From an uncultured Fibrobacterota bacterium (GTDB taxonomy: Bacteria; Fibrobacterota; CAYVZU01), in assembly GCA_964455935.1 (NCBI GenBank), contig CAYVZU010000006.1, positions 1,505 to 65,504 on the forward strand: a stretch of DNA of 64,000 nucleotides, in the 5' to 3' direction. A program made the position numbers and the translations under genes. Below the pieces are notes generated by a model, which had not been told where the DNA came from, made no database searches, and worked only from the letters and a program-made list of their open reading frames with translations. Position 1 is the first letter of the stretch; each line of letters starts with the position of its first letter. Positions 1 to 64,000 of the stretch are shown here, one piece after another.

Positions 1-989
1 CACGATTCGCTCCTGGCCTCAAGGGCTTTCGCAAACACCGCGACCGGCGGTTCCGTAAAGAGCGTGCTGATGGAATCCCGGAAATGGACTCTTCGAACAG
101 CTTCGGCAAACAGGGGCGCCACCGAGACCAGAGTCAGCATTCCGTGACGAAAACCGGGCGCAATCACCGAGTCGGTTCCAATGAGCCTTTCGATCCCGCT
201 TTCCTTAATGAGCTGCATATGCTCTAATGAAATTAAAAGGTGCGTGGCGCAGGCGACGATGCGCCTGGCCCCGCGCAAACGGAGCGCGCGGGCGGCGTCG
301 GCAAGGGTTCGGCCGGTTAGCACAAGATCGTCCACAATCAGCGCATTTCGTCCCGCAACAGGGCCGATGACGTCCAACACCTCCGCCTTCTCATCATGGG
401 TCCGGCGAATTTTATCGCATATTGCGATGTCTGTTCCCAGGCACGACGCATACTGGCGCGCCCGTTTCGCGAAACCAGCGTCGGGCGAGACCACGATCCA
501 GTCGGCCATTCCAAGCCGGCGGGCGCATTCGCACAAAAGCGGAATTGCCGAAAGGTGGTCAACCGGTTTTTTAAAGAATCCCTGTATCTGCGGACTGTGC
601 AGATCCATGGTAATCATTCGGTCGGCCCCGGCCAACTCGATACATTCGGCGCAGACCCGCGCGCGAATCGAAACGCGGGGCTCGTCCTTTTTATCTCCCT
701 TTGCGTAGCCAAAATAAGGAACAATGGCGGTTACGGACCCGGCGCTGGCCCGCTTAAAAGCATCCATCCAAAATAGAATCTCGGTGAACTCCCGGTTTGG
801 GTCAAGGCCAATGGGTTGAACCACAAAGACATCTTCGTTGCGCACATTTTCGGCAATGCGAACGAAAAGGTTCCCTTCGGAGAACACAAGTGTTTCGGAT
901 TCGCCCAGGCCCACTTTGAGGTATTGACACATGGCCTCCGCAAAGGTACGGCCTGAACTTCCAGCGAAAATTCGGATTTCGGTATCCAA
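1..989 (-). CDS. prs: Ribose-phosphate pyrophosphokinase (3' end lies beyond the window edge)
   Basis: Not in the ORF track because it has no stop inside the window. Reverse translation from TTG at 989 (GGGAGG 4 nt upstream) gives LDTEIRIFAGSSGRTFAEAMCQYL..VVQPIG..DLHSPQIQGFF..VVSPDAGFAKRA..LIVDDLVLTGRTL, the typical Prs layout and PRPP-binding loop. Confidence 0.85.
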   Translation of the reverse strand, partial: MDTEIRIFAGSSGRTFAEAMCQYLKVGLGESETLVFSEGNLFVRIAENVRNEDVFVVQPIGLDPNREFTEILFWMDAFKRASAGSVTAIVPYFGYAKGDKKDEPRVSIRARVCAECIELAGADRMITMDLHSPQIQGFFKKPVDHLSAIPLLCECARRLGMADWIVVSPDAGFAKRARQYASCLGTDIAICDKIRRTHDEKAEVLDVIGPVAGRNALIVDDLVLTGRTLADAARALRLRGARRIVACATHLLISLEHMQLIKESGIERLIGTDSVIAPGFRHGMLTLVSVAPLFAEAVRRVHFRDSISTLFTEPPVAVFAKALEARSES

Positions 990-1021
990 TGCGCCTCCCG
1001 GAATTCGGTAAGGACTGGTTA

Positions 1022-1037
1022 CGCAATTGAAATGCCA
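1022..1037 (-). promoter_or_regulatory. Putative -24/-12 (sigma-54-type) promoter upstream of prs
   Basis: The minus strand reads TGGCATTTCAATTGCG (GG-N10-GC). The -12 GC lies 34 nt upstream of the TTG start, with the SD in between. Confidence 0.4.
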
Positions 1038-1093
1038 TTCCCGCCGCGAGGGTTGACCCGGTCGAAATCCGGCCCCCCGAATGCGAATCCCGC

Positions 1094-1109
1094 TGGCACA
1101 GGTTTTGAG
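1094..1109 (+). promoter_or_regulatory. Weak -24/-12-like motif upstream of sodC
   Basis: TGGCACAGGTTTTGAG has a perfect -24 TGGCAC, but the -12 reads TTGA instead of TTGC. It sits about 35 nt upstream of ATG 1143. Confidence 0.2.
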
Positions 1110-1142
1110 TGAGAATACGTGGAACCAAAAAAAGGAGGCGAC

Positions 1143-1706
1143 ATGCCTAGGGTCAGAACAGTGGCGATAGCGGCAATTTGTGTGGGAGTGCTGGCTGCAT
1201 CGTGCGGAATCACACGGCGCCTTTACGGCGGAGACGGCCAGCGCGAGATGGTCAGAGCTGTTGCGGAAATTCGCGGCTATAGCCCAAACAATGTACACGG
1301 AACCATCGAATTCACACCCAACGGAACCAAAGGCCTTCGGATTCAAGGGAATATAAAGGGACTGCTGCCCGACCATTCATATGGTATTCACCTTCATGAA
1401 AACGGCAATTGCTCCAGTCCCGACGCCGTGGGCCCCCATTTCGATCCGGGCCTAAGCAATCAGCATGGCCGGCCCGGTCAATCTCCAGGAGCAAGCCACG
1501 CCGGTGATTTGCCCAATCTTGAAACGGGAAATGATGGAAGCGCCAAGCTTGATTACACGACCAACGCTCTTGGCGTGGAAGGCTCCGATTTCTCGGTGAT
1601 TGGCCGCAGCATCGTGGTTCATGCTTTCCCCGACGATTATACGACTCAGCCTAGTGGCAATGCGGGCGAGCCCATCGCCTGCGGCGTAATTGTGAGGGTC
1701 AGGTAA
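1143..1706 (+). CDS. sodC: Cu/Zn superoxide dismutase, lipoprotein-type signal (LAASC)
   Basis: Motifs HLHENGNC, GPHFDPG, HAGDLPNL, VVHAFPDD and GEPIACGVI. I chose ATG 1143, which has an AAAGGAGG SD, over the track's GTG 1119. Confidence 0.9.
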   Translation: MPRVRTVAIAAICVGVLAASCGITRRLYGGDGQREMVRAVAEIRGYSPNNVHGTIEFTPNGTKGLRIQGNIKGLLPDHSYGIHLHENGNCSSPDAVGPHFDPGLSNQHGRPGQSPGASHAGDLPNLETGNDGSAKLDYTTNALGVEGSDFSVIGRSIVVHAFPDDYTTQPSGNAGEPIACGVIVRVR

Positions 1707-1739
1707 AACAAAGGCCCAACGGAACCGACGGACCGGATC

Positions 1740-2300
1740 ATGCGGGCGCCGTTACGCAGCGGAATCAGCTTTGGGCTGACCTCGGGTGTAATCACAACTC
1801 TTGGCTTGATGGTTGGATTGCAGTCCGGGACGCAATCGAGGCTGGCGGTGGTTGGCGGAGTACTGACCATCGCCATTGCCGATGCGCTGTCGGATGCGCT
1901 GGGAATGCACGTTGCCAGGGAATCGGAGCAGGGCGCCAGCCCCAGCTCACTTTGGCTTGCCGCACTGTCCACCTTTATCTCCAAATTCATTCTGGCTCTC
2001 AGTTTTGTCATTCCAGTTCTTCTGCTCCCGCTTTCAAAAGCCATGTGGGCCAGCCTGGCTTGGGGCCTTCTCATTCTCATTCTTCTCAGCTATTTTGTCG
2101 CAAGATCACAAAAATCCAGCCCCGCCAAGACAATAGGCGAACACGTTCTAATCGCTTTGATTGTTGTTGTGATTACTCATTACACCGGAATTTGGATCGC
2201 ACGAACTTTCAACGAATCAACAAAACAGCCTGGCATGGGTTTTGTTTCTCACCACTCTCGAATCTCCCCGGCAACGGCTATCCCGGAAATCCGGAGATAA
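1740..2300 (+). CDS. VIT1/CCC1-family (Fe/Mn) transporter, short bacterial form
   Basis: Polytopic membrane protein. GLTSGVITTLGLMVGL and IAIADALSDALG resemble the VIT-family membrane domain. It starts 33 nt after sodC. Confidence 0.65.
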   Translation: MRAPLRSGISFGLTSGVITTLGLMVGLQSGTQSRLAVVGGVLTIAIADALSDALGMHVARESEQGASPSSLWLAALSTFISKFILALSFVIPVLLLPLSKAMWASLAWGLLILILLSYFVARSQKSSPAKTIGEHVLIALIVVVITHYTGIWIARTFNESTKQPGMGFVSHHSRISPATAIPEIRR

Positions 2301-2342
2301 GGAACCCACTGGAGACGGAGAGATAACCAGGAGGAAAACGCC

Positions 2343-2561
2343 ATGTATACACTCAAGTTTGTTTTTGTGACCGCCTGCGCCTGCTCTCTTCTAATGGTGG
2401 GCTGCGCCCGCCAAAAGTCTGCGCCCAAGAATGGACAGACGCCCGGCGATACAAGCATGCAGCAGGACACCACTATGAAGCAAGACACAATGATGCATGA
2501 TACAATGGGCCAAGGCTCGTCCAACACAACGCATTCAATGCCCAAGTCGAGGAAGAAATGA
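2343..2561 (+). CDS. Small Met/His-rich lipoprotein with DTxM repeats
   Basis: Strong SD (AGGAGGAAAACGCC-ATG) and lipobox LLMVGC. The mature part contains DTSMQQ-DTTMKQ-DTMMH-DTMGQ. Confidence 0.55.
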   Translation: MYTLKFVFVTACACSLLMVGCARQKSAPKNGQTPGDTSMQQDTTMKQDTMMHDTMGQGSSNTTHSMPKSRKK

Positions 2562-2809
2562 GGATCCGACTCTGGCCGGGCTCTCCGCTGCTGATGGGTC
2601 TGGGCCTGCTTGTCTTGATCCTTCTTCCAGTAACAATCTGGGGTGCCCGAAACGGCCGTAATGGGAGCCGCACAAGCCAACTCAAGCGGCGCTCTGAAAC
2701 CGAATTGCAGCAAGATAAACTCAAACAGATGGACCGTGCGCTGCGCGAAACCTCCGAGCGTCTGGCCCGTCTCTCGGCGGACCTTCGCAGAGAAATGGGG
2801 ACCTGCTAA
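2558..2809 (+). CDS. Membrane-anchored coiled-coil protein (hypothetical)
   Basis: ATGA start/stop overlap with the previous ORF. One N-terminal TM helix (LLMGLGLLVLILLPV) is followed by a charged helical tail. Confidence 0.45.
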   Translation: MRIRLWPGSPLLMGLGLLVLILLPVTIWGARNGRNGSRTSQLKRRSETELQQDKLKQMDRALRETSERLARLSADLRREMGTC

Positions 2810-2994
2810 GGCAGAAGATTGCCGCTATTCGCCCAAAGCAGCCGCGGTATCGAAAGTCTTTGCGCACAGCAATCATTCTTCTTGCGCAGATGCTTCCTTG
2901 CCGGTATTCGATCCGGCATGTCCGAGTTTTTTCAAACCGTATAACTCCGTTTCCGGCTTCACCGGCTTGGAATAATCGGTCCACAATCTGCTTG

Positions 2995-4434
2995 TCACGC
3001 CGCTTTCCGCACGGACGAGCTCGAAGATTCCTGCCGCGAAAGAGAAGACCGTTCAAACTGCTCCAGATAGCGCAGATACAGCCGATTTTTCCGGAGCCAG
3101 GACCGCAGAATATGGCGGCCCGCAATTCGGACCGCAATCAAATGAAGCGACGGGCCGTACCGGTGAACGGCAAAGATTCTTAGCAACCAGCGGACCACAA
3201 GCCGCAGCAACTCCAGCGCGGCCCGGCGATACGAATAGAAGTCGCCAAAGCACCGGATCATGAACTTCTGCAGTTCGCTGGCCGAAAGCTGTTTGGGAGT
3301 AAAGACAGCATGCATGGCATCGTAATATTTCCAATCGCGATGCAGAAGACGCCTCTCCCCTTCAAGTCGTCTATACAGGGACGTCCCGGGTAGCGGAGTG
3401 AGAATGGTGTATTGAACAAAATCGACGCGGCTTTTCCGGCAAAACTCCATGGTCTGGCGCATGACGTCCGCGGAATCCGTGTCGTGTCCCAGTATGAACA
3501 TGCCCAAAACGGCAATGCCGTACTGATGGAAAACCCGAACCGTTCGCTCTAAATCTTCCGGAGACTGGCCCTTTCGCATTAACCGAAGGCTTTCTCCACT
3601 GACCGATTCGAAGCCCACATAAACCGTACGACAGCCGGCCTGTTTCATGCGATGCACCAGGCGCGGCTTTTTTGTGATTTCGGTGCGCACCTGCGCGCTC
3701 CAGGGAAGGCCGAATCGGCCTTGGATCATCCGCTCCATCAACTCCTCGGCCCGAGCCTGATCGGCGGTGAAATTATCATCGGCAAAGAAAACCCAACCGC
3801 GACGGAAATGCTCCAATTGCCTTATGATCCGGGCCGGCGATTGGGCGCGAAATCCGCGGCCAAACATTTCGGTCACCGAGCAGAAATTGCAGTGGTGAGG
3901 GCATCCCCGCGAAGTCATAACAGGCCAAACTCTCATTCGGTCCCATCCCGCAATGGAACGAAAATCAAGAAGCGGGAGCCGATCCAGATCCTCGAGGCGG
4001 TCGCCTCGGACAACCGGATCGCGCAGCCGCCCTTCTATGATATCCATGAAGATATCTTCGGCCTCTCCGACAACGACCTGGTCGAAATCGCCGCGAACAT
4101 CGTCGGGAAGCATGCTTGCGTGAATTCCCCCGATAAGAGTGCGACCGTTGAGTCGTTGTTGCGCCCTGGTTTCGCGGTAAAGGCGGGCGATTTCGCGGCC
4201 CCTCGTGACCGTAGCCGTGATGCAACTCAAACAAAGCACGTCGGCCCAGGCAAGTTCGGCCGGGCGCACAGGACGCTTGAGAATATTTTCGCTCAGAATC
4301 CTTGCGTCATGGCCCTTCTGACACGCTATCTCCGAAAGGTAGACCGGTCCTAGAAGCGGAATGGTCATGAAATTTGCGAAGACATTGGATGGAGCCCCCG
4401 TGGGTTCGACGAATAGAATTTTCTCTTTTTGCAT
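2995..4434 (-). CDS. B12-binding-domain radical SAM protein
   Basis: N-terminal cobalamin-binding-like Rossmann region (KILFVEP..VLCLSC) followed by RGCPHHCNFCSV (CxxxCxxC). Confidence 0.85.
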   Translation of the reverse strand: MQKEKILFVEPTGAPSNVFANFMTIPLLGPVYLSEIACQKGHDARILSENILKRPVRPAELAWADVLCLSCITATVTRGREIARLYRETRAQQRLNGRTLIGGIHASMLPDDVRGDFDQVVVGEAEDIFMDIIEGRLRDPVVRGDRLEDLDRLPLLDFRSIAGWDRMRVWPVMTSRGCPHHCNFCSVTEMFGRGFRAQSPARIIRQLEHFRRGWVFFADDNFTADQARAEELMERMIQGRFGLPWSAQVRTEITKKPRLVHRMKQAGCRTVYVGFESVSGESLRLMRKGQSPEDLERTVRVFHQYGIAVLGMFILGHDTDSADVMRQTMEFCRKSRVDFVQYTILTPLPGTSLYRRLEGERRLLHRDWKYYDAMHAVFTPKQLSASELQKFMIRCFGDFYSYRRAALELLRLVVRWLLRIFAVHRYGPSLHLIAVRIAGRHILRSWLRKNRLYLRYLEQFERSSLSRQESSSSSVRKAA

Positions 4435-4458
4435 AGTTCAGCCCGAAACGCAAGATCC

Positions 4459-4474
4459 CGCAAATCGAATGCCA
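4459..4474 (-). promoter_or_regulatory. Putative -24/-12 (sigma-54-type) promoter upstream of the radical SAM gene
   Basis: The minus strand reads TGGCATTCGATTTGCG (GG-N10-GC). The -12 GC lies 26 nt upstream of ATG 4434. Confidence 0.45.
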
Positions 4475-4587
4475 TTGCGGGGTGTTTTAAACCCGCCGGG
4501 AAATCCCGCCCCAATTGCGGCATCCCGCTTCAAACACTGCTGAAAACCGTCCGCCTTTCCTTTTCCAATCTCGATTTCGGAGAAACC

Positions 4588-5550
4588 ATGGAAATGAATC
4601 GCCGTACATGGGAAGTAAAGCAAGAGGCCCGATTTGCGCACAGCCAGTTGCTGGACCCGGCGCTTTCGGGGTTTCTTGGCGCCAATGTCCCAAAACGCGC
4701 CAAGGACCGAAAGCGCCTGGAACTGCTTCGGACCGGTTTGAAGGACCGTATCTATATCGAAGCCGTGTACGCCCTTACGCACGTACTGATCTCCGAACCC
4801 GTTCAGGCGGAATCCATGTTCCGCAACCTGCTGGCTCATCGTGAGCATCTGGCGCAGCACCTGGGACGTGATGTGGGCATCCAGGTGGCGGCACTTGACT
4901 ATATGCAGAATCTTCGCGGAATGCTCAAGAACCCAACAGTCATCGAGTTCGAGAAATGCCGGGCGTTCGCCGCACAGGCAATCCTGGATTCCACAACCCT
5001 TTCCTTTGACAAGGAATTATTCGAATCGGACTTGAAAGCCGAATGCGAGCGGTCGGACCGCTTTGGCGAATGCCTGTGTGTTCTGTTCCTGGACATCGAC
5101 CACCTCAAAGCCATTAACGACCGATACGGGCACACCACCGGAACCAGGGCGATTGTTCAAGTGGCCCAGTGCATTAAGACCGTTCTGCGAAAGTACGATT
5201 CCGTGTACCGGTACGGAGGCGACGAATTTCTGGTCCTGCTTCCACAGGCGGATTGTCACCATGCCCAATCCATTGCCCGGCGGATCCAGAGGGCCATCCG
5301 GCGCAAACGCCTTTCCGAATTTCCCGCGCTTCCAGGCATCTCGATCGGCATCGCCCAATATGGGAAAGAGGGCCTTCGGGAGATCCATCGGGTGGTCGAA
5401 GCCGCGGACCGGGCCTTATACCGGGCCAAACAAGATGGACGGGACACGATTCGAATCCACGGATCGGAGCGCGAGCGATCCTTGAATTCGCGCGCTTCAC
5501 CGCCTCTTCGTCCATTGCGACCGCGCACCCCCCCTGCTTTCTCATGTTGA
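4588..5550 (+). CDS. Diguanylate cyclase (GGDEF) with N-terminal domain of unknown function
   Basis: RYGGDEFLVLLP active site, an RKYD (RxxD) I-site five residues upstream, and ADRALYRAK. I prefer ATG 4588 to the track's 4429, which would overlap the divergent gene. Confidence 0.85.
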   Translation: MEMNRRTWEVKQEARFAHSQLLDPALSGFLGANVPKRAKDRKRLELLRTGLKDRIYIEAVYALTHVLISEPVQAESMFRNLLAHREHLAQHLGRDVGIQVAALDYMQNLRGMLKNPTVIEFEKCRAFAAQAILDSTTLSFDKELFESDLKAECERSDRFGECLCVLFLDIDHLKAINDRYGHTTGTRAIVQVAQCIKTVLRKYDSVYRYGGDEFLVLLPQADCHHAQSIARRIQRAIRRKRLSEFPALPGISIGIAQYGKEGLREIHRVVEAADRALYRAKQDGRDTIRIHGSERERSLNSRASPPLRPLRPRTPPAFSC

Positions 5551-5563
5551 ATCGACCCGCGCG

Positions 5564-5579
5564 CGGCATGTTTTTCGCG
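5564..5579 (+). promoter_or_regulatory. Putative -24/-12 (sigma-54-type) promoter upstream of slyD
   Basis: CGGCATGTTTTTCGCG (GG-N10-GC). It is nearly identical to the motif upstream of the HPF-CSD gene and lies about 110 nt upstream of ATG 5691. Confidence 0.4.
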
Positions 5580-5690
5580 CTCCAATCAGATGCGCGCGGA
5601 ATCGATCCAGCACCCCCATATTCTACCCTTCCATAAAGCGGAACGAATCCCTCTCGTTCGGCGGAGGCGCCCCCCCGCAAAGGAGGTCCC

Positions 5691-6119
5691 ATGTCTCAAG
5701 CCAAGTACGGCGACAAAGTCAAGGTCCACTACACCGGCACATTGGATGATGGAACCGTATTCGACACCTCGGTCGGCGGAGATCCCGTCGAGTTCACCAT
5801 TGGCGAAGGAACGGTGATTCCGGGTTTCGAGGAAGCCGTTTTGGGAATGGCCCCCGGTGATTCGAAAATTGCCGCGGTGCCCGCCACACAGGCATACGGA
5901 CCGTACAAGGACGAGATGATTGTCGACATCGACCGAAATCTTCTGCCGGCCGACCTGGAACCTGAGGTTGGTCAGCATCTGCAAATCCTGCAGGAAGGCA
6001 GCCAATCGGCGGTTGTTACGGTTGTCGATTTCTCCGATTCCATGGTCACCATCGACGCCAATCATCCGTTGGCTGGACACGACCTGACCTTCGAAATCAA
6101 GCTCATCGAGATTGGATAA
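5691..6119 (+). CDS. slyD: FKBP-type peptidyl-prolyl cis-trans isomerase (SlyD-like, no His-rich tail)
   Basis: VKVHYTGTLDDGTVFDTS, FTIGEGTVIPGFEEAVLGM and NHPLAGHDLTFEIKLIEI, with an IF-domain insert. SD is AAAGGAGG. Confidence 0.9.
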   Translation: MSQAKYGDKVKVHYTGTLDDGTVFDTSVGGDPVEFTIGEGTVIPGFEEAVLGMAPGDSKIAAVPATQAYGPYKDEMIVDIDRNLLPADLEPEVGQHLQILQEGSQSAVVTVVDFSDSMVTIDANHPLAGHDLTFEIKLIEIG

Positions 6120-6413
6120 GCTCTGCCAAGAGGCCGGTAAACCGTCATCCGGTGTCTGCTTTGCGGCCCCGCAGACTGCCCGCAACGACAGCCCCGGGGC
6201 AGCCTGGCAGCAGTATCGAGCACCGATTGAAGCGCTTCGGCTCGGTGCATCCGCCGAGAAGGATTTTCGCAAAAACGTGAATCCGTCTGCCTACGCAGAC
6301 TTTCCCCCCTTCGCGATTCGAGACCGTTGATTTGAGCACATCATTTGCTTCCCTCCTCGAAGCGATATGGACCTCAAGAGGACTGATTTCTTCTTGGCCC
6401 AAGGAGGTGAGGA

Positions 6414-6605
6414 ATGGACGAGAAGAGACGAAATGGGCGCTGGATTGCCTGGCTCATAATTCTTTTGGCAATTGCAATTCTTTCAGTCGCCCTGTTTCAA
6501 GGACCCCGCATCCCGGTTTCGGGAAACGGTCCGGAATCCGACACGCTGCAGCAGCCCCGTCGGGGTGAACCGATGCAGCGCCAACCCCAAGGAGAGAAGA
6601 AATGA
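6414..6605 (+). CDS. Small single-pass membrane protein (hypothetical)
   Basis: AAGGAGGTGAGGA-ATG SD and TM helix WIAWLIILLAIAILSVALF. ATGA overlap with the next ORF. Confidence 0.45.
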   Translation: MDEKRRNGRWIAWLIILLAIAILSVALFQGPRIPVSGNGPESDTLQQPRRGEPMQRQPQGEKK

Positions 6606-7048
6606 AAAGATTTGCCTGGATCCTCCCTGTTATGCTTATGGCCCTTTTGGCCACCTCCGCGCTGGCCCAAAAATCGAAGCGCAACAGCCGGCCGGCAACT
6701 GATACCGCTGCCACGCGCTCTCAACCCGTAGATACGGCCAATGGCGCGCTTCGCGCCGACACCATGAACACCATGAATGGCATGGACGGCATGGCCGATT
6801 CCGCCCGCATGGGCATGCACTGCGCCATGATGGGGCCCATGATGTCGAAGCAAATCTTGCTGGGCCGCGATGGAGGCGTTTTCGTTTTGATGGGCAACCA
6901 TCTAATGAAATACGACGACCGATTGACTCTGGTCAAAGATGTAAAGCTCAATATTGACATGAATGAGATGTGCCGCACCATGCAGGAATTCATGTCCAGT
7001 TGTCCCATGATGCAAAAGAAAATGCAAGGGCCGGGAGGCACCCGATAG
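6602..7048 (+). CDS. Secreted Met-rich protein (hypothetical, possible metal binding)
   Basis: Signal peptide MKRFAWILPVMLMALLATSALA. Met-dense stretches DTMNTMNGMDGMADSARMGMHCAMMGPMM and NEMCRTMQEFMSSCPMMQKKMQ. Confidence 0.55.
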   Translation: MKRFAWILPVMLMALLATSALAQKSKRNSRPATDTAATRSQPVDTANGALRADTMNTMNGMDGMADSARMGMHCAMMGPMMSKQILLGRDGGVFVLMGNHLMKYDDRLTLVKDVKLNIDMNEMCRTMQEFMSSCPMMQKKMQGPGGTR

Positions 7049-7231
7049 GGGGTTATCCCGCATGTCTCTTGCATATTTCCAAGCCGCTCCCCCTGAGCTT
7101 GTCAAAGGGTGGGCGGCCAAACCAACTCGTTTTGAGCAATTCGCTTCAGGGTTCGACAAGCTCAACATGAGCGGATTTCTGCCAGGAATTTCCGGGACCC
7201 AACCATAGGCGGGGCCACGGAAAATGGTACC

Positions 7232-7266
7232 CGCGTAGAGACGCCGCGCCATGGCGGCTCTACGCG
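7232..7266. terminator. GC-rich stem-loop between convergent genes (possible terminator for ptsI)
   Basis: CGCGTAGAG..CTCTACGCG (9 bp) encloses CGCC..GGCG. On the minus strand it is followed by GGTACCATTTTCC. Confidence 0.4.
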
Positions 7267-7276
7267 CGCCGGTCGC

Positions 7277-9040
7277 TCACAATTCCTTCAGGATCTCATC
7301 GACATCCCAAGCCGTGCGGCATGCAAGCGCTTTTTGGGCCGCCGCCCGCATGGTCTCCAAGCTTCGGCGGTTCAGCACAGCAGCCAGTTCGGGCAGCATT
7401 TGCGGGGAAACCGACAAAATATCGACTCCAAGTCCAAAGAGCAGGGCGGCATTGGCCGCCTGCTGCAACTCGCCGCATAACGTGACTTCACGGTGAGCCG
7501 CTTTTGCGACCTCCGCAATCCCGGCAATCAGGCGAAGCATCACCGGGTGGGCCACTCGCTTGTAATTTTCCAATTGCACATTCTCCCGGCCCGCGGCAAA
7601 AGTGTACTGCAGCAAATCATTTGTGCCAATACTCACAAAATCCACTCGGTCCACAAAATCGCGCAACGCCAGGGCCGCCGATGGGATCTCGACCATCATG
7701 CCAATGCGCAGATCGTTTCGGTCCACGCCCTCTTCGCGGCATGCCTCCTCAATGATATCAAGCGCCTTCTCCAACTCTTCCACCAGCGCGACAAACGGGA
7801 GCAGGACGCGTACCCTGGGCCGCGTCGAAACCCGCAGAATACTTTGGGTCTGTTTTTTCAGCAGCCAGGGATGATTGAGAAGGAAACGGATTCCGCGGCA
7901 GCCCAGCTGCGGGTTCTCCTCCTGGGCAAAGGCGATATAGGGTACCGATTTATCCGCTCCCAGATCGAGAAAACGCACAGTAACGGGAAAGCCCGAATGG
8001 ATCCGGGCGATCTCCTCAATCATGGCCGTTTCTTCCTCCAGACTTGGCATTGTTGCCTGCGCCATATAGAAGAACTCCGTGCGCAGCAGCCCCACACCCC
8101 GCGCCCCCAGCCGGCGGGCGTCCCAGGCCTGATTTGCATTGCTTACATTGGCCTCAACGCGCAAAACGGTTCCATCGGCACTGGTCAAGGGTCCCGGCAT
8201 TGGAAAGCGCACCCCAACGGCCTGCGCCGAAAGGCGTTCGGCCCGCGCCCGGTGGTATCGACTGTCGGATTCGGTGGGATGGATAATGACGATGCCGGCG
8301 TAGCCGTCCACAATCACAAGGTCGTCCGGACGCGCCAGGGCGCTGATCCCCGCCACACGCATCACAACCGGAACACCCAGCGACTTGGCGATGATAGCCG
8401 CATGCGACGTCTCGTCGCCTCTCTCGACCACGATTCCCAAGATCTTGCGCATATCCAGTAACGGGATATCGGACGGAACGAGGTTTTCGGCCACAAACAG
8501 AACCGGCGTGTCAATCCGTTGCAGGGGGTTGGTCCGGACGTGCTCGATTTCAAGCAGGTTTCGCAGCAGACGGAAATACACGTCCTCAATATCGGAGAAG
8601 CGCCGCCGGAGGTACTCGTCCTTGATCGAAGCGAACCGGTCCTGGATGCTGCGAATTTCACGGGCCAGCACGAATTCGATGTTGGCGCGCTCCCGGGCAA
8701 GCATCTCGCGAATGCGGCCCAGGAAGCTGGAATCCCGCAGCATGGAGATGTGCACCGCGAATATGTTCTCGGCCTCGGGACTCCCCTGTTCTGCCGTCCG
8801 CTGCTTTATCTGGTGAAGCTGGTCGCGGCTTTTTTCGGTCGCGCTCTCCAATCGCTTCTCCTCGCCGGCCAGATCCTCGACGGAAAACCGGTTTTTTTCC
8901 AGCGCGTCCAATTCGATTGGCCGGAACAGATACGCCTTGCCGATCGCGATTCCCGGAGCAATGGCGGCCCCGTGAAGCTCAATGCGAGGCGCGCTGGACC
9001 GTGGACGCATAGTGATTGGATCCCTTTCGTAACTATTCAC
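7277..9040 (-). CDS. ptsI: Phosphoenolpyruvate-protein phosphotransferase (PTS enzyme I)
   Basis: GDETSHAAIIAKSLGVPVV phospho-His region, LRTEFFYM, GCRGIRF and VSIGTNDLLQY. The start is either GTG 9040 or ATG 9010 (M11). Confidence 0.9.
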   Translation of the reverse strand: MNSYERDPITMRPRSSAPRIELHGAAIAPGIAIGKAYLFRPIELDALEKNRFSVEDLAGEEKRLESATEKSRDQLHQIKQRTAEQGSPEAENIFAVHISMLRDSSFLGRIREMLARERANIEFVLAREIRSIQDRFASIKDEYLRRRFSDIEDVYFRLLRNLLEIEHVRTNPLQRIDTPVLFVAENLVPSDIPLLDMRKILGIVVERGDETSHAAIIAKSLGVPVVMRVAGISALARPDDLVIVDGYAGIVIIHPTESDSRYHRARAERLSAQAVGVRFPMPGPLTSADGTVLRVEANVSNANQAWDARRLGARGVGLLRTEFFYMAQATMPSLEEETAMIEEIARIHSGFPVTVRFLDLGADKSVPYIAFAQEENPQLGCRGIRFLLNHPWLLKKQTQSILRVSTRPRVRVLLPFVALVEELEKALDIIEEACREEGVDRNDLRIGMMVEIPSAALALRDFVDRVDFVSIGTNDLLQYTFAAGRENVQLENYKRVAHPVMLRLIAGIAEVAKAAHREVTLCGELQQAANAALLFGLGVDILSVSPQMLPELAAVLNRRSLETMRAAAQKALACRTAWDVDEILKEL

Positions 9041-9195
9041 TACAGAGTCATAGGGGGTACGGAGAAAGGATAGAGTCAGGCTGAAGGCGGAAGGAAGGAA
9101 ACTTCTCTGGCGCGCATCTGCGCCAGAAAGCCTTTCTCCTCTATGTATTCTTTTCTGACCTCCGCGTTCTCTGTGTCCCTGTGGTGAATAGTTAT
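9029..9195 (-). promoter_or_regulatory. Long-range inverted repeat enclosing a hairpin, spanning the regulator-ptsI spacer
   Basis: Positions 9179-9195 and 9029-9045 are complementary at 15 of 17 positions (ATAACTATTCACCACAG / CTGTAGTGAATAGTTAC on the transcript). The inner hairpin TCTGGCGC-N6-GCGCCAGA is at 9106-9127. The 3' arm covers the GTG start of ptsI. Confidence 0.45.
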
Positions 9196-9201
9196 CCCCT
9201 T

Positions 9202-9570
9202 TCAGTCGCGAAGCAGCCGCCGGATCGCCTCCATCAAGTCGGCCAGAACAAACGGCTTGGTTATATACTCGTCGGCTTTTAAAATGTCCTTGCCAATCAT
9301 GCGATCGCGCATGGAGTCGCGGGCGGTCAACATGAGGATCTTGATTCCGCTAAAGCGGGGATTATCGCGGATCATTTTGCAGATTTCCCAACCGTCCACA
9401 TACGGCATCATGACATCCAGAATCACGATATCCGGGCTTTCGCGCGCCACATTGTCCAACACCTCGCGGCCATCCCCCAAAGAATCCACAGTAAATCCCC
9501 GTTTCTCCAGGTTGACAACCAGGAGTTCGCGGATGCTTGGATCATCATCCACCACAAGCACGCGGGCCAC
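9202..9570 (-). CDS. Single-domain response regulator (CheY-like receiver)
   Basis: VARVLVVDDDPSIRELL..DIVILDVMMPYVDGWEI..ITKPF. GTG 9570 lies 2 nt after the upstream stop. The longer track ORF overlaps the previous gene. Confidence 0.8.
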   Translation of the reverse strand: MARVLVVDDDPSIRELLVVNLEKRGFTVDSLGDGREVLDNVARESPDIVILDVMMPYVDGWEICKMIRDNPRFSGIKILMLTARDSMRDRMIGKDILKADEYITKPFVLADLMEAIRRLLRD

Positions 9571-9572
9571 GA

Positions 9573-9968
9573 TCAACCGGCCCCACGCGAAGCGTCCGGG
9601 GCCGTGGAAAGCGCGGTTTGGATGGTGCGCAAGAGTTCCCCCATGTCGAACGGCTTGGTGAGAAAGCCATCGGCCCCGCACGAACGCGCCGTTTCGTAAT
9701 CGGACTGCTGCGCCGCGGCCGTGACGAAAATGATGAATACTCCCTGGGTGCGCGGATCCTCGCGAAGACGGCGGCACACGTCAAAACCATTCATACCGGG
9801 CAGGCGCACATTCAACAGAATCACGGCTGGGGTCTCCTGCGCCGCTTTGTCCAGCCCCTCCTCCCCGGTCATTGCCACCGCGACATCGAAACCCCGCCGC
9901 GCAAGATTGATGCGCAGAAGCTCCACGACATCCTCTTCGTCTTCAATAATCAGGATACGCCCAGCCAT
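9573..9968 (-). CDS. Single-domain response regulator (CheY-like receiver)
   Basis: RILIIEDEEDVVELL..VILLNVRLPGMNGFDV..LTKPF. The start overlaps the kinase 3' end by 19 nt. Confidence 0.85.
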   Translation of the reverse strand: MAGRILIIEDEEDVVELLRINLARRGFDVAVAMTGEEGLDKAAQETPAVILLNVRLPGMNGFDVCRRLREDPRTQGVFIIFVTAAAQQSDYETARSCGADGFLTKPFDMGELLRTIQTALSTAPDASRGAG

Positions 9969-12900
9969 TTCGGCGGCTCCTTTGCGATGGTGAAATAAAA
10001 TGTGCTGCCCTTGCCCAACTCCGATTCAGCCCAAATGCGTCCTGCGTGGGCCTCTACAATACTCTTGGCAATGGCCAGCCCCAACCCGCTGCCCGTGCTC
10101 TTCTTCGTATCGGCGCGCTTATTGCGATAAAACTTATCAAAGATCCGGCCCAGATCCTCCGGCCCGATTCCGGGTCCGGTGTCGCTGACTCCAACCTGAA
10201 CCATGTCTCCGCCATCCATTGCGGTCACGCTCACCCGCCCTTTGGGCTCTACGTAGCGAATTGCATTGTCCAGCAGATTCAACAGGACCTGTTTAATGCG
10301 GTCCCTGTCGGCTGTGACCCAAAGGGTTTCCCCGGAGGCCCGAACATCGACCTCCACACCGGCCGGGACCGCCAAACCCGAAACGGTCTCGGATACCAAA
10401 TCCCCCATGCCAAACCGCCGGAATCGCATTTCGCTGATTCCGGTCTCGATTTTCGAAACATCCAGCATTTCGCCAATCAGCTTTCCTAACCGTTTCCCCT
10501 CGGACTCAATGGTCTGGAGATAACGGGTGCGTTCGTCTTCGCTCAACTGAATATCCTTTGCCAGAAGGGTCTCGGCGAAACCGATGATTCCGGTGAGGGG
10601 CGTACGCAGTTCATGGGACGCCATCGAGACGAATTCGCTCTTTAACTTATCGAGTTCCTTCAGCTTCTCGTTGAGCTCATCCAACTCGCGGTTCTTGCCG
10701 ACCAGTTCCTGGTTTGCCTGCGCCAGGCGCTCGCTGTGGCGATGAACGGCCTCCTCGGCATTGCGGCGATCCGTAATATCGCGCCAAGTGGAAACCGCCC
10801 CAACAATCCGGCCGCTGGGGTCCAGGATCGGTCCGGCGCTGATTGAGACAATAACGGTTGTTGCATCCGGCCGCCGAATGATCCATTCCTCGTCCGAAAT
10901 TACCTCGCCTTGCTCCATGGCGCGTTCCAGCGGCAGTTCACCGTACCGCGGCCGGCTGTGGCCGTCGAGAAAGAGGAATCCCCACTTCTCCGCCCGGTCC
11001 TGCGGCGCAACATCTTCGGGTGCTTCGGTGATGGACCCGATCAGAGAGCGCGCGTATTGGCTCATCATGCGGATGCGGTCCTCGCCGCCAAAGACAACCA
11101 GAAGGCCCTCGGGTGTTTGGTCCATAATCGCCTCGAGAATGCGACGGCTTTCTTCGGCCTCCCGAACGCGCGCTTCGGCGCGCTCGCGCTCCCGATTCAA
11201 CTGCTCCTCCCACTGGCGGCGCTCGGTCACATCGCGCACATATCCCAAAATACCCGCAATCCGTTCTTCCGCATCCCGCCAGGGCTCGAAGACTACCTCC
11301 AGAAACCGCCTTCGACCGTCCAGCGTCAATTCGAACTCGCCCCGCTCGCCACGGCCGGTGGCCAGGACCCTGCGTTTGACCTCGCCAAGCCGGTCCGCCT
11401 CATCCTGCGCAAATAGATCCCGGTCGGTCTTGCCTTCGATCGATGCCGCAAGGCCGTCAAATGTGCGCGAGGCCCAGATGTAGCGTTGGTTGCGGTCCTG
11501 CTGAAACAGAAGGTCGGGCGAATTTCGGGTGACAAGCTGAAGCCGCTCCTCGCTTTCCCGCAAGGCGCTCTCCCAGCGTCGGCGATCGCCGATGTCAATG
11601 ACTGACGCGACAACCGCATCCAGTTCGGCGGGAACGGATGCCGAAAGCAGCACATCCCGGAGCTGTCCCTGGCGGTCCACCAGGGTCGCTTCAAACCGCC
11701 CGGGCTGTGTTGGCCCTCCGCCGGCGACCGGCCCAAAATAGTCCCGGACCAGACGGTCGCGGTCGCGGTCCGAAAAAAAGTCCTTCCAGGACTTGCGGCC
11801 CTCGATTTCCGATCGTCCGTATCCGCTCAGCTTTTCAAATTCCGAGTTGACCAGGTGCACCACTTCGTCCTTGCCCACAATGGCCATGGCTGTCCCGGTG
11901 TTCTCAAAGATCGCCCTGTATCGGCGCTCGGAGTCGAGCCGTGCATTTTCGGTCCGCTTGCGCTCCAGCGCATTGGCGAACATGGTGACAACCACGCGCA
12001 ACAGCTTGATCTCTTCGTCTCCCCAACACCGCTCGTGTCGCGATTCAAAAAGAAGAAAGCCGGGAACCGATCCCCCATACATCATGGGCACCGCCACAAA
12101 GGCCCTGGTCTCGCGGCATGCGAAGAAAGCCCGCTCCTCTTCCGCTTCGGGCGGCAATTCCGAGAGCGTTCGAACCTGGAGCACTTTGCGCGCGCGGATA
12201 CGATCCGTAAGCCAGGTCAGGGTGCAAAGGAGCGGGGGTGCCACAGGCGACTCTTCGATGCCCGGACCCGATGACCAGCGATAGGCGCGCAGAGCCCGGG
12301 AAGAGCCGTTTTGAAAGAGCCAAATGCAGCCGGCATCGACCTCCGAAAACCGGCCAAGCAGCCTTAGCGCATTTTCGAGCCCGTTGTCGATCTCTATGGA
12401 TTTAAGATTGATAAAGTTGGTGGCCAAGGTGCCCACAAGCTTCTCGAATTCCATGGCATGGCGCAAGGCGCGTTCGTTTCGGACATTTTGCGTGATGTCG
12501 CGCCAGGCCACAACGGCGCCGCGAATCACCCCGGAATCGTCCAGAACCGGCGCGGCATTCGCCGAAATATATAAGGGCTCTCCATCCCGTCTGTACATAA
12601 ACTGCTGGTTGGTCACCGTTTCACCATGATAAAGGGCGCGTGATAGCGGCAACTCCTCCAATTTTGCGGGCGTCAATCCATCCGCGTGATGAATGCGCAA
12701 CAGCTCCGCTTGTTGTTCGAGGCTCATCCCCAAAAACCGGTCCCGCGGAATCCCGGTCATCATTTGGACAAACCGGTTCACGCTTCGAACTTTGGCCGAG
12801 GCATCGATGACGGTTATGCCTTCGGGAATGCAATCCATAATGGCATTCAGAATCCGCTGACCTTCCTCCGCCTCTCGGGCCCTGGACTCGGCTGTCTCCC

Positions 12901-13819
12901 GTGCCTTGGCCAGCTCCAATTCGGCGTGTTTGATATCGGTAATGTCGTGGGAAATGGCCATTACGGTTTCCGCGGGCAATTGATCGTCTTTTTCGGGAAC
13001 CAGGCGGGCGTGAAACCAGCGCTTTCCGCCGGTCCCCGCGTATTCGTATTCCAGGCTTTGCTCCAGGCCTTTGCCGAAGGCCAACCCCAGGCGGCGGTCC
13101 CACTCCGCGGCATACGAAGATGTCATGCCCAAATCCGCCATGCTCTTGCCCCGCAGCGTATCGAGTCCCAGTCCGGTCAAGCGTTCGCCGGCCGGATTGA
13201 TATAAATGTGCTGACGACAGCGGTCGAAGCGCATAATCACGTCGGGCGAGTTTTCGACCAGGGTCCGGAACTCCCGTTCCCGCTGGCGCAGCATGGCCGT
13301 AATGCGGTTGCGCTCAACCATCTCCGATCGCAAGGCCTCGTTGGCCTTGGCCAGTTCCGTGGTGCGCAGACGCACGCGCGCCTCTAATTCGTCATGCGCC
13401 CTGCGCAGAGCGCGCTCGGCCTCCTCCTTCTCCTGGCGCATCGTCCGCTTTTCCAGCACTCCCTTCACGGCCGGACCCAGGCGCGCCAGGCGCTCTTTGG
13501 TCACATAATCGGCGGCCCCGGCTTTGATCGAATCCGCCGCGGTCTCCTCGTTCAGCGATCCGGTGACAATGACCACGGGAAGCAGGGGATCGTATTCCTG
13601 CGCCAGGTGCAGTGCCTCCAAACCCGAGATATCCGGCAGCAGATAATCGGCCAACACCAGATCGGGTTTAAATGTGCGAAGGGCCTCGATGAAGTCCACT
13701 CTCGCCATCACCAGGCGCACCGTTGCCATGATCCCCGCCCGGCGAAGCTCACGCTGATTAAGTTCCGCGTCCGTCAGCACGTTCTCCAGCATCAGAACAC
13801 GGACTTCACTCGAAGCCAT
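9950..13819 (-). CDS. Hybrid sensor histidine kinase: N-terminal receiver, multiple PAS and a GAF-like region, HisKA, HATPase
   Basis: REC (VLMLENVLTD..LVLADYLLPD), repeated PAS-like blocks with coiled-coil linkers, H-box SHELRTPLTGIIGF, LLDNAIRY, DTGPGI and GSGLGLAI. ATG 13819 (GAGGGAATGAA-ATG) is preferred over the track start at 14017. Confidence 0.9.
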   Translation of the reverse strand: MASSEVRVLMLENVLTDAELNQRELRRAGIMATVRLVMARVDFIEALRTFKPDLVLADYLLPDISGLEALHLAQEYDPLLPVVIVTGSLNEETAADSIKAGAADYVTKERLARLGPAVKGVLEKRTMRQEKEEAERALRRAHDELEARVRLRTTELAKANEALRSEMVERNRITAMLRQREREFRTLVENSPDVIMRFDRCRQHIYINPAGERLTGLGLDTLRGKSMADLGMTSSYAAEWDRRLGLAFGKGLEQSLEYEYAGTGGKRWFHARLVPEKDDQLPAETVMAISHDITDIKHAELELAKARETAESRAREAEEGQRILNAIMDCIPEGITVIDASAKVRSVNRFVQMMTGIPRDRFLGMSLEQQAELLRIHHADGLTPAKLEELPLSRALYHGETVTNQQFMYRRDGEPLYISANAAPVLDDSGVIRGAVVAWRDITQNVRNERALRHAMEFEKLVGTLATNFINLKSIEIDNGLENALRLLGRFSEVDAGCIWLFQNGSSRALRAYRWSSGPGIEESPVAPPLLCTLTWLTDRIRARKVLQVRTLSELPPEAEEERAFFACRETRAFVAVPMMYGGSVPGFLLFESRHERCWGDEEIKLLRVVVTMFANALERKRTENARLDSERRYRAIFENTGTAMAIVGKDEVVHLVNSEFEKLSGYGRSEIEGRKSWKDFFSDRDRDRLVRDYFGPVAGGGPTQPGRFEATLVDRQGQLRDVLLSASVPAELDAVVASVIDIGDRRRWESALRESEERLQLVTRNSPDLLFQQDRNQRYIWASRTFDGLAASIEGKTDRDLFAQDEADRLGEVKRRVLATGRGERGEFELTLDGRRRFLEVVFEPWRDAEERIAGILGYVRDVTERRQWEEQLNRERERAEARVREAEESRRILEAIMDQTPEGLLVVFGGEDRIRMMSQYARSLIGSITEAPEDVAPQDRAEKWGFLFLDGHSRPRYGELPLERAMEQGEVISDEEWIIRRPDATTVIVSISAGPILDPSGRIVGAVSTWRDITDRRNAEEAVHRHSERLAQANQELVGKNRELDELNEKLKELDKLKSEFVSMASHELRTPLTGIIGFAETLLAKDIQLSEDERTRYLQTIESEGKRLGKLIGEMLDVSKIETGISEMRFRRFGMGDLVSETVSGLAVPAGVEVDVRASGETLWVTADRDRIKQVLLNLLDNAIRYVEPKGRVSVTAMDGGDMVQVGVSDTGPGIGPEDLGRIFDKFYRNKRADTKKSTGSGLGLAIAKSIVEAHAGRIWAESELGKGSTFYFTIAKEPPKWLGVS

Positions 13820-14058
13820 TTCATTCCCTCTGTTCGGATGCTGAGCCTGTCCCATGCAAGCGCCCGACCTCCCGCTCGCCCTGGGGCCCGCGACCGTGGA
13901 CGGGAATTGACGTTTCACCCCAAGTGCTTTGCCAAGGCACAACAACAAAGGGGCTGCAACCCGATCCCCCCCAGAGGGGCCATTAACTCGCCGGGGACTC
14001 GGTGCTTCACGCCCCATCTCCTCCGCTTACCACTCCGGGTCCCCTTTTTCGGCTGTTT

Positions 14059-15216
14059 TTAGAATCGAAGAATCGCAGCTGCCGGCGAATCGTCGGGCAT
14101 ACGGTCGGTATCCATAATGAATACGGTTCCCCTGTTTAGAAGCGTTTGGACCGCTGCAAAATCCAAGAGATCCTCGCTGTGGTGATCCGGTTGCGGGCGC
14201 AAATCCACAGTGCCCGTATCCGGCTCGAACCGGCCCCACTGCTCGACGCCGCCGGCCACAAACAAGGTCTCGATCCGCGCGTTGTAGGCGTCCGGTACGA
14301 TCCGATGCAGGTCCTTAACGACCCGCGGGGTGGCTGCCAGACTACGGTACTGCTCGGCGGCCGCTTGCCGCGCCCGCTGGAAATGGGGCTGCAAAACCGG
14401 CCAGACGCGTGAATGAAGCTCCTCGGGAAGGGCGCGGTCGAGATTTCCCGTGAGCTTGTCATCCAACAAATGAAGGTACGTATTGGCTTCGCGATAGATC
14501 GGCAGCAGATATTCCACTCCGGCCAGAACCAGGGGCGCGCGTTCTTCCTTAAGGACCGCATGAACTCCGCGATCAACCAGACGAAAAAAGCGGAAGACCT
14601 GTTCCTTGGCATCCTCCTCACCCCCGCCCTGGCCATGAAAAACAGCGGCCCGCACCGCCGAGCCTTCCCGCAGGCCCACGGCCGTATGGAATTGCAGTTG
14701 CCGTTCAAACACATCAAAAGCAAGGGCTTCGGCAAGATTGGGCGGGACCTGGTGAAGCTTAATCTGACTTAGGTTGGTATGTGAACCTTCGAAAAGCCTG
14801 ACATGGTGCTGACTGACAACCAGCAGAAAAAACCGGCCGTCTTCGCATAGGAAAGAAAGCAGGGGTTTTATATGAAAACCGTGCCCAACAACGGCCTTTT
14901 CGCGAAAAGGAATCGGCAGTCGGTAATAGGAGGCAAACCCGGGTGAGAGAAACACGGCCAGACCGTCGCTCTGATGACGCCAGAAAAAAGGGTCGTTAAG
15001 AATTCGAAAACCGGGCCGCAAAAACTCCGCAATCTCCGCCTGTCCAAAGCCGCGCAAGGAAAGGTCCTGCTCGACCTCGCGGATCAGGTTCTTGAACCGG
15101 ATATGGTTCTGGCGTGTTTCAATACCAGCTCGGGCGGCCGGCATGTAGATGGAAATTGCAGGAAGGCCCTGATGCGAAGTAAGTCTCCGCAGATCGTCTA
15201 TGGTCAGAAGGTCCAT
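14059..15216 (-). CDS. eRF1/Pelota-like protein of the bacterial aeRF1 (baeRF) type, uncharacterised
   Basis: The N-terminus LTIDDLRRL..PAISIYMPAARAG..RQNHIRFKNLIREVE, HQSDGLAVFLSPGF..YRLPIPF, HIKPLL, APLVLAGVEYLLPIYRE and the C-terminal AAILRF match my memory of baeRF-family proteins. Not confirmed by HMM. Confidence 0.55.
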   Translation of the reverse strand: MDLLTIDDLRRLTSHQGLPAISIYMPAARAGIETRQNHIRFKNLIREVEQDLSLRGFGQAEIAEFLRPGFRILNDPFFWRHQSDGLAVFLSPGFASYYRLPIPFREKAVVGHGFHIKPLLSFLCEDGRFFLLVVSQHHVRLFEGSHTNLSQIKLHQVPPNLAEALAFDVFERQLQFHTAVGLREGSAVRAAVFHGQGGGEEDAKEQVFRFFRLVDRGVHAVLKEERAPLVLAGVEYLLPIYREANTYLHLLDDKLTGNLDRALPEELHSRVWPVLQPHFQRARQAAAEQYRSLAATPRVVKDLHRIVPDAYNARIETLFVAGGVEQWGRFEPDTGTVDLRPQPDHHSEDLLDFAAVQTLLNRGTVFIMDTDRMPDDSPAAAILRF

Positions 15217-15227
15217 GCCCTGTCCTT

Positions 15228-15812
15228 TCAGGAAACGGGTGGTGTGCCACCCGCAGGATGGTCAACAATGCGCACCGTTGTGGCTTGGGGGCCCTCCAGG
15301 CCTTCCTCCTCCACAAACCAGACCCCGGTACCGGGTTCCAGGCGGTCGTAGCCGCTGTGCAGAACGCTGTTGCGGTGAAAGTAGATGTCGCGGCCGTCAA
15401 GAGTGCGCAGAAACCCGGTGCCAAACTGTGGAAAGAGCTTCGCGACAACCGCCTGAATCTCCTGATGCGGATGGACTTTCACATCGCCCCGCTGTTTCCG
15501 CGTAAGACTGTCGAGCTGCCGCCAGGCCGCCTGGAAGGCGTCGCGAATCTCCGCGGCCAGGTCCGAATGCATGTCGCCTTTGCTGGGTTCGCGCACCACC
15601 ACGATTTCATGGCCCGGCGGAACGGTGATGTCGATGCGAAGCCGGAAGGGCCGGCCTCGGTGCTGATGCTGCTGACGGTTTTCCACGGCAACGCGGCAAC
15701 TGGAAATGTGATCGCAGACTCGCTCCAGTTTCGCGGCCTTTTCGCGGATCAACTCCTCAAGTTCGGCGGTCTTCTCGATATCGCGAAAACTAATCTCCAA
15801 TGGAACGTTCAT
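15228..15812 (-). CDS. HPF/RaiA (S30AE)-like ribosome-associated domain fused to a cold-shock domain
   Basis: N-terminal half: PLEISFRDIEKTAELEELIREKAAKLERVCDHISSCRVAVE..FRLRIDITVPPGHEIVV..IRDAF. C-terminal half: GTGFLRTLDGRDIYFHRNSV..LEPGTGVWFVEEEGLEGPQATTV (CSD). SD is GGGAGA. Confidence 0.7.
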   Translation of the reverse strand: MNVPLEISFRDIEKTAELEELIREKAAKLERVCDHISSCRVAVENRQQHQHRGRPFRLRIDITVPPGHEIVVVREPSKGDMHSDLAAEIRDAFQAAWRQLDSLTRKQRGDVKVHPHQEIQAVVAKLFPQFGTGFLRTLDGRDIYFHRNSVLHSGYDRLEPGTGVWFVEEEGLEGPQATTVRIVDHPAGGTPPVS

Positions 15813-15894
15813 ACTTTCTCCCGATGGAGGCGCGTTACGTTCGCTTTGTCCTTTGCGGGACCTGCAATGTCACCAGTTTACCGGATTGAAAAAT

Positions 15895-15910
15895 TGCGAA
15901 AAACGTGCCA
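15895..15910 (-). promoter_or_regulatory. Putative sigma-54 (-24/-12) promoter of the HPF-CSD/baeRF operon
   Basis: The minus strand reads TGGCACGTTTTTCGCA, against the consensus TGGCACG-N4-TTGCA (one mismatch, correct GG-N10-GC spacing). It lies about 85 nt upstream of ATG 15812. TGTC-N10-GACA at 15980-15997 sits upstream of it. Confidence 0.55.
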
Positions 15911-16123
15911 CGGCCTTTCCTGCCCAGGCTCGATTTGCGCCGTGAAAGAGCATTGACGGGATTGTAGGCGCCGACAAAATGTCAGGATTACGGGACAAAC
16001 CAAGGATTTTACTTCCCCGGCCGTTTCGTCGCAATAAGCCAGTCAATGGACCCAACCCTTTCAGGGAAATAGGCCCGCGCGAAAAGCTTGCCACACCGAA
16101 ACCGGATCATTTACATTAGATTC

Positions 16124-16528
16124 ATGGAAAACGGAAGTAGCAGCAGACTATTGCGAACCTGCCTTGCTGTGATTGGCTTGGCCATTTTGTGCGGGTGCGC
16201 CGGCAGAACGGTTCTCCTCCGCCACAATCCGGCATTCGAAACCGAACTCCTGCGTTCGCATTGCGAACGGCAGTCGATTCAATCGATTTACCGTAGCAAG
16301 GGGGATTCGGTTTTCACGCTGGCCCACAAGGCAAGCAGAAAGGAACCGGACATGGCGGCCGGCCTTATGGAGCGCGCCGGGTTCTATTATCGCATGGCGC
16401 TTTCGGCCGATCAAGTCCCCAGGCTGGAGAGACAAATCTCCGAACTTCAAAAGCGAGTATCTCATACTCGGGAACTGCTGAGCACATACCGGGCTGTGGA
16501 AACGGAAATGAAAGCGGGTGTCCGATGA
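16124..16528 (+). CDS. Lipoprotein (hypothetical, helical)
   Basis: Lipobox LAILCGC. ATGA overlap with the following OmpA-family gene. ATG 16124 is preferred to TTG 16088. Confidence 0.5.
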   Translation: MENGSSSRLLRTCLAVIGLAILCGCAGRTVLLRHNPAFETELLRSHCERQSIQSIYRSKGDSVFTLAHKASRKEPDMAAGLMERAGFYYRMALSADQVPRLERQISELQKRVSHTRELLSTYRAVETEMKAGVR

Positions 16529-17472
16529 TACGAACGCTCGTTCTGTCCGCATGTCTCATTCCGGTTTTGCTATCAGAGATATACGGCAGGCCGCTACCCA
16601 TTGATTTTAATACTGGAATTGTTGCCCTTAAGACCAATCTGGAATCCGCTTACCGGGACTACTCCCTAAATCGTTTGGAATCGGCGGACCTCTACGTAAC
16701 CGCCCGGCTACGGCTCTCGGCACTCCAAGACCTGCTGCTCAAGGACCGCAACAACAAGGACCTGCCATTTCTGTTTGGGAGTTGTTCGCTTTTGGTCGAG
16801 GCCGCCCGTCTCCAATTGCGCGAGCGGCACCTGGCCGGCCATGCAGCCAATTTGCAGAGCTCTCTCGATTCCGCGCTGACGGACCTCAATGCCGTGCACG
16901 AACATATCATCGGAATGGAAAAGGGCCGGGCCGCAAGCCTGAAATCGGACCTGGAGGCGACCCGGGAGAAAGCAAAGCAAATCGAACTTGAGGCGCAGCA
17001 GAAGATGAAGCAGCTCCAGGAAGAATCGCAGCAGAAAATCAAACAGATGCAGGAAGAAGCGCAGCGCCGTTTTGGAGAATTGCAGGGCGAATTGATCAAA
17101 GTGCGAAGAGATGCGCGCGGCACGATTATTTCCATGAGCGACATTCTTTTTGGCATCAATCAGGCCGATGTCAAAGGACCGCTCATGACCAGTCTTGCCA
17201 AGATCGCCGGAATCCTCACGGTATACAAGGATTTCAATATCACCGTGGAGGGCCACACCGACAACCAAGGCCCGGCCGAATACAACCAGAAGCTCTCGGA
17301 TCGCCGCGCCCAGAACGTCCGGACCTATCTTTCATCGCAGGGCATCGACTCCACCCGCATGGCCGCCGTTGGGTACGGACTTACCCGGCCGGTTGCCGAA
17401 AACACCACTCGCGAGGGGCAGCAGAAAAACCGGCGCGTGGACCTTGTGATTCACGACCCCGTCTCGCGGTAG
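16525..17472 (+). CDS. OmpA/MotB-domain protein with long coiled-coil
   Basis: C-terminal TVEGHTDNQGPAEYNQKLSDRRAQNVRTYL..GYGLTRPVA..NRRVDLVI. A central QQKMKQLQEESQQKIKQMQEEAQ coiled coil. Confidence 0.85.
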   Translation: MIRTLVLSACLIPVLLSEIYGRPLPIDFNTGIVALKTNLESAYRDYSLNRLESADLYVTARLRLSALQDLLLKDRNNKDLPFLFGSCSLLVEAARLQLRERHLAGHAANLQSSLDSALTDLNAVHEHIIGMEKGRAASLKSDLEATREKAKQIELEAQQKMKQLQEESQQKIKQMQEEAQRRFGELQGELIKVRRDARGTIISMSDILFGINQADVKGPLMTSLAKIAGILTVYKDFNITVEGHTDNQGPAEYNQKLSDRRAQNVRTYLSSQGIDSTRMAAVGYGLTRPVAENTTREGQQKNRRVDLVIHDPVSR

Positions 17473-17519
17473 GCGTCCCGCTCCGCCGGCGCCGAATTCC
17501 CATTCGTCCCCGCGCTGGA

Positions 17520-18278
17520 TTACAGCTCGTAGCCCACGTTCAGGCCAAAATAGAAATCCCTTTCATAGAGTCTGTTTCCAAGACCATCCGCCACGGTTGA
17601 AAGCGGCAACTGGAAATAGAGTGCCGGAGTTACATCAACAATCGTCCGGTACGTGGAACTAATTCCAATACCCAGAGCCGAGAAGTTCGAGGACCATTTA
17701 TTGTCGTCCAGGTCATTCTCCATCGCGAATCCCATCTGAAGGACGGGCGTTACGGCCAGATCCTTGCGAACGTCGAACTCGTGCGAAAAGCCCAGATCGA
17801 AATACTGCGACTGCGCATCATCATACGCGCCAACAGGGACAATGGAATAGGTCAGTGTGGGCGCCGAGATAATGTCATAGCACAATCGTAGGGACCATTC
17901 CATTTTCCAAGAGGCCTCTTGGCCAAATAGGGTCGGGTAGGTGTTATGGGAATAACCAATCCCTGCCTCAAGAGAGCGCAGAAAAGGCAGGACCCCGGAG
18001 TAACTCAGATTGTAGTCGGCCTGGGCAAAACCGGAACCCGCTTCATCGCCAAGATTGTAGCTGGCCCAGAATTCAGCTCTGATTCCATGCGCGGAAAATT
18101 CGAGGGCCGGCTGAAACGCCGGACGATCATGGAGATTGGCTCCTCGCCAAAGGTATTTGCTGACAAAGCCCGTATTGACACCCAGACTCCAGGGCTTAGG
18201 GGCCGCGCCATCCGCCTTTTGTGCAAACAGAAGGCCGGTAAAAATCAGCACCGCAATGCAACTGCGGATAAAAACCAT
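17520..18278 (-). CDS. Outer-membrane beta-barrel, TorF/Gcw_chp-like putative porin
   Basis: Signal peptide, then GFVSKYLWRGANL..PAFQPALEFS..EFWASYNL, which resembles the TIGR02001-type barrel. Alternating beta pattern to the C-terminus. Confidence 0.6.
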   Translation of the reverse strand: MVFIRSCIAVLIFTGLLFAQKADGAAPKPWSLGVNTGFVSKYLWRGANLHDRPAFQPALEFSAHGIRAEFWASYNLGDEAGSGFAQADYNLSYSGVLPFLRSLEAGIGYSHNTYPTLFGQEASWKMEWSLRLCYDIISAPTLTYSIVPVGAYDDAQSQYFDLGFSHEFDVRKDLAVTPVLQMGFAMENDLDDNKWSSNFSALGIGISSTYRTIVDVTPALYFQLPLSTVADGLGNRLYERDFYFGLNVGYEL

Positions 18279-18413
18279 ACTGTCCTCCTCATTTTCAGAA
18301 GATGTCCGTCTGAAAAAGTAAGCTTCTCCCGTGCACGAATCAATCGTGTTCGCCCTGCTTTAGTCGCGGACCCTTTCCTATTGCCGCAGACCGGAAAGTT
18401 ATTTTCCCATGCA

Positions 18414-20408
18414 ATGAAAAGGCATCCTGATGGATCTCAAACAATGGGGCCGCCGCCACTAAAGCCCGGCGGCCGCGTGCTTTTCTCATCTCTCCCGGTG
18501 CCCAGCATTGTCCCGGAAGCTCAGTGCGGCAATATTCCTTTGGGCATCGCCTCGGTGGCGCTGTTTGCGGAACGTACCGGAGCACGAATCGTTCCCAACA
18601 TTGCAGCGCAGGATAGTACGGGAACACTCGGCGATGCAGCGCTCGTTGAATTCCTGCTGAAGCATGCGCCTAATACCATTGGGTTGAGTTGTTCGGTCTG
18701 GAATATCGAGCGCTCGCTTTTCATCGCGGGCGAGGTCAAAAAGAAATCTCCCCGAACACAAATATGGCTTGGGGGACCGGATATTTCTGAAGACTCGCCG
18801 TTTGTGCGTGATCCCGGCGCGCCGTTCGATCTGGCCATTCCCGGCGAAGGGGAAATTGCTGTCGCGCACCTGCTGTCCGGCATTCCCGCCCAAGATATGG
18901 GAGGCCTTCTCCTGCCCGGCGGAGTTCGAACACAAGGGACAATTCGGCCGCAACTTTTAACGGATCTTTCCCCTATTCACGACCCGTTCATTGAAGGGCT
19001 TATTACGCCGGAAGCGGACCGGGTATTGTTGGCCGAATTCAAACGCGGATGCCTGCATGGATGCGCATACTGTCGTTACCACCAGGGGCGCGGCGGAACC
19101 ATGGCCCGTCGCCAAAATGCGGAAATCGCCGAGTTCTTTGGTTTTGCGCGCGCAAGCCGCGCGGCCGAGATCTACGTGCTCGATCCCAGCTTCGAACAGC
19201 GGGAACATTTCAATGATTTTCTGCGATGGCTTTCCCGAGAAAACCGCCGACCCGTCATCCCGCTCTCGGTGGAGCTTCGCGCGGAAACGATTGCGCCAAA
19301 AACAGCAATGCTCCTGGCCCGGGCCGGAGTGCGAAAAGTCGAAGCGGGACTTCAGAGCATTGGCAAAAGGACGCTGGCCCAGGTTGGCCGGAAGCTGGAT
19401 CCGGACGATTTTATCGCAGGTATCGATGCGCTGCGCGCCCACGGCATTGCAGTGAAAACGGATCTCATGACCGGACTGCCGCTCGATACCCCGGCGGGAT
19501 TGGAGCAAACGTTGGATTTCTTAATGAAGCATGGACTGCATCGCGACGTGCAGGTTTTCCGGACCCAGGTCCTGCCCGGAACAACGCTTCGTCGCAGAGC
19601 TCGCCAATGGGGAATCTCGTTTCATGCAGCCCCACCCTATACGGTGCGTTCCACTCCCGCCTGGAACCCCAATGAGCTCGACCGCGCGTTCGAGGGGATC
19701 GAGGACCGGCTAGGCATTCGTCTCTCGCCCGAAGCCCGGCCCGTGATCGCCCCTTGGAATGGGGCGCGTTACGAATCACGCGCCCACGCCGGCGGAGGGC
19801 TATACCAGTATGCTTTCAACCTGGACCATTCGGGTGACCGCGCAAAGTTTCGCGCTGAAACTTTTTCCCTGGCGGCCGCGCAGGTCCTGCTCTGGGTCAA
19901 GGCCGCTGATGCAAACCGGCATTGTTGCCCGATGTGCGGCGCCATTGGCCGGTGCGCGACGGCAAATCCTTTTTCCAGCTTGTTTGTTCTTATCGAGACC
20001 GAACCCGGCATTGCGCTTGACATCGCAGATTCAATTCAAAAGGAACTCGACGAAAAGATTCCATCCCGATACCTGGAGCGGCTGCATTGGCCCTGTGGGG
20101 GCATCCGGCCCACGCGCAAACTGCTGTTCAAACTGGAGGCATGCGCAAGGTATGGGGATACAAGCTGGTTTGCGGAGGCGCGCAAAATCGCCACCCTCTT
20201 ATGGACCGTCAACTCCAATCCCCATGCTTTTCGCCGACTGCGGCATTTTGATTGCGAACGCGATTTTCTCTATTTCGATTTGCGCGATCAAGGGGAAAGC
20301 AACCACGAGTCTCTCTTCCGACAACTCAAGAAGAGCAGGCATGCCGACCGCTTTCTTCTGCCCGGCCCCGCGCTCCACTGGAAATGGATCGAGTTCCTTG
20401 AGAAATGA
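18414..20408 (+). CDS. B12-binding-domain radical SAM protein with long C-terminal extension
   Basis: GIASVALFAERTG..IGLSCSVWN (B12-like domain) and FKRGCLHGCAYCRY (CxxxCxxC). The track start 17946 overlaps the porin gene, so ATG 18414 (or 18444) is more plausible. Confidence 0.8.
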   Translation: MKRHPDGSQTMGPPPLKPGGRVLFSSLPVPSIVPEAQCGNIPLGIASVALFAERTGARIVPNIAAQDSTGTLGDAALVEFLLKHAPNTIGLSCSVWNIERSLFIAGEVKKKSPRTQIWLGGPDISEDSPFVRDPGAPFDLAIPGEGEIAVAHLLSGIPAQDMGGLLLPGGVRTQGTIRPQLLTDLSPIHDPFIEGLITPEADRVLLAEFKRGCLHGCAYCRYHQGRGGTMARRQNAEIAEFFGFARASRAAEIYVLDPSFEQREHFNDFLRWLSRENRRPVIPLSVELRAETIAPKTAMLLARAGVRKVEAGLQSIGKRTLAQVGRKLDPDDFIAGIDALRAHGIAVKTDLMTGLPLDTPAGLEQTLDFLMKHGLHRDVQVFRTQVLPGTTLRRRARQWGISFHAAPPYTVRSTPAWNPNELDRAFEGIEDRLGIRLSPEARPVIAPWNGARYESRAHAGGGLYQYAFNLDHSGDRAKFRAETFSLAAAQVLLWVKAADANRHCCPMCGAIGRCATANPFSSLFVLIETEPGIALDIADSIQKELDEKIPSRYLERLHWPCGGIRPTRKLLFKLEACARYGDTSWFAEARKIATLLWTVNSNPHAFRRLRHFDCERDFLYFDLRDQGESNHESLFRQLKKSRHADRFLLPGPALHWKWIEFLEK

Positions 20409-20767
20409 TGCGCAACTGCAAATGGATTTCCGCCACGACCTGCCCTGATGAACTTCATGATAACTATGCGTACCAATTCACGCCTCCCTCACCTCCGTCC
20501 TTCGCGGCAAATCTGCTACGGAGGACGGGCTGGCCCTCTCCAACCGAGTGGCGATTGGACTCTTTCCTCTCCCATTAATAAGAGAGGATTAGGGCGATGG
20601 TGTTGGCAATCCGAATGGAAATAAATATGCTTTAATTGCATTCAGATATAGGCTTGATTTTGGCCGCCAAATTCCAAGACTATTTGCGGTACCGCCCCCC
20701 AATTCAGCTTCTTTTGCATTGTGCTTGCTTTTTTATTTGCATTTAAATTATAGATTAGCTTATTATG

Positions 20768-20776
20768 TGGTACAAT
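20768..20776 (+). promoter_or_regulatory. Extended -10 promoter element (TGgTACAAT) upstream of kamA
   Basis: TGGTACAAT lies inside a roughly 280-bp AT-rich tract, about 85 nt upstream of ATG 20859. No good -35 element at 17-bp spacing. Confidence 0.4.
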
Positions 20777-20858
20777 GGAAGGGGGGCAAAGAGAACTATA
20801 GTCCAACGGGAAGTATGCAGTCGTTTTTTCAAATAATTACCCTGAAAGGAGAGAGTTA

Positions 20859-22163
20859 ATGGAGGAGACAAGTTCCTCATCGCAGATTACAGAGCCTCCG
20901 GGTACCAAAGAAAACTTCCCCTTCCCCACACGCGAGATCGGCGATCTCAGTTCGGCGAGTCGTTTTGTTGCCTACATCCAAAGCCAACCCGGTATTCACG
21001 CCCCCCGAACACGCAAAGGCTTTGCGGCTCCCAAAAATATCAACACCGATTATTTTCGCAAGCGATGGTATCCCAAAACAACCGCCGCCGAATGGAACGA
21101 CTGGAACTGGCAATTGCACAACCGCATCACCACGGCCGCCCAGTTCGAAACCATGTTCCAGCTGTCTGTCGATGAGCGCAGCGCATTGGGCCAGGGCGAG
21201 AGCTCTCTTCCGGTTGCCATCACGCCTTACTACGCTTCCCTGGTTCATGGCAAGGATTCCACGAATCCGGTCCGTCGCTGCGTCATCCCAACATCGGCCG
21301 AGCAGGTCTACTCCCTTTGGGAGTCAAACGATCCCTTGTCGGAAGAGAATCACAGCCCGGTTCCGGGAATTGTGCACCGCTATCCCGACCGCGTCTTGTT
21401 TCTGGCTACGAATTTCTGCTCGACATACTGCCGGTATTGCACGCGCTCCCGCATGGTGGGCGATCACGACTGCCACGGCAGCCCCATCGGCCGAAGCCAG
21501 TGGCAGGGGGCCATCGACTACATTGCCTCCCATCCGGCCGTGCGGGACGTCCTCATCTCGGGCGGGGACCCGCTTACACTGAAGGACGAGGATCTCGATT
21601 GGCTGTTGGGATCGGTGCGCGCGATTCCCCACGTGGAAATTGTCCGGCTGGGAACAAAAATACCGGCCGTGCTGCCCCAGCGCATCACGCCAGGGCTGGT
21701 GAAGATGCTGCGCAGGCATCACCCGTTGCTGATGAGCCTGCATTTCGCCCACCCCGACGAATTGACTCCCGAAACAAGGGCCGCGTGCGAGCTTCTGGCC
21801 GATGCTGGAATTCCGCTGGGCAGCCAGACGGTCCTGCTGGCCGGGATCAATGACGACCCCGCCATCCTCAAGCAGCTCTATCACGGCCTGCTTAAGGCGC
21901 GCGTGCGGCCGTACTATTTATACCAGTGCGATCCCATCCTGGGTTCTTCGCATTTTCGCACGCCCGTCGAAAAGGGAATTAAAATCATCAGCCAATTGCG
22001 CGGCCATACCACCGGCTATGCCGTGCCGCAATACGTCATCGACGCCCCGGGCGGAGGCGGCAAGATTCCCGTGGGTCCCGAGTATGTGATCGGCTACGAA
22101 GGCAGCAACCTGCTTCTTCGCAATTACGAAGGCAAGATCTTCCAATACCCCGATCACCCGTGA
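20859..22163 (+). CDS. kamA: L-lysine 2,3-aminomutase (KamA family radical SAM/PLP enzyme)
   Basis: WNDWNWQLHNRI, CSTYCRYCTRSRMVG, ISGGDPL, YLYQCDPILGSSHFRTP and VIDAPGGGGKIP. SD is AAAGGAGAG. Confidence 0.9.
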   Translation: MEETSSSSQITEPPGTKENFPFPTREIGDLSSASRFVAYIQSQPGIHAPRTRKGFAAPKNINTDYFRKRWYPKTTAAEWNDWNWQLHNRITTAAQFETMFQLSVDERSALGQGESSLPVAITPYYASLVHGKDSTNPVRRCVIPTSAEQVYSLWESNDPLSEENHSPVPGIVHRYPDRVLFLATNFCSTYCRYCTRSRMVGDHDCHGSPIGRSQWQGAIDYIASHPAVRDVLISGGDPLTLKDEDLDWLLGSVRAIPHVEIVRLGTKIPAVLPQRITPGLVKMLRRHHPLLMSLHFAHPDELTPETRAACELLADAGIPLGSQTVLLAGINDDPAILKQLYHGLLKARVRPYYLYQCDPILGSSHFRTPVEKGIKIISQLRGHTTGYAVPQYVIDAPGGGGKIPVGPEYVIGYEGSNLLLRNYEGKIFQYPDHP

Positions 22164-22186
22164 TCCTGTTTGAGTTCAGTCATCAA

Positions 22187-22227
22187 CCCCTGCCGGCATG
22201 TTCAGTCGGCAGGGGACTCCTTTTTTT
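22187..22227 (+). terminator. Rho-independent terminator after kamA
   Basis: CCCCTGCCG-N11-CGGCAGGGG, followed by ACTCCTTTTTTT. Confidence 0.8.
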
Positions 22228-22241
22228 GGTGAAAGGACAGC

Positions 22242-23240
22242 ATGAAAGTCGGCCTGACATACGATTTGCAACGCGACTACCTGGCCATGGGCTACTCGCG
22301 CCAGGAAGCGGCCGAATTCGACCGTGACGACACCATCGATGCAATCGAAGCGGCCATTCGCGACGCGGGACACGAGACCGATCGGATCGGCAATCTTTAC
22401 AAACTCACAGCCCGCTTAACCGCCGGAGATCGTTGGGACATCGTGTTCAATATTGCCGAGGGTGCTTCGGGTTTATCCCGCGAGTCCCAGGTCCCGTCCT
22501 TGCTCGAGGCCTACAATGTTCCTTACACGTTTTCCGATCCCCTTGTTTTGGCTGTCGCCCTGCACAAAGGCATGACGAAAATGGTGGCGCAATGTCTGGG
22601 CGTGCCCACGCCGGGGTTTGTGGTTGTCCATAGCCCCAACGAAGCAACTCAGGTCCGTCTCCCCTATCCGCTGTTCGCCAAGCCTGTCGCCGAAGGAACC
22701 AGCAAAGGCATCAGCAGCCGCTCGAAGATCGAAAACGCCAAAGACCTGCGGGCCATCTGCGCCGAACTGATCGCGACATACCAACAGCCCGTTCTGGTGG
22801 AAACCTTTCTTCCGGGCCGAGAGTTCACAGTGGGAATTCTGGGGACCGGCGATGCAGCTCGCTCTGTGGGCGTTCTGGAAGTTCATTATCGCCAAGGAGC
22901 CGAGGCTCATGCCTATACCTTCACGAACAAGGAAAACTGCGAGGAATTGATCGATTACAGACTGGCCCATGACACGTTGTCTCTTGAATCGGAACAAATC
23001 GCGCTGAAACTCTGGAAAGGCCTGCGTTGCCGCGATGGCGGACGGGTTGATCTGCGAGTCAACGCGGTCGGAAAACCGGAATTCATTGAAGTCAATCCCC
23101 TGCCGGGACTCAACCCAGTTCATTCCGATCTGCCCATTATGTGCGCGCAAGGCGGTCTGCAATTCAATCGCCTGATTCAGGAAATCCTGGCCAGCGCAGT
23201 GAATCGTATGACCGCTCCCGCCAACGACGGTTTGGGATGA
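22242..23240 (+). CDS. ATP-grasp ligase, D-alanine--D-alanine ligase-like
   Basis: MKVGLTYDL..AEFD..TIDAIEAAIR..WDIVFNIAEG..SRESQVPSLLEAYNVPYTFSDPL..KGMTK, followed by an ATP-grasp core. Confidence 0.8.
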   Translation: MKVGLTYDLQRDYLAMGYSRQEAAEFDRDDTIDAIEAAIRDAGHETDRIGNLYKLTARLTAGDRWDIVFNIAEGASGLSRESQVPSLLEAYNVPYTFSDPLVLAVALHKGMTKMVAQCLGVPTPGFVVVHSPNEATQVRLPYPLFAKPVAEGTSKGISSRSKIENAKDLRAICAELIATYQQPVLVETFLPGREFTVGILGTGDAARSVGVLEVHYRQGAEAHAYTFTNKENCEELIDYRLAHDTLSLESEQIALKLWKGLRCRDGGRVDLRVNAVGKPEFIEVNPLPGLNPVHSDLPIMCAQGGLQFNRLIQEILASAVNRMTAPANDGLG

Positions 23241-24208
23241 AGAACCGCGGAAAAGCCGCCGTCCTATATGGCAGCGTGCCCCCCAATGCCGGGCCCGACG
23301 AACGCGATACCCTGTGCGAAGTCGAAGCCGTATCGACTGCGCTGCGCAAGCTGGGCTATCGGACCCGCGCGACCGCGCTTTCGCTCGACATTGGCCGGGC
23401 CGCATCCGAGCTGATATCCGCGGGGCCCGCATTCGTATTCAATCTTGTCGAATCCGTTGAGGCCAGGGGCCGCTATATTGCCGTAGGTCCGTTATTGCTG
23501 GAGGACTTGGGCTTGCCCTACACCGGGTGCAAAGCCAACGCCATCACCACGACCTCGAACAAGGCCTATGCGAAAAGCATCATGTCGCTCGCCGGCTTGC
23601 CGACTCCCCCTTGGCAGGAGGCCACCGCGGCAGTGCGGCGCTGCACCCTCAAGCCGCCCTTCATTCTGAAACCAAAGTGGGAACACGCCTCTGTGGGCCT
23701 TGAAGAGGATGCCATTCTATTCGATCGGCGATTGCTGCGCAAACGGCTCCGGGGCCTTCGGCCGCAGGACTATTTTCTTGAAGCCTTTGTGGAAGGCCGG
23801 GAATTCAACATTTCTCTCCTGGGCGATGAAGAGAAAACCGAGGTCCTGCCCTTGGCGGAAATCGATTTCTCGAAGTTCGGCCCCGGTAAGCCGCGGATCG
23901 TTGGATACAAAGCCAAATGGGAAAAGGACTCTTTTGAATACGCCAACACGCCGCGCGTATTTGACTTTCCAAATTCGGATCGGGCCTTGTTGAGAGAGCT
24001 GAATCGGTTATCGATCGCGACCTGGAAGGCTTTTTGCCTTTCCGGGTATGCGCGCGTGGACTTTCGCGTGGACCGCCAAAACCGCCCCTGGATCCTTGAG
24101 GTGAACGCAAACCCCTGCATTTCGCCCGATGCAGGCTTCGCGGCCGCGGCGGCCCAAAGCGGTTTGTCATACACAAAGATGGTCAACCGCATCATCCACG
24201 CTTTGTAG
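23237..24208 (+). CDS. ATP-grasp ligase, D-alanine--D-alanine ligase-like (paralogue)
   Basis: ATGA overlap with the previous gene. AAVLYGSV..AFVFNLVESVE..LGLPYTGC..NKAYAK..FILKPKWEHASVG..ARVDFRVD..ILEVNANPC. Confidence 0.8.
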   Translation: MKNRGKAAVLYGSVPPNAGPDERDTLCEVEAVSTALRKLGYRTRATALSLDIGRAASELISAGPAFVFNLVESVEARGRYIAVGPLLLEDLGLPYTGCKANAITTTSNKAYAKSIMSLAGLPTPPWQEATAAVRRCTLKPPFILKPKWEHASVGLEEDAILFDRRLLRKRLRGLRPQDYFLEAFVEGREFNISLLGDEEKTEVLPLAEIDFSKFGPGKPRIVGYKAKWEKDSFEYANTPRVFDFPNSDRALLRELNRLSIATWKAFCLSGYARVDFRVDRQNRPWILEVNANPCISPDAGFAAAAAQSGLSYTKMVNRIIHAL

Positions 24209-24368
24209 GAACAACATAGCGCGGTGAAGCCGCAACCAAATCTTTTTGACAGCAGGATAACGGGATTTTTTCATGGATTTGCAGGAAAAGAGCTTTATCC
24301 TGTAATCCTGTCCAAATTCTTTTCAAGAAAACAAGATTCTGAACCTTGGTAGCACAGGGAGATGGCGG

Positions 24369-24851
24369 ATGAATCTACTCTTTCGTGATACGGCAACAGG
24401 AGCGGACATCGAGACCATCCGCAGCCTTGTAGAGTCTACGGGATTCTTCCGGCCCGACGAGGTGGATGTAGCCGTGGAACTGGTGGAGGAACGCCTGGCC
24501 AAGGGCGAACGCAGCGGCTATCATTTCGTCTTCGCCCAGGACGGCAGCCGGACTGTGGGGTATTCCTGCTTTGGCCCGATTGCCTGCACAATTTCAAGCT
24601 TCGACCTTTATTGGATTGCCGTGGACCGGTCGGCACAAAGAAGAGGCCTGGGCCGCCGTATTCTTGCCGAGAGTGAAAAGCGAATCGCGCAAATGCGCGG
24701 CCGGCGCGTTTATATCGAGACGTCCTCGCGGCCTCAGTACGGTTCCACCCGAAGGTTTTATGAGTCTTGCGGCTACCGGGTTGCCGCGGAGCTGGAGCAC
24801 TTCTACGATCAAGACGACGGTAAAGTCATTTTCGTGAAGATGCTGGGGTAG
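24369..24851 (+). CDS. GNAT-family N-acetyltransferase
   Basis: YWIAVDRSAQRRGLGRRIL (acetyl-CoA motif A) and FYESCGY. 160 aa. Confidence 0.85.
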   Translation: MNLLFRDTATGADIETIRSLVESTGFFRPDEVDVAVELVEERLAKGERSGYHFVFAQDGSRTVGYSCFGPIACTISSFDLYWIAVDRSAQRRGLGRRILAESEKRIAQMRGRRVYIETSSRPQYGSTRRFYESCGYRVAAELEHFYDQDDGKVIFVKMLG

Positions 24852-24875
24852 GATTCCTCCCGCAACCGGGAAGGC

Positions 24876-25283
24876 CTATTTTTTTCCAACCTCCACCCGA
24901 AGTCCGCGACTCTCCCGGGGTAATTCAAGCACAACCGCGATTTCGTGAAGCATGCCGTCCCAATCCCCTTTTTCCAGAACATTTTCGGCGCCCGCCTCCT
25001 GCGCCGCCTGCAGAAACAATCCGCGCTCATAGGCCGTTAGAATCAGGGCCTTCACCCAAGGCGCCACTTTGCGCAGCCTTCGCACCAACTCGATTCCGTC
25101 CATCCCGGGCAGGGAGACATCGACGATCACCAGGTCCGGTTGGATTTTTGGAATGTCCTTAAGCGCCTGCTCGCCCGTAGCAGACTCACCCGCGACGACA
25201 ACATCCTTAAGCCGTTTTGCGATCATTCGTGTGTAGATGACGCGAATATCATCCTGATCCTCCACCAGAAACACCTTCTTCAT
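24876..25283 (-). CDS. Orphan single-domain response regulator
   Basis: KVFLVEDQDDIR..DLVIVDVSLPGMDGIELV..ILTAY. Confidence 0.85.
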   Translation of the reverse strand: MKKVFLVEDQDDIRVIYTRMIAKRLKDVVVAGESATGEQALKDIPKIQPDLVIVDVSLPGMDGIELVRRLRKVAPWVKALILTAYERGLFLQAAQEAGAENVLEKGDWDGMLHEIAVVLELPRESRGLRVEVGKK

Positions 25284-25339
25284 TCGCCACTCACTTTGTG
25301 GAATGACCCTGAAAGGCGCAATGCTCCGGGCTTGGGTAT

Positions 25340-25355
25340 TGCGAAAGTCATGCCG
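25340..25355 (-). promoter_or_regulatory. Putative -24/-12 (sigma-54-type) promoter upstream of the orphan regulator
   Basis: The minus strand reads CGGCATGACTTTCGCA (GG-N10-GC). The -12 element lies 58 nt upstream of ATG 25283. Confidence 0.4.
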
Positions 25356-25414
25356 GATTCGGTGTGGGATGATGGCCCGGCATCCTGCCCTTGAAATAGA
25401 GGCTCAGAGCGGGA

Positions 25415-25451
25415 AAAAGGGGCATCGTCTCCAAATGACGATGCCCCTTTT
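25415..25451 (-). terminator. Rho-independent terminator after the vWA/T9SS gene (bidirectional shape)
   Basis: Perfect 15-bp stem AAAAGGGGCATCGTC / GACGATGCCCCTTTT with a 7-nt loop. A U-run follows on the minus strand. Confidence 0.8.
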
Positions 25452-25455
25452 GATT

Positions 25456-28005
25456 CTACTGAATAGCGATTCTGATCGTCTTGATTTGCGTTTTGCCGCC
25501 GCCGACCGGTTCGGCATAAAACTTAACTACGTAGCCGCCGCGATTCACAATACGGCCGCGGCCGTTTGTGCCATCCCAGGGAACAGTCTCCAAGATCCCG
25601 CTGAGAGCGGCCGTTCCCATTCTGCCCTGCGACAATTTCCGCACCAAATTCCCGGCCAGGTCATAAATTCGCAGAGTCACGATGGCTTCCCCAAACATCT
25701 CAAACGAGAAATTCATGGCCGATCCGCTTGATCCTCCGTTTCTGCGAATGAATTCGTAGTCTCCCGGATTCGGGATCATCTTCGGATCGTTGATGTAGGT
25801 GTTGCCGCGCGGCAGGGATATAATCACCTTGTGGTTATTGGCCGAAACGTGGTTGCCTTTGGTATCGGCAATTCCACTGCGCGCCGAGTCAATGGAAATC
25901 CAGAGTTCGCCGTTGATTGGATTGCAGGTTGTAAACTGGCCATTTCCCGTGCTCACAGTGATGGCGCACCCCGAAAGGACAGCGCTGCTTTGTGTGGCCG
26001 AATCCGGGGTCCAACCGCGAAATACCTGATCTGCGCTGGTGAAAGGCCCTGCCGCAGCAATCGGTTCGCTCCATTCCACCGTAACCCTGTCATCGCTGGG
26101 GTCCTGGGAGGTTGCGTTGTCATTGAGAACCGCCCGCCGGATTACGGGCCCGCATCCATCAAGGACATTCGAAGCGCTGGTATTGGGCGCCAGCCCAGTC
26201 AGGGCCATCCAGGAATTAAACCTTATGGCAGGCAGGAGATCGGTTTCCATTCGGCTGGCGGACCCCGATTCAACAAGGTTCAATTCGAAATTTCTGCTTA
26301 TGGTTCCCATCGGCAAGATTCCGGCAATTCGCCAGGTATAGCCACCCTCGGTGATCGTGAAAGCGGCCCCCAAGCCGGCTGTGTCCGCCCCACTGATCCG
26401 CACATCACTGTCGAAAGCAAGTTCAAGCTTGTCGATGTAGCCGTTTCCATTCGTGTCACGCGTGATCACCGTGAAGGGCCCCGTATCCGTCGTATCAATG
26501 GGGATGTTGCCGCTGTCCGCGTCCGAAAAGCACAGGATCGTGTCCAGGCCTATGTCATAATAGTTCCCGTTTACGTCCTGATAGGCCGGATTTTTAAAAA
26601 TTGCATACAGGGTGTCGGTTTGCCGCACTTCCAGGATTCCGTTATCGCGTATCCCGCTCAGATCGCCCTCGATGGGCAACATACCGCGAAAGATATTGCT
26701 TCCCGGAGCGGTCTCGATTACCGCAATTACTTCCCGTTCCCCGCGCGGCGTTGTGATCACCACCGAGTCCGTATCCGTGCCGGACGTACCCGGTCCGCGC
26801 ACAAGCTGAATATAGACGTGCCGGTATGCGCTATCGTAATGCCCGCCCGTGGGAATGGTCTGTCTCAAGCTGTCCTGCCAGATCACCGAACTGTGAGGCG
26901 AACAAATTGCCGTGAAATACTGATTAAATTCCGTCTGCTCCGCCGCGGTGATGCTCCCGGGCCTCCTCCATATTGTAAAGCTCTTGGATTCCACGGCCGT
27001 GACTCCCGTCTCCGAGCGCCGCTCGTATAGGCACGATATGAGATTGGGACCCACCTCCAGATAAAGCGGCCGGAAGGCATAAGCGGGATGGAGCGGATCG
27101 GAATTGACCAATGAGCCGTAGGACTCCTGTCCATTCGTGAGATTGGCGATGTGGAAATTCCAGACATTGACAACGGGAAGAACGCGCGTGAAAAGGGAAT
27201 CGAGGAAAACCGTAGCCAGGTTGTTAGCGTTGTTGACATCTGTAAAGGTTCCTTCGGTCATGCCTGCCAGGTGCCTAAGTGTGTCCCGGGCGATACTGCT
27301 ACCGGTTCCAGTATGAAAATAAACCGTATGGACGGGCGGCAAAGCACCAATTAATCCCGAGCTCACCAAATTCGTGTAAGCCGTGTCGCGGCATGGTCTT
27401 GTATTTGGCAGGCAAGGCTCCCCATCCGACAGGAAGATGATCGCGCGCGTCGTATCCGTGGCCGGCAGCCGGCTAATGAACCGGCGCGCCGTGTCCAATG
27501 CCGCCCCATAAGGCGTGTAACCCAAATGGTTTCCTGCGGAGTCGACCCATGATTTAAGGATTGGAAGGTTAGGCCCCGCCAATGTGAGCGGCGCAATTCC
27601 GGTAGCCCCGGTTCGATCGGGATTTCCGGCGCCAAAAACAACAATGCCTACTTTACTTTCCGGGCTTTTCTTGGCGATCGAATCCAGGAACATCTTGGCC
27701 ACCGTGATTGCCCGATAGTTGGAGTCCGTTGTGTTCATACTGCCCGAACGGTCGATGCAAATGACAATCTGCGCCGCGCCGCGCCATTGCGTCATCATCT
27801 CGGGGCAGAATGAGACCTCGTTGCCGAACAAGGCCATGTTGTTGTTCACGTAAATCGTGTCGCCCTGCAGGTTCTCGATACAAGTACTCCGAATGGATTG
27901 GATATAGCAAATGGGGTCCAGCGCTTGCTGAGCCAAGGCAAACGAAGCGAACATGAAGATAAGGGATATCAGGATAGTTCTGGGGGATTTCAACGCGTTT
28001 CGCAT
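25456..28005 (-). CDS. Large secreted vWA-domain protein with T9SS-type C-terminal sorting domain
   Basis: Signal peptide; VICIDRSGSM..VGIVVFGAG..IIFLSDGEP (MIDAS-like vWA). C-terminal roughly 80 aa: VTLRIYDLAGNLVRKL..WDGTNGRG..GGYVVKFYA..IRIAIQ. Confidence 0.75.
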   Translation of the reverse strand: MRNALKSPRTILISLIFMFASFALAQQALDPICYIQSIRSTCIENLQGDTIYVNNNMALFGNEVSFCPEMMTQWRGAAQIVICIDRSGSMNTTDSNYRAITVAKMFLDSIAKKSPESKVGIVVFGAGNPDRTGATGIAPLTLAGPNLPILKSWVDSAGNHLGYTPYGAALDTARRFISRLPATDTTRAIIFLSDGEPCLPNTRPCRDTAYTNLVSSGLIGALPPVHTVYFHTGTGSSIARDTLRHLAGMTEGTFTDVNNANNLATVFLDSLFTRVLPVVNVWNFHIANLTNGQESYGSLVNSDPLHPAYAFRPLYLEVGPNLISCLYERRSETGVTAVESKSFTIWRRPGSITAAEQTEFNQYFTAICSPHSSVIWQDSLRQTIPTGGHYDSAYRHVYIQLVRGPGTSGTDTDSVVITTPRGEREVIAVIETAPGSNIFRGMLPIEGDLSGIRDNGILEVRQTDTLYAIFKNPAYQDVNGNYYDIGLDTILCFSDADSGNIPIDTTDTGPFTVITRDTNGNGYIDKLELAFDSDVRISGADTAGLGAAFTITEGGYTWRIAGILPMGTISRNFELNLVESGSASRMETDLLPAIRFNSWMALTGLAPNTSASNVLDGCGPVIRRAVLNDNATSQDPSDDRVTVEWSEPIAAAGPFTSADQVFRGWTPDSATQSSAVLSGCAITVSTGNGQFTTCNPINGELWISIDSARSGIADTKGNHVSANNHKVIISLPRGNTYINDPKMIPNPGDYEFIRRNGGSSGSAMNFSFEMFGEAIVTLRIYDLAGNLVRKLSQGRMGTAALSGILETVPWDGTNGRGRIVNRGGYVVKFYAEPVGGGKTQIKTIRIAIQ

Positions 28006-28196
28006 TCGTTTCCTCGCCTTCGCTGGGGAGATCGACCTCTGTTTCCACTAATATATAATCTAAAGACTTTCGAGATCGAAGGATTTGTCCCGTATTTCCC
28101 GGTCGCGGGTATTTTTGTTCGGTCCCCCGGTAAAAACATATTTTATTTTTTCGTAGCCGCCAACAAGCATACACATAAGACGCAGCGGAGGTTTTT

Positions 28197-28940
28197 ATGC
28201 GGATTTCCCTGGTCTCGTTCGGCCTTGCATTGACTCTCCTGGGTTGCTCCTCCGACTCCCCCACGCCGCCCACTCTTGATCTTCCGTTCGCGTTTCCTTC
28301 GGGTAAGCTGTACATTCCCACGTTTCGCCAGGATGGGACATCGGGCGCCAACCGCGACTCGGCCGTGGCCTCCATGGCCTACTGGAATTCCATTGCCGAT
28401 TCCCTGGCCCCGGCCATGGGCCTGGTTGTTGGAGCGGAATCCGCAACCCCGCAGTTGCTGGCCGCCGATTCCAGCATCGTTCTCTTGCCCTCCCTTTCAT
28501 ACCAGACCTACACCGGGAGTTTGAAGGCAACGCTGATTTCGGACTCCGTAACCTGGGAACTGAGCGCCAGCGGGCCCGGAATCACGGACTATATCTGGAT
28601 AACAGGCAAATCGGCGGAGGATGGCTTGGGCGGGTATTGGAATATTAAGAACAAATCCAACGCCAATTGGATACGAGTCACATTCTATTCGGTGGCCGAC
28701 AGCATCCGGGCCGAAAACATTTCCAGTGACGCCAAGGCGGGCTCATACGCACACCACTCTCTCCACGGAGACACTAACTCGATTACTGTATTCGAGAAAC
28801 GGACATCCGGCAACCTGATGCGCACGCTGACTTGGTCGCGTGCGACGGGGGCCGGCCAGATGTTGCAATTCGGCTCGCAAAACCGTTGGTGTTGGCTGCC
28901 AAAATCGGCCGGATATGCCGACAACCCAACCTGTCAATAG
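28197..28940 (+). CDS. Lipoprotein (hypothetical)
   Basis: Lipobox ALTLLGCSS and SD GGAGG. No recognisable domain. Confidence 0.55.
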   Translation: MRISLVSFGLALTLLGCSSDSPTPPTLDLPFAFPSGKLYIPTFRQDGTSGANRDSAVASMAYWNSIADSLAPAMGLVVGAESATPQLLAADSSIVLLPSLSYQTYTGSLKATLISDSVTWELSASGPGITDYIWITGKSAEDGLGGYWNIKNKSNANWIRVTFYSVADSIRAENISSDAKAGSYAHHSLHGDTNSITVFEKRTSGNLMRTLTWSRATGAGQMLQFGSQNRWCWLPKSAGYADNPTCQ

Positions 28941-28953
28941 GAATTGTTTGCGC

Positions 28954-30615
28954 ATGAAGCACTCTCCTGCCATATTGGTTCTGTTTGTGATGGGGCTTTT
29001 TGCCGGCCCTCCGCAGGCCGCGACGAAGCTCGGCTCAATTGCCGGGCTCAACTCGGCCCTGGTGATGGATCCTTCGGCCCGAGCGCTTTCTTCGGCCGAT
29101 CTCGCAGCCGTGGCCAGGGAAATCCGCAACGCATTTGCCGGCCAGCTCTATAACGAATACACAATTCCGGCCAAACTGGCGGAACATTTCGCACAGAGCG
29201 CCGAGGCCATGCCCCGCCTCATGGTCGAGGACGTCGAGAAACTCTCGGCCCAGGAATTGGTCCCCTCGGTAATCGGGCTGCTGGAAGCCGCGGGCCGGGA
29301 GCGGAAACAGGAGTTGCTGCGCAAAGTTCGCCGAAGGTTGTTTGTTATGGAAAAGGCCAGGGAACTCAATATCTCGGCCGGTCACCTCGAAGGCCTGCTG
29401 GAATGCAAGCTGGTGCTTGTTCCTTTCATCGGCGACTTTGCGTCGTTTCAAACAGGTAAAGGCCAATCGAACTGCACCTGGAGTGCACAGGGCGATGTGG
29501 GCGTGCTTCTTTACGAAATTACGGGCAACGAAACCGGACAGTATTCCTTCTCGTTGCGTGCCAAGACAAGAGCCAAGGGAATTGGGATGGCAAACTGCTC
29601 CGAGAAAGATCCGGTCAACCCGCGCATGCCAGGTGATCGCATGGCATTTCGGCGAATGGTGGCCAACGGCGTGGTGAACCTGATTGAGGCCTCAAAGCAA
29701 AGCTCAAATGCCTACGTGCTCACACCCATTCAGAAGTCCTCGGGCCGGGATATCTGGTTTGAAGGCGGCCGCGATAACGGAATCCGTGTTGATGACAAAC
29801 GCCTGCTGGTGCTGCAAGAGCCCGACATGGGGGGTGGAGTCAAGAGGAAGGTTAAAGGCTGGATGGTCGTGATCAAACCGGGAAAAGGCGGGCTCGGCTC
29901 CCAGACGCAAGCCAGCCTCGTGGCCGGCAAAACCAGGAAGGATTATTTGCTCGAAACTTATCCGCGCTGGCCAATTGAACTGGCTGTTGGAGCAAGGACT
30001 TTTTCGATTGGCGAGGGCAGCGCCCGCGCGGGCGCCGACAGTCTGACGCTCGAGACTAGCGCGCTGGGTGGACGCGTCGCGTTGCTGTTCAATCTTGGGC
30101 GTTTCGCAGGACTTCGCCAAATCCTGCTGGGTGCGGCATATTCGGCCGGTATCGGAGATGCGGCCGGCACACAACCCTATTACAGCGCCGCTCCGGGCCT
30201 GTCGACTATCTATTTCATTCACGAACTGGAGATCCCGATTGTGAAACGGTTTTCGCTGGGCCGTCTTATGGCCGAGGTCTCCGCGGCATACTGTTTTTCG
30301 CAAATCAGGGTATCGATCGAAGGAAGCGATGTAGTCAAAACCAACTCCTCGGGCGGCTTCGTTGTCGCGGGCGGACCCGCTCTTGCCTTGACTCCCTCGC
30401 TGACGCTGCAAACACGATTCAGCTACAGAATGGGAGGGGAAACGAGCGATTGGACGTATCGGGAAGGCGGCGCCGAATTCAACCCACCCATCTCCCTCAG
30501 CGACTCCAGAAGACCTTTATCCGTCCCGGTCAGCTATCAAGGCTCTTCGCTCCAGGCCGAGATCGTCTGGTCCTTGCCCGCCTTTGGAAACAGTGGACAA
30601 GAATCGAACCCGTAA
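28954..30615 (+). CDS. Secreted/outer-membrane protein (hypothetical), beta-rich C-terminal half
   Basis: Signal peptide MKHSPAILVLFVMGLFAGPPQA at ATG 28954. The track start 28840 overlaps the previous gene. Confidence 0.55.
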   Translation: MKHSPAILVLFVMGLFAGPPQAATKLGSIAGLNSALVMDPSARALSSADLAAVAREIRNAFAGQLYNEYTIPAKLAEHFAQSAEAMPRLMVEDVEKLSAQELVPSVIGLLEAAGRERKQELLRKVRRRLFVMEKARELNISAGHLEGLLECKLVLVPFIGDFASFQTGKGQSNCTWSAQGDVGVLLYEITGNETGQYSFSLRAKTRAKGIGMANCSEKDPVNPRMPGDRMAFRRMVANGVVNLIEASKQSSNAYVLTPIQKSSGRDIWFEGGRDNGIRVDDKRLLVLQEPDMGGGVKRKVKGWMVVIKPGKGGLGSQTQASLVAGKTRKDYLLETYPRWPIELAVGARTFSIGEGSARAGADSLTLETSALGGRVALLFNLGRFAGLRQILLGAAYSAGIGDAAGTQPYYSAAPGLSTIYFIHELEIPIVKRFSLGRLMAEVSAAYCFSQIRVSIEGSDVVKTNSSGGFVVAGGPALALTPSLTLQTRFSYRMGGETSDWTYREGGAEFNPPISLSDSRRPLSVPVSYQGSSLQAEIVWSLPAFGNSGQESNP

Positions 30616-30640
30616 TGATGTTTGACGCAGAGGTAATCAT

Positions 30641-30976
30641 ATGAATTTTGTGGAGAAGGATGGCTACACCCTGATTGAGATGCCCACCTATTTGTCGGCC
30701 GAGGTGATCGAAGAGACCGAGCGCAACTTCTCGTCCGTCATTCAAAAAGAAGGCAGTCAATTCGTGCTGGACATGGAAAAAGTCCAGCATCTCTTCAGTT
30801 CCGGGGTCCGCCTGATCACCTCGCTTAACAAAGTTGTCACGGAAAAAAAGGGCAAGCTCGCTCTTGTCAATGTAACGGAAGATGTGGAGAAGGCGCTTCG
30901 TTCAATTAATCTCGACAAGATTATTTCCATTTATAATTCGATCATCGATTTCGAGATCGAACGCGAGACCGCATAG
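30641..30976 (+). CDS. STAS-domain protein (anti-sigma-factor antagonist-like)
   Basis: 111 aa with the SpoIIAA-like pattern FVLDMEKVQHLFSSGVRLI..KLALVNVTEDVEKAL. Confidence 0.7.
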   Translation: MNFVEKDGYTLIEMPTYLSAEVIEETERNFSSVIQKEGSQFVLDMEKVQHLFSSGVRLITSLNKVVTEKKGKLALVNVTEDVEKALRSINLDKIISIYNSIIDFEIERETA

Positions 30977-31067
30977 CCCATCCTTGCACGACACCGGCAA
31001 ATCAGCTCATTCGCTCGCTCTTGGCCATGAAGCGCCGAACCATTCACCATCGAATTGGAGACCGCAG

Positions 31068-31397
31068 ATGAAAACCGTTGCATTGCTTCTGGTATCGAAT
31101 ATATTCATGACGGTTGCCTGGTACGGGCATCTTAAATTCAAGCACTTCCCGCTTGTTCGGGTCATTTTCATCAGTTGGCTAATCGCGTTTGCCGAATACT
31201 GTTTCCAGGTCCCGGCCAACCGGATAGGCCACCTTCAATTCTCTGCCGCCCAGCTCAAGACCATTCAGGAAGTGGTCAGCCTTGTTGTCTTCAGCATCTT
31301 TTCGATCCTTTACCTGAAGGAAGAGTTCCGCTGGAATTACCTGGCGGGATTTATCCTGATCATCGCCGCCGTGTTCCTGATATTCAAGAAATGGTGA
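31068..31397 (+). CDS. DMT-superfamily small membrane protein (DUF486-like)
   Basis: LLLVSNIFMTVAWYGHLKF..SWLIAFAEYCFQVPANRIG..AQLKTIQEVVSLVVF. SD is GGAG. Confidence 0.8.
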   Translation: MKTVALLLVSNIFMTVAWYGHLKFKHFPLVRVIFISWLIAFAEYCFQVPANRIGHLQFSAAQLKTIQEVVSLVVFSIFSILYLKEEFRWNYLAGFILIIAAVFLIFKKW

Positions 31398-31456
31398 ACC
31401 TGGGCAAGGCCCCTCCCTCCTCCGCGCTTTGCGCTACTGCGGACAGGTAACGATAG

Positions 31457-31879
31457 GACAGCCCGAAGACGAAAATTGCCGCGCCCGGATCGGAGCTTCT
31501 GGACCAATTGGGACTGAAAACATCCGTGAAGTTCTTTCGGGGCCAGGGCTGCATCGCATGCAATGGCACCGGATACCTGGGCCGGACCGGCCTGTTCGAA
31601 ATGCTGGACGTTTCAAGAGAAGTCCGCAAGCTGATTCTGCGAAACGCGTCAGCTATGGAAATCCAGGACAAGGCGATTCAAGAGGGAATGAAGACCGTTC
31701 GCCACGCGGGGAACGAAAAGGTCCTGGCCGGCGAGACCACCATCGAGCAGGTCATCGCGGTTTCAACCGAACAGCATATGCCGATGAACTTGGAGCCACG
31801 TTCGGCGCTCCACGTTCGCACGATCTACAAACAGGCATTCCCTTTTTTCCCGGCTACCCACCTACTCCCTATCCCATGA
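31457..31879 (+). pseudogene. 3'-terminal remnant of a GspE/PilB-type secretion ATPase
   Basis: The frame is open only from the stop at 31454. It encodes SELLDQLGL..FFRGQGCIACNGTGYLGRTGLFEMLDVS..IRKLI..EIQDKAIQEGMKT..GETTIEQV, the last roughly 80 aa of GspE/PilB (second CxxC knuckle only), with no Walker or upstream part. It runs into the convergent gene. Confidence 0.6.
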
Positions 31880-32606
31880 CCCTTCTTTTCCCCACCCCGC
31901 GCCTTGCCGCGTCCAGGAATGCTCCAAAAACTTTTCGATTGTGTTCCGGATCATCGATTCGTTCCGGGTGCCATTGAACGCCAAGCACGAACCGGTTGGA
32001 GGCAGACTCAAGCGCCTCCAGGGTCCCGTCCGGCGCATATGCCGCGGCAACAAGACCGCCGCCCAGCGCGTTGTGATTGACAGCCTGATGGTGTGACGAA
32101 TTGACTACAATTTCTCCAGTGCCAAAGAGCCCGCTTAGGATCTTTCCACCGCCAATTTCAATTGTGTGCTGTTTGTCTGCGTGGAGTTTCTTGTCTGCTT
32201 CGTGGTCTTTGGCAGTGGGAAGGTGCGCAACCAGCTTGCCGCCGCACAAAATGCTGATCAATTGGTGTCCCCCGCAGATTCCCAGCACAGGGAGTTCGCT
32301 TTTTATTACGAGACGCCCAAGCGCCAGGTCCGAGGCGGATTCCAACGGGCTCAACGGTTCGATTCGGTCGTGCGCAGGCTCTCCGTAGAAATCGGGCGGG
32401 TAATCTCTGCCGCCAATGAACAGGAAAGCGTCCGCCATTTGCACATAGTCACCCAAAAGATCTTCATCCTGTGTCGGCGGCACAAGCAGCGGCCGCCCGC
32501 CAGCCGCAATGACGGATTCCAGGTACCGGGCCGGAATGCATACATCAGACCTGCCCCTGGCCGAGCTAATTCGCATGTTCATGCCGATTACCGGTCGTCT
32601 GTCCAT
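31869..32606 (-). CDS. Class-I glutamine amidotransferase-like, gamma-glutamyl-GABA hydrolase (peptidase C26) family
   Basis: LFIGGRDYPP, LPVLGICGGHQLI, SSHHQAV and GVQWHPE. Confidence 0.85.
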   Translation of the reverse strand: MDRRPVIGMNMRISSARGRSDVCIPARYLESVIAAGGRPLLVPPTQDEDLLGDYVQMADAFLFIGGRDYPPDFYGEPAHDRIEPLSPLESASDLALGRLVIKSELPVLGICGGHQLISILCGGKLVAHLPTAKDHEADKKLHADKQHTIEIGGGKILSGLFGTGEIVVNSSHHQAVNHNALGGGLVAAAYAPDGTLEALESASNRFVLGVQWHPERIDDPEHNRKVFGAFLDAARRGVGKRRVMG

Positions 32607-32772
32607 GATCTCCCCGTCCCCGTGTTATGAAACGCAATGGATAAAGAATAAGCCTCCGTCCGTCAATTTTCAAGACCCAAGTCATCTGCACCGGCCACCG
32701 GGGTTTTTTCTCTGACATTTCTCCCTCCCCTTATTTATTTTCCTGTTCCATCTAAGAATCACGGAGGCCCCC

Positions 32773-35700
32773 ATGAATTCCGGCAATGGACAGCAGGACA
32801 GTTCCACATCGCGAAACATGTTTATTCAGTTGATGCCCAGGCGCATTCAGCATACCGTACACCATCTCGGATCCATGCTGTGGAACGGACGCCGAAATGT
32901 GGACGTGTTCGGCGGCCCCGTGACAGCGGATTTTTGCACGCAGGCGCAGGCCAGCAAACTCCCTATGAGAAAGGTCCGGCCGGACGAGTATTTCTTCACC
33001 CGGGAAAAAGCCAATAAGAACACCTGGCAGCAAAAGTGGTTTCGCGTTGAAATTCCTGCTCCCGAAGCGGGTGAGACGGGCCGCCGCGCCCTGCACTGGG
33101 ACTGCCGGGGCGAGAGTGTTGTTTATTTGGACGGAAAACCGTGGGCATCACTGGACGTGGCCCATCCATTTTGCTTCATCCCCGAAAAGCGCTGCACACT
33201 ATGGATTGATTGCGGGACATATCAAACCGGCCTTTTTTACTCGGGCAGCAAAAGTCCCGATCAGTTCGGGCTCCGCTTCGAGGGCGCCTGGATCTCCCGC
33301 ATCAACGAGAAAGCCTGGGAGGTGTATTGGGATTTCGAAGTTATGCTTCAGCTCATGGCCAAGCTGCTAGAGCAGCATAACCTGCGCATAAGCTATGGTT
33401 TTGCCTATCACCAGAAAATCGAGTCAACGCCTCCCCTGTTGCGCAAACTAATCAACCGTTTGCACCAGGCCTGCGACGCCTATGAAGCAAGCGGACTGGA
33501 TGCGCTTAGGCCGGCGCTCAAACGTGCCTACGCCGAATTCCCCTCGGAGAATTGGCAGGTGAATGCCACTCTCGCGGGCCATGCACATATCGACTATGTC
33601 TGGCTCTGGCCCGAGCGCGTGACCAAGCGCAAGACCGTCCACACCTTCGCAACCATGGCGCACTTGATGGAATACTACCCGGAATTCCGGTTCACTTCTT
33701 CCTCGCCGGCTCTTTACAAGGCTGTTGCCGAATCCGAACCCGACCTCGCCCGCAAAATTAAAAAATTGATTCGACAGAAGCGATGGGAAGCCACCGGAGC
33801 AACCTGGGTGGAACTCGACACGCATATGCCATGCGGTGAGGCCCTAGCACGCTCGTTTTCCCATGGCCAGCACTATTTCGCCGATCTGAGGGGCAAACCC
33901 AGCAAACTGTTGTGGCTGCCGGATGTCTTTGGCTACACGGCAAGCCTGCCTCAGCTCATGCGATTGGGGGGTGTGGAATATTTCTCGACAACGAAGCTCA
34001 CTTGGTCGCATGTGAACCGCTTCCCATTTACCAGCTTCATCTGGCGCGGCAATGACGGCAGCGAGGTCCTGGCCCACGTGGTACCCGGCAGCTACAACGG
34101 CGAGAATCCAATGGACGACCTCACCCATTTGTCGAAGGCGCACGTGCAGTCGGGTATCCACCCCGAGGTACTGAGTCCCGTTGGAATCGGAGACGGCGGC
34201 GGCGGCACGACGATCAAAGCCCTGGAGCTTTCACGGCGCGTCCGAAACCTGTCGCAAATCCCAACCGCCAAGTGGGGATTCATGGAGGACTTCTGCGTTC
34301 GAATGGATAAGGTCCGCCAATCCCTGCCGGTGTACGATGGCGAACTCTATCTGGAAATTCATCGCGGCACTTACACCACGCAGAGCCAATATAAGCTTGC
34401 CTACCGGAATGTGGAGAAAGCCTTGCAGGCCTATGAAGCGGTTAGGGTAGCATTGGCAAAGGGCCCCATCGACAAAGCGCCCTGGAACCGCCTGGAGTGC
34501 GCGCAGTTTCACGATGCCATTCCCGGCAGTTCCATCGGCCTGGTCTACCAGGAGCTGGGCGGTGAGTTGCGGAAACTAGCGCCCGATCTTCTGAGCAAGG
34601 CCAAGGCCGAGTTGGAGGATTCCAAGACGGACCGGACATTCGTATTCAATCCCTTTGCGGTTTCGCGCAAGGCGGTCGTTTCCGTCCCGGCTTCCTCAAT
34701 CTCCAAGCAACGGCCGGTTCTTGGGCAACGCATTGGACATGGCGAACTGCTGGTACATGCCGAGTTGAAGGGTTTGCAGGGATTGGCCGTGGACTCCTGC
34801 GCCACCGCGGCGGTCAAGCCGGACTGGTCAGTATCGCCGCGAACACTTTTCAATGGGATCGTACGGGCCGATTTCGACCGTCAAGGCCGGCTGAAGCGAC
34901 TGACCGTTGATGAACAGCCTATACGAATGAAAGCGCCCTGCGGGTTCATGCTCTACCACGACCGCCCCGCCGATTGCGATGCATGGGATATTGATCAATA
35001 TTCGACATACCTGGGTTCTCCCACAGCCCAGCATATGAATCTGGCCGTAATCGAGAAAGGGCCGGTGCGGGCAATTCTCCGCGGACAGTCGAAACTAAGC
35101 GACAAGAGTTCATTGGTTCTGGACTATATCCTGGAATATGGAAGTCCGTGGTTGAAGGTGGAGGCAAAAATTGATTGGCATGAAGATCATAAGCTGCTTA
35201 AATTCCACTTCCCCACCGATTACCGGGGCAAAGAAACGCGATATGGTTGTCCGTTCGGGAGCGTTCTGCGGCCGCAGTTGCCCGGCTCACCCGAAGCCGA
35301 GGCCATGTGGGAAGTCCCGGCTGCGCGCTGGGCCGCGTTGAGCGACGAAGATGGAGCACCCGGCCTGGCCGTCATCACCGAAGCCAAATACGGCTTCTCC
35401 TGCCGGGCTGGAAACCTGGGCTTGTCGCTGTTGAAAGCGCCAAAGAGCCCGGACCCAGAGGCCGACATTGGAAACCATGTCATTCGATTCGCGGTGGGCC
35501 TGCACCAGATGCGGTCGGCCGGGGACCGCCTCAACACGGCGGCAGTTGCGGAAACGTTGTATACGCCTCTTCTGGTCCTGAATCGAAAGCAGCCGATCGA
35601 ACCCATGGTGGAATTCGGGGATATGGGATCTCTTGTGCCTAGCTGGGTGTTGCCGTCCGAAACCGGCCGCGGTTTTATCCTGCGCATGCACGAAACCATG

Positions 35701-35865
35701 GGTGGCCATGGGAAAACCGTGATCACCCTTGCCAAGGCCTTCAAATCGGCGGAGCTTGTCGATTTCCTTGAAAGGCCGATTGGAAAGCCGAAAGTGCTGG
35801 GTTCGCGCCGGATCCGGATTGATTACGAACCGCATAAGGTGATCAGCTTGCGAATCAGGCCGTAG
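32773..35865 (+). CDS. GH38 alpha-mannosidase
   Basis: LAGHAHIDYVWLWP, LWLPDVFGY, GIGDGGGG and FHDAIPGSSI. SD GGAGG before ATG 32773. Confidence 0.85.
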   Translation: MNSGNGQQDSSTSRNMFIQLMPRRIQHTVHHLGSMLWNGRRNVDVFGGPVTADFCTQAQASKLPMRKVRPDEYFFTREKANKNTWQQKWFRVEIPAPEAGETGRRALHWDCRGESVVYLDGKPWASLDVAHPFCFIPEKRCTLWIDCGTYQTGLFYSGSKSPDQFGLRFEGAWISRINEKAWEVYWDFEVMLQLMAKLLEQHNLRISYGFAYHQKIESTPPLLRKLINRLHQACDAYEASGLDALRPALKRAYAEFPSENWQVNATLAGHAHIDYVWLWPERVTKRKTVHTFATMAHLMEYYPEFRFTSSSPALYKAVAESEPDLARKIKKLIRQKRWEATGATWVELDTHMPCGEALARSFSHGQHYFADLRGKPSKLLWLPDVFGYTASLPQLMRLGGVEYFSTTKLTWSHVNRFPFTSFIWRGNDGSEVLAHVVPGSYNGENPMDDLTHLSKAHVQSGIHPEVLSPVGIGDGGGGTTIKALELSRRVRNLSQIPTAKWGFMEDFCVRMDKVRQSLPVYDGELYLEIHRGTYTTQSQYKLAYRNVEKALQAYEAVRVALAKGPIDKAPWNRLECAQFHDAIPGSSIGLVYQELGGELRKLAPDLLSKAKAELEDSKTDRTFVFNPFAVSRKAVVSVPASSISKQRPVLGQRIGHGELLVHAELKGLQGLAVDSCATAAVKPDWSVSPRTLFNGIVRADFDRQGRLKRLTVDEQPIRMKAPCGFMLYHDRPADCDAWDIDQYSTYLGSPTAQHMNLAVIEKGPVRAILRGQSKLSDKSSLVLDYILEYGSPWLKVEAKIDWHEDHKLLKFHFPTDYRGKETRYGCPFGSVLRPQLPGSPEAEAMWEVPAARWAALSDEDGAPGLAVITEAKYGFSCRAGNLGLSLLKAPKSPDPEADIGNHVIRFAVGLHQMRSAGDRLNTAAVAETLYTPLLVLNRKQPIEPMVEFGDMGSLVPSWVLPSETGRGFILRMHETMGGHGKTVITLAKAFKSAELVDFLERPIGKPKVLGSRRIRIDYEPHKVISLRIRP

Positions 35866-35883
35866 GCCTAAAAGCGGGGATTC

Positions 35884-35921
35884 CCGGTTGGTGGTTTTAA
35901 AACCGGACCAATTTTATTTCT
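35884..35921 (+). terminator. Possible terminator after the mannosidase gene
   Basis: CCGGTT-N11-AACCGG, followed by ACCAATTTTATTTCT. Confidence 0.35.
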
Positions 35922-36525
35922 GAGGTTTGGTCCGCCCATTCCTGGACCAGCGCGCGAAGCCGGACGGCCTCACGATGAATGGCCGAAATGCCGGTCCTTT
36001 CGGGTACCATGCAATAATCGGCGAGCGCTTTGTAAAAGAGGGATATCCTCCTTGGCTGGCTGGCGATATCAGTCCCTCTCCGGGTTTTTGATTCGATACA
36101 GAGTATCTGCGATCCGTTGCGCATTCGGAGCAGAAAGCTGTTTCAGAAAGGGTATAACTGCGGTTTCGCTCCCAAGCATCACAACCGCTTCCATTCCTGT
36201 TTTGGGATGCAGGCGTACCAAGTCGCTTCCGTGAAACGGCATGCAAATTCCCCCGAACCTTGCCTTCCTGCAGGTCGCAGTCAATGCTGCCTTGCGGAAA
36301 AAGAATCGCCATAGGTGGAGTGAAATGAAAAAGCTCATTGTTGAGCTTGTAGCGCGGCCCGCCCACGAGGTAGACCGACAGGAACGCGGCCGAGATTGGT
36401 ATGGAGGCTGTTTCGACCCGCACCATATCGGTTTGGTCTTCGTGACGGCAATGATATCGGGAAATTGGGACGAAATCAAGCAATTGTCCGTGCGTGCGCC
36501 GGGCCCATGCGCCAGCATGGGCCAA
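35897..36525 (-). pseudogene. Possible decayed AraC-type regulator (cupin arm domain only, at least 2 frameshifts, no HTH)
   Basis: Three overlapping minus-strand frames each carry a plausible segment: HCRHEDQTDMVRVE..YLVGGPRYKLNNELFHFTPPMAILFPQGS, then FHGSDLVRLHPKTGMEAVVMLG..IADTLYRIKNPE, then RRISLFYKALADYC. No single frame is intact. Confidence 0.3.
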
Positions 36526-36656
36526 AAGCTAAGGAAAATTCATATCTTCGTAGACATATCATCTTGTTACCGGAAAAATAATATGGCATATTTTAGACGA
36601 TTCTGAATACCTGTTCAAAGTATTAGTTGCAGGCTCACCCCATCAAGGTAAAATCC

Positions 36657-37064
36657 ATGCCCAATATTGAGAGCTTGACAGTTGAAAAGTGCAAAGGGTT
36701 GGACCCTCGCATGTTCGCCGTGAATCACGGAGCCGGCGAAAAATTGCCCGCTGCGATTGCGGCCATGCTCGACCCCGTGAACAAGGACGCCATTCATTAT
36801 TACGACAAGGACAAAACCGTGATGCCGGAATTGCACTACCATAAGTGCGATGAATACTGGATGTGGACCAAAGGAAGAACCAGGCTCACCCTGCGTCTTC
36901 CGGACGGACGCAGCGACACCTTCGAAATCGGCCCCGGCTGGGTGGCATACCTGGTGCGAGGCCTTGAACATAGGCATGAGCCGCTGGAAGACTGGGCTTG
37001 TTACGAATTTCAAAGCGAATATCGCGAAGGATGCAGTGGGATTCATCTCCATAGAAACCCATAA
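36657..37064 (+). CDS. Cupin-domain protein (metal-binding type)
   Basis: HYHKCDEYWMWTKGRTRL (HxHxxxE) and GPGWVAYLVRGLEHRH. ATG 36657. Confidence 0.7.
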   Translation: MPNIESLTVEKCKGLDPRMFAVNHGAGEKLPAAIAAMLDPVNKDAIHYYDKDKTVMPELHYHKCDEYWMWTKGRTRLTLRLPDGRSDTFEIGPGWVAYLVRGLEHRHEPLEDWACYEFQSEYREGCSGIHLHRNP

Positions 37065-37080
37065 CAGGAAGGAGTCTACA

Positions 37081-38454
37081 ATGGCGACATTTGGAAAGGC
37101 TGAGATTCGGAACCTGACGAAGGCGGTTGAAAGCGGGTGGTTCTGCGATAAGCGCGGCGGATTCATGGACCAGTTCCGCTCCGACTTCGCGCGTGATCTT
37201 GAGGCGAAACATGCAGTTACCGGCGCCACCGCCATGCTTCTTATGCAGGCCATCCCCGGGGCCCTCGGCATCGGTGCCGGAGATGAAATCATCGTTGATA
37301 CGGTTGTGCAGTTCCACGCGATTGCGTGTCTCCACAACAATATTGTCCCGGTATGGGCCGATATTCGCCCGGACAATTTTCTCATGGACCCGGCGTCCGT
37401 TGAGAAAAAGGTCACCAAGCGCACAAAGGCGATCTGGGTCACTCATCTTTGGGGCTTCCCCGCCGAAGTCGACAAGCTGCGCAAGATCGCCGACAAGCAT
37501 GGAATCTATCTGCTCGAAGATTGCGCGCACGCCCTGTTCGCGAAATACAAAGGCAAATTTCTGGGCAACTGGGGACATGTCGGCACGTATTCCTTCAATA
37601 TGGGAAAGCAGTTGCCCACCGGTGAAGGCGGAATGGCAATTACCAGCGATGACAAGATCGCATTCGAGCTCAACCGCAGAATCATTTTCGGTGAGAGCCC
37701 GGAAGTGCTGTCGTCCAATTATCGCATGACGGAATTGCAGGCCGCGATCGGTGTGGAACAGCTCAAGAAGGTGCCGGGCTACCTCAAAACATTCACCGAA
37801 GGAAAAAAGATCCTCGATGCCGCAGTAGCGGGCTGTTCGTGGATCGACGAGCGCAAAGCGATTTCGGGAAGCACGGTGGCACCTTATATCTGGTCGTCCA
37901 TTTTCCGCGGCGAACGAAAAAACATCGACTACGGTGTTTTCAAGGCGGCCATGAAACAGGTCAATGGCGTGTTTGGATTCGGATTCACGCAGCGACCGGG
38001 ATATATGTACAACATTTTCCGAAACCCCAATGCCTATGGCGATAAAGGGTGCCCTTACAATTGCCATTTATACAAAGGCAATGTGGACTGGAAGGCCGGC
38101 ATGTGCCCCGTTTCGGAAGATGTGATTCCCCGGCTCATCAATACCAACAACATGCTTCACGACCTCAAGAAGATGAGGGAGAAGGCGAAACACCTGAAAG
38201 AAGCCATCAACCTGGCCGAAAGCGGCAACGTGAAGCCCCTGGAATACAGCGAGATCGAAAAGAAAATCCTAAAGACGGTCAAGGAACATGGGCAATTGGA
38301 GCCGATCGAAGTGATCTCCATATTCGATAAAAAGGGATGGGGTCATTTCGACGAGCACGGTATGTTCGCCATGATGGAAGGCCTGCGCGAACGCTTCCCG
38401 CTAAAACTGTCGCATGCCGGACCGCGGAAGTTCTCATTTCATGAATTGTCATGA
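37081..38454 (+). CDS. DegT/DnrJ/EryC1/StrS-family PLP aminotransferase with roughly 80-aa C-terminal extension
   Basis: AVTGATAMLLMQAI..GDEIIVDT..AIWVTHLWGFPA..LLEDCAHA..YSFNMGKQLPTGEGGMAIT (PLP Lys). SD AGGAAGGAG. Confidence 0.85.
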   Translation: MATFGKAEIRNLTKAVESGWFCDKRGGFMDQFRSDFARDLEAKHAVTGATAMLLMQAIPGALGIGAGDEIIVDTVVQFHAIACLHNNIVPVWADIRPDNFLMDPASVEKKVTKRTKAIWVTHLWGFPAEVDKLRKIADKHGIYLLEDCAHALFAKYKGKFLGNWGHVGTYSFNMGKQLPTGEGGMAITSDDKIAFELNRRIIFGESPEVLSSNYRMTELQAAIGVEQLKKVPGYLKTFTEGKKILDAAVAGCSWIDERKAISGSTVAPYIWSSIFRGERKNIDYGVFKAAMKQVNGVFGFGFTQRPGYMYNIFRNPNAYGDKGCPYNCHLYKGNVDWKAGMCPVSEDVIPRLINTNNMLHDLKKMREKAKHLKEAINLAESGNVKPLEYSEIEKKILKTVKEHGQLEPIEVISIFDKKGWGHFDEHGMFAMMEGLRERFPLKLSHAGPRKFSFHELS

Positions 38455-38471
38455 AAATGTTTACATGACAA
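38446..38471 (+). other. Hairpin overlapping the aminotransferase stop codon
   Basis: TTGTCATG-N10-CATGACAA (8-bp stem). The stop TGA is at 38452-38454. Confidence 0.5.
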
Positions 38472-38492
38472 AGGATTGCTTTGTCGAGCTGG

Positions 38493-38575
38493 GATGTCAT
38501 TTCCATCGCATGCGAGAAATCTTCCATGGTATGGGCGCAAGGATTTCTCCTCGATGGCACGTCGAAAATGACATC
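38493..38575 (+). repeat. Inverted-repeat element, copy 1 (nested 10+6+8-bp stems)
   Basis: GATGTCATTT/AAATGACATC (38493-502 / 38566-75), CCATCG/CGATGG (38503-08 / 38552-57), GAGAAATC/GATTTCTC (38514-21 / 38542-49). It shares TGTCATTTC, GAGAAATC and AAATGACATC with copy 2. Confidence 0.6.
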
Positions 38576-38691
38576 AAAAATTTGGGTCTCAATTACGATT
38601 GCGCCAACGCGCGTTTTTGCACCGGCAAGGATCCGGTTGAAGACCTGGAATCCAATGCGAAACACGCGGCAATGGATTTGGCGCAAAGTTG

Positions 38692-38721
38692 GCCCCCTCC
38701 CGGTTTCTTCCCCGAGGGGGC
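38692..38721 (+). other. Hairpin just upstream of the oxidoreductase gene
   Basis: GCCCCCTC-N14-GAGGGGGC. It ends 28 nt before ATG 38749. Confidence 0.45.
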
Positions 38722-38748
38722 AAAGACCTTAACTTCAAAGAGACAAAT

Positions 38749-39825
38749 ATGAAAAATGGAAGAATCGGCCTTGGCGTAATCGGCATGGGTCGAAGCAATA
38801 TGGCTTCGACCCTGACTCTTTTGGAAAAAGAACCCGGCCTGTGCTTCGAAATTCGCTCGGTTTGCGCGCTTCCCGCGGCGGACATCGAGGAAACGGCGCG
38901 CCAGTTTGGAATTCCCCACTGGACTGTCGATTACCGGGAGCTTGTGGCACGAAGCGATGTTGACGTCGTCTGCGTCTTCTCGCCCGACCACCTGCACGCG
39001 GAGCATTGTATTGCCGCCCTGGACGCCGGCAAGCACGTGGTGTGCACGAAGCCCATGGTTACGAAAATCGAGGACGCCGCACGGCTTGTTCGGCTTGTAA
39101 AGGAAAAGAAAGTCAAGTTCCTCGTAGGCCAAACCATGCGATTCGACAGGCAGTTCCTGGCGGCCAAACAACTTCATGATGATGGCGATCTTGGTGAATT
39201 GATTGCCCTTGAAAGCTATTACGTGCATGACATGCGGCCCGTTTTTCAGTCCACGCCATGGCGGCTGAAAGTGCCGCAGGACCTGATGTTTGGCGGGTGC
39301 GTACACTCGATTGACGTGATTCGCGCCTTTGGCGGAGACATCGAATCCATTCATGCGTTCGCGCAAAATGGCAATCTCACGAAGGAATATCCTATTCCCG
39401 ACAATTTCTTCGTCAACATCAAATTCAAATCCGGCGCAATCGGTCGGGTATCGGGTCTCTATGGGATCGTCCACCCCCCTACCCCAATGATGCAGTTTGG
39501 ACTTTACGGCACCAGGGGCAGCCTCCAGTCGGAATTCACGGATAACGAGCCTGGTCAAGTACGGGTGGTCCTGGACAAGCTTCCCGGCCATAAATCCATG
39601 GTCATGAATTTCGAAAAGGAAGCGGATCTAAGTTGCTATGGACATGGGGCGACTGTAATTCGCTACATGCGTCATTTTCAGGAATGTCTGGACAATGACA
39701 AGGATCCTTCGCCCGGCGTATTGGACGGGGCCAAATCCGTTGCCGCCGGAGTGGCGGCATGGGAATCGATCAGGACCGGTAAGGTCGTGGAAATTCGCGG
39801 CAATCTGGATCCGTTTCCGGGGTAA
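38749..39825 (+). CDS. Gfo/Idh/MocA-family NAD(P) oxidoreductase
   Basis: RIGLGVIGMGR, VDVVCVFSPDHLHAEH and AGKHVVCTKPM. Confidence 0.85.
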   Translation: MKNGRIGLGVIGMGRSNMASTLTLLEKEPGLCFEIRSVCALPAADIEETARQFGIPHWTVDYRELVARSDVDVVCVFSPDHLHAEHCIAALDAGKHVVCTKPMVTKIEDAARLVRLVKEKKVKFLVGQTMRFDRQFLAAKQLHDDGDLGELIALESYYVHDMRPVFQSTPWRLKVPQDLMFGGCVHSIDVIRAFGGDIESIHAFAQNGNLTKEYPIPDNFFVNIKFKSGAIGRVSGLYGIVHPPTPMMQFGLYGTRGSLQSEFTDNEPGQVRVVLDKLPGHKSMVMNFEKEADLSCYGHGATVIRYMRHFQECLDNDKDPSPGVLDGAKSVAAGVAAWESIRTGKVVEIRGNLDPFPG

Positions 39826-39830
39826 ACCGA

Positions 39831-41591
39831 ATGACAACCAAAGCATCCCTTTGGACCGTGGTTCGCGCAATTTGGCAGCACTCTGGCAAATCGCGCAGAT
39901 TGATACCGCTTCAGTTCGTCATTCTTACCATTGACGCCATGATGCAATCCCTTGTCCCGGCTGTTCTGGGTTATGTCGTCAATCAATTGCTTAAAGACCC
40001 GCAGCAATTCGTCAGTGAGCAGCTGCTCTGGCTTTCCGGAGCCGCAATTCTCGCCGCAGCGGTGTTTTACGCCATCGCGGTGACGCAGCACTATCTGGGA
40101 CAGAAGATCGGGGCCCTGGCCCTGATCGGCGTTCAATCGGAACTGTACCGGCATCTGCAGCGGCTTGGCGCCGATTTTTATCAGCGAACGCACGTGGGCG
40201 AAGTTACACAACGCCTTACCGCCGATACAAGCCGGGGCGTACAGGAATTGTACGGGCTGCTGATTATGCTGTATTGGAGCTCGGTCCTTCTGCTTTCGTC
40301 CATCGTGATCATGGCCCGTCTGAATCTGAAAATGCTGGCCGTCTTTCTTTCGATCCTGGCGTGTTTGTTTGCAACTTCCCGTTTCGTATTGCCGATACTG
40401 CGCCGCCTTCATCGCGAGGCCCAGGACGAAATGGGCCGTATCAATGCACGAATGACCGAGGACATCGCCTCGATCAGCCTGATTCAAGCGTATGCAAGGG
40501 AAGCGTCAACCTTTGAGAACGTAACACAATTATGGCATTCGTTCCTCCACAAGACGCTGCGCAGCAGGCTTGTGGGTGTTTTCTACAGCGATATTATCAA
40601 TACCTTCATGACCTTTCTTGGCCCCATGGCCATGCTCTTCCTGGGTTCGCTTCTGATCAGCGATACGTTTAGCGTCGCCACATTGGTTGCGTTTTATGCG
40701 TATTGGCGCAGCTCTGCATGGCCGGCGTCGAGTCTGGTTCAAACACTGGCCCAGCTTTTTGCCTCCCTGGCGAGTTTCGATCGCATCATGGAGTTTTTCA
40801 ACGAAAGCCCGACCGTTCAGGATCGGCCGGACGCGCGTGAGGCTGTGCTCAAAGGCACAGTCGAGTTCGATCACGTTTGGTTCCGCTATCCCTTGGGGAA
40901 CAACGAGTACGTGATTCGGGATCTTTCGTTTCGCGTGAATCAGGACCAGAGCTTGGCCATTGTCGGCGAAAGCGGGGCCGGTAAATCCACGATTCTTCAG
41001 ATGCTCTTGCGTTTTTATACCCCTCAGCAGGGCGAGATCCGGGTGGACGGCCAAAACGTTCTCGATCTGAAACTGGCCAGCCTTCGGGAGCAGGTTGGCG
41101 TTGTCATGCAGGAGACAATCATTCTGAGCGGAACGATTCGTCACAATATGCTGCTGGCCAAACCCGATGCCGGCGATCCCGAAATTATCGCCGCCCTTGA
41201 CGCGGCGGAAGCCTGGACCTTCATCAAGGAGATGCCGGACAAGCTCGACACAATCCTGGGTGAACGCGGCACAAGGCTTTCCGGAGGCCAAAAGCAGCGG
41301 CTTGCCATTGCCCGTGTTCTGCTTAAAAACCCTCCCATCGTTGTCCTGGACGAGGCCACATCCTCGCTGGACAGTGTGACCGAGAAGAGGATTCAGGATA
41401 CTATGAAACGGCTGTTCCGGGACCGCACCTCCATTGTCGTGGCGCACCGGCTTTCTACGGTCATCGACAGCAGTCAGATTCTCTTTCTTGAAAAAGGACA
41501 GGTACTCGCGGTCGATAGCCACGCCGAACTCGTGGAGACCTGTCCGGCATACCGGGAGCTTTGCCTTAAACAGCAGTTGGTGGCTGCGTAG
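39831..41591 (+). CDS. ABC exporter, fused permease/ATPase (MsbA-like half transporter)
   Basis: Six-TM N-terminal half. GESGAGKST, LSGGQKQRLAIAR and VVLDEATSSLD. Confidence 0.9.
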   Translation: MTTKASLWTVVRAIWQHSGKSRRLIPLQFVILTIDAMMQSLVPAVLGYVVNQLLKDPQQFVSEQLLWLSGAAILAAAVFYAIAVTQHYLGQKIGALALIGVQSELYRHLQRLGADFYQRTHVGEVTQRLTADTSRGVQELYGLLIMLYWSSVLLLSSIVIMARLNLKMLAVFLSILACLFATSRFVLPILRRLHREAQDEMGRINARMTEDIASISLIQAYAREASTFENVTQLWHSFLHKTLRSRLVGVFYSDIINTFMTFLGPMAMLFLGSLLISDTFSVATLVAFYAYWRSSAWPASSLVQTLAQLFASLASFDRIMEFFNESPTVQDRPDAREAVLKGTVEFDHVWFRYPLGNNEYVIRDLSFRVNQDQSLAIVGESGAGKSTILQMLLRFYTPQQGEIRVDGQNVLDLKLASLREQVGVVMQETIILSGTIRHNMLLAKPDAGDPEIIAALDAAEAWTFIKEMPDKLDTILGERGTRLSGGQKQRLAIARVLLKNPPIVVLDEATSSLDSVTEKRIQDTMKRLFRDRTSIVVAHRLSTVIDSSQILFLEKGQVLAVDSHAELVETCPAYRELCLKQQLVAA

Positions 41592-41668
41592 GGAAATCGA
41601 AAAGACGCCTGGTAACGGATTCGCGCATTCGTCAAGGCAACGCTCCGCCCGTTGGAGGAACGCTACTC

Positions 41669-43021
41669 ATGAAATGTACTCCCCGACAGGAAAGGTTGAT
41701 CAAGCTCACCTTTCTGGATTATCAGCAGAATTCGGAGTTTTTAAAGGCGCCTCTTATCCTTAACAAGGCCGAGGGCCTGTATTATTGGGATGCGGAAGGC
41801 AAACGCTATTTCGATGCCATTGGCGGGGTTTTCGTGGCCGTTCTTGGGCACCGTCATCCACGCCTGATGGAAGCAATGCGCCAGCAGATGGAAAAAATCA
41901 CCTTCACGCCTCCCCTTCACGGGATTTCGGATGTCGCCCTGGACTTCATCGAGAAGCTCGGCTCGATCACACCCGGCAATCTCAACTACATCAAGCCCTA
42001 CAGCGGCGGATCGGAGTCGACCGAGTCGGCCATGAAGTTTGTGCGCCAGTACTTCAAACAAACGGGGCATCCAAACAAATACAAATTCGTGAGTTGCTAT
42101 CACGGCTATCATGGGGCCACGTTCGGCGCCATGGCAGCCAGCGGAACCGGCAAACGAAAATCGAAATTCGAACCCCAAATGGGTGGTTTTGTCAAAACCT
42201 TTATGCCCCAACACTATCGTGACCATTTTCCATCGTGGGAACAGGCCAATCGCTTCGCCGCACAAATGATTGAAGATGCGATCATCGCCGAGGACCCCGA
42301 TACCGTGGCGGGGATCATTATTGAGCCCATCTCCAACACGGGAGGGATTGCCACTCCCACTGACGAGTTCTTCCGCCTGTTGCGAGCCGGTTGCGACCGC
42401 CTCAATGTAATGCTTGTATTCGACGAGGTCATTACGGGTTTTGCGCGCACCGGCAACATGTTTGCCGCGCAGACATTTGGCACCACGCCCGATATTATCT
42501 GCGCGGGTAAGGGGCTTTCCAGCGGCGCCATTCCATTGGGAGCCATGATGGCGCGGGACGACATGGGCGACGCGTTTTTTGGGCCCGAGCAGGACGAGGT
42601 GCAATTCGCGCACGGCCACACCTTTGCGGGAAACCCTCTGGCAAGCGCCGTGGGGATTGCCGTGATCGACGAAATCCGGGAAAAGAACCTCGACAAGAAA
42701 GCCCAGGCCCTAGGCCAATATTTATCGGACAAGCTGAAAGGCTTGAAAAAATACGGCGTGGTGCGCGAAATTCGCGGCAAAGGCATGATCCGCGGTGTCG
42801 AACTCGTGAAGGACACCCAATCAATGGAGCCCTATAACGAGCTGGGGCTCGCGCTTAAAAAGACGAGTCTCAAGAACGGTCTTATCATGCGCGTCAACCC
42901 CAATTGGTTTGCGGTGGCGCCGGCCCTTATTTCAGAGAAATCCGATATTGACGAAATGACGGAGCTGATTGAGAAAAGCTTGAAGGATGCATTGGCGGCT
43001 ATGAAGGGGACGAAATTATGA
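41669..43021 (+). CDS. Class-III (omega) PLP aminotransferase
   Basis: YFDAIGGVFVAVLGHRHP, YHGYHGAT and VFDEVITGFARTG. 450 aa. Confidence 0.9.
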   Translation: MKCTPRQERLIKLTFLDYQQNSEFLKAPLILNKAEGLYYWDAEGKRYFDAIGGVFVAVLGHRHPRLMEAMRQQMEKITFTPPLHGISDVALDFIEKLGSITPGNLNYIKPYSGGSESTESAMKFVRQYFKQTGHPNKYKFVSCYHGYHGATFGAMAASGTGKRKSKFEPQMGGFVKTFMPQHYRDHFPSWEQANRFAAQMIEDAIIAEDPDTVAGIIIEPISNTGGIATPTDEFFRLLRAGCDRLNVMLVFDEVITGFARTGNMFAAQTFGTTPDIICAGKGLSSGAIPLGAMMARDDMGDAFFGPEQDEVQFAHGHTFAGNPLASAVGIAVIDEIREKNLDKKAQALGQYLSDKLKGLKKYGVVREIRGKGMIRGVELVKDTQSMEPYNELGLALKKTSLKNGLIMRVNPNWFAVAPALISEKSDIDEMTELIEKSLKDALAAMKGTKL

Positions 43022-43197
43022 TTCGGGTTAGGACCTGGAGGTTGAAACCAGAACGTTAAAGACCGCTTTTGAGAAAGAGGGGCTTGTCAAGCTCCAAAGC
43101 AAGACGGCGGATTGGCCTGGAGAATCAATGTTTTTCGCGGAAATTGGAAAACGCCCGTAAAGCGATACGCGGAAATGAGCGAAATGGACGCCCTGAA

Positions 43198-44238
43198 ATG
43201 AAAGCACTCGTAAAATTCGGTCAGAAGCCCGGCGAAGTGGAAATTCGCGATGTGCCGGAGCCGGCATGCGGGCCGGGTGCTGTTGTAATTGAGGTGAAAG
43301 CGGCATCGATATGCGGCTGGGATATTGAAATGTGGAAACACGCGATGGCCAACCCGGTGGCCGTGCCCGTGATTCAGGGCCATGAATTCTGCGGTGTGAT
43401 CAAGGAAACAGGGCCGGGCACGAACGGATGGAATACAGGCGATCGTGTTACCTGTGAAACATCGGCGGTCGTTTGCGGCAAATGCTTCTGGTGCCGCAAG
43501 GGTGATTATCAAATTTGCCCAAATCGCAAGGGGTTTGGGTACGGTGTGGACGGCGCATTCGCCAAATACGTAATCGCCCGACAGGAGATCCTGCACAGAA
43601 TCCCACCTTCCCTCTCGTTTGAAGAAGCGGCGCTGACCGAACCCTTTTGCGTGGTGCACCACGCGCTGGCCGACCGCATCCGTATTGCCCCTGGCGATGT
43701 GGTCGTGATTGTGGGACCAGGTCCCATTGGCCTGATTTCCCTTCAAATGGCAAGGCTGATGGGGGCCAGCGCCACCTTGCTTGTGGGCACAAGAAGCGAC
43801 CGCAGCCGTATGGCACTTGCGCAAGAACACGGCTGGGCCGATCGAATTGCTGAAGTCGAAAATGAAAATCCTGTGGAAGCAGCAATGCAAATGACCGCGG
43901 GCCGAGGCGCCGATGTGGTGGCCGACTGCGCTGGAAATTCCGCCGCCCTTCATACGGCGCTCGAAAGCGTGCGCCCCTATGGACAGGTTGTGAAAATCGG
44001 CTGGGGACCAAAACCCTACGACCGCAGCCTCGACACGCTGCTGCGAAAATCAGCCACGTTGTCAGGCACCTTTGGCCACAACTGGCACAACTGGGAAGCC
44101 ATATTGAAGATGTTCGAGGCGGGGCGGCTTGACCCCAAATCGCTGATTTCTGATGTGCTGCCGCTCCGCCGTTGGCTGGAAGCCTTTAAAAGGCTGGAAT
44201 CCGCCAAAGCCGTGAAGATTGTGTTAATACCGGAATAG
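43198..44238 (+). CDS. Zn-dependent medium-chain dehydrogenase (sorbitol/threonine-DH-like)
   Basis: ICGWDIEMW, QGHEFCGVI, CGKCFWCRKGDYQIC and VVIVGPGPIG. ATG 43198. Confidence 0.85.
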   Translation: MKALVKFGQKPGEVEIRDVPEPACGPGAVVIEVKAASICGWDIEMWKHAMANPVAVPVIQGHEFCGVIKETGPGTNGWNTGDRVTCETSAVVCGKCFWCRKGDYQICPNRKGFGYGVDGAFAKYVIARQEILHRIPPSLSFEEAALTEPFCVVHHALADRIRIAPGDVVVIVGPGPIGLISLQMARLMGASATLLVGTRSDRSRMALAQEHGWADRIAEVENENPVEAAMQMTAGRGADVVADCAGNSAALHTALESVRPYGQVVKIGWGPKPYDRSLDTLLRKSATLSGTFGHNWHNWEAILKMFEAGRLDPKSLISDVLPLRRWLEAFKRLESAKAVKIVLIPE

Positions 44239-44241
44239 CCC

Positions 44242-45441
44242 ATGAACAGCATAGTCACGAAGATCCGGCCCAAGAATATCGCGGAGAATTTGTGGAGGCT
44301 TGTCCTGGTGCCAAGCCCCACCGGGAACGAAAAAGCGGCCGCGATTCTGTATGGCAAACTCCTGCGGCAGGCTGGCGCGCGGGTTGAACTTATCGATACA
44401 ATCCCCCAAAGCCCCATTGTGGTTGGCAGACTAAAAGGCGATCGTCCGGGAAAGGTGATTCAGCTTGCTGGACACATCGACCACATTGCCGTTGATCACG
44501 CCCCGCCTTCCCGTAACCGGAGCATCATTTCAGGCCGCGGGAGCGCGGACATGAAGAATGGCCTGGCAGCCATCCTCGAGATCGTACGCGTTCTGAAAAG
44601 CACCGGAAGCAAGTTCCCCGGCGAAGTCCTTGTTACGGTATATGGGCGCCACGAAGCGCCCCTCGGTCAGTCGGAATGTCTCTTAGAGTTGATCCGTAAG
44701 AAGATCAAGGGAGATGCGGCAATTATCTTCGAAACAGGATTTGCGGCCGAGGGCAAAGCGGTCTTGGGCGGAAAAGGACAAAGCATTTGGAACATCACGA
44801 TTCGCAGAGCCGGGAAATCCTGCCATGAGCTGAGCTATCCAAAAAACGGTCCGGACCTGCTTTTGGGCGTTCAAAATGTTCTTGCGGGTCTTAAGCGGCG
44901 CAGCGATACCTTAAGGCAATCCAAGCAAACACGGCAGGAACACGAATCCCTTTTCATCGGCCAGATTCATTATGGTGATTTTTACAATCGAATGCCCCTG
45001 AGCTGCACAATCCAGGGTACCCGGCGCTGGCTCGCCAACAAGACCTTCTTGGACGTTCAGCACGAAATGGATGCCCTGCTCAAGAATCTCCGCCTTCCCA
45101 AAGACGTCTCGGCCGAGTGTGCGTGGACCTTCGTTGGAGAATCCTTCGACATGGACAAAACCGAACCCATTTTGTCGGCTCTCACAGCGGCCTATCGGGA
45201 CGTCATGGGTCGAAGGATGGCCTTCGGCCGGCTTGCCACCGTTGTCGATGCCAACAGATTGGTCCCGTTGGCCAATGTTCCCACGGCACTGATCGGTTTT
45301 GATACGCAATACGCTCACGCCGACCATGAATTTATACGTGTTAGAAAGCTGGAGAATCCATGTCGATTTGCGCTGCTTACCATACTAAACTACCTCGAAG
45401 CTAAAGCGGACCGCCCCTTGGCCTCCAAGAGGTCTGCATGA
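44242..45441 (+). CDS. M20-family metallopeptidase/deacylase (ArgE/DapE-like)
   Basis: SPTGNEKAAA, LAGHIDHIAV and GRGSADMKNG. It starts 3 nt after the previous gene. Confidence 0.8.
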   Translation: MNSIVTKIRPKNIAENLWRLVLVPSPTGNEKAAAILYGKLLRQAGARVELIDTIPQSPIVVGRLKGDRPGKVIQLAGHIDHIAVDHAPPSRNRSIISGRGSADMKNGLAAILEIVRVLKSTGSKFPGEVLVTVYGRHEAPLGQSECLLELIRKKIKGDAAIIFETGFAAEGKAVLGGKGQSIWNITIRRAGKSCHELSYPKNGPDLLLGVQNVLAGLKRRSDTLRQSKQTRQEHESLFIGQIHYGDFYNRMPLSCTIQGTRRWLANKTFLDVQHEMDALLKNLRLPKDVSAECAWTFVGESFDMDKTEPILSALTAAYRDVMGRRMAFGRLATVVDANRLVPLANVPTALIGFDTQYAHADHEFIRVRKLENPCRFALLTILNYLEAKADRPLASKRSA

Positions 45442-46454
45442 AAGCCCTGGTTTGGCATGGCGGACTCAATTTCCGAATGGGCGAGGCTGCCGAACCGAAA
45501 GCGGAAGCGGGTCGAATTGTCGTGAAAGTGGAGGCGGCGGCCATCTGCGGGTCCGACTTCCACATGGACGACTTCGGGGCCAAGCCTCCGTTGATCCTGG
45601 GCCATGAAGCGGCTGGAACCGTCCACGAAATCGGTGCGGGCACAAGTGGCTTCAAAATCGGGGACCGGGTGGCCTTGAATCCGGTTCAGGTATGCGGACA
45701 ATGCGCCTGCTGCAAAAAGGGATATTCGCACCTGTGCATGAATTACCGGCATTTGGGCGACGCCGGGATTCCCGGCGGCTGGGCCGAATACGTCGCCATT
45801 GACGCGGCAAACGCTTTTCCGATTCCGGATCATCTGGAATTTGCCGCCGCAAGCCTGGCCGAACCGCTGGCCGTATGCTACGAGAGCTTTCAACGCGCGC
45901 AACTCAACCCCGGAGATTCCGTGCTAATCCTCGGAGACGGCCCCTTTGGGTTTCTTCACGCGCAAATCGCGCGCGCGCTGAAGGCCGGCCTCATTCTTGT
46001 CGCAGGCCATTATGACAAACGACTCAAACGAATTGCCAAAGCGACCGGCGCACTGGTGTGCAATACCCGGTCCCAGGACCTGGAAAGCATAATCGCCGGC
46101 GAAATCGGAGCCGCCGGGATGGACCTTGTAATTGAGGCCACGGGGGCGGGCGCCTCACCCAATATTGGATTACGAGCTCTACGCCCAAGGGGTGTCCTGG
46201 TGGTCTTCAGCTATATCTGGAAACCCCAACCGCTGGAAATGGGGCTTATCCACATGAGAGAACTAAGCGTATTGGGTTCATGCCGCTCTCTTGGCGCCTA
46301 CGGCAAATGCATCGAGCTGATGAATCAGAAGAAGGTGGATACCAGCCTGCTGGTGGATCTGCAGGTTTCGCTTGAGGAATACGGCAAAGCAATTGACCAG
46401 CTACGGAATCGGAAAGAGGACATTTTCAAAGTGGTGTTTCGGCCTTGGCCATGA
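45438..46454 (+). CDS. Zn-dependent medium-chain dehydrogenase (second copy)
   Basis: ICGSDFHM, LGHEAAGTV, CGQCACCKKGYSHLC and LILGDGPFG. 4-nt overlap with the M20 gene. Confidence 0.85.
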   Translation: MKALVWHGGLNFRMGEAAEPKAEAGRIVVKVEAAAICGSDFHMDDFGAKPPLILGHEAAGTVHEIGAGTSGFKIGDRVALNPVQVCGQCACCKKGYSHLCMNYRHLGDAGIPGGWAEYVAIDAANAFPIPDHLEFAAASLAEPLAVCYESFQRAQLNPGDSVLILGDGPFGFLHAQIARALKAGLILVAGHYDKRLKRIAKATGALVCNTRSQDLESIIAGEIGAAGMDLVIEATGAGASPNIGLRALRPRGVLVVFSYIWKPQPLEMGLIHMRELSVLGSCRSLGAYGKCIELMNQKKVDTSLLVDLQVSLEEYGKAIDQLRNRKEDIFKVVFRPWP

Positions 46455-46521
46455 TTCCGACTGTCTTGTTGATCTGCGGACAGGCGGATTTTGGCCAAGA
46501 CCCGGACGGAAAGGAAATGGC

Positions 46522-47163
46522 ATGAACGACATCATTATTCTTTCCTCAGACCCCCACGCTTTCGAGATGGCCCATATCATTGAACGAATCAACCAGGACA
46601 AGAAGACATGGAATATCCTCGGGTATGTGCTATACACCAAAGAGGAAGCCGATCGACATACGGAGCAGAATGGATATCCGGTTCTTGGCACCTTCGATGT
46701 CCTGGCGAAATATCCAAAAGCGAGCATTATCCCCAGAGAGAGCGGTCCAATAAAGGGAATTGATATTCCGCGAGAACGACTTGCCACCATCGTGGACCCG
46801 TCCTGTTTTGTGGCCCGCACGGCCTCCATCGGAGTCGGATGCGTCATTTTCCCCAATTGCTTTATCGGGCGGGGCGCCAAGGTGGGAGATTGGGTCTTCA
46901 GCTTGAGCGGAAGCATTATCAATCATGATTGTGTTCTGGGAGATTGTACCACCCTTTGCAGCGGCGTAACACTGGCCGGCCACGTTTGCGTCGGAGAAGG
47001 ATGCTACCTGGGCCAGGGCTGCAATGTCAAGCAGTTCATGAAAATCGGCAAAGGCAGCCTTCTCGGAATGGGATCTGTCGTGACCCGAGATGTGCCCGCC
47101 AACGCGGTCATGGTGGGAAATCCGGCACGGAAAATGCGCGACCGGATCGAATACGAGAAATAA
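46522..47163 (+). CDS. Left-handed beta-helix sugar N-/O-acetyltransferase (NeuD/PglD-like)
   Basis: N-terminal Rossmann-like IIILSSDPHAFEM, then hexapeptide repeats IGVGCVIFPNCFIGRGAKVGDWVF..GVTLAGHVCVGEGCYLGQGCNV..VMVGNPAR. Confidence 0.8.
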   Translation: MNDIIILSSDPHAFEMAHIIERINQDKKTWNILGYVLYTKEEADRHTEQNGYPVLGTFDVLAKYPKASIIPRESGPIKGIDIPRERLATIVDPSCFVARTASIGVGCVIFPNCFIGRGAKVGDWVFSLSGSIINHDCVLGDCTTLCSGVTLAGHVCVGEGCYLGQGCNVKQFMKIGKGSLLGMGSVVTRDVPANAVMVGNPARKMRDRIEYEK

Positions 47164-47180
47164 AACAAAAGAATGTGACT

Positions 47181-48230
47181 ATGCGAATCGGTCTTGTTGG
47201 AATCTCAGCCCTGTACTGGCCTATTACCGCCGCCAATTACCTTTCACGCAGAAGCGACGCTACGCTTGCGGCGTTTGCGACCTTAGGAGTGAGCGCGAAA
47301 AGGATCAAGGATGTTCTAGGGTTGTCTCCGGAGGAATACGCCGCACAATACCGGGCCAAGCAATTCAGCGATGTCGACGAAATGATTAGGAACGAAAAGC
47401 TGGACGCGCTCATCATCTGCACGCCGCATACCGAGCACGCAAAATGGGTTCGGCGCGTGGCCAAATACAGGCTGCCGCTGTACATGTTCAAGACATTTGC
47501 GACAGAGAATCGCGATTCGCAGGAAATTGTTCGTCTGGGCAGGAAATATCAAATACCCATCGCGGTCGGGCCAAGCGCGCGGCACCTGCCCGCCATAGTG
47601 GCGGTGAAGGATCTGATCAATTCCGGCGCCATTGGGAAGCCCTTCTCCATGCACCTCTGCCACCACCACGGCGTGATCGACTGTTTTCACAAAACCGATT
47701 GGTACCGGGAGGGGAAGGAAGGCGGACCGGAACTGTCGCTGGGATGGTATCTGACCGATCTCGTCCTCCATTTTCTGGGCACGGATGTGGCCAGGGTCTC
47801 CGCGGAATATGGCAACTTCAATTCGAAAGGCAGTCCCTTCATGGATTGTGGAAAACTCGCAATGCGCATGAAAACGGGCGCCATGGCATCCTGCAATATG
47901 TACTTCTGCCATCGTTTCCCCTATCCTTCCTGGGAGATGGATATATCGGGTCCCAATGGCGTTGTATGCATAAAGCAGGAAGGAACGGACCCCGGGAAAA
48001 CCGTTGTGAAGCTGTTTACAGCCAAAGGATGCAGCCTTATTCCGTTGCCGGATTCCGCTCCGCATTGGGAAATGTTCTGGGTTGATGATTTCCTGGCGAA
48101 ACGAAAGCCAGCGCTGGATGCGGGCTTTGCGGCTTTGATTACAGAAATCACCCTGGCGGCAAGGGAATCGGCGCGCAAAGGAAAAACCATGGAGCTTTCT
48201 CGTGTCAAAAAATCCACCAACGTTAAGTGA
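47181..48230 (+). CDS. Gfo/Idh/MocA-family oxidoreductase (second copy)
   Basis: MRIGLVGIS and LDALIICTPHTEHAKW. The C-terminal alpha/beta domain has the typical length. Confidence 0.75.
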   Translation: MRIGLVGISALYWPITAANYLSRRSDATLAAFATLGVSAKRIKDVLGLSPEEYAAQYRAKQFSDVDEMIRNEKLDALIICTPHTEHAKWVRRVAKYRLPLYMFKTFATENRDSQEIVRLGRKYQIPIAVGPSARHLPAIVAVKDLINSGAIGKPFSMHLCHHHGVIDCFHKTDWYREGKEGGPELSLGWYLTDLVLHFLGTDVARVSAEYGNFNSKGSPFMDCGKLAMRMKTGAMASCNMYFCHRFPYPSWEMDISGPNGVVCIKQEGTDPGKTVVKLFTAKGCSLIPLPDSAPHWEMFWVDDFLAKRKPALDAGFAALITEITLAARESARKGKTMELSRVKKSTNVK

Positions 48231-48271
48231 AATCAATAATGCTCAAACCCAATAACAAGGAGAGGTGCCAT

Positions 48272-49366
48272 ATGTTAACGGCGATGCGACTCATGTTTCT
48301 TCTTCCAGTTCTGTTTGTCCCATGCGCGTTTGGATACTCACTCTGGTCCGTCCCGACCAACGATTCGGTTTACACCGACAGCCAAGCTGTGGAGCTGGGA
48401 GTCAAATTCAGGTCCGATTCCGCGGGCACGGTCACCGGGATCCGATTCTACAAAAATAGGCTGAGTACGGGAACGCACGTCGGAAATCTCTGGACGCGCA
48501 CAGGCACCTTGCTTGCAAGCGCCACGTTTTCCAGCGAGAGCGACTCGGGCTGGCAGCAGGTATTTTTCTCCACGCCTGTTTCAATTTCCGCCGATACCGT
48601 CTATGTAGCCTCCTATTTCTGCCCCAATTATTATATAGCGACTAATGACTTCTTCACTGAAACCAAAGGCGCACCCCCTTTGCATGCTCTGGATACTATT
48701 TCCGCGGCGGGCAATGGGGTTTATACCTATAGCACCTCAAGCGCTTTTCCCGTAGCATCCTTCCGGGGGACCAATTACTGGGTGGATGTTGTATTTTCAG
48801 CAAACAGCCAGCCAACGCAAGCCGCCAGTATTTCCTCCCCGGATAGCGTGACGATCCAGGCTGGCGAAACCGTCAACTACCAAATCAGTATGAATCCAGG
48901 CAGCGAAAGCGGGACGCCAATCTACTCAATTGTAAGCGGGCCGGCGTATCCAACTCTCTTGCTGGGGTCAAGTTTGCTTGCGGGCCCAGTAGCGGAAACA
49001 CCGGCCCCCAGGGAGGACACGGTTGTCATACACTGGGTGCTAGGCGGCCAAAATGGAAACTTCAACTTGCGCATACAAGTTCAGCCATCGGCCCGGATTG
49101 GAGAAAGGACATCAACCGTTCAGGCTCTTGGACTCCGGGCAGAATCGAAGCGCGATGGAATTGTGTTTCAGGTAAATTTGGGCGCGCCCGGAGAATACAA
49201 GTTGGTGGCCTTTGATGTCACCGGTCGCCGAGCTTGGTCCCATTCGGCCGCTGGCAAGCCCGGAACGTTCAAAGTTTTTTGGCCCAATGCGCCCGCCGGA
49301 GTGTATGCTATTGTAATGAAAAGCAACAATCAAAGGATCATACGAAACGTTCTCCTGGCCAGATAA
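48272..49366 (+). CDS. Secreted DUF4082-like protein with T9SS-type C-terminal domain
   Basis: VELGVKFRSDSAGTVTGIRFYKN..HVGNLWTRTGTLLA..SGWQQVFFSTPVSISADTVYVASYF. C-terminal YKLVAFDVTGRRAW..GVYAIVMKSNNQ. SD AAGGAGAGG. Confidence 0.7.
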   Translation: MLTAMRLMFLLPVLFVPCAFGYSLWSVPTNDSVYTDSQAVELGVKFRSDSAGTVTGIRFYKNRLSTGTHVGNLWTRTGTLLASATFSSESDSGWQQVFFSTPVSISADTVYVASYFCPNYYIATNDFFTETKGAPPLHALDTISAAGNGVYTYSTSSAFPVASFRGTNYWVDVVFSANSQPTQAASISSPDSVTIQAGETVNYQISMNPGSESGTPIYSIVSGPAYPTLLLGSSLLAGPVAETPAPREDTVVIHWVLGGQNGNFNLRIQVQPSARIGERTSTVQALGLRAESKRDGIVFQVNLGAPGEYKLVAFDVTGRRAWSHSAAGKPGTFKVFWPNAPAGVYAIVMKSNNQRIIRNVLLAR

Positions 49367-49428
49367 ATGGCCGATGGAATTCATCAACCAAGGCAACGAT
49401 TCCGTTTCCAGCACCAGACCAGGAGAGT

Positions 49429-49494
49429 TGTCATTTCGGCGGGTCTTCGTGGAGAAATCCTTTCATCTGGTCCATGAAAATGCGCGAAATGACA
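49429..49494 (+). repeat. Inverted-repeat element, copy 2
   Basis: Perfect 10-bp arms TGTCATTTCG / CGAAATGACA (49429-38 / 49485-94). The interior contains GAGAAATC (49452-59) and CATGAAAATG (49473-82), both also present at the copy-1 locus. Confidence 0.6.
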
Positions 49495-49561
49495 TCCCGG
49501 GCTGAAAGGTTGCCAGCCAATTTTCCCAGCCAGGAAAGAAGCCAAACGGCGGGAGGATAAA

Positions 49562-50365
49562 TTGCGTTCCAAAGAGAAGATGCCAGACATCAGCGGCCTT
49601 CAGCTTTTCGACAGCTGTGTGACGCTCGGGAAAATGGTCTTTTCGGGAGTCCCGGAATATCTCACCACTCGCAACATTCTGTCGATCATGGATCATTACA
49701 AAATCCATGAGGCACTGGTGCATGATCACCATGCACGCATTACCTATCCGCGCGAGCACGGTAACGATAGGCTGCTCAAATCCATCCGAAAAATGCCGCG
49801 CCTGCACCCGGTCTGGGTGCTTGAACCACCCAAACGCATTGGCGCCAAGGCAGCCCAAGAGGTGGTGAACCGAATGCTCGATCACAACGTAAAAGCGGCG
49901 CGACTGCGCATGAAGGTGGCGCCTCCCCTGCTTTGGCTTTGGAGCGACCTTCTCAATGCTCTCGACGAGCACCGCATCCCGTGCTTTTTGGATTTTGGCC
50001 AGACCACCACATGCGGCAATCTCAGCGAAAACGAGGTAAACGGAGTGCGGGAAATTGCTCTTGCCTATCCCCGGCTTCCGCTGATCCTGTCCCACGTTCT
50101 TGGCGGACTTGGTATTAATTACGCCATTGTTCCACTCATTAAGCGCATTCCCAATCTGCGCATCGACATTGCGGGGATTCTTGAATTCTGGCGAGAAGTG
50201 GCTTTGGATGTGGGACCCGAGCGCGTTCTTTTCGCCAGCGCCATGCCGTTTGTCGACCCCGGAATTCTTATTTCCAATGTCCAATACGCGCGCGGGCTCA
50301 ACGAAGGGGCCAAACGCATGATTTGCGGGGATAACCTCCGTAAGCTATTGGGAGGCGTACGATGA
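49562..50365 (+). CDS. Amidohydrolase-2-fold (TIM-barrel) protein, probably lacking the N-terminal HxH metal ligands
   Basis: Paralogue of the next gene. Where that gene has IDGHIHIG, this one has LFDSCVTLG. The TTG start has a GGGAGG SD 5 nt upstream. Confidence 0.65.
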   Translation: MRSKEKMPDISGLQLFDSCVTLGKMVFSGVPEYLTTRNILSIMDHYKIHEALVHDHHARITYPREHGNDRLLKSIRKMPRLHPVWVLEPPKRIGAKAAQEVVNRMLDHNVKAARLRMKVAPPLLWLWSDLLNALDEHRIPCFLDFGQTTTCGNLSENEVNGVREIALAYPRLPLILSHVLGGLGINYAIVPLIKRIPNLRIDIAGILEFWREVALDVGPERVLFASAMPFVDPGILISNVQYARGLNEGAKRMICGDNLRKLLGGVR

Positions 50366-51198
50366 GCAGAATCCTTGAAAACTGGAAAAAAGGGCTGGGG
50401 ATGCCCGATGTCCTGGTGATCGACGGTCACATACACATTGGCGATTGGCCGCACGCAGCCACGTTTTCCGATGTAGAGGAAGCCGTCAAGGAGTCCCGAG
50501 CGTATCTCGATGCGAACGGCGTGGATGCTTTTTGGGCGGTCAGCGGCGGCTATAACATCGGGGCGGGAGCTGATTATCGATTGGGAAACGATTTCTTATT
50601 GGCGGTCTGGAAGAAGATGCCCGACCGGATGATCCCTTTCCTCTGCATTAATCCCAATGACAGCAGGATCGCTATCGTTCGTGAACTCGAAAGAATGTAT
50701 AAGGCCGGGGTCCGCGGTATCAAGCTGATCAACGACTATCAGGAGAATTATCCGGGCGACGGTCCCAATCTGGCAATCGTGTATGAGTTCGCCAATGCAC
50801 ACACCATGCTTGTATTCAATCATGCATGGACCAGGCCCGTGATTCTGAAGATTTCGGAGCAATTTCCCGGCACTGATTTTATTTTCGCGCACTACAACGG
50901 CGGGGGCAGTTGGCACGATGAGGTGCTGAAGAAGAGGGACAACGTTCACATGAACATCTGGAGCCTGGGAAATATGGGATGGCTCAATCGTGGGTTGAAA
51001 GAGGTGGGCGCGCACAAATTCATGATGGGCTCCGATGGGTTTCTCAACGCCATGTCCGTGGGCATTGGTCCCGTAGTGTTTGCGCCGATTTCGGACCAGG
51101 AAAAGCGCTTGATTCTTGGTCTGAATGCAACCCGCCTGCTGGACAAGGTTGGCGCATTGCCGCCTGCCATCAAAAATAAATTCGGCAAGATGCTGTAG
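50362..51198 (+). CDS. Amidohydrolase-2-family metal-dependent hydrolase
   Basis: VLVIDGHIHIG, FIFAHYNGG and MMGSDG. 4-nt overlap with the previous gene. Confidence 0.75.
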   Translation: MSRILENWKKGLGMPDVLVIDGHIHIGDWPHAATFSDVEEAVKESRAYLDANGVDAFWAVSGGYNIGAGADYRLGNDFLLAVWKKMPDRMIPFLCINPNDSRIAIVRELERMYKAGVRGIKLINDYQENYPGDGPNLAIVYEFANAHTMLVFNHAWTRPVILKISEQFPGTDFIFAHYNGGGSWHDEVLKKRDNVHMNIWSLGNMGWLNRGLKEVGAHKFMMGSDGFLNAMSVGIGPVVFAPISDQEKRLILGLNATRLLDKVGALPPAIKNKFGKML

Positions 51199-51314
51199 GA
51201 CTCTCGTCGGCGGGCGATTGCACTGGAGAAACCTCATCCATGGGGCTCTCCAACTCCGCCCTGCAAACCTTTTTTTCATGCGGAAAGGGGTCGCGGGATG
51301 GGAATGGTGTTTCG

Positions 51315-52223
51315 TTAAGCTTTCTTCTTCGCCTTCACAAGAATGTAGTCAATCATTCCGCGACGATACAGTATTCCCAATCCATAGGATATCACCGTAA
51401 GGCCAAGCGCGGCGCAGAATCCCCTTTGGTTTCGCCTTGCGCGAAAAGTGGTCCGGTTCAGGGCATTGCTAGCATATCCAGGCAGGACGCAATCTCCCAG
51501 GCTTTCGAATGAAAGCACCGCGAATCCAGCCCTCTGCAGCTGTCGAATGTACGAAGCTCCGGTAACGCAATTTTCAGATGGGACCATCCAACTCCTGGCA
51601 GCGGCGGAGAGTAGTTTTCCTTCGGCGGCACTGGCATTTTCGGCATGGCCCCCCAGGATCACGTCCGCAAGGACCAGTTCGCCCCGCGGCTCCAATACTC
51701 GGTACGCTTCTCCAAAGAAGCCTTGCCGTGTATTGAACTGAGCCGGACCCTCGATCGCCAACATGTGCGAGAAGCTCTCACTGCAAAAGGGCAGTTGGCA
51801 GGCATTGACACGATGGAATCGAAGCTTCTCCCCGACTCCAAGACAGCGCGCCTTTTGCGATGCGTAGTCAATATGGCGCGTTGTCAGGTCCAGGGCGTCG
51901 ATTGAACCGGGCGCAAAGCGATCAAGTAGTGCAAAAGCCTCGGCCCCATATCCACAGGCCACATCCAGAATCCGGCGGGCACTCACGATCCCGCTGCGGT
52001 CAAGCACATAGTCAAGCAGTTGCCGCGCGGCCTCGCCGTAGCGTACAGCACCATTGCGCCAGTATCCCAGAGAGAGATACTCCCGGTTGGACTGTTCGAG
52101 GCGACCTGGACGATAAGAGCCAATTCCCGGACCGAATGAATAGACCTGTTCCACTCTTCTTTCGTGAGTCATTGTAACAGGATTGGATGCGGTAAGCGGA
52201 CACGGCCCCGCCGGCCTATCCAC
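51315..52223 (-). CDS. Class-I SAM-dependent methyltransferase
   Basis: RILDVACGYGAEAFAL (motif I), IDALDL and LEPRGELVLADV. The start is uncertain (GTG 52223 or ATG 52172). Confidence 0.8.
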   Translation of the reverse strand: MDRPAGPCPLTASNPVTMTHERRVEQVYSFGPGIGSYRPGRLEQSNREYLSLGYWRNGAVRYGEAARQLLDYVLDRSGIVSARRILDVACGYGAEAFALLDRFAPGSIDALDLTTRHIDYASQKARCLGVGEKLRFHRVNACQLPFCSESFSHMLAIEGPAQFNTRQGFFGEAYRVLEPRGELVLADVILGGHAENASAAEGKLLSAAARSWMVPSENCVTGASYIRQLQRAGFAVLSFESLGDCVLPGYASNALNRTTFRARRNQRGFCAALGLTVISYGLGILYRRGMIDYILVKAKKKA

Positions 52224-52482
52224 GGATCGAAGTTATTTGGCTATTGAGAAAGCGCAACCATTCAGCTTCAATTACTCGTACCCTTCGACTGCGCCCAGGG
52301 TACATCCTTTCAAGTACCGAATAGAAGGTTCGGTGAGCGGTGGTTGGTGAGCGATGCCGAACCAAGTCGAACCGAACCGGCGTTGGAAGGCTGAATCGTT
52401 ACTAGAAAGGAATTGGCGGCGGCGGAGAACAAGGCCGCTGATTAGCGGGACTGCAAAACCCGGGCCCAACGATGAAGACCGA

Positions 52483-53160
52483 TCACTGTCTGGGCGCCAT
52501 TTCGTTCATCAGGGCTTGAAGGTCTTCCCAGGCCGGCCGCTTCCACGCTGGATTGCGCAGCAAGGCCGAGGGATGGTATGTCACCAGGAGTTTTGCGTTG
52601 AACGCGTCATGAAAACGGCCGCGAAGTCTGCCGATGGACTCCTGGCTATTAAGCAGAGCATGAGCCGCAGTGGCTCCAAGCGCGCAAATGAACCTGGGCT
52701 GGACAATTCGGATTTGTTCGAGGAGCATGTGAATGCAGGCCGCAATCTCATCGGGTTGGGGCGTTCGGTTGGCGGGAGGTCGACATTTTAAAATATTGGC
52801 GATGAAAACCCGGTCACGGCTCAGCCCCATGGCTTGGATCATCTTCGTTAAAAGCTGGCCTGCCGCGCCTACAAAGGGCTCGCCCTGCCGGTCTTCGTCC
52901 GCTCCCGGCGCCTCCCCAACGAACATGAGAATGGCCTCGGGGTTCCCCGAACCGAAGACGAACTTCATGCGCGTCTTGCCCAGCGGGCAATCAAGACAAT
53001 TCTGGAACTTTGCCCGAAGCTCGTCAAGCAGGGCCTGCCTGGAGACGTTGGCTTCGGCGACTAATGGCGCCGTTTTGAGCCCAACAAAATTCCGAATTCC
53101 CAAATCCTGTTGCTGCTCCAGATAGCGCCGAAAGAGTGCGCGGGCCCGTTCAATGCTCAT
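52483..53160 (-). CDS. Uracil-DNA glycosylase, family 4
   Basis: CLDCPL, MFVGEAPGADEDRQGEPFVGAAGQLL and TYHPSALLRNP. I chose ATG 53160; the longer track ORF has a non-homologous N-terminus. Confidence 0.85.
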   Translation of the reverse strand: MSIERARALFRRYLEQQQDLGIRNFVGLKTAPLVAEANVSRQALLDELRAKFQNCLDCPLGKTRMKFVFGSGNPEAILMFVGEAPGADEDRQGEPFVGAAGQLLTKMIQAMGLSRDRVFIANILKCRPPANRTPQPDEIAACIHMLLEQIRIVQPRFICALGATAAHALLNSQESIGRLRGRFHDAFNAKLLVTYHPSALLRNPAWKRPAWEDLQALMNEMAPRQ

Positions 53161-53234
53161 ATCAGGAAAATACGAATATCCAGAGGGGATTGTCCGCTGG
53201 AACGATTGTTGCCGGGGCATTCTGCCGGGCCGGG

Positions 53235-53277
53235 AAAAAACCCATGGCCCCTCCGCGGAATGCGGAGGAGCCATGGG
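53235..53277 (-). terminator. Rho-independent terminator after the beta-barrel gene
   Basis: On the minus strand, CCCATGGCTCCTCCGC-ATTCC-GCGGAGGGGCCATGGG (15 bp with one mismatch), followed by TTTTTT. Confidence 0.8.
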
Positions 53278-53306
53278 CAATGAGGGAATTGAAGAATGGG
53301 AATTGC

Positions 53307-54038
53307 CTACTGCAGAGCGCTGGCCAATCTCTGCCACATGCTGTAGCTGAGACCCTTGCCGATAGTAACCATGATGTAGCCATTGGATTGCTTCTGTTCC
53401 GGTGCGCCGGTCAGATTTGGGCCCTGCTGGTTCCAATCCGAATCCGTTGGGTCGTAGATGTAGCCGCCGCGCAGCCCTACAACCATCCGCTGAATGGGCC
53501 CGACTGAAATTAGGTAATCCAGTCCGCCGCCGAAATTCAACAGCATTGACCACTGGTAAAGCGGATCCGTGCCAACACCGTTGGGATTGTTGAGCGCATC
53601 GGTCCAGGACGCTTCATCATCGTGCACGTGAAGGCGCAATACGCCGCCGCCAAAGCCCACGAGCGGATAAAGCTGAAGGTTCATATAGGAGGGAAGAATA
53701 TTGATGCCCAGATTAAGAAAGGCATTGCCAGCCACCAGGGAACCTTCGGTCCCGTTTGTCTTCTCATCGCCCCACCAATACGAGTTGATTTGGAAATCCA
53801 CAAGTACCCGCTGAATCATAGTATAATTGCCCAGACCGATCGCCAAAACCGTATTCGAGAAATCATCCAGCCCCCGAACTTGCAGCGAATCATTCAGTTC
53901 GTCAAGATCCCAGAACGCGGGCCCAACCTGGAGATACCCCAGATTGGCCATTTTGGGCCCATTGTTGGTCTGTGCCCACAGCGAACTTGCGAGAACCAGG
54001 CTGATGGCCAACCCGGCTATCATGACTTTTCGAAACAT
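53307..54038 (-). CDS. Outer-membrane beta-barrel protein (hypothetical)
   Basis: Signal peptide MFRKVMIAGLAISLVLASSLWA, followed by alternating beta-strand pattern rich in G/Y/N. Confidence 0.55.
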   Translation of the reverse strand: MFRKVMIAGLAISLVLASSLWAQTNNGPKMANLGYLQVGPAFWDLDELNDSLQVRGLDDFSNTVLAIGLGNYTMIQRVLVDFQINSYWWGDEKTNGTEGSLVAGNAFLNLGINILPSYMNLQLYPLVGFGGGVLRLHVHDDEASWTDALNNPNGVGTDPLYQWSMLLNFGGGLDYLISVGPIQRMVVGLRGGYIYDPTDSDWNQQGPNLTGAPEQKQSNGYIMVTIGKGLSYSMWQRLASALQ

Positions 54039-54087
54039 ACATCCTCCTTACTTGAAATTTGGGTGAATTGCCTTCAAGGCCGAAGAT

Positions 54088-54104
54088 TTGCAAATGACAT
54101 GCCG
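54088..54104 (-). promoter_or_regulatory. Putative sigma-54 (-24/-12) promoter upstream of the beta-barrel gene
   Basis: The minus strand reads CGGCATGTCATTTGCAA (GG-N10-GC with TTGCA). The -12 element lies 52 nt upstream of ATG 54038. Confidence 0.5.
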
Positions 54105-54317
54105 AACCGGAAGAATGGAGGCGAACCGAATTTAACCGGCATTTATGGGTGAATTTCCAGTTGAGCCGGCCTTGGAGCGCGATTGGCAACCGGGAGCGCC
54201 AATGATGATCAGAAATGAGACTGGAGGTTGGCCTTGCGAGCCGGCACGATCTATGAATCAACTGCGGTATTTAGGATGATCCTGCGGGAGGGCCGGCGTG
54301 CCGCCGGACAAGCCAAA

Positions 54318-55697
54318 CTAACGGTTGGCAAGGGCCTGGGACCTCGCCGGCTTTGTTTCGGCGCCGACCAGGCGCAAATGCCGAAGGATCATTTCCGAGG
54401 CGATGTAGCTCGAGTGAACGGTCCAATATTCGTCATGAACCGTCACCACCCCCAGGGCTAGTCCCGGATAGTCCGACAACGGTCGGCTGTACCCAATAAA
54501 CCAATCAATCCTCCCCATGCCTTCCTGGCTGACCGAACCGGTTTTTCCGCCGCATTCCACCTCACGGGAAAACCGCGAAAGTTTGAAATTCCGAAAAGAC
54601 CTGCGAGCGGTTCCAAATCCCACAACGCTCTGCATCATTTGGCGCAGCTGCACTGCGGTCTCCCAGTCAATCGCCCGCTTCCAGGCCCCGCGCGGATTCC
54701 GAAAGAGCGGCCTGCCGTCCAGGGTGGAGATGGAATCCACCAAAATCGGCCTTGGCAGATTTCCGTCACCTGCGATGGCTGCCGCCATCAAGGCCCCGGA
54801 CAATGGAGACATGCGCGTTTTATTATTGAAGCCCGACGCAAGCTCCGCAATTGACAGCATGGAATCGCACGGCATGACGACCGCGCTGTCCACATCGAGT
54901 TCAAACGGGACCGGGCTGCCAAACCCGAATCGTCCCGCCACGATCTGAATGTCCTGCACGTTTACCATATAAAGACCGATGCGGCCAAACACCGCATTCA
55001 CGGAGTGCGCATAGGCTTCGCGCAAGGTTATGGGGTCTCCGCGCACGACTTCTTTCAATTGAAAGCGGTACAACGTGTGGCGGTTACCGACATGTTCCAG
55101 GATGCTCCCTTCGTTCAATCTTCCCGTCTCGAGCGCGGTGGCCGCAACCACGGTCTTGAAAATGGACGCGGCCGGAAAAACACTGCGACAGTAGAGCTGC
55201 TCGCCAATGGGCCGGGCTTTGGGATTGGTGTAGGACAGAAGCGTAAGCACGCGGCCGGTTTCGATTTCAAGAGCCGCAATGGCCGCGTATTGAGGATGAT
55301 ACCGTGACAGAAGGTCGCGGCCAAGCTGTTGAAGTCCGGGGTTGAGGCTGTAGTTTATGCGCAGATCCAGATTTTGAAGATGGACCGTATCGGCCGTGGC
55401 ATCGAGCCGCGGCGGGCGCTTCGCGAGAAGTTGACGCACCTGGGCATGCGAGAAGAGCGAGAGCGGCTTTGCTGCCGGCTTATCCCGGCTGCAGGTGCGC
55501 GTTAACAGGCGGACCCCTACCAAGAGAAGCAGCACCAGAAGAACAATACGAATGCGGCCTTTGCGCGGAATGCGCAACCTGCGGCGCGGGCGCCCAACCG
55601 AACGCAGGTATTGCGAATCCCGCAGGCCAGGTGCGGATCTTTGCGGATGAGATTGGTGCATCATCATAATGTAAAACCAGGTACACGGGAGCCACAA
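54318..55697 (-). CDS. Penicillin-binding transpeptidase-domain protein, N-terminal membrane anchor
   Basis: TM helix IVLLVLLLLVGV. SxxK ASIFK, SxN SVN and KTG GGKTGS. The start is uncertain within the first 13 codons. Confidence 0.8.
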   Translation of the reverse strand: MWLPCTWFYIMMMHQSHPQRSAPGLRDSQYLRSVGRPRRRLRIPRKGRIRIVLLVLLLLVGVRLLTRTCSRDKPAAKPLSLFSHAQVRQLLAKRPPRLDATADTVHLQNLDLRINYSLNPGLQQLGRDLLSRYHPQYAAIAALEIETGRVLTLLSYTNPKARPIGEQLYCRSVFPAASIFKTVVAATALETGRLNEGSILEHVGNRHTLYRFQLKEVVRGDPITLREAYAHSVNAVFGRIGLYMVNVQDIQIVAGRFGFGSPVPFELDVDSAVVMPCDSMLSIAELASGFNNKTRMSPLSGALMAAAIAGDGNLPRPILVDSISTLDGRPLFRNPRGAWKRAIDWETAVQLRQMMQSVVGFGTARRSFRNFKLSRFSREVECGGKTGSVSQEGMGRIDWFIGYSRPLSDYPGLALGVVTVHDEYWTVHSSYIASEMILRHLRLVGAETKPARSQALANR

Positions 55698-55801
55698 CCC
55701 TCGAATCGTCGCATGCGATGAGTTTCAAGTCGGGGTTCCCGAATCCGCGGTTTTGATGGTTCTGCGCTACACCCCAGGTGCCAAAAAGGATGGAGCCAAT
55801 C

Positions 55802-56923
55802 CTAATTCCCATTTTGCCGTTGGCGCAATGCGCGCTGAATCGTCGATGCCATGGCATCGATATAGCGCCGCAGATTTTCGACTGTGCCGGCCGGGTCCGC
55901 GCCCACGCGGCGCAGATATGGGTCCAGGGCAAGCGCGGGTGCCACTTCGGTCTGAAACGAATCCAGAACCTGCAAAAGCTCATCCTGGACAAAGACGCGC
56001 TCCAATATCTCATAAAAAACGACATTGTAGGGTTCGTAGCGTACAATCTGCTCGTAGAGCCCATTGCTGTAGAAGGGAATTGCATAGGGATATCCGCCAA
56101 AGGTGTTGTCGAGATCCCACGGGACAATCTGGAGTTTTCCGGACCCCGGGTCCATGACAACATACAAGTTGTTGCGCATTCCATCCCAATTCGAAACTCC
56201 GGCGGAAACCGCACAGTAGCCGATGACGCGCTCGATATCGAGCGCCGATTCCACCTCCGTCTGTGTGTCATCGCCGATCCCCCTGTCCAGGATTTCCATA
56301 AGGCGGGAAAGGTCTGTGTAACTCTGGTCATTGTCCGGGCATTTTTTCGTAAAGGACTGTTCCGTGAGCATCCCGTCTTGGAGGGTAAAGCGCCCTCCCA
56401 GATTCAGTCGATAGCAGCTGGAAACCGTTCCAAAATGCCTGTTTAGGAAGTCATCGTTCACGCTCTCGATCGCCAGATAAGCACCCTCATAAATGTGGTT
56501 TAAATAAAGAGCCACCGGCCGGACGCCGGGACAGACCAGTCCCGCTTTGCGAAAGAGAAAGTCCGAGAGCCTGTACCGGCACAGGCTGGGATCGGTCCAC
56601 TGGGCCGAGAGAACGAAGTCCTGAGGGCCGGCAACCGGATCGACCCACTGGATTCGGTAGGACTTCTTCAGGAAACGTTTGGCAACATTGCCGTGCATCT
56701 CGATTGTCATGTCGTATTCGCGGCCGGCGGTGCGGATGCGTCCGGGAATCTCCGCCCCCAGGTAGGTGGACTTGCGCAGCTTCTGATAGGCATTTTGGCT
56801 GAGAGAGATCTCAAGCGCGGCCAGAGTGCTGCCCGGAATGGGTTCATAGCCCGAATCCGTGATCAGGCACCCCGTCAATCCTAGAAACACAAACACAAAA
56901 CCAATTCGGGCTTGGGCGCGCAT
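55802..56923 (-). CDS. CotH-family (atypical kinase fold) lipoprotein
   Basis: Lipobox FLGLTGC. KKSYRIQW, PSLCRYRLSDFLF, VALYLNHIYEGAYLAIE and NNLYVVMDPGSGKLQIVPWDLDNTFGG. Confidence 0.8.
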   Translation of the reverse strand: MRAQARIGFVFVFLGLTGCLITDSGYEPIPGSTLAALEISLSQNAYQKLRKSTYLGAEIPGRIRTAGREYDMTIEMHGNVAKRFLKKSYRIQWVDPVAGPQDFVLSAQWTDPSLCRYRLSDFLFRKAGLVCPGVRPVALYLNHIYEGAYLAIESVNDDFLNRHFGTVSSCYRLNLGGRFTLQDGMLTEQSFTKKCPDNDQSYTDLSRLMEILDRGIGDDTQTEVESALDIERVIGYCAVSAGVSNWDGMRNNLYVVMDPGSGKLQIVPWDLDNTFGGYPYAIPFYSNGLYEQIVRYEPYNVVFYEILERVFVQDELLQVLDSFQTEVAPALALDPYLRRVGADPAGTVENLRRYIDAMASTIQRALRQRQNGN

Positions 56924-56926
56924 GCG

Positions 56927-57979
56927 CTACCACCGCGCCTGGATTTGGGAGCCAAGCCAATAACTCCACCGATGCAAGTCCGGGTCCACCCCGTTATTGA
57001 CAAAGGTACATTCGACGGAATTCATCCACCGAACCCGGCTGTCGGAATCCAGATACAGATTGAGTCCGGGCATCCACTGAAATCGCGTCTTGGTTTCCGG
57101 TTCGGTGTCCGTCAGGATCACGGCTATGAGCGAAACCGCTTCCAGAGTCTGAAGAAGCGGCCGCGCGATCAGGAATGACCGGGTCGCGGTCGATTTTCCG
57201 GCGGCGAACAGAACACTCCGGTTCTCGCCGAAATGTTCGGAGAGATTGGATTCGTTCGGGTCATTTCCCGCAAAGATCTCCAAGTCCGCGTACCAGCGAC
57301 GCCAAGACCGGGCCATATCCACTTCACCCAACAACGTGGAATTCTGGTGATGGTGATAAATGTACATAAGCGCTGTTCCGGCGACGGACCGACCCACCTC
57401 GTTTTGAGCAAACCGCAGGTTCAAAAAGGCCCGCGCGTCCCCATCACCCCCCCCATCGGCATACAAGGACCATTCTCGCCAAATCCTTCCTGTGCCCAGA
57501 ACACTGAGGTCCCTCCCCTGGGCGCCGAAGGAGGCCAGATACTCGTGTACAAGGCTGCGCTTCAGCGTGGGCAACCGTTCGCGTGAGGTCATCTCCTCCA
57601 ACCCAAAGACTTTCTTGATATTTCCAACGGTCATCGAGGATATTCGATTCTCTCCAAACCGGAACCCCAGATCGTCGATCAAAACGCCGGGCTGATCCAC
57701 ATCGCCCGTAAAATCGGCGAAGCCAAGAATCCACGGACTGAACTGAATTCGAGTCTTCAAACGTGCGCGCAAAATCCGATTGAAATCATAGTTGTAGATG
57801 CGGATTTCCCGATCCAGGAAAAACCCCCTGTTGCTCGTCTCAGCGCCCACCTCCAGATTGCCGCGAACTTTAAGTTCAGGTCTCGCCTGCAACGCCAGCG
57901 CAAGCGTCAAAATGAAGCCGATTGGAAAAAACCAGCACGGCCAGGCTATTGCGGAGCGCTTTTGAAGCCCATCGCTCAT
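56927..57979 (-). CDS. Outer-membrane porin-like beta-barrel (hypothetical)
   Basis: Signal/anchor sequence, then a long alternating beta pattern ending SQIQARW. There is a 3-nt gap to the CotH gene and 22 nt to the DUF4956 gene. Confidence 0.5.
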   Translation of the reverse strand: MSDGLQKRSAIAWPCWFFPIGFILTLALALQARPELKVRGNLEVGAETSNRGFFLDREIRIYNYDFNRILRARLKTRIQFSPWILGFADFTGDVDQPGVLIDDLGFRFGENRISSMTVGNIKKVFGLEEMTSRERLPTLKRSLVHEYLASFGAQGRDLSVLGTGRIWREWSLYADGGGDGDARAFLNLRFAQNEVGRSVAGTALMYIYHHHQNSTLLGEVDMARSWRRWYADLEIFAGNDPNESNLSEHFGENRSVLFAAGKSTATRSFLIARPLLQTLEAVSLIAVILTDTEPETKTRFQWMPGLNLYLDSDSRVRWMNSVECTFVNNGVDPDLHRWSYWLGSQIQARW

Positions 57980-58001
57980 CTCACACCTTCTCTTTGCCGC
58001 T

Positions 58002-58679
58002 TCAATCCAGGGATTCGATCCTGAAATTTTTAAAGTGGTTCTGGTTCATGCTGACGATCTGTTTGGCAAAATTCAGCGGCTTCACCGAATGTCTCAGCAC
58101 AACCCGGTATTCCAATCGAAACCGGCCCTTGGCGGACCCCACGGATTCAAGCCGGATCTGGTCGAAACTGCCGGTCAGATTTTCCCGAAGAAACGTCTGA
58201 AAATCGGACATATTCTCTACATCCACCTGTAGCCGGTATCTGCGACGACTGATGCAGTCTCCGCCATAATCAAGCCGCGTCATTGCAACGGCAATGGTAA
58301 CATAGACCAGCATGATAAGCCCCACAAGCCAGAATTGCCCCAAACCGCATGACATTCCCATGACAATGACCAGGAATACATACGTCATATCGCGGGGGTT
58401 CCGGATTGCGGTGCGAAAACGGATAATAGCAACCGCGCCAATCAAACCGAAAGCCCTGGCAAGGTTATCGCCGATCAATATGGTGACACCGGCAGCGATG
58501 ACCGTCAAAAGCGGGATCGTTTGGATAAACGATTGCCGATACCTCCGGCCCCGGTGCGTATAAAGGTACACCAGGGATAGAATGATTCCCGCCAGCAGGG
58601 CGACCGACAACGCGAGTGCGGTCCGTGCGGGTTCGATGGGTTCAGACGTCAGCAGTTTCCCCAGAAAGTCTGGCATCAT
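58002..58679 (-). CDS. DUF4956-like integral membrane protein
   Basis: LALSVALLAGIILSLVY, GDNLARAFGLIGAVAIIRFRTAIRNPRDMTYVFLVIVMGMSCG. Confidence 0.7.
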   Translation of the reverse strand: MMPDFLGKLLTSEPIEPARTALALSVALLAGIILSLVYLYTHRGRRYRQSFIQTIPLLTVIAAGVTILIGDNLARAFGLIGAVAIIRFRTAIRNPRDMTYVFLVIVMGMSCGLGQFWLVGLIMLVYVTIAVAMTRLDYGGDCISRRRYRLQVDVENMSDFQTFLRENLTGSFDQIRLESVGSAKGRFRLEYRVVLRHSVKPLNFAKQIVSMNQNHFKNFRIESLD

Positions 58680-59472
58680 TCCGAATCACTCCGTTGAAGA
58701 TCCGGTCCCAGAGCGACCGGGATTGAAAGGCCGGATAAAGCTCCCTCAGAATCTCCACCGACCGGCAGTATTTGGAGAACCGGATTTCTTCCAGATTGAA
58801 CTTGCGCCGCAATCTGTCGCCTGCCGCATTTTTCTCCGAGGTTGTTTTGATCTCCATAATCACCACATGATCCTGCAAAAGGCGATATTTTCTGCCCGGT
58901 CCCGCCAGGGCCGGGTGCACGCGCAGGGACCGGTCGAATGTGACCCGGATTCCGGCGCTTTCGTCTTCATAGGCATTTCTCTGCTGCCGCATGACAAGAA
59001 CGGGCACCAGGCGAAATCGCCTGATTCTTTCGCGAATCTGCGCGGCAATGGGGCAGTCGATTTCGACCGTGCTCCAATCCAGGGCCGCCCGAAACGAGAC
59101 AGGGGAGCGGGCCTTTGCCACGCGCAGGCCCCATTTCTCTTTGATCTCCCAATAGCCCCCAGGGGAACTGCCATACGAACGGAACCGGATTTTAAACCGG
59201 CCCTGGCGGCCCTGAAGTTGGTCCCGGTAGCAGGTGAACTGAGAGCTGTCGAGGTAAATAGACCAGATGAGTCCCCGCTCGTTATCCGCAAATTCCTCCT
59301 TGCGAAGCCAGGTCGAAATCCACGCCTCAATGCCTCCGGCCTTGGAATCCGATAACAGAAACTTGGCCTCGATCCGATTTGCATAGATCCACCCTTGGGG
59401 CGGCGGGTCCTCGCGAGCATGCGTATTATGAGATTCATTCTTGTTGGGCACAAAAATTCCCGGATCAGGCAT
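58642..59472 (-). CDS. VTC-domain (polyphosphate-polymerase-like, triphosphate-tunnel) protein
   Basis: RIEAKFLL, SIYLDS, FKIRFRSYG, WEIKEK, RNAYED, RVTFDRSLRV and VIMEIKT, the alternating charged beta strands typical of CYTH/VTC tunnels. Confidence 0.7.
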   Translation of the reverse strand: MPDPGIFVPNKNESHNTHAREDPPPQGWIYANRIEAKFLLSDSKAGGIEAWISTWLRKEEFADNERGLIWSIYLDSSQFTCYRDQLQGRQGRFKIRFRSYGSSPGGYWEIKEKWGLRVAKARSPVSFRAALDWSTVEIDCPIAAQIRERIRRFRLVPVLVMRQQRNAYEDESAGIRVTFDRSLRVHPALAGPGRKYRLLQDHVVIMEIKTTSEKNAAGDRLRRKFNLEEIRFSKYCRSVEILRELYPAFQSRSLWDRIFNGVIRNDARLSGETADV

Positions 59473-59535
59473 CCACAGGAATAAAGAGGGCCGCGCGCAA
59501 AGCAGAAGCGATCGGGCACTCTCTTGCGCCGTCCT

Positions 59536-60318
59536 TCATGGCTGTTCAACAGATGCCTGCGCTGGTTCGTCTTCACCTTGCGACAAAGAATCAGCGGGCC
59601 GGATCCGGAGTTGGTTTCTTAATTCCTGAACGCCCGGTATGCGTTGGGCAATGCTATCGGCCTGGCTGAACAGTTGCCAGGAAGGCACGTTGCCCGATAT
59701 CGTGACGACCCCGCTCTCAACAATGACGTCCAAATTGAGGGTGCCTTCGGGGTCCAATTGGCGCAATGCGCGCGCGATGTTCTCGGCAACATGCGTATCC
59801 TCGATGGTATGGCCGGGAACGATGCCGATCTGGTTCAGCACGCGCCATTGGCCAAGGGAACGACGGGCGATGTCCTCGGCCAGCCTTTTCTTCCAAAGGG
59901 CGTCGACGGTTCCGCGCAGAACGACATCGCGACCCGCGGACTCTACAACCAGCCCGCAAGAGGCCAGTTTCGCATCGCAAGCAAACCGCCTTTCCAGACT
60001 GGTTCGCAGAGTGCATGCCCTGCCGGAATTGGATCCGACGGCGGCCAACACAACGATCTCATTGTCCACGCAACTGACTCCAGCCGTTCTCCAGGCATTG
60101 GCCTCCGCCGCCGTTCGGGCCTCCTCCGTTGCGGCAGTGCCGGTGAGCGTAACGCGCCCCAACCGGACCTGAAACTGGATGTTGCAGCCCTCCAGCCGGT
60201 CGTCCCACCGAAGTTGCTCCGCCAGGCTGATGCGTATTTGTTCCTCGGTTTTCGCCACAGGCCCTCCGACGGGGTTTGACCTTAAAATGAGCAATGCAAG
60301 TGCCACGTACCTGCCCAT
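59536..60318 (-). CDS. BON-domain protein (about three BON repeats)
   Basis: Repeated pattern V..GRVTLTGTA..A, VVLRGTV..LWKKRLAE and VTISGNVPSWQLFSQADSIAQRIPGV. ATG 60318 is preferred to the track start. Confidence 0.7.
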   Translation of the reverse strand: MGRYVALALLILRSNPVGGPVAKTEEQIRISLAEQLRWDDRLEGCNIQFQVRLGRVTLTGTAATEEARTAAEANAWRTAGVSCVDNEIVVLAAVGSNSGRACTLRTSLERRFACDAKLASCGLVVESAGRDVVLRGTVDALWKKRLAEDIARRSLGQWRVLNQIGIVPGHTIEDTHVAENIARALRQLDPEGTLNLDVIVESGVVTISGNVPSWQLFSQADSIAQRIPGVQELRNQLRIRPADSLSQGEDEPAQASVEQP

Positions 60319-60408
60319 ACCGTCGGTACCGTTTTTGCTCCTTTGGTCGTTGCGGATATAAGGCATTGTCCCGCAAATCATGAACGCATACGCCAAAAGG
60401 AGGCTGCG

Positions 60409-60873
60409 ATGAACAATTCCGATCTTGCAAAAAAACTGAGTTCGTTGGCGCAGCTGGATGTGGACGCCGCCCACGCGTATTCTCAGGCCATCGATGAGGT
60501 CGATATTCCCTCCGTGCGCGAACACTTGTCGAAGTACCGCAACGACCACGACCTGCACTATTCCGAACTCTCCACGGAAATCCGGAAGCTCGGTGCTGAA
60601 CCGCCCGAGTATTCGCGAAGCTTCAAGGGTTTTTTAATTGAGGGCTTCACCTCCGTTCGAAGCGCAACCGGCACCAAAGGAGCGCTTGAAGCCATGGAAA
60701 CAAACGAGCGCCTGACCAACCGCAAATATCAGGATGCCACCACCTGGGACGTTCCGGCGCAGACTGCTCTTCTCATCCGAAAGAACTATCAGGATGAACA
60801 AACGCATTTGCAATTCATCCGCAACGCGCTTGCCGACCGCGTTTGGGAGAAAGAAAAGCACGCCGTAGCATAA
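60409..60873 (+). CDS. Ferritin-like four-helix-bundle protein (DUF2383/PA2169-like)
   Basis: LAQLDVDAAHAYSQAI, YRNDHDLHYSEL and ETNERLTNRKYQDA. SD AAAGGAGG before ATG 60409. Confidence 0.6.
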   Translation: MNNSDLAKKLSSLAQLDVDAAHAYSQAIDEVDIPSVREHLSKYRNDHDLHYSELSTEIRKLGAEPPEYSRSFKGFLIEGFTSVRSATGTKGALEAMETNERLTNRKYQDATTWDVPAQTALLIRKNYQDEQTHLQFIRNALADRVWEKEKHAVA

Positions 60874-61028
60874 ATCGATTTCCCCCGCCGCGCCTCCCCG
60901 CCCAATCTGGAATACGGTCCGTAAGAAGTCCCGCTTGCAATGCCCGGCCGGAGCCCAACGATCCGGCCGGATCTTCTCGGTTGACGGTTCATCCCCGTCG
61001 AATCGATTCCCCGCATGGCTGTTCGCAC

Positions 61029-61697
61029 ATGAATGATCCATTCTTCACCGATCGCGTTCAGGCCGGGAAGCTGCTGGCCGAGGCGCTCTTTGAGTATCGC
61101 CGCGTGCCCGGACTTCTGGTGTTGGGTCTTCCCCGCGGAGGAGTCCCGGTAGCATATGAGATCGCCGTCGCTTTGGGAAGCGAGCTGGACGTGATTGTCG
61201 TTCGCAAGCTGGGGGTGCCGTCGCAGCCCGAACTGGCGTTAGGAGCCATCGCCAGCGGGGGGGTAATTGTGCTCAATTCGGAAGTCGTTGGATTCATGGA
61301 AATCACCGACGAGCAGATCCGGTCGGTTCGGGCGGCCGAGCAGCAGGAACTGATGCGACGGGAACACCAATATCGCGGCAACAAACCGTTGTGGGAAGCC
61401 GCGGACCGGACCGTGATCATCGTCGATGATGGGCTGGCTACGGGGGCCAGCATGAAAGCGGCTGTGGCCGCGGTTGCAGCACACAAACCCCGCGAAATCG
61501 TTGTTGCCGTACCCATTGCTCCAGCCGAGACTTGCGCGGAGATGAAGAAAATTGCCAATCGTGTTGTCTGCCTCAGGACTCCCGATCCCTTCTATGCCGT
61601 GGGCTACTGGTACAGAGACTTCCGACAAACATCTGACCGTGAAGTTCAATCTCTCCTCGAACAAGTTCACAAGGCTATACCTTCGATGGAGAAATGA
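61029..61697 (+). CDS. Phosphoribosyltransferase-family protein
   Basis: LVLGLPRGGVPVA and TVIIVDDGLATGASM (PRPP loop). Confidence 0.85.
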   Translation: MNDPFFTDRVQAGKLLAEALFEYRRVPGLLVLGLPRGGVPVAYEIAVALGSELDVIVVRKLGVPSQPELALGAIASGGVIVLNSEVVGFMEITDEQIRSVRAAEQQELMRREHQYRGNKPLWEAADRTVIIVDDGLATGASMKAAVAAVAAHKPREIVVAVPIAPAETCAEMKKIANRVVCLRTPDPFYAVGYWYRDFRQTSDREVQSLLEQVHKAIPSMEK

Positions 61698-61771
61698 ACG
61701 GTGCAAGACGGATTTTGCAGGTTGGGCTTAGATGATTTGCGGCATGCGGGCGAAATTTCGATCTTAATCTC

Positions 61772-62395
61772 ATGACCCGGTTTCTTTGCACACGCTTGAC
61801 CCTATTCTGCCTTGGATTGGCCGCGGCCGCATTCTGCGGCGAACGCCTGCTTTTCAGGGCACAGCTTCAACCGCTGAATACAAAACTATCGAAGCGCTAT
61901 TCTTTTGGAACCGCCACCGTTGAGGTCCGAGGCGATTCGCTGGTTTTTGATTTGGCAGCCGCGGACCTTCACCCCGGAATACGCCATATTCAGGGGTGCT
62001 ATGCAAAGACCGGCCGGAAGGCTCCGCCTCCGCTGACCGACAAAAACCGGGATGGCGTTGTTGACCGCGGTGAGTTGGAAGTTGCGGCAGGGGAAGCATT
62101 CATCCCTTTTCACGCTTCTTTACCATGTCTGGGATTCGAAGACATTACCTATTCAACCGCAAGCGCGGAAGGTCTGCTCCTGTATGCGAAGACCATCTCT
62201 TTCCCGGCGCTCCGGAGGGCTTTCACACATACATATCAAGCCGACACGCTCCGTCTTGAAGGCATGGCAGTCTGCATCTACGGGATCGACCCGGCCATTT
62301 CAGTGCCGGTAACGGTTCATCCGTCAGCACCTGGCATGATTCCAGTCGCGCATGGAATACTTAAACGGGTGAGCGCCGCAAGGCCTCGATTCTAA
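61772..62395 (+). CDS. Secreted hypothetical protein with one canonical EF-hand Ca-binding loop
   Basis: Signal peptide. DKNRDGVVDRGE (62039-62074) fits D-x-N-x-D-G-x-V-x-x-x-E. Confidence 0.5.
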   Translation: MTRFLCTRLTLFCLGLAAAAFCGERLLFRAQLQPLNTKLSKRYSFGTATVEVRGDSLVFDLAAADLHPGIRHIQGCYAKTGRKAPPPLTDKNRDGVVDRGELEVAAGEAFIPFHASLPCLGFEDITYSTASAEGLLLYAKTISFPALRRAFTHTYQADTLRLEGMAVCIYGIDPAISVPVTVHPSAPGMIPVAHGILKRVSAARPRF

Positions 62396-62611
62396 GAAGC
62401 TGCGGTCTTTCAAAAGCTACCAGGCCGACCAAACGGAATGCTATGCCGTCGCGGGCACGGCCAATTTGATGCATCGTCGGACCGGGCCATTCCGCCGGGA
62501 AAGGGGCGGCAAACCTTGTTTTGCATCCTGCCCGGCCCGGCCGGTTGAACGATTCAGGGAAAAATCCTATCTTGTTGGCTTTGTAACTCCAATCCTGCGC
62601 GGGAGATTCTT

Positions 62612-63841
62612 ATGCCTTCAAGCAGCTCGGTTTTCACAAAGCTTGGAAAGAAATATGCAAGCAAAGGCATCAGCCAACGAGTGCAGGCCATGTCGGTGTC
62701 CGCCATCAAAGAGATGTCGCTTTTGGCCATGGAGACGCCGGGATGCATCAGCCTATCATGGGGGCTCCCCTCCTTCGAGACTCCAGAATTTATCCGCGAA
62801 GGGCTTATCAAGCAACTCCGCGAAAACGCCGAGATCGGCAAATACGCCCCGCCGCCCGGAGTACCCTCGCTTAAACGTGCCATTGCGGAGCGCATGAAAC
62901 GTGACAAGGGTGTCGAGGTTAATTCCGAAACGGAAATGATCGTAACCGCAGGAGCCATGCAGGCCCTGATGATGGCCTGGCTGGCCATCATCGAGCCGGG
63001 TGAAGAAATCCTGCTGACATCGCCGGGATTTTCTTCGCATTACGAGCAGATCGGGCTGGCGGGCGGTGTTCCGGTTGGAGTGCCGTTGATCGAGGACCAG
63101 GGCTGGAGGCTTGATTTGCCGGCCTTCGAGAAAGCGATCACAAAAAGGACCAAAGCGATTATTGTGGTGAATCCCTCGAACCCAACAGGGACGCTCTTTC
63201 CCAAAGAGGATCTGTTGTCGCTGGCCAAACTGGCCCGGAAGCACGATCTATTTATCATAACCGACGATCCCTATGAGTTCCTGGTCTATGACAAGGAGAA
63301 GGCGTTTCACCTCTTTAGCATTCCCGAACTGCGCGAACGAATCATTTCCTGCTTCAGCTTTTCCAAAGAGTATGCCATGACCGGCTGGCGCGTGGGTTGG
63401 ATGGTCGCGACCGAAGGGATCATGAACCAGATTTTAAAAATCCAGGATTCATTCGTAATTTGCGCGCCTACAGTGTCGCAGGTGGCAGCCCTGATCGCGC
63501 TGGAAGGGCCCTATGGACCCACAAAGGAAATGGTTGCCGAGTATGCCAGGCGCCGCGACTTGATTTGCAATCGGCTCGATAAGCTGTCCGATCTCTTCTC
63601 GTACCAAAGGCCTAGCGGTTCCTACTATGTTTTCCCCAAGATCCTTCCCGAACGGTTCCGCAGCTCCGTAGATTTTTGCGTTAGACTTCTGAAAGAAGCA
63701 AAGGCCGTGATCGTGCCCGGCGCCGGATTCGGCCCCACGGCCGAGGGCCATGTTCGTATGAGCTTCTCGTTCGGCAATGAGATCATCAAAGAGGCCTTTG
63801 ACAGAATCGAAAAATGGTGGGCGAATGAAAAGAAGGGCTGA
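62612..63841 (+). CDS. Class-I/II PLP aminotransferase (aspartate/aromatic type)
   Basis: VVNPSNPTG, IITDDPYE and SFSKEYAMTGWRVGW (PLP Lys). Confidence 0.9.
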   Translation: MPSSSSVFTKLGKKYASKGISQRVQAMSVSAIKEMSLLAMETPGCISLSWGLPSFETPEFIREGLIKQLRENAEIGKYAPPPGVPSLKRAIAERMKRDKGVEVNSETEMIVTAGAMQALMMAWLAIIEPGEEILLTSPGFSSHYEQIGLAGGVPVGVPLIEDQGWRLDLPAFEKAITKRTKAIIVVNPSNPTGTLFPKEDLLSLAKLARKHDLFIITDDPYEFLVYDKEKAFHLFSIPELRERIISCFSFSKEYAMTGWRVGWMVATEGIMNQILKIQDSFVICAPTVSQVAALIALEGPYGPTKEMVAEYARRRDLICNRLDKLSDLFSYQRPSGSYYVFPKILPERFRSSVDFCVRLLKEAKAVIVPGAGFGPTAEGHVRMSFSFGNEIIKEAFDRIEKWWANEKKG

Positions 63842-63880
63842 ATCAAAATAAGTGTATCTGGCAGTTTGGGGTGTGATGCA

Positions 63881-63901
63881 GGGGCGGTTCGCGAACCGCC
63901 C
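63881..63901. terminator. Palindromic GC-rich hairpin after the aminotransferase gene
   Basis: GGGCGGTTCGCGAACCGCCC is a perfect 20-nt palindrome, extendable with GCA/TGC flanks. The U-tract is weak (TTGCGGCGTTTAT). Confidence 0.4.
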
Positions 63902-64000
63902 TTGCGGCGTTTATGGGGATTCTATAGCAATTGCCATTAATCCTTGCCGTAATGGGGTAGGCCCATTTCCTTGCTGCGGAACCACCAAAGAGAGGGGCAT

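Follow-up and report, generated by a model that had tools for sequence, protein, structure and literature searches.

A predicted hibernation operon encoding HPFcold-type and Balon-like proteins behind a putative sigma-54 promoter in an uncultured Fibrobacterota bacterium

Introduction

The closest described relatives of the proteins considered here have been observed on ribosomes. HPFcold (CBU_0020) was solved on the Coxiella burnetii ribosome in 2026 (PDB 9T0Z/9TZE) and is seen there with its cold-shock domain (CSD) bound to the anti-Shine-Dalgarno (anti-SD) sequence (PMC13392368). The S30AE–CSD fusion is also among the HPF chimeras listed in a 2025 preprint, which states that chimeric hpf genes often adjoin Balon genes (10.1101/2025.11.04.686544). 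Balon is the baeRF-1 group protein of Psychrobacter urativorans (AOC03_06830), whose structures (PDB 8RD8/8RDV/8RDW) were published in 2024 together with those of its relatives Msmeg1130 from Mycobacterium smegmatis and Rv2629 from M. tuberculosis (PDB 8V9J/L/K) (PMC10901736). In P. urativorans, Balon and RaiA were observed on one ribosome, and the two share two-thirds of the Balon-bound ribosomes (PMC10901736). A conserved gene neighborhood of baeRF-1 and HPF/YfiA was described by Burroughs & Aravind in 2019 (PMC6514570), and baeRF-1 was predicted to block the A site non-catalytically in cooperation with HPF (PMC6514570; 10.1101/2025.11.04.686544).

Here, we describe a gene pair of this kind in a 64-kb stretch of DNA (the window) from an uncultured Fibrobacterota bacterium, which is likely to be a stress or dormancy operon encoding two ribosome hibernation factors that would act at complementary sites. 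A preliminary description of this DNA took the fusion and the pairing to be experimentally unstudied. That view is out of date, since ribosome-bound structures exist for both families and the neighborhood of the two genes was reported in 2019, 2024 and 2025. The eRF1-like protein of the window belongs with the Balon/baeRF-1 group.

Results

Organization and distribution of the gene pair

The locus consists of an HPFcold-type gene (gene 1) and a Balon-like gene (gene 2), followed by genes for a sensor kinase and two response regulators (Table 1). Inspection of the minus strand confirmed that the two reading frames are adjacent and 11 nt apart, with AAGGA ahead of the second start, and supported their organization as an operon. 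Because this coupling is tight, both proteins are likely to be made together. The spacing is 10–11 nt across the window and loci L092 and L096, being 10 nt in both of the latter.

Table 1. Features of the locus, numbered from the first nucleotide of the window.
Feature	Position	Strand	Remarks
TGTC-N10-GACA inverted repeat, proposed activator site	15980..15997	minus	~70-80 nt upstream of the -24 element
Predicted sigma-54 promoter TGGCACGTTTTTCGCA, -24 GG / -12 GC	15895..15910	minus	82 nt before the first ATG
RBS GGGAGA of gene 1	15817..15822	minus	4 nt before ATG 15812, read from the sequence
HPFcold-type gene 1, 194 aa	15228..15812	minus	S30AE/HPF residues ~5-109, short linker, CSD residues ~119-184
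Intergenic spacer tgaAAGGACAGGGCatg, 11 nt	15217..15227	minus	AAGGA = RBS of gene 2, 6 nt before the second ATG
Balon-like gene 2, 385 aa	14059..15216	minus	Predicted baeRF-1 clade A-site hibernation factor; Pfam baeRF_family7/3
Hybrid sensor kinase (REC, five PAS, GAF, HisKA, HATPase)	9950..13855	minus	Pfam; follows the Balon-like gene
Single-domain CheY-like response regulator	9573..9968	minus	Response_reg 96.9 bits; overlaps the kinase stop codon
Second single-domain response regulator	9202..9572 (start approximate)	minus	Response_reg 92.2 bits, residues 73-186 of ORF 9202..9777

The pair had been expected to be conserved as neighbors. This held for the closest clade (71–81% identity) and not for HPFcold loci at large: in samples of 80 loci per scan, the pairing was found at 4/80 and 3/80 HPFcold loci (3–5%) and at 1/80 Balon-like loci. 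Such a sporadic distribution would suit a situation in which the two proteins do not meet on one ribosome and instead serve different pools or conditions, Balon on ribosomes that are still translating and HPFcold on vacant ones, with their adjacency reflecting co-regulation only. Consistent with this, one published state has Balon without RaiA on ribosomes bearing mRNA and tRNA (PMC10901736), and HPFcold acts alone in Coxiella (PMC13392368). Against it stand the co-occupancy of Balon and RaiA on two-thirds of the Balon-bound ribosomes in P. urativorans (PMC10901736), the joint production implied by the 11-nt coupling, and the fold predicted for the N-domain of gene 1, for which the best Foldseek match is the RaiA chain from that same Balon- and RaiA-bound ribosome (8rd8_D, TMt 0.80). 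On balance, we regard separate pools as possible but doubtful, and favor joint binding of the two proteins.

A predicted sigma-54 promoter upstream of the pair

The promoter candidate has one mismatch to TGGCAC-N5-TTGCW, its -12 element reading TCGCA rather than TTGCA. The earlier ranking of this site as the window's best -24/-12 match is incorrect, as a perfect match is found at 60305–60290 on the minus strand. The window contains three -24/-12 matches versus 2.37 expected, and 47 of 100 shuffles reached three. Since this count is at the level of chance, support for the promoter comes from conservation in related loci and not from the window. In an alignment of nine upstream regions that takes in the three closest relatives, the -24/-12 element was the sole conserved block, the regions being otherwise unalignable. 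Loci that share it are L096, L092, L094, L007 and L032, together with three Fibrobacteres loci. Upstream of HPFcold genes, the motif occurred in 7/59 cases in the sense and 0/59 in the antisense orientation, with about one expected (P ~9e-5); about 85% of HPFcold loci have no such motif. To our knowledge, cyanobacteria lack sigma-54, and their HPFcold loci thus provide a negative control, in which the motif was found at 0/25. Other well-placed sigma-54-type sites are present in the window, suggesting that the organism uses sigma-54.

The operon might alternatively be transcribed from an ordinary sigma-70-type or another alternative-sigma promoter, with the sigma-54 motif being due to chance. 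The motif is no commoner in the window than in shuffled sequence and is missing from most HPFcold loci, a sigma-70-like site (9/12) lies upstream at 16034–16006 on the same strand, and neither rpoN nor an activator gene was found in the window. We nevertheless think this the less probable reading, in view of the conservation across the nine upstream regions, the bias toward the sense strand, the empty cyanobacterial control and the several other well-placed sites in the window. The sigma-54 promoter proposed in the preliminary description is thus plausible, the motif being co-oriented with the operon and conserved in relatives, even though the window count by itself is at chance.

The further proposal that the operon is enhancer-regulated was not sustained. 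Six-frame translations of the 64-kb window contained no GAFTGA, RpoN box or EBP Walker/ESELFG motif. The TGTC-N10-GACA repeat does exist where it had been placed, but arms of only 4 bp would arise by chance; the repeat is not conserved in L092 or L096, and it was rejected as a conserved activator site. The divergent upstream gene was likewise rejected as an activator: it encodes a CHASE4 sensor in L092 and, in the window, a lipoprotein, with an OmpA-family gene next to it, and in neither case is it an EBP. A structured RNA or riboswitch in the 5' UTR or in the spacer between the Balon-like and kinase genes was rejected after searches of these regions, which gave no Rfam match at E≤1 and folding z-scores of -0.06 and +0.79. 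Nor does the spacer or the upstream region seem to belong to a repeated mobile element, as no repeats were found in the window or the loci.

Downstream kinase and response regulators

The kinase reading frame was originally listed as reaching 14017, which places its 5' end too far upstream; the orthologues in L092 and L258 are 60–63% identical to it from window residue ~52–54 onward. In these two loci, the kinase begins ≤9 nt after the Balon stop codon. In the window, the corresponding spacer is ~200–240 nt, which makes co-transcription of the kinase uncertain here. The best explanation of the gene order is that the predicted REC-PAS-GAF kinase and two CheY-like regulators continue the operon in this clade, an extension that is uncertain in the window itself. 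As a separate observation, the best GTDB match of PtsI is 41% identical (a Fibrobacteria MAG).

The HPFcold-type protein

By its sequence, gene 1 is a member of the HPFcold family of HPF–CSD chimeras. The Pfam matches to Ribosomal_S30AE (PF02482; 45.3 bits versus a gathering score of 23.7, residues 6–107) and CSD (30.4 bits versus 27, residues 122–181) both exceeded their gathering scores, in agreement with the earlier description of gene 1 as an S30AE–CSD fusion. The protein is 38% identical to C. burnetii HPFcold (CBU_0020) over the full length, with residues 1–180 aligning to residues 6–178 of PDB 9t0z_9 (E=8.9e-33). Its homologues form at least 901 clusters, and both domains are present in all 120 of the best listed; the best GTDB match is 61% identical (Fibrobacter MAGs).

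In the AlphaFold2 (AF2) model, the N-domain has a β-α-β-β-β-α fold, for which Foldseek returned RaiA, HPF and protein Y at TMt 0.7–0.84. It is followed by a linker with low pLDDT (residues 110–116) and a five-strand barrel that matches CspA-type proteins (TMt 0.84–0.87). The CSD RNA-binding aromatics F134, F145 and H146 are invariant among 22 homologues, and by analogy the CSD of a ribosome-bound protein would contact the anti-SD end of 16S rRNA. These retained RNA-binding motifs, together with weak NCBIfam matches to CspE and CspA, could also point to a protein that serves mainly as an RNA chaperone of the cold-shock type or regulates particular mRNAs, and is not a hibernation factor. We find this improbable, since the homology spans both domains and the linker of HPFcold, which is seen on the ribosome with its CSD on the anti-SD (PMC13392368), and since the S30AE domain is kept throughout the HPFcold family.

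The Balon-like protein

Gene 2 matched the Pfam families baeRF_family7 (154.6 bits) and baeRF_family3 (144.1 bits), and aligned over its full length with Balon (PDB 8rd8_B; E=3.2e-12). The AF2 model (pLDDT 84.4, pTM 0.80) gave Balon structures at ranks 1–6 of the Foldseek matches in the PDB (E from 2e-24 to 2e-13), with aRF1, eRF1 and Pelota ranking below them. The eRF1-like fold proposed for the 385-aa protein is thus supported by both the Pfam matches and the predicted structure. Identity to the solved Balons is 18–19% in structural alignments, and the best GTDB matches are 40–41% identical. As the scores fall below the NCBIfam equivalog cutoffs (148.3 bits versus 330 for the Balon equivalog NF052287; 25 bits versus 480 for the Msmeg1130 family NF052288), we consider gene 2 a relative within the same superfamily, not an equivalog. 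Judged from sequence and model, it is a Balon-like member of the baeRF-1 clade and a non-catalytic aeRF1 homologue.

No GGQ or NIKS motif is present in the gene 2 sequence. The sole Gln in the middle-domain loop, Gln196, is replaced by His in 19/28 relatives, any GGQ occurs in only one of the 28, and the loop is predicted to be disordered. There is no His-Pro dipeptide either; in the HMMER alignment, Gly31-Ile32 faces "EHPA" of P. urativorans Balon, although its correspondence to the HP motif, by which the Balon N-domain contacts the decoding center, is uncertain. The modeled C-terminal domain carries a β-hairpin insertion (strands 327–331 and 336–340), in which W327 and G328 are invariant among the 28 relatives, and this predicted hairpin is a counterpart of the one that makes the EF-Tu contact in Balon. 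Ribosome rescue, one of the roles previously put forward, is unlikely for gene 2 because the GGQ motif is absent. Although it shares the three-domain fold of aeRF1 and Pelota, and rescue roles have been considered for some baeRF-1 families (PMC6514570), we see scarcely any chance that it actively frees stalled ribosomes as a release or rescue factor, given the missing GGQ and NIKS, the disordered loop whose lone Gln is not conserved, a sequence and fold nearer to those of Balon than to those of aRF1, eRF1 or Pelota, and the hibernation factor encoded with it.

Discussion

The ribosome-parking role suggested in the preliminary description is supported by the full-length homology of both proteins to factors solved on ribosomes. 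By analogy with the Coxiella structure, the S30AE domain of gene 1 would occupy the 30S decoding and tRNA cleft, while its CSD would sit in the mRNA exit channel and hold the anti-SD 3' end of 16S rRNA, thereby blocking translation and protecting this rRNA end against RNases. For gene 2, the structures from Psychrobacter and Mycobacterium suggest that the protein would fill the A site up to the peptidyl-transferase center independently of mRNA, with EF-Tu-GDP as a probable partner. The two proteins could probably share one 70S ribosome in the manner of Balon and RaiA. Transcription is most likely from the predicted sigma-54 promoter, as suggested by its motif and conservation, and the kinase and CheY-like regulators may, speculatively, detect the inducing condition or exert feedback on it. 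The full scheme, in which hibernation in this lineage is under dedicated signal control, with HPFcold and a Balon-like factor driven by an enhancer-dependent sigma-54 promoter and bound to the same 70S, and the kinase and regulators timing parking and release, is offered tentatively, and we do not think it the likely outcome.

If correct, HPFcold and the Balon-like factor would jointly cover the decoding center, mRNA channel, anti-SD tail, A site and peptidyl-transferase center. Literature searches found no reports of HPFcold–Balon co-occupancy, or of sigma-54 or phosphorelay control of hibernation factors. Since the literature already covers the two families, their structures and their association in genomes, the locus has little discovery value in itself, its new details being limited to the predicted sigma-54 control and the sensor kinase attached to the pair. 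The adjacency at 3–5% of HPFcold loci, sporadic and clade-specific, qualifies its published description as frequent. The analysis also yields the testable prediction that a subset of HPFcold genes, including that of the window, lies behind conserved sigma-54-type promoters, and the hybrid PAS/GAF kinase with its CheY-like regulators is a possible handle on the trigger for hibernation in uncultured bacteria.

Comparison with known systems

The Balon-like protein resembles Balon in its predicted three-domain aeRF1-like fold without GGQ or NIKS, the disordered middle-domain loop, the C-terminal-domain hairpin, and in being encoded beside an HPF-family gene. It differs in its best Pfam matches (baeRF_family7 and family3), its low identity and sub-cutoff NCBIfam score, and apparently in having Gly-Ile where P. 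urativorans has His-Pro in the N-domain decoding-center loop. The HPFcold-type protein has the same order of S30AE, short linker and CSD as CBU_0020 (194 versus 183 aa), with conserved RNA-binding residues in the CSD. However, it comes from a lineage other than Coxiella, a groundwater bacterium whose best, though weak, affinity is to Fibrobacteria, and its gene adjoins a Balon-like gene behind a predicted sigma-54 promoter, neither of which is mentioned in the available part of the Coxiella paper.

The canonical rpoN-hpf operon, from which Pfam took the name "sigma-54 modulation protein", likewise ties an HPF-family gene to sigma-54 biology, but there hpf is downstream of rpoN and co-transcribed with it, whereas the HPF paralogue in the window is itself a predicted sigma-54 target with rpoN not nearby. 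The window holds the same kind of gene pair as the described baeRF-1 and HPF neighborhood; it differs in that the HPF partner is a CSD fusion, and that genes for a REC-PAS-GAF histidine kinase and two CheY-like regulators come after the pair.

Domain composition and structure of the HPFcold protein

The first gene of the pair encodes a fusion of an S30AE/HPF domain (Ribosomal_S30AE, 45.3 bits, residues 6–107) and a cold-shock domain (CSD, 30.4 bits, residues 122–181), both over the Pfam gathering scores, as proposed in the preliminary description. In a sequence search of the PDB, residues 1–180 aligned with chain 9 of 9T0Z/9TZE (E = 8.9e-33; 38% identity by BLASTP), which is Coxiella burnetii CBU_0020, called HPFcold in its report (PMC13392368). 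As described there, cryo-EM placed the S30AE domain in the tRNA and decoding cleft of the 30S subunit, and the CSD in the mRNA exit channel, binding the anti-Shine–Dalgarno 3' end of 16S rRNA. The AF2 model (pLDDT 76.7) shows a β-α-β-β-β-α domain followed by a five-strand barrel, with a disordered linker at residues 110–116. The top Foldseek match to the N-terminal domain was RaiA of the P. urativorans Balon+RaiA ribosome (8rd8_D, TMt 0.80), and the C-terminal domain matched CspA-type proteins (TMt 0.84–0.87). At a 90% identity threshold the HPFcold family comprises at least 901 clusters, both domains being present in all of the best 120 listed, and it has homologues in 578 or more GTDB species genomes. 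A groundwater-metagenome contig carries an identical copy of the gene. No close genome was found in the GTDB set, where the best matches were Fibrobacter MAGs (59–61%).

The Balon-like protein

The eRF1-like fold proposed for the second gene product is backed by Pfam profiles (baeRF_family7, 154.6 bits; family3, 144.1 bits), by structure prediction and by Foldseek. The full-length protein matches NCBIfam NF052287, "AOC03_06830 family ribosome hibernation factor" (Balon), at 148 bits, under the cutoff of 330, and residues 9–385 align with 8RD8 chain B (E = 3.2e-12). Outside a disordered loop at 167–200, the AF2 prediction has high confidence (pLDDT 84.4, pTM 0.80); its first six Foldseek matches were all structures of Balon (P. 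urativorans, M. smegmatis and M. tuberculosis), followed by aRF1, eRF1 and Pelota. Neither GGQ nor NIKS was found in the protein, and the sole loop glutamine, Q196, is replaced by histidine in 19 of 28 relatives. W327 and G328, in a C-domain β-hairpin (327–340), are invariant in relatives. Unlike P. urativorans Balon, the protein has no His-Pro dipeptide; Gly-Ile aligns opposite the Balon "EHPA". The family comprises at least 2964 clusters.

Conservation of the gene pair

The two ORFs are closely spaced, with AAGGA ahead of the second start, as previously noted. The pair is retained in the closest relatives: L096 (HPFcold 81%; Balon 76% across the 41 residues that the contig covers, starting 10 nt downstream), L092/L093 (73% and 71%, 10-nt spacer) and L258 from activated sludge (74% and 71%, Balon within ~50 nt after HPFcold). 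Since their aligned Balon and kinase stretches score near-identically, L258 and L092 probably come from one organism or from two very close ones. A Zixibacteria MAG, L007, has the same gene order with a 54-nt gap (53% and 36%). Beyond this clade the pair is rare. A Balon-like gene lay within 5 kb in 4 of the best 80 HPFcold loci of GTDB species genomes, in none of them adjacent and in the same order, and in 3 of 80 metagenome loci, where HPFcold relatives at 57–64% identity had none. Conversely, an S30AE gene of any kind lay within 3 kb in 8 of 80 Balon-like GTDB loci, and just one of these was an HPF-CSD gene; three of the first ten loci had an adjoining S30AE gene. The pair is thus a clade-specific case of a recurrent but loose association. 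In a Woeseiaceae MAG (L009), two divergent Balon-like paralogues, 3468–4667 (−) and 5755–7143 (+), lie within 2.5 kb, with a short HPF gene (7172–7495) directly downstream of the second.

Features of the window
Feature	Position	Strand	Remarks
HPFcold gene	15812–15228	−	194 aa
Balon-like gene	15216–14059	−	385 aa
Spacer tgaAAGGACAGGGCatg		−	11 nt; AAGGA positioned as ribosome-binding site of Balon-like gene
−24/−12 element TGGCACGTTTTTCGCA	15910–15895	−	82 nt upstream of HPFcold ATG
TGTC-N10-GACA inverted repeat	15997–15980		Upstream of −24/−12 element; arms only 4 bp
Sigma-70-like site	16034–16006
ORF antisense to HPFcold gene	15258–15956	+	232 aa; in mechanical ORF list
Two CheY-like response regulators	9202–9968	−	Single-domain; directly after hybrid kinase
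PtsI	7277–9040	−	~160 nt beyond response regulators
Perfect sigma-54 site TGGCACTTGCATTGCT	60290–60305	−	33 nt before GTG start of BON gene
Two-BON-domain (OsmY-like) gene	59536–60257	−	Pfam BON, 123.6 bits
DUF2383 gene	60343–60873	+	Divergent from BON gene
Sigma-54-like site	54089–54104	−	2 mismatches; 50 nt before ATG 54038 (same strand; 243 aa, no Pfam match)
Sigma-54-like site	4459–4474	−	2 mismatches; 24 nt before ATG 4434 (same strand; B12-binding radical SAM)
Sigma-54-like site	1022–1037	−	2 mismatches; just upstream of possible TTG start near 989 (same strand)
Two B12-binding and one lysine-2,3-aminomutase-like radical SAM genes	2995–4434; 17946–20408; 20859–22163	−; +; +
Same-strand cluster	55802–59472	−	CotH kinase-family protein (55802–56923), 350-aa protein without Pfam match, DUF4956 protein (58002–58679), 276-aa ORF (58642–59472)

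The antisense ORF is most likely spurious, because it overlaps an opposite-strand gene with strong homology; the ORF at 17946 overlaps an opposite-strand gene (17520–18278), so its listed start probably lies too far upstream.

Promoter of the gene pair

The −24/−12 element had been considered the best in the window, which is incorrect: it has one mismatch to TGGCAC-N5-TTGCW, and the site ahead of the BON gene is perfect. By number, such sites are unremarkable: the 64 kb contain three consensus matches against a shuffled expectation of 2.37, and 47 of 100 shuffles reached three or more. Nevertheless, a block TGGCAYG-N4-TYGCR is common to nine otherwise unalignable upstream regions (the window, L096, L092, L094, L007, three Fibrobacteres loci and L032), the GG and A of −24 and the T-GC of −12 being invariant. 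When the −200 to −20 interval was scanned (up to two mismatches, GG/GC fixed), the motif occurred on the sense strand in 7 of 59 non-cyanobacterial HPFcold loci (expectation ~1.0; Poisson P ~9e-5) and on the antisense strand in none of the 59. Cyanobacteria are not known to have sigma-54; their loci, serving as a negative control, gave no match in 25. The further well-placed sites in the window point to use of sigma-54 by the organism. In other genomes, genes of the OsmY type count among the common neighbours of Balon, and together with the perfect site ahead of the OsmY-like gene this hints at a sigma-54 stress regulon. Weighing against such a promoter, no rpoN or activator gene was found in the 64-kb window, the inverted repeat is not conserved in related upstream regions, a sigma-70-like site is present, and most HPFcold genes have no −24/−12 motif. 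On balance, we lean towards dependence of the pair on the predicted sigma-54 promoter.

Downstream kinase and neighboring genes

Downstream on the same strand is a 1355-aa ORF with REC, five PAS, GAF, HisKA and HATPase domains. Its orthologue in L092/L258 (60–63% identity) begins no more than 9 nt after the Balon stop and aligns only from window residue 52–54, so the listed start (14017) looks over-extended; the true start is likely ATG 13855 or ATG 13819, the latter preceded by a GAGGGA ribosome-binding site. This would leave ~200–240 nt (13819–14058) after the Balon stop, in which no significant structure, Rfam match or repeat was found. The first response regulator overlaps the kinase stop codon, and the best GTDB match of PtsI was a Fibrobacteria MAG (41%). 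None of the kinase, response regulators and PtsI is an enhancer-binding protein. Upstream of the pair, divergent lipoprotein and OmpA-family genes are found.

Proposed mechanism and relation to known systems

The two proteins most likely act in dual ribosome hibernation. One stress-induced transcript would yield both: HPFcold would obstruct both the decoding cleft and the path of the mRNA and shield the anti-Shine–Dalgarno tail, and the Balon-like protein would fill the A site as far as the peptidyl-transferase center, probably with EF-Tu-GDP. We infer each binding mode from homologues solved on ribosomes, and joint occupancy of one ribosome from the Balon+RaiA structure; sigma-54/stress regulation is predicted.

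The preliminary description held that neither fusion nor pairing had been studied, which is out of date. The baeRF-1 clade was defined by Burroughs and Aravind (2019; PMC6514570), who reported its conserved neighborhood with HPF/YfiA and predicted that its members block the A site non-catalytically, acting with HPF. In the ribosome structures of Helena-Bueno et al. (2024; PMC10901736), Balon was solved together with RaiA and EF-Tu, and these authors state that raiA is the most frequent gene adjacent to Balon genes. The fusion is covered by the HPFcold report (PMC13392368) and by Chan et al. (preprint 10.1101/2025.11.04.686544), who list HPF-Csp, HPF-SigE and HPF-CBS chimeras and state that genes for chimeric HPFs frequently neighbor Balon genes. 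Both families are therefore already known and the neighborhood is of a known kind; only the sigma-54 control, which is predicted, and the phosphorelay genes attached to the pair are modestly new.

Follow-up and report, generated by a model that had tools for sequence, protein, structure and literature searches.

Gene content of the block

The window analysed here, a 64,000-nt stretch of DNA from an uncultured Fibrobacterota bacterium, contains between positions 36657 and 51198 a co-directional block of 13 plus-strand genes, as established by ORF listing and Pfam scans (Table 1). A first-pass annotation of the same DNA had already described such a block, and both its co-directional organisation and the Pfam families given for it were borne out. 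From the 5' to the 3' end the genes are separated by 16, 294, 5, 77, 176, 3, −4, 67, 17, 41, 195 and −4 nt, a pattern that matches the one noted previously (−4 to 77 nt plus three larger spacers). When searched, the three large spacers (294, 176 and 195 nt) contained no gene remnant, and the number of genes is 13 rather than the 14 originally counted. The nucleotidyltransferase, 4,6-dehydratase, cyclase, glycosyltransferase, flippase and polymerase genes that had been listed as missing are indeed absent, both from the block and from all scanned ORFs of the window, and Rfam elements were found nowhere in the window. No protein of the block reached an NCBIfam cut-off, in agreement with the earlier statement that no known pathway matches, nor did the enzymes fall into well-characterised catabolic clades, a placement that the annotation had named as counting against its own reading. 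Thirteen same-strand genes spaced in this way, ten of them syntenic elsewhere, are far beyond chance; since 10 of the 13 share this synteny, the genes have not come together by chance.

Table 1. Features of the gene block and its upstream region (positions are those of the window)
Feature	Position	Strand	Assignment	Basis
AraC-family regulator remnant	35921–36441	−	decayed, frameshifted, HTH domain missing	tblastn of L088 and L089 AraC proteins
Sigma-70-like promoter match	36551–36579	+	upstream of first gene	9/12 positions; weak consensus match only
Metal-binding cupin, 135 aa	36657–37064	+	core, module A; orphan family	Cupin_5, 20 bits, below cut-off
Long DegT/DnrJ/EryC1-family PLP aminotransferase, 457 aa	37081–38454	+	core, module A	Pfam, 197 bits
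Gfo/Idh/MocA oxidoreductase 1 (Gfo1)	38749–39825	+	core, module A	Pfam
MsbA-like fused ABC exporter (TMD-NBD)	39831–41591	+	lineage-specific insertion	ABC_membrane+ABC_tran; Pfam, NCBIfam
Class-III (omega-type) aminotransferase (AT3)	41669–43021	+	core, module B	Aminotran_3; Pfam, 338 bits
Zn-dependent MDR dehydrogenase 1 (ADH1), threonine/polyol-dehydrogenase type	43198–44238	+	core, module B	Pfam
M20 (ArgE/DapE-like) deacylase	44242–45441	+	core, module B	Pfam
Zn-dependent MDR dehydrogenase 2 (ADH2), threonine/polyol type	45438–46454	+	core, module B; 4 nt overlap with M20 stop codon	Pfam, PDB
NeuD/PglD-type left-handed beta-helix (LbH) N-acetyltransferase	46522–47163	+	accessory	TIGR03570, 144.8 bits (cut-off 160.8)
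Gfo/Idh/MocA oxidoreductase 2 (Gfo2)	47181–48230	+	core	Pfam
Secreted DUF4082 protein	48272–49366 (alternative GTG start 48227)	+	lineage-specific insertion	DUF4082, 162 bits
Amidohydro_2 subunit a (AH2a)	49562–50365	+	core, module A	Pfam match limited to residues 94–264
Amidohydro_2 subunit b (AH2b)	50362–51198	+	core, module A; metal site retained	full-length Pfam match

A conserved two-module cassette

tblastn searches with the proteins of the window revealed a conserved gene order elsewhere, namely cupin-DegT-Gfo1-AH2a-AH2b-Gfo2-AT3-ADH1-M20-ADH2, and this ten-gene core is shared by many uncultivated bacteria that are unrelated to one another. All ten genes are present on three metagenome contigs (loci L090, L103 and L099), the order is also found, in incomplete form, on two further contigs (L109 and L098), and a locus from a Kiritimatiellae MAG (L001) holds nine of the ten. 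The encoded proteins are 46–79% identical to those of the window, and the block represents this cassette in rearranged form. The cassette consists of two modules, each of which is also found alone: module A comprises the cupin, the long DegT protein, Gfo1 and AH2a/b, and module B the class-III aminotransferase, the M20 deacylase and the Zn-ADH(s). Module A occurs alone, together with an AraC gene, at five loci (L088, L089, L094, L111 and L113); module B on its own has GH28, GH127, GH116, GH2, GH43, GH172, SSF and GntP genes as neighbours. The synteny check suggested with the first-pass annotation thus showed 10 of the 13 genes to be conserved elsewhere, but as a modular arrangement in which A and B also occur separately.

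The separate occurrence of the modules in many genomes, and the visible rearrangement of the window copy (with its decayed regulator, three foreign genes and three large spacers), could also mean that there is no single pathway, and that rearrangement joined two or three operon fragments of independent origin and with different substrates, namely module A, module B and the inserted genes. This we find distinctly unlikely, since no fewer than six independent loci (L001, L090, L098, L099, L103 and L109) have A and B side by side, with close spacing and unchanged order, and both modules treat amines by a shared logic of deacylation, transamination and redox conversion.

Properties of the cassette proteins

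The weak Cupin_5 call for the first gene of module A is supported by the metal-binding motif H60-x-H62-x3-E66 ... H105, which is invariant across 14 orthologues. Profile searching gave only weak matches, to oxalate decarboxylase and cupin-type PGI, and relatives are few among 1.84 billion cluster representatives (only 29 at E ≤ 0.001 and one at E ≤ 1e-30). An FdtA-type cupin was not confirmed, as neither Pfam nor the profile search produced a match to FdtA, and the FdtA/B/C analogy drawn earlier fails on this point. In 12 of the 34 long-DegT loci of at least 6 kb (the window's own row counted) the cupin gene lies directly 5' of the long DegT gene. The long DegT protein carries Lys176 within SFNMGK, a conserved Cys-rich insertion and a C-terminal tail of about 95 aa, and its relatives form more than 120 clusters from several phyla with 67–85% identity over the full length. 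It has no NCBIfam equivalog (best score 127 bits against a cut-off of 420), and the folds nearest to its model are Fic25, 7b0m and BtrR/RbmB. Gfo1 orthologues adjoin the long DegT gene elsewhere (72–75% identity); the nearest solved structures are levoglucosan dehydrogenase 6a3f, inositol dehydrogenases and DgpA, and the score of 125 bits against the IolG model did not reach its cut-off of 355. With regard to the Amidohydro_2 pair, which is fused into a single 542-aa protein in L090, AH2a is probably non-catalytic as judged from its sequence, the HxH position reading FDSCVTLG in the window copy and in 13 orthologues. AH2b has a DGHIH motif and invariant His and Asp residues in 15 orthologues, and is very far from solved structures (best 3cjp, E = 5.5e-05, then LigW-type decarboxylases).

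In module B, AT3 has Lys281 within GKGL, its nearest solved structures are amine/omega-transaminases, and its orthologues are 68–79% identical. Both the catalytic and the structural Zn motifs are present in ADH1, whose best solved relatives are L-threonine 3-dehydrogenases and sorbitol dehydrogenase, and which scored 220 bits against the IolM model (cut-off 450, not reached). The metal-ligand motifs of the M20 protein are kept across 40 homologues; its relatives comprise more than 120 clusters (44–56% identity) from sources named as Acidobacteriota, Kiritimatiellae, Planctomycetes-type lineages, Spirochaetales and Anaerolineae, and the PDB yielded only distant DapE matches. ADH2 follows M20 directly on the 3' side in L085–L087 (0–4 nt overlap) and within about 110 nt in L003. 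Gfo2 orthologues (46–52% identity) were found at 15 of the same 34 loci, again with the window's row counted. The window copies of the cassette enzymes have kept their catalytic motifs.

Extra genes and a decayed regulator

The exporter, the LbH acetyltransferase and the DUF4082 protein are encoded by three extra genes inserted in this genome. None of the 72 other non-redundant long-DegT loci has an orthologue of the exporter, and the only ABC matches among the loci examined (27–37% identity) come from five loci without a long DegT gene. Its closest homologues (53–57% identity) lie in unrelated contexts, beside PAP2, beside AraC and another ABC gene, and beside ParA/sigma-54 genes, which argues against the view that the block has its own exporter. 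The LbH acetyltransferase has a 48% identical homologue at one other long-DegT locus (L144), and other cassette copies have GNAT acetyltransferases in its place. The DUF4082 protein, absent from all other loci examined, has an N-terminus resembling a signal peptide; the T9SS tag ascribed to it was not confirmed, as its tail gave no match to a T9SS C-terminal domain in Pfam (E ≤ 1) or NCBIfam (E ≤ 0.01).

A divergent AraC gene heads the cassette or its modules at six loci (L001, L088, L089, L094, L111 and L113). In the window, AraC residues 18–95 map to 36223–36441 in one frame and residues 125–191 to 35921–36112 in another, and residues 192–286 (HTH_18) gave no tblastn match. The GH38 gene beside this remnant ends at 35865, an adjacency that arose by the same rearrangement that truncated the AraC gene. 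The cassette copy of this genome has a shuffled gene order and a decayed AraC gene, and is probably deregulated.

Genomic neighbourhoods of related loci

Divergent AraC genes, SBP-dependent (CUT1) ABC importers, PfkB kinases and AP_endonuc_2 (xylose-isomerase-like) TIM barrels are recurrent neighbours at related loci, as are CE4/PIG-L deacetylases, SSF symporters and glycoside hydrolases. In the flanks of 27 long-DegT loci the commonest family is BPD_transp_1 (10 ORFs plus 2 more), followed by SBP_bac_1 (4 plus 2) and Acetyltransf_9 (4 plus 2), and then by URO-D, CE4, AP_endonuc_2 and PfkB. Glycosyltransferase and NDP-sugar families are not among the 25 commonest in these flanks, nor were such genes found in the window; cyclase genes, too, were not seen beside the cassette or its modules elsewhere. 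The initial suggestion of a free (non-nucleotide) aminated substrate rather than a glycan is probably correct. At L097 the long DegT gene begins 41 nt past an importer consisting of SBP_bac_1 and two BPD_transp_1 genes, and the same importer type lies upstream on the same strand, one or two genes before DegT, at L096, L106 and L108; its binding protein resembles oligosaccharide-binding proteins. Directly upstream of the cassette are PfkB and an AP_endonuc_2 TIM barrel at L103 and L109, and the TIM barrel without PfkB at L090 and L098.

Acetyltransf_9 (Eis-like) genes are found in or beside the cassette at seven loci (L096, L097, L106, L117, L118, L123 and L144), and Antibiotic_NAT at the edge of L089. 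Both families are known for aminoglycoside modification, and together with the LbH acetyltransferase and efflux-type ABC gene of the window they would suit a detoxification or tolerance system in which aminoglycoside-like or iminosugar-like inhibitors encountered by polysaccharide degraders are acetylated, modified and pumped out, and possibly serve as a nitrogen source. Such a role is nevertheless highly improbable, as ten metabolic enzymes far exceed the needs of resistance, the exporter lacks conservation, none of the acetyltransferase types is present throughout, and the importers and PfkB kinases nearby imply carbon use.

Direction and proposed chemistry of the pathway

On the biosynthetic reading, which builds on the original suggestion of an amino-sugar or aminocyclitol-like metabolite with its own exporter, the block would start from a common sugar or inositol and form a free product (a poly-aminated polyol, an aminocyclitol or an iminosugar-like compound), with N-acetylation and deacetylation as protecting steps and the ABC protein exporting the product. 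DegT, Zn-ADH, class-III aminotransferase and deacetylase are indeed families of 2-deoxystreptamine/aminoglycoside biosynthesis (BtrS/BtrE/BtrB/BtrD). Moreover, the structures nearest to the long DegT model include Fic25 and BtrR/RbmB, whose substrates are not nucleotide-linked, the cassette repeatedly contains acetyltransferases, and the exporter-type gene of the window lies 5 nt past Gfo1. The families of the block also overlap the azasugar three-gene signature (aminotransferase plus dehydrogenase; PMC8382821). However, neither the block nor the window encodes an enzyme for a committed step (cyclase, inositol-phosphate synthase or phosphatase), the exporter is confined to this copy, importers, kinases, deacetylases and glycoside hydrolases accompany related loci, and the cassette regulator is of the AraC type, typical of substrate-induced catabolism. 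The biosynthesis-plus-export reading is weakened by these observations, and we consider it unlikely.

Uptake and breakdown are likelier than synthesis and export because the core recurs beside sugar importers, kinases and AraC regulators. We consider it modestly probable that the cassette is inducible and serves to break down or assimilate an N-acetylated (di)amino sugar or aminocyclitol, and that its rearranged copy in this genome is deregulated. Several points count against this catabolic reading. The block in the window has neither importer nor kinase, and its sole transporter has exporter architecture; the full-cassette loci have no adjacent importers; no enzyme reached a curated family cut-off; the glycoside hydrolase neighbours are heterogeneous; and many flanking ORFs of module-A-only loci are without annotation. 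N-acetyltransferases are unusual in catabolism, and some biosynthetic operons are also under AraC regulators. It should also be underlined that families alone cannot give the direction of the pathway, because aminoglycosides and azasugars are built by the same enzyme families.

In the catabolic direction, M20 (elsewhere also CE4 or PIG-L) would strip the N-acyl group. DegT would then turn the ring (secondary-carbon) amine into a ketone to be reduced by a Gfo/Idh/MocA enzyme, the reverse of the oxidise-then-aminate logic of NtdC/NtdA or GnnA/GnnB. The class-III enzyme would transaminate a second amine (of omega or polyol type), and the Zn-ADHs would handle the resulting carbonyl, the reverse of GabT1/GutB1. 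The metal cupin may isomerise an intermediate, and the heteromeric Amidohydro_2 protein (one catalytic and one degenerate subunit) may hydrolyse or open a lactone or keto intermediate. The N-acetyltransferases that recur in cassette copies (of LbH type in the window, GNATs at other loci) may shield one amine transiently during conversion of the other, as in ArgD/ArgE and DapC/DapE chemistry, and such protection would block cyclisation to an iminosugar. A kinase, where present, would pass the product to central metabolism. Most likely, then, an imported N-acetylated substrate is converted to an ordinary sugar intermediate, and the pathway is catabolic or nitrogen-assimilating rather than biosynthetic.

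Organisation of the block

The block at 36657-51198 comprises 13 consecutive plus-strand genes in the ORF listing, so that the co-directional arrangement described in the first-pass annotation stands, whereas its count of fourteen does not. A Pfam scan confirmed the gene families it had named, and the spacing was also as described, with successive gaps of 16, 294, 5, 77, 176, 3, -4, 67, 17, 41, 195 and -4 nt. The absences it had pointed out hold as well, since neither the block nor any other scanned ORF of the window encodes a nucleotidyltransferase, dehydratase, cyclase, glycosyltransferase, flippase or polymerase.

Genes of the block, in order, with the abbreviations used in the text
Gene product	Position	Strand	Support
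small cupin	36657-37064	+	Pfam, weak (20 bits)
DegT/DnrJ/EryC1 aminotransferase (long DegT)	37081-38454	+	Pfam
Gfo/Idh/MocA oxidoreductase (Gfo1)	38749-39825	+	Pfam
ABC_membrane/ABC_tran fused exporter	39831-41591	+	Pfam
class-III aminotransferase (AT3)	41669-43021	+	Pfam
Zn-dependent dehydrogenase (ADH1)	43198-44238	+	Pfam
M20 peptidase-family deacylase (M20)	44242-45441	+	Pfam
Zn-dependent dehydrogenase (ADH2)	45438-46454	+	Pfam
hexapeptide acetyltransferase (LbH)	46522-47163	+	Pfam
Gfo/Idh/MocA oxidoreductase (Gfo2)	47181-48230	+	Pfam
DUF4082 protein	48272-49366	+	Pfam
Amidohydro_2 protein (AH2a)	49562-50365	+	Pfam
Amidohydro_2 protein (AH2b)	50362-51198	+	Pfam

The catalytic residues are intact in the long DegT (Lys176), in AT3 (Lys281), at both Zn sites of both dehydrogenases and at the metal ligands of the M20, and the HxH motif is kept in one of the two amidohydrolases. 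The three long spacers hold no recognisable gene remnant; remnants of Kelch, phosphotriesterase (PTE), DUF3830, URO-D, GNAT, SBP/permease, PfkB and TIM-barrel genes were absent from them and from the downstream spacer. An Rfam scan gave zero matches across the entire window.

A conserved ten-gene cassette

Homologues of the M20, long DegT and ABC proteins served as anchors for a set of loci from other genomes and metagenomes (given L numbers), onto which the window proteins were mapped by tblastn. Ten genes in the order cupin-DegT-Gfo1-AH2a-AH2b-Gfo2-AT3-ADH1-M20-ADH2 recur complete in L090, L099 and L103; L098 and L109 keep this order with an incomplete set (contig end or no cupin match), and L001, from a Kiritimatiellae MAG, has 9 of the 10 genes. 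The encoded proteins are 46-79% identical to those of the window, and the cassette is spread over Kiritimatiellae, Lentisphaerae, Planctomycetota, Chloroflexi and Spirochaetia, with carriers in peat and sediment communities. The block is thus a real observation and the cassette a conserved one. Conservation of the block in related genomes, as raised in the first-pass annotation, holds for this syntenic cassette, but two parts of it also stand alone.

One of these, module A (cupin, DegT, Gfo1 and AH2a/AH2b), is often accompanied by a DUF3830, phosphotriesterase-family, Kelch propeller or URO-D protein, and occurs by itself, headed by a divergent AraC gene, in L088/L091, L089, L094, L111 and L113. 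A literature search on DUF3830 returned no paper. Module B comprises AT3, M20 and ADH2 and mostly comes with a metallo-beta-lactamase-fold protein; MAGs of Acidobacteriota and others have it on its own. A third architecture (L096, L097, L106, L108, L117, L118 and L123) combines long DegT, Gfo1-like and Gfo2 genes with a CE4 deacetylase, an Eis-like GNAT and a distant M20. When contigs were scanned with the M20 alignment, 3 of 80 loci proved to carry true orthologues, the rest showing a generic M20 pattern.

Genes particular to the window copy

The first-pass annotation had described a metabolite island with its own exporter. This reading is borne out only in part. The cassette is conserved and matches no known pathway, but the exporter occurs in no other copy: both it and the DUF4082 protein were absent from all 72 non-redundant other long-DegT loci. 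At 53-57% identity, the closest homologues of this fused ABC_membrane and ABC_tran half-transporter have as neighbours a PAP2 phosphatase gene, an AraC gene and a second ABC half-transporter, or ParA and sigma-54 genes on either side; because these contexts are unrelated, we dropped the exporter as a cassette member. It scored 374 bits against an MsbA-related model (cut-off 780) and 321 against the MsbA lipid A model (cut-off 602). In L171 (10001-12362) a 54% homologue is followed by a PAP2 phosphatase gene, a pairing known from lipid A export and dephosphorylation, and the window's ABC gene may likewise encode a housekeeping lipid flippase that ended up within the operon.

The LbH acetyltransferase scored 144.8 bits against the NeuD/PglB/VioB model (cut-off 160.8) and has one 48% homologue in L144, where long DegT, cupin and Eis-like GNAT genes are its neighbours. 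Other copies have GNATs inside or beside the cassette, of the Acetyltransf_1 (L099, L103), Acetyltransf_9 (several loci) or Antibiotic_NAT (L089) family, so that N-acetyl transfer is a recurrent accessory function supplied by non-homologous enzymes. The type IX secretion (T9SS) tail ascribed earlier to the DUF4082 protein was rejected, as neither Por_Secre_tail nor any other tail model matched; the last 138 residues had no Pfam match at E<=1 and the whole protein no NCBIfam match at E<=0.01.

Upstream of the cupin lies a decayed AraC pseudogene (35921-36441, minus strand); it matches residues 18-95 of the L088/L089 regulators in one frame and residues 125-191 in another, and has lost the HTH domain. 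A GH38 alpha-mannosidase gene (32773-35865) abuts the break, indicating that its adjacency to the block is secondary. Together with the inserted genes and the shuffled order, the AraC decay marks the window copy as a rearranged, probably deregulated derivative.

The long DegT aminotransferase

More than 120 homologue clusters match the long DegT over its full length at 67-85% identity, some named by their sources as Lentisphaerae, Planctomycetota, Chloroflexi or Spirochaetia; the Kiritimatiellae protein is 77% identical. With a mean column identity of 78% in the alignment, the long DegT is a distinct and very conserved subfamily. Its extra parts are an insertion (residues ~300-345) and a tail (360-457). 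The Cys-rich motif of the insertion, C324-x3-C328-x13-C342, and the C-terminal tail of ~95 residues are conserved, as are C83, C148 and C252. The cysteines might form a metal or Fe-S site. In the AlphaFold model (pLDDT 83) the Cys-rich loop is of low confidence and the tail forms three to four helices and a beta hairpin; as modelled, it would be a helical, winged-helix-like element not found in ordinary DegT enzymes.

The nearest folds were Fic25, the metagenomic sugar transaminase 7b0m and BtrR/RbmB. BtrR and RbmB were among the top matches (TM 0.68-0.70), with Fic25, 7b0m and perosamine synthases equal to them. Several of the nearest enzymes use non-nucleotide substrates, but nucleotide-sugar aminotransferases score nearly as high, so the fold leaves the substrate class unsettled. 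Among NCBIfam models the best match was the LegC family, with 127 bits against a cut-off of 420. No relevant paper was found for PDB codes 7B0M/7B0D.

The other cassette enzymes

The first-pass annotation could match the block to no known pathway, and indeed none of the 13 block proteins reaches any curated NCBIfam cut-off; a search of the literature on DegT, MocA and amino-sugar catabolism likewise found no described pathway. The nearest solved relatives of Gfo1 are levoglucosan dehydrogenase, inositol dehydrogenases and DgpA. ADH1 and ADH2 are nearest to L-threonine 3-dehydrogenases, sorbitol dehydrogenase and the IolM model, and AT3 to omega-/amine transaminases. The M20 is DapE-like at a distance only (78 bits against the ArgE/DapE family model, cut-off 217).

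With regard to the amidohydrolases, AH2a has FDSCVTLG in place of the HxH motif in the window and in 13 orthologues, and AH2b has almost no relative among solved structures; its AlphaFold model, built without an alignment, was too poor for a fold search (pLDDT 43.6). The two genes (49562-51198, plus strand) overlap by 4 nt and are fused into a single 542-aa protein in L090 (12609-14237). The lost motif and this fusion suggest, at the sequence level, a heteromer of one catalytic and one degenerate, pseudo-enzyme subunit.

The cupin carries the conserved metal motif HxH...E...H. Its profile, built from 14 orthologues, matches oxalate decarboxylase and cupin-type PGI, and in Pfam nothing exceeded weak Cupin_5 and Cupin_2 matches. 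As neither search placed it in the FdtA/QdtA ketoisomerase family, the FdtA analogy drawn earlier fails, and FdtA/FdtB/FdtC membership is ruled out. Among 1.84 billion cluster representatives it has only 29 relatives at E<=0.001, of which a single one reaches E<=1e-30; the cupin is an orphan family tied to the cassette.

Neighbours in other genomes

Import genes recur beside the long DegT. In L097 it begins 41 nt past an SBP_bac_1 plus two-permease importer, in L096, L106 and L108 an SBP_bac_1-type importer lies upstream on the same strand, and in L148 a permease pair lies directly upstream. The binding protein resembles oligosaccharide-binding proteins. In a census of 119 ORFs flanking the long DegT in 27 loci, BPD_transp_1 was the top family (10 ORFs), followed by SBP_bac_1 and Acetyltransf_9 (4 each), URO-D, CE4/DUF2334 and AP_endonuc_2 (3 each), and PfkB, Peripla_BP_4, ABC_tran and AraC-type HTH (2 each); glycosyltransferase and NDP-sugar families were absent from the top 25. 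Ahead of the full cassette, L103 and L109 have a PfkB kinase and an AP_endonuc_2 TIM barrel, and L090 and L098 have the TIM barrel without the kinase; no kinase lies inside the cassette proper.

Module B neighbours include GH28, GH127, GH116, GH20-like, GH2, GH43 and GH172 genes, SSF and GntP transporters, PIG-L deacetylase and PocR-AraC regulators, and a GH123 gene lies near module A in L088. The large flanking ORFs of module-A-only loci are mostly unannotated and so gave no substrate clue. Traits of substrate-induced operons among the relatives are AraC genes (at least 6 loci), CUT1 importers (at least 5) and PfkB (2); the window block has no importer, no kinase and only the AraC remnant. 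Altogether, the context of the cassette relatives points to uptake and catabolism; on this reading the cassette would be a sugar-utilisation operon.

A Sedimentisphaerales locus (L003, 4446-14861) has the M20, Zn-ADH and metallo-beta-lactamase-fold trio beside AraC, GH172, SSF and GH43 genes, with octopine-dehydrogenase-family and MttB-family methyltransferase genes replacing the class-III aminotransferase. This gene set may represent an alternative removal of nitrogen from a related substrate.

Comparison with known systems

Like the cassette, NtdC/NtdA (kanosamine), GnnA/GnnB (UDP-GlcNAc3N) and WbpB/WbpE (UDP-diacetamido uronic acid) place a Gfo/Idh/MocA dehydrogenase beside a DegT enzyme and interconvert hydroxyl, ketone and amine on a sugar ring; the N-acetyltransferase of some cassette copies adds to the likeness. 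Unlike these pairs, the cassette has no equivalog match, has its own 457-aa DegT subfamily and lacks an NDP-sugar, glycan-assembly or phosphatase context, and its importer, kinase and AraC neighbours suggest the reverse, deaminating direction. WbpB/WbpE/WbpD-type UDP-diacetamido-sugar biosynthesis was rejected because the DegT and Gfo proteins fall far below curated cut-offs (83 bits against 450 for the UDP-GlcNAc 3-dehydrogenase model of NCBIfam in the block) and its setting of nucleotidyltransferase, glycosyltransferase, flippase and polymerase genes is missing from the block, the window and the top flanking families of the 27 loci. A GnnA/GnnB-MsbA lipid A reading was likewise ruled out by the AraC, importer and kinase contexts of the long DegT and the lack of an equivalog match.

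For inositol operons (IolG/IolE/IolC/IolJ; Thermotoga IolG/IolM/IolN), the likeness is that IolG is the best NCBIfam model for Gfo1 (125 bits, cut-off 355) and IolM the first or second best for the two Zn-ADHs (220 and 169 bits, cut-off 450), and that related loci add the AP_endonuc_2 TIM barrel, PfkB kinase and, in one case, a class-II aldolase. These operons have, however, no counterpart for the two aminotransferases and the deacylase; the low scores and the absence of IolE, IolD, IolB and IolC from the window rule out membership. The ArgA/ArgD/ArgE and DapD/DapC/DapE pathways also unite an N-acyltransferase (LbH in DapD), a class-III aminotransferase and an M20 deacylase, with N-acylation blocking cyclisation of an amino-carbonyl intermediate. 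In the cassette, by contrast, the acetyltransferase is inconstant, the companion enzymes are sugar-type oxidoreductases and the M20 has no equivalog match.

2-Deoxystreptamine enzymes comprise the DegT proteins BtrS/RbmB, the Zn-ADHs BtrE/NeoA, the class-III aminotransferases BtrB/NeoB and the deacetylases BtrD/NeoL. These and other aminoglycoside enzymes cover the same four families as the cassette and act on free cyclitol or pseudo-oligosaccharide amines. The cassette differs in that 2-deoxy-scyllo-inosose synthase, glycosyltransferase and resistance genes are absent (Pfam scans of block and window; top 25 flanking families), in that the window deacylase is an M20 with PIG-L absent, and in its occurrence in several bacterial groups in settings that look catabolic. 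It also speaks against 2-deoxystreptamine or inosamine biosynthesis that no sugar-phosphate cyclase or inositol-phosphate synthase was found in the block, in all scanned window ORFs or in the flanks of related loci.

The aminotransferase and dehydrogenase of a three-gene azasugar cluster belong, we take it, to the same families as those of module B. PMC8382821 describes this cluster as GabT1 aminotransferase, Yktc1 phosphatase and GutB1 Zn-dehydrogenase. It couples an aminotransferase, as in module B, to a Zn-dependent polyol-type dehydrogenase acting on an amino-polyol. By analogy, module B could run this chemistry in reverse. Unlike the cluster, module B lacks a phosphatase, includes an M20 deacylase and a second ADH, and lies beside glycoside hydrolases and SSF symporters; with the aminotransferase and Zn-ADHs present and no phosphatase in the block, membership was rejected. 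Since the same families build aminoglycosides and azasugars (PMC8382821), a biosynthetic rather than catabolic cassette is kept as a reading, which we consider improbable. If it were true instead, the cassette would point to a widespread and so far uncharted family of aminated glycosidase-inhibitor-like metabolites.

Other genes of the window

At 20859-24851 (plus strand), a gene for a lysine-2,3-aminomutase-like radical SAM protein precedes two D-Ala-D-Ala-ligase-like ATP-grasp genes and one for a small GNAT; apart from the extra ligases, the set resembles ablA/ablB (N-acetyl-beta-lysine), and it might produce compounds that contain beta-lysine. Two B12-binding radical SAM proteins are encoded at 2995-4434 (minus) and 17946-20408 (plus), the second unusually long (820 aa). 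A bacterial archaeo-eukaryotic release-factor-like protein (baeRF; 14059-15216, minus) adjoins a 1355-aa PAS/GAF hybrid histidine kinase (9950-14017), and genes for CotH kinase-like, unannotated, DUF4956 and VTC-domain proteins (55802-59472, minus) form a recurrent CotH/VTC association. A 591-aa ORF (28840-30615, plus) had no Pfam match.

Proposed route and its significance

The cassette is a good candidate for an undescribed catabolic route for amino sugars or aminocyclitols, with several uncharacterised component families. Judging from family chemistry, the M20 would de-acylate an imported N-acyl amino compound, and two transaminations, by the DegT and the class-III enzyme, would strip its amines, with Gfo or ADH enzymes supplying the redox steps that go with each. 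Intermediates would be isomerised and hydrolysed by the cupin and the putative Amidohydro_2 heteromer, and acetyltransferases may protect the second amine, as in ArgD/ArgE and DapC/DapE chemistry. A more specific version, which we put forward tentatively and with some doubt, is that the undescribed route uses two distinct transaminations to remove the nitrogens of an N-acetylated diamino sugar or aminocyclitol, involves three new enzyme subfamilies and has spread horizontally among anaerobic polysaccharide degraders. Its candidate substrates would be bacillosamine-type or 2,3-diacetamido-type sugars of microbial envelopes, galactosamine-type amino sugars of sediments, or inosamines; the new subfamilies would be the long DegT with its Cys-rich insertion and winged-helix-like tail, the orphan metal cupin, and an obligate Amidohydro_2 heteromer with one degenerate subunit.

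Soils and sediments store much organic nitrogen as amino sugars, a pool that turns over slowly, and to our knowledge only a few amino sugars have a known route of breakdown. If true, the catabolic route would offer a new means of recovering both carbon and nitrogen from unusual amino sugars or aminocyclitols, and several families now uncharacterised would gain a function. The proteins on which it is testable are the long DegT, the M20, the orphan cupin and the split Amidohydro_2.
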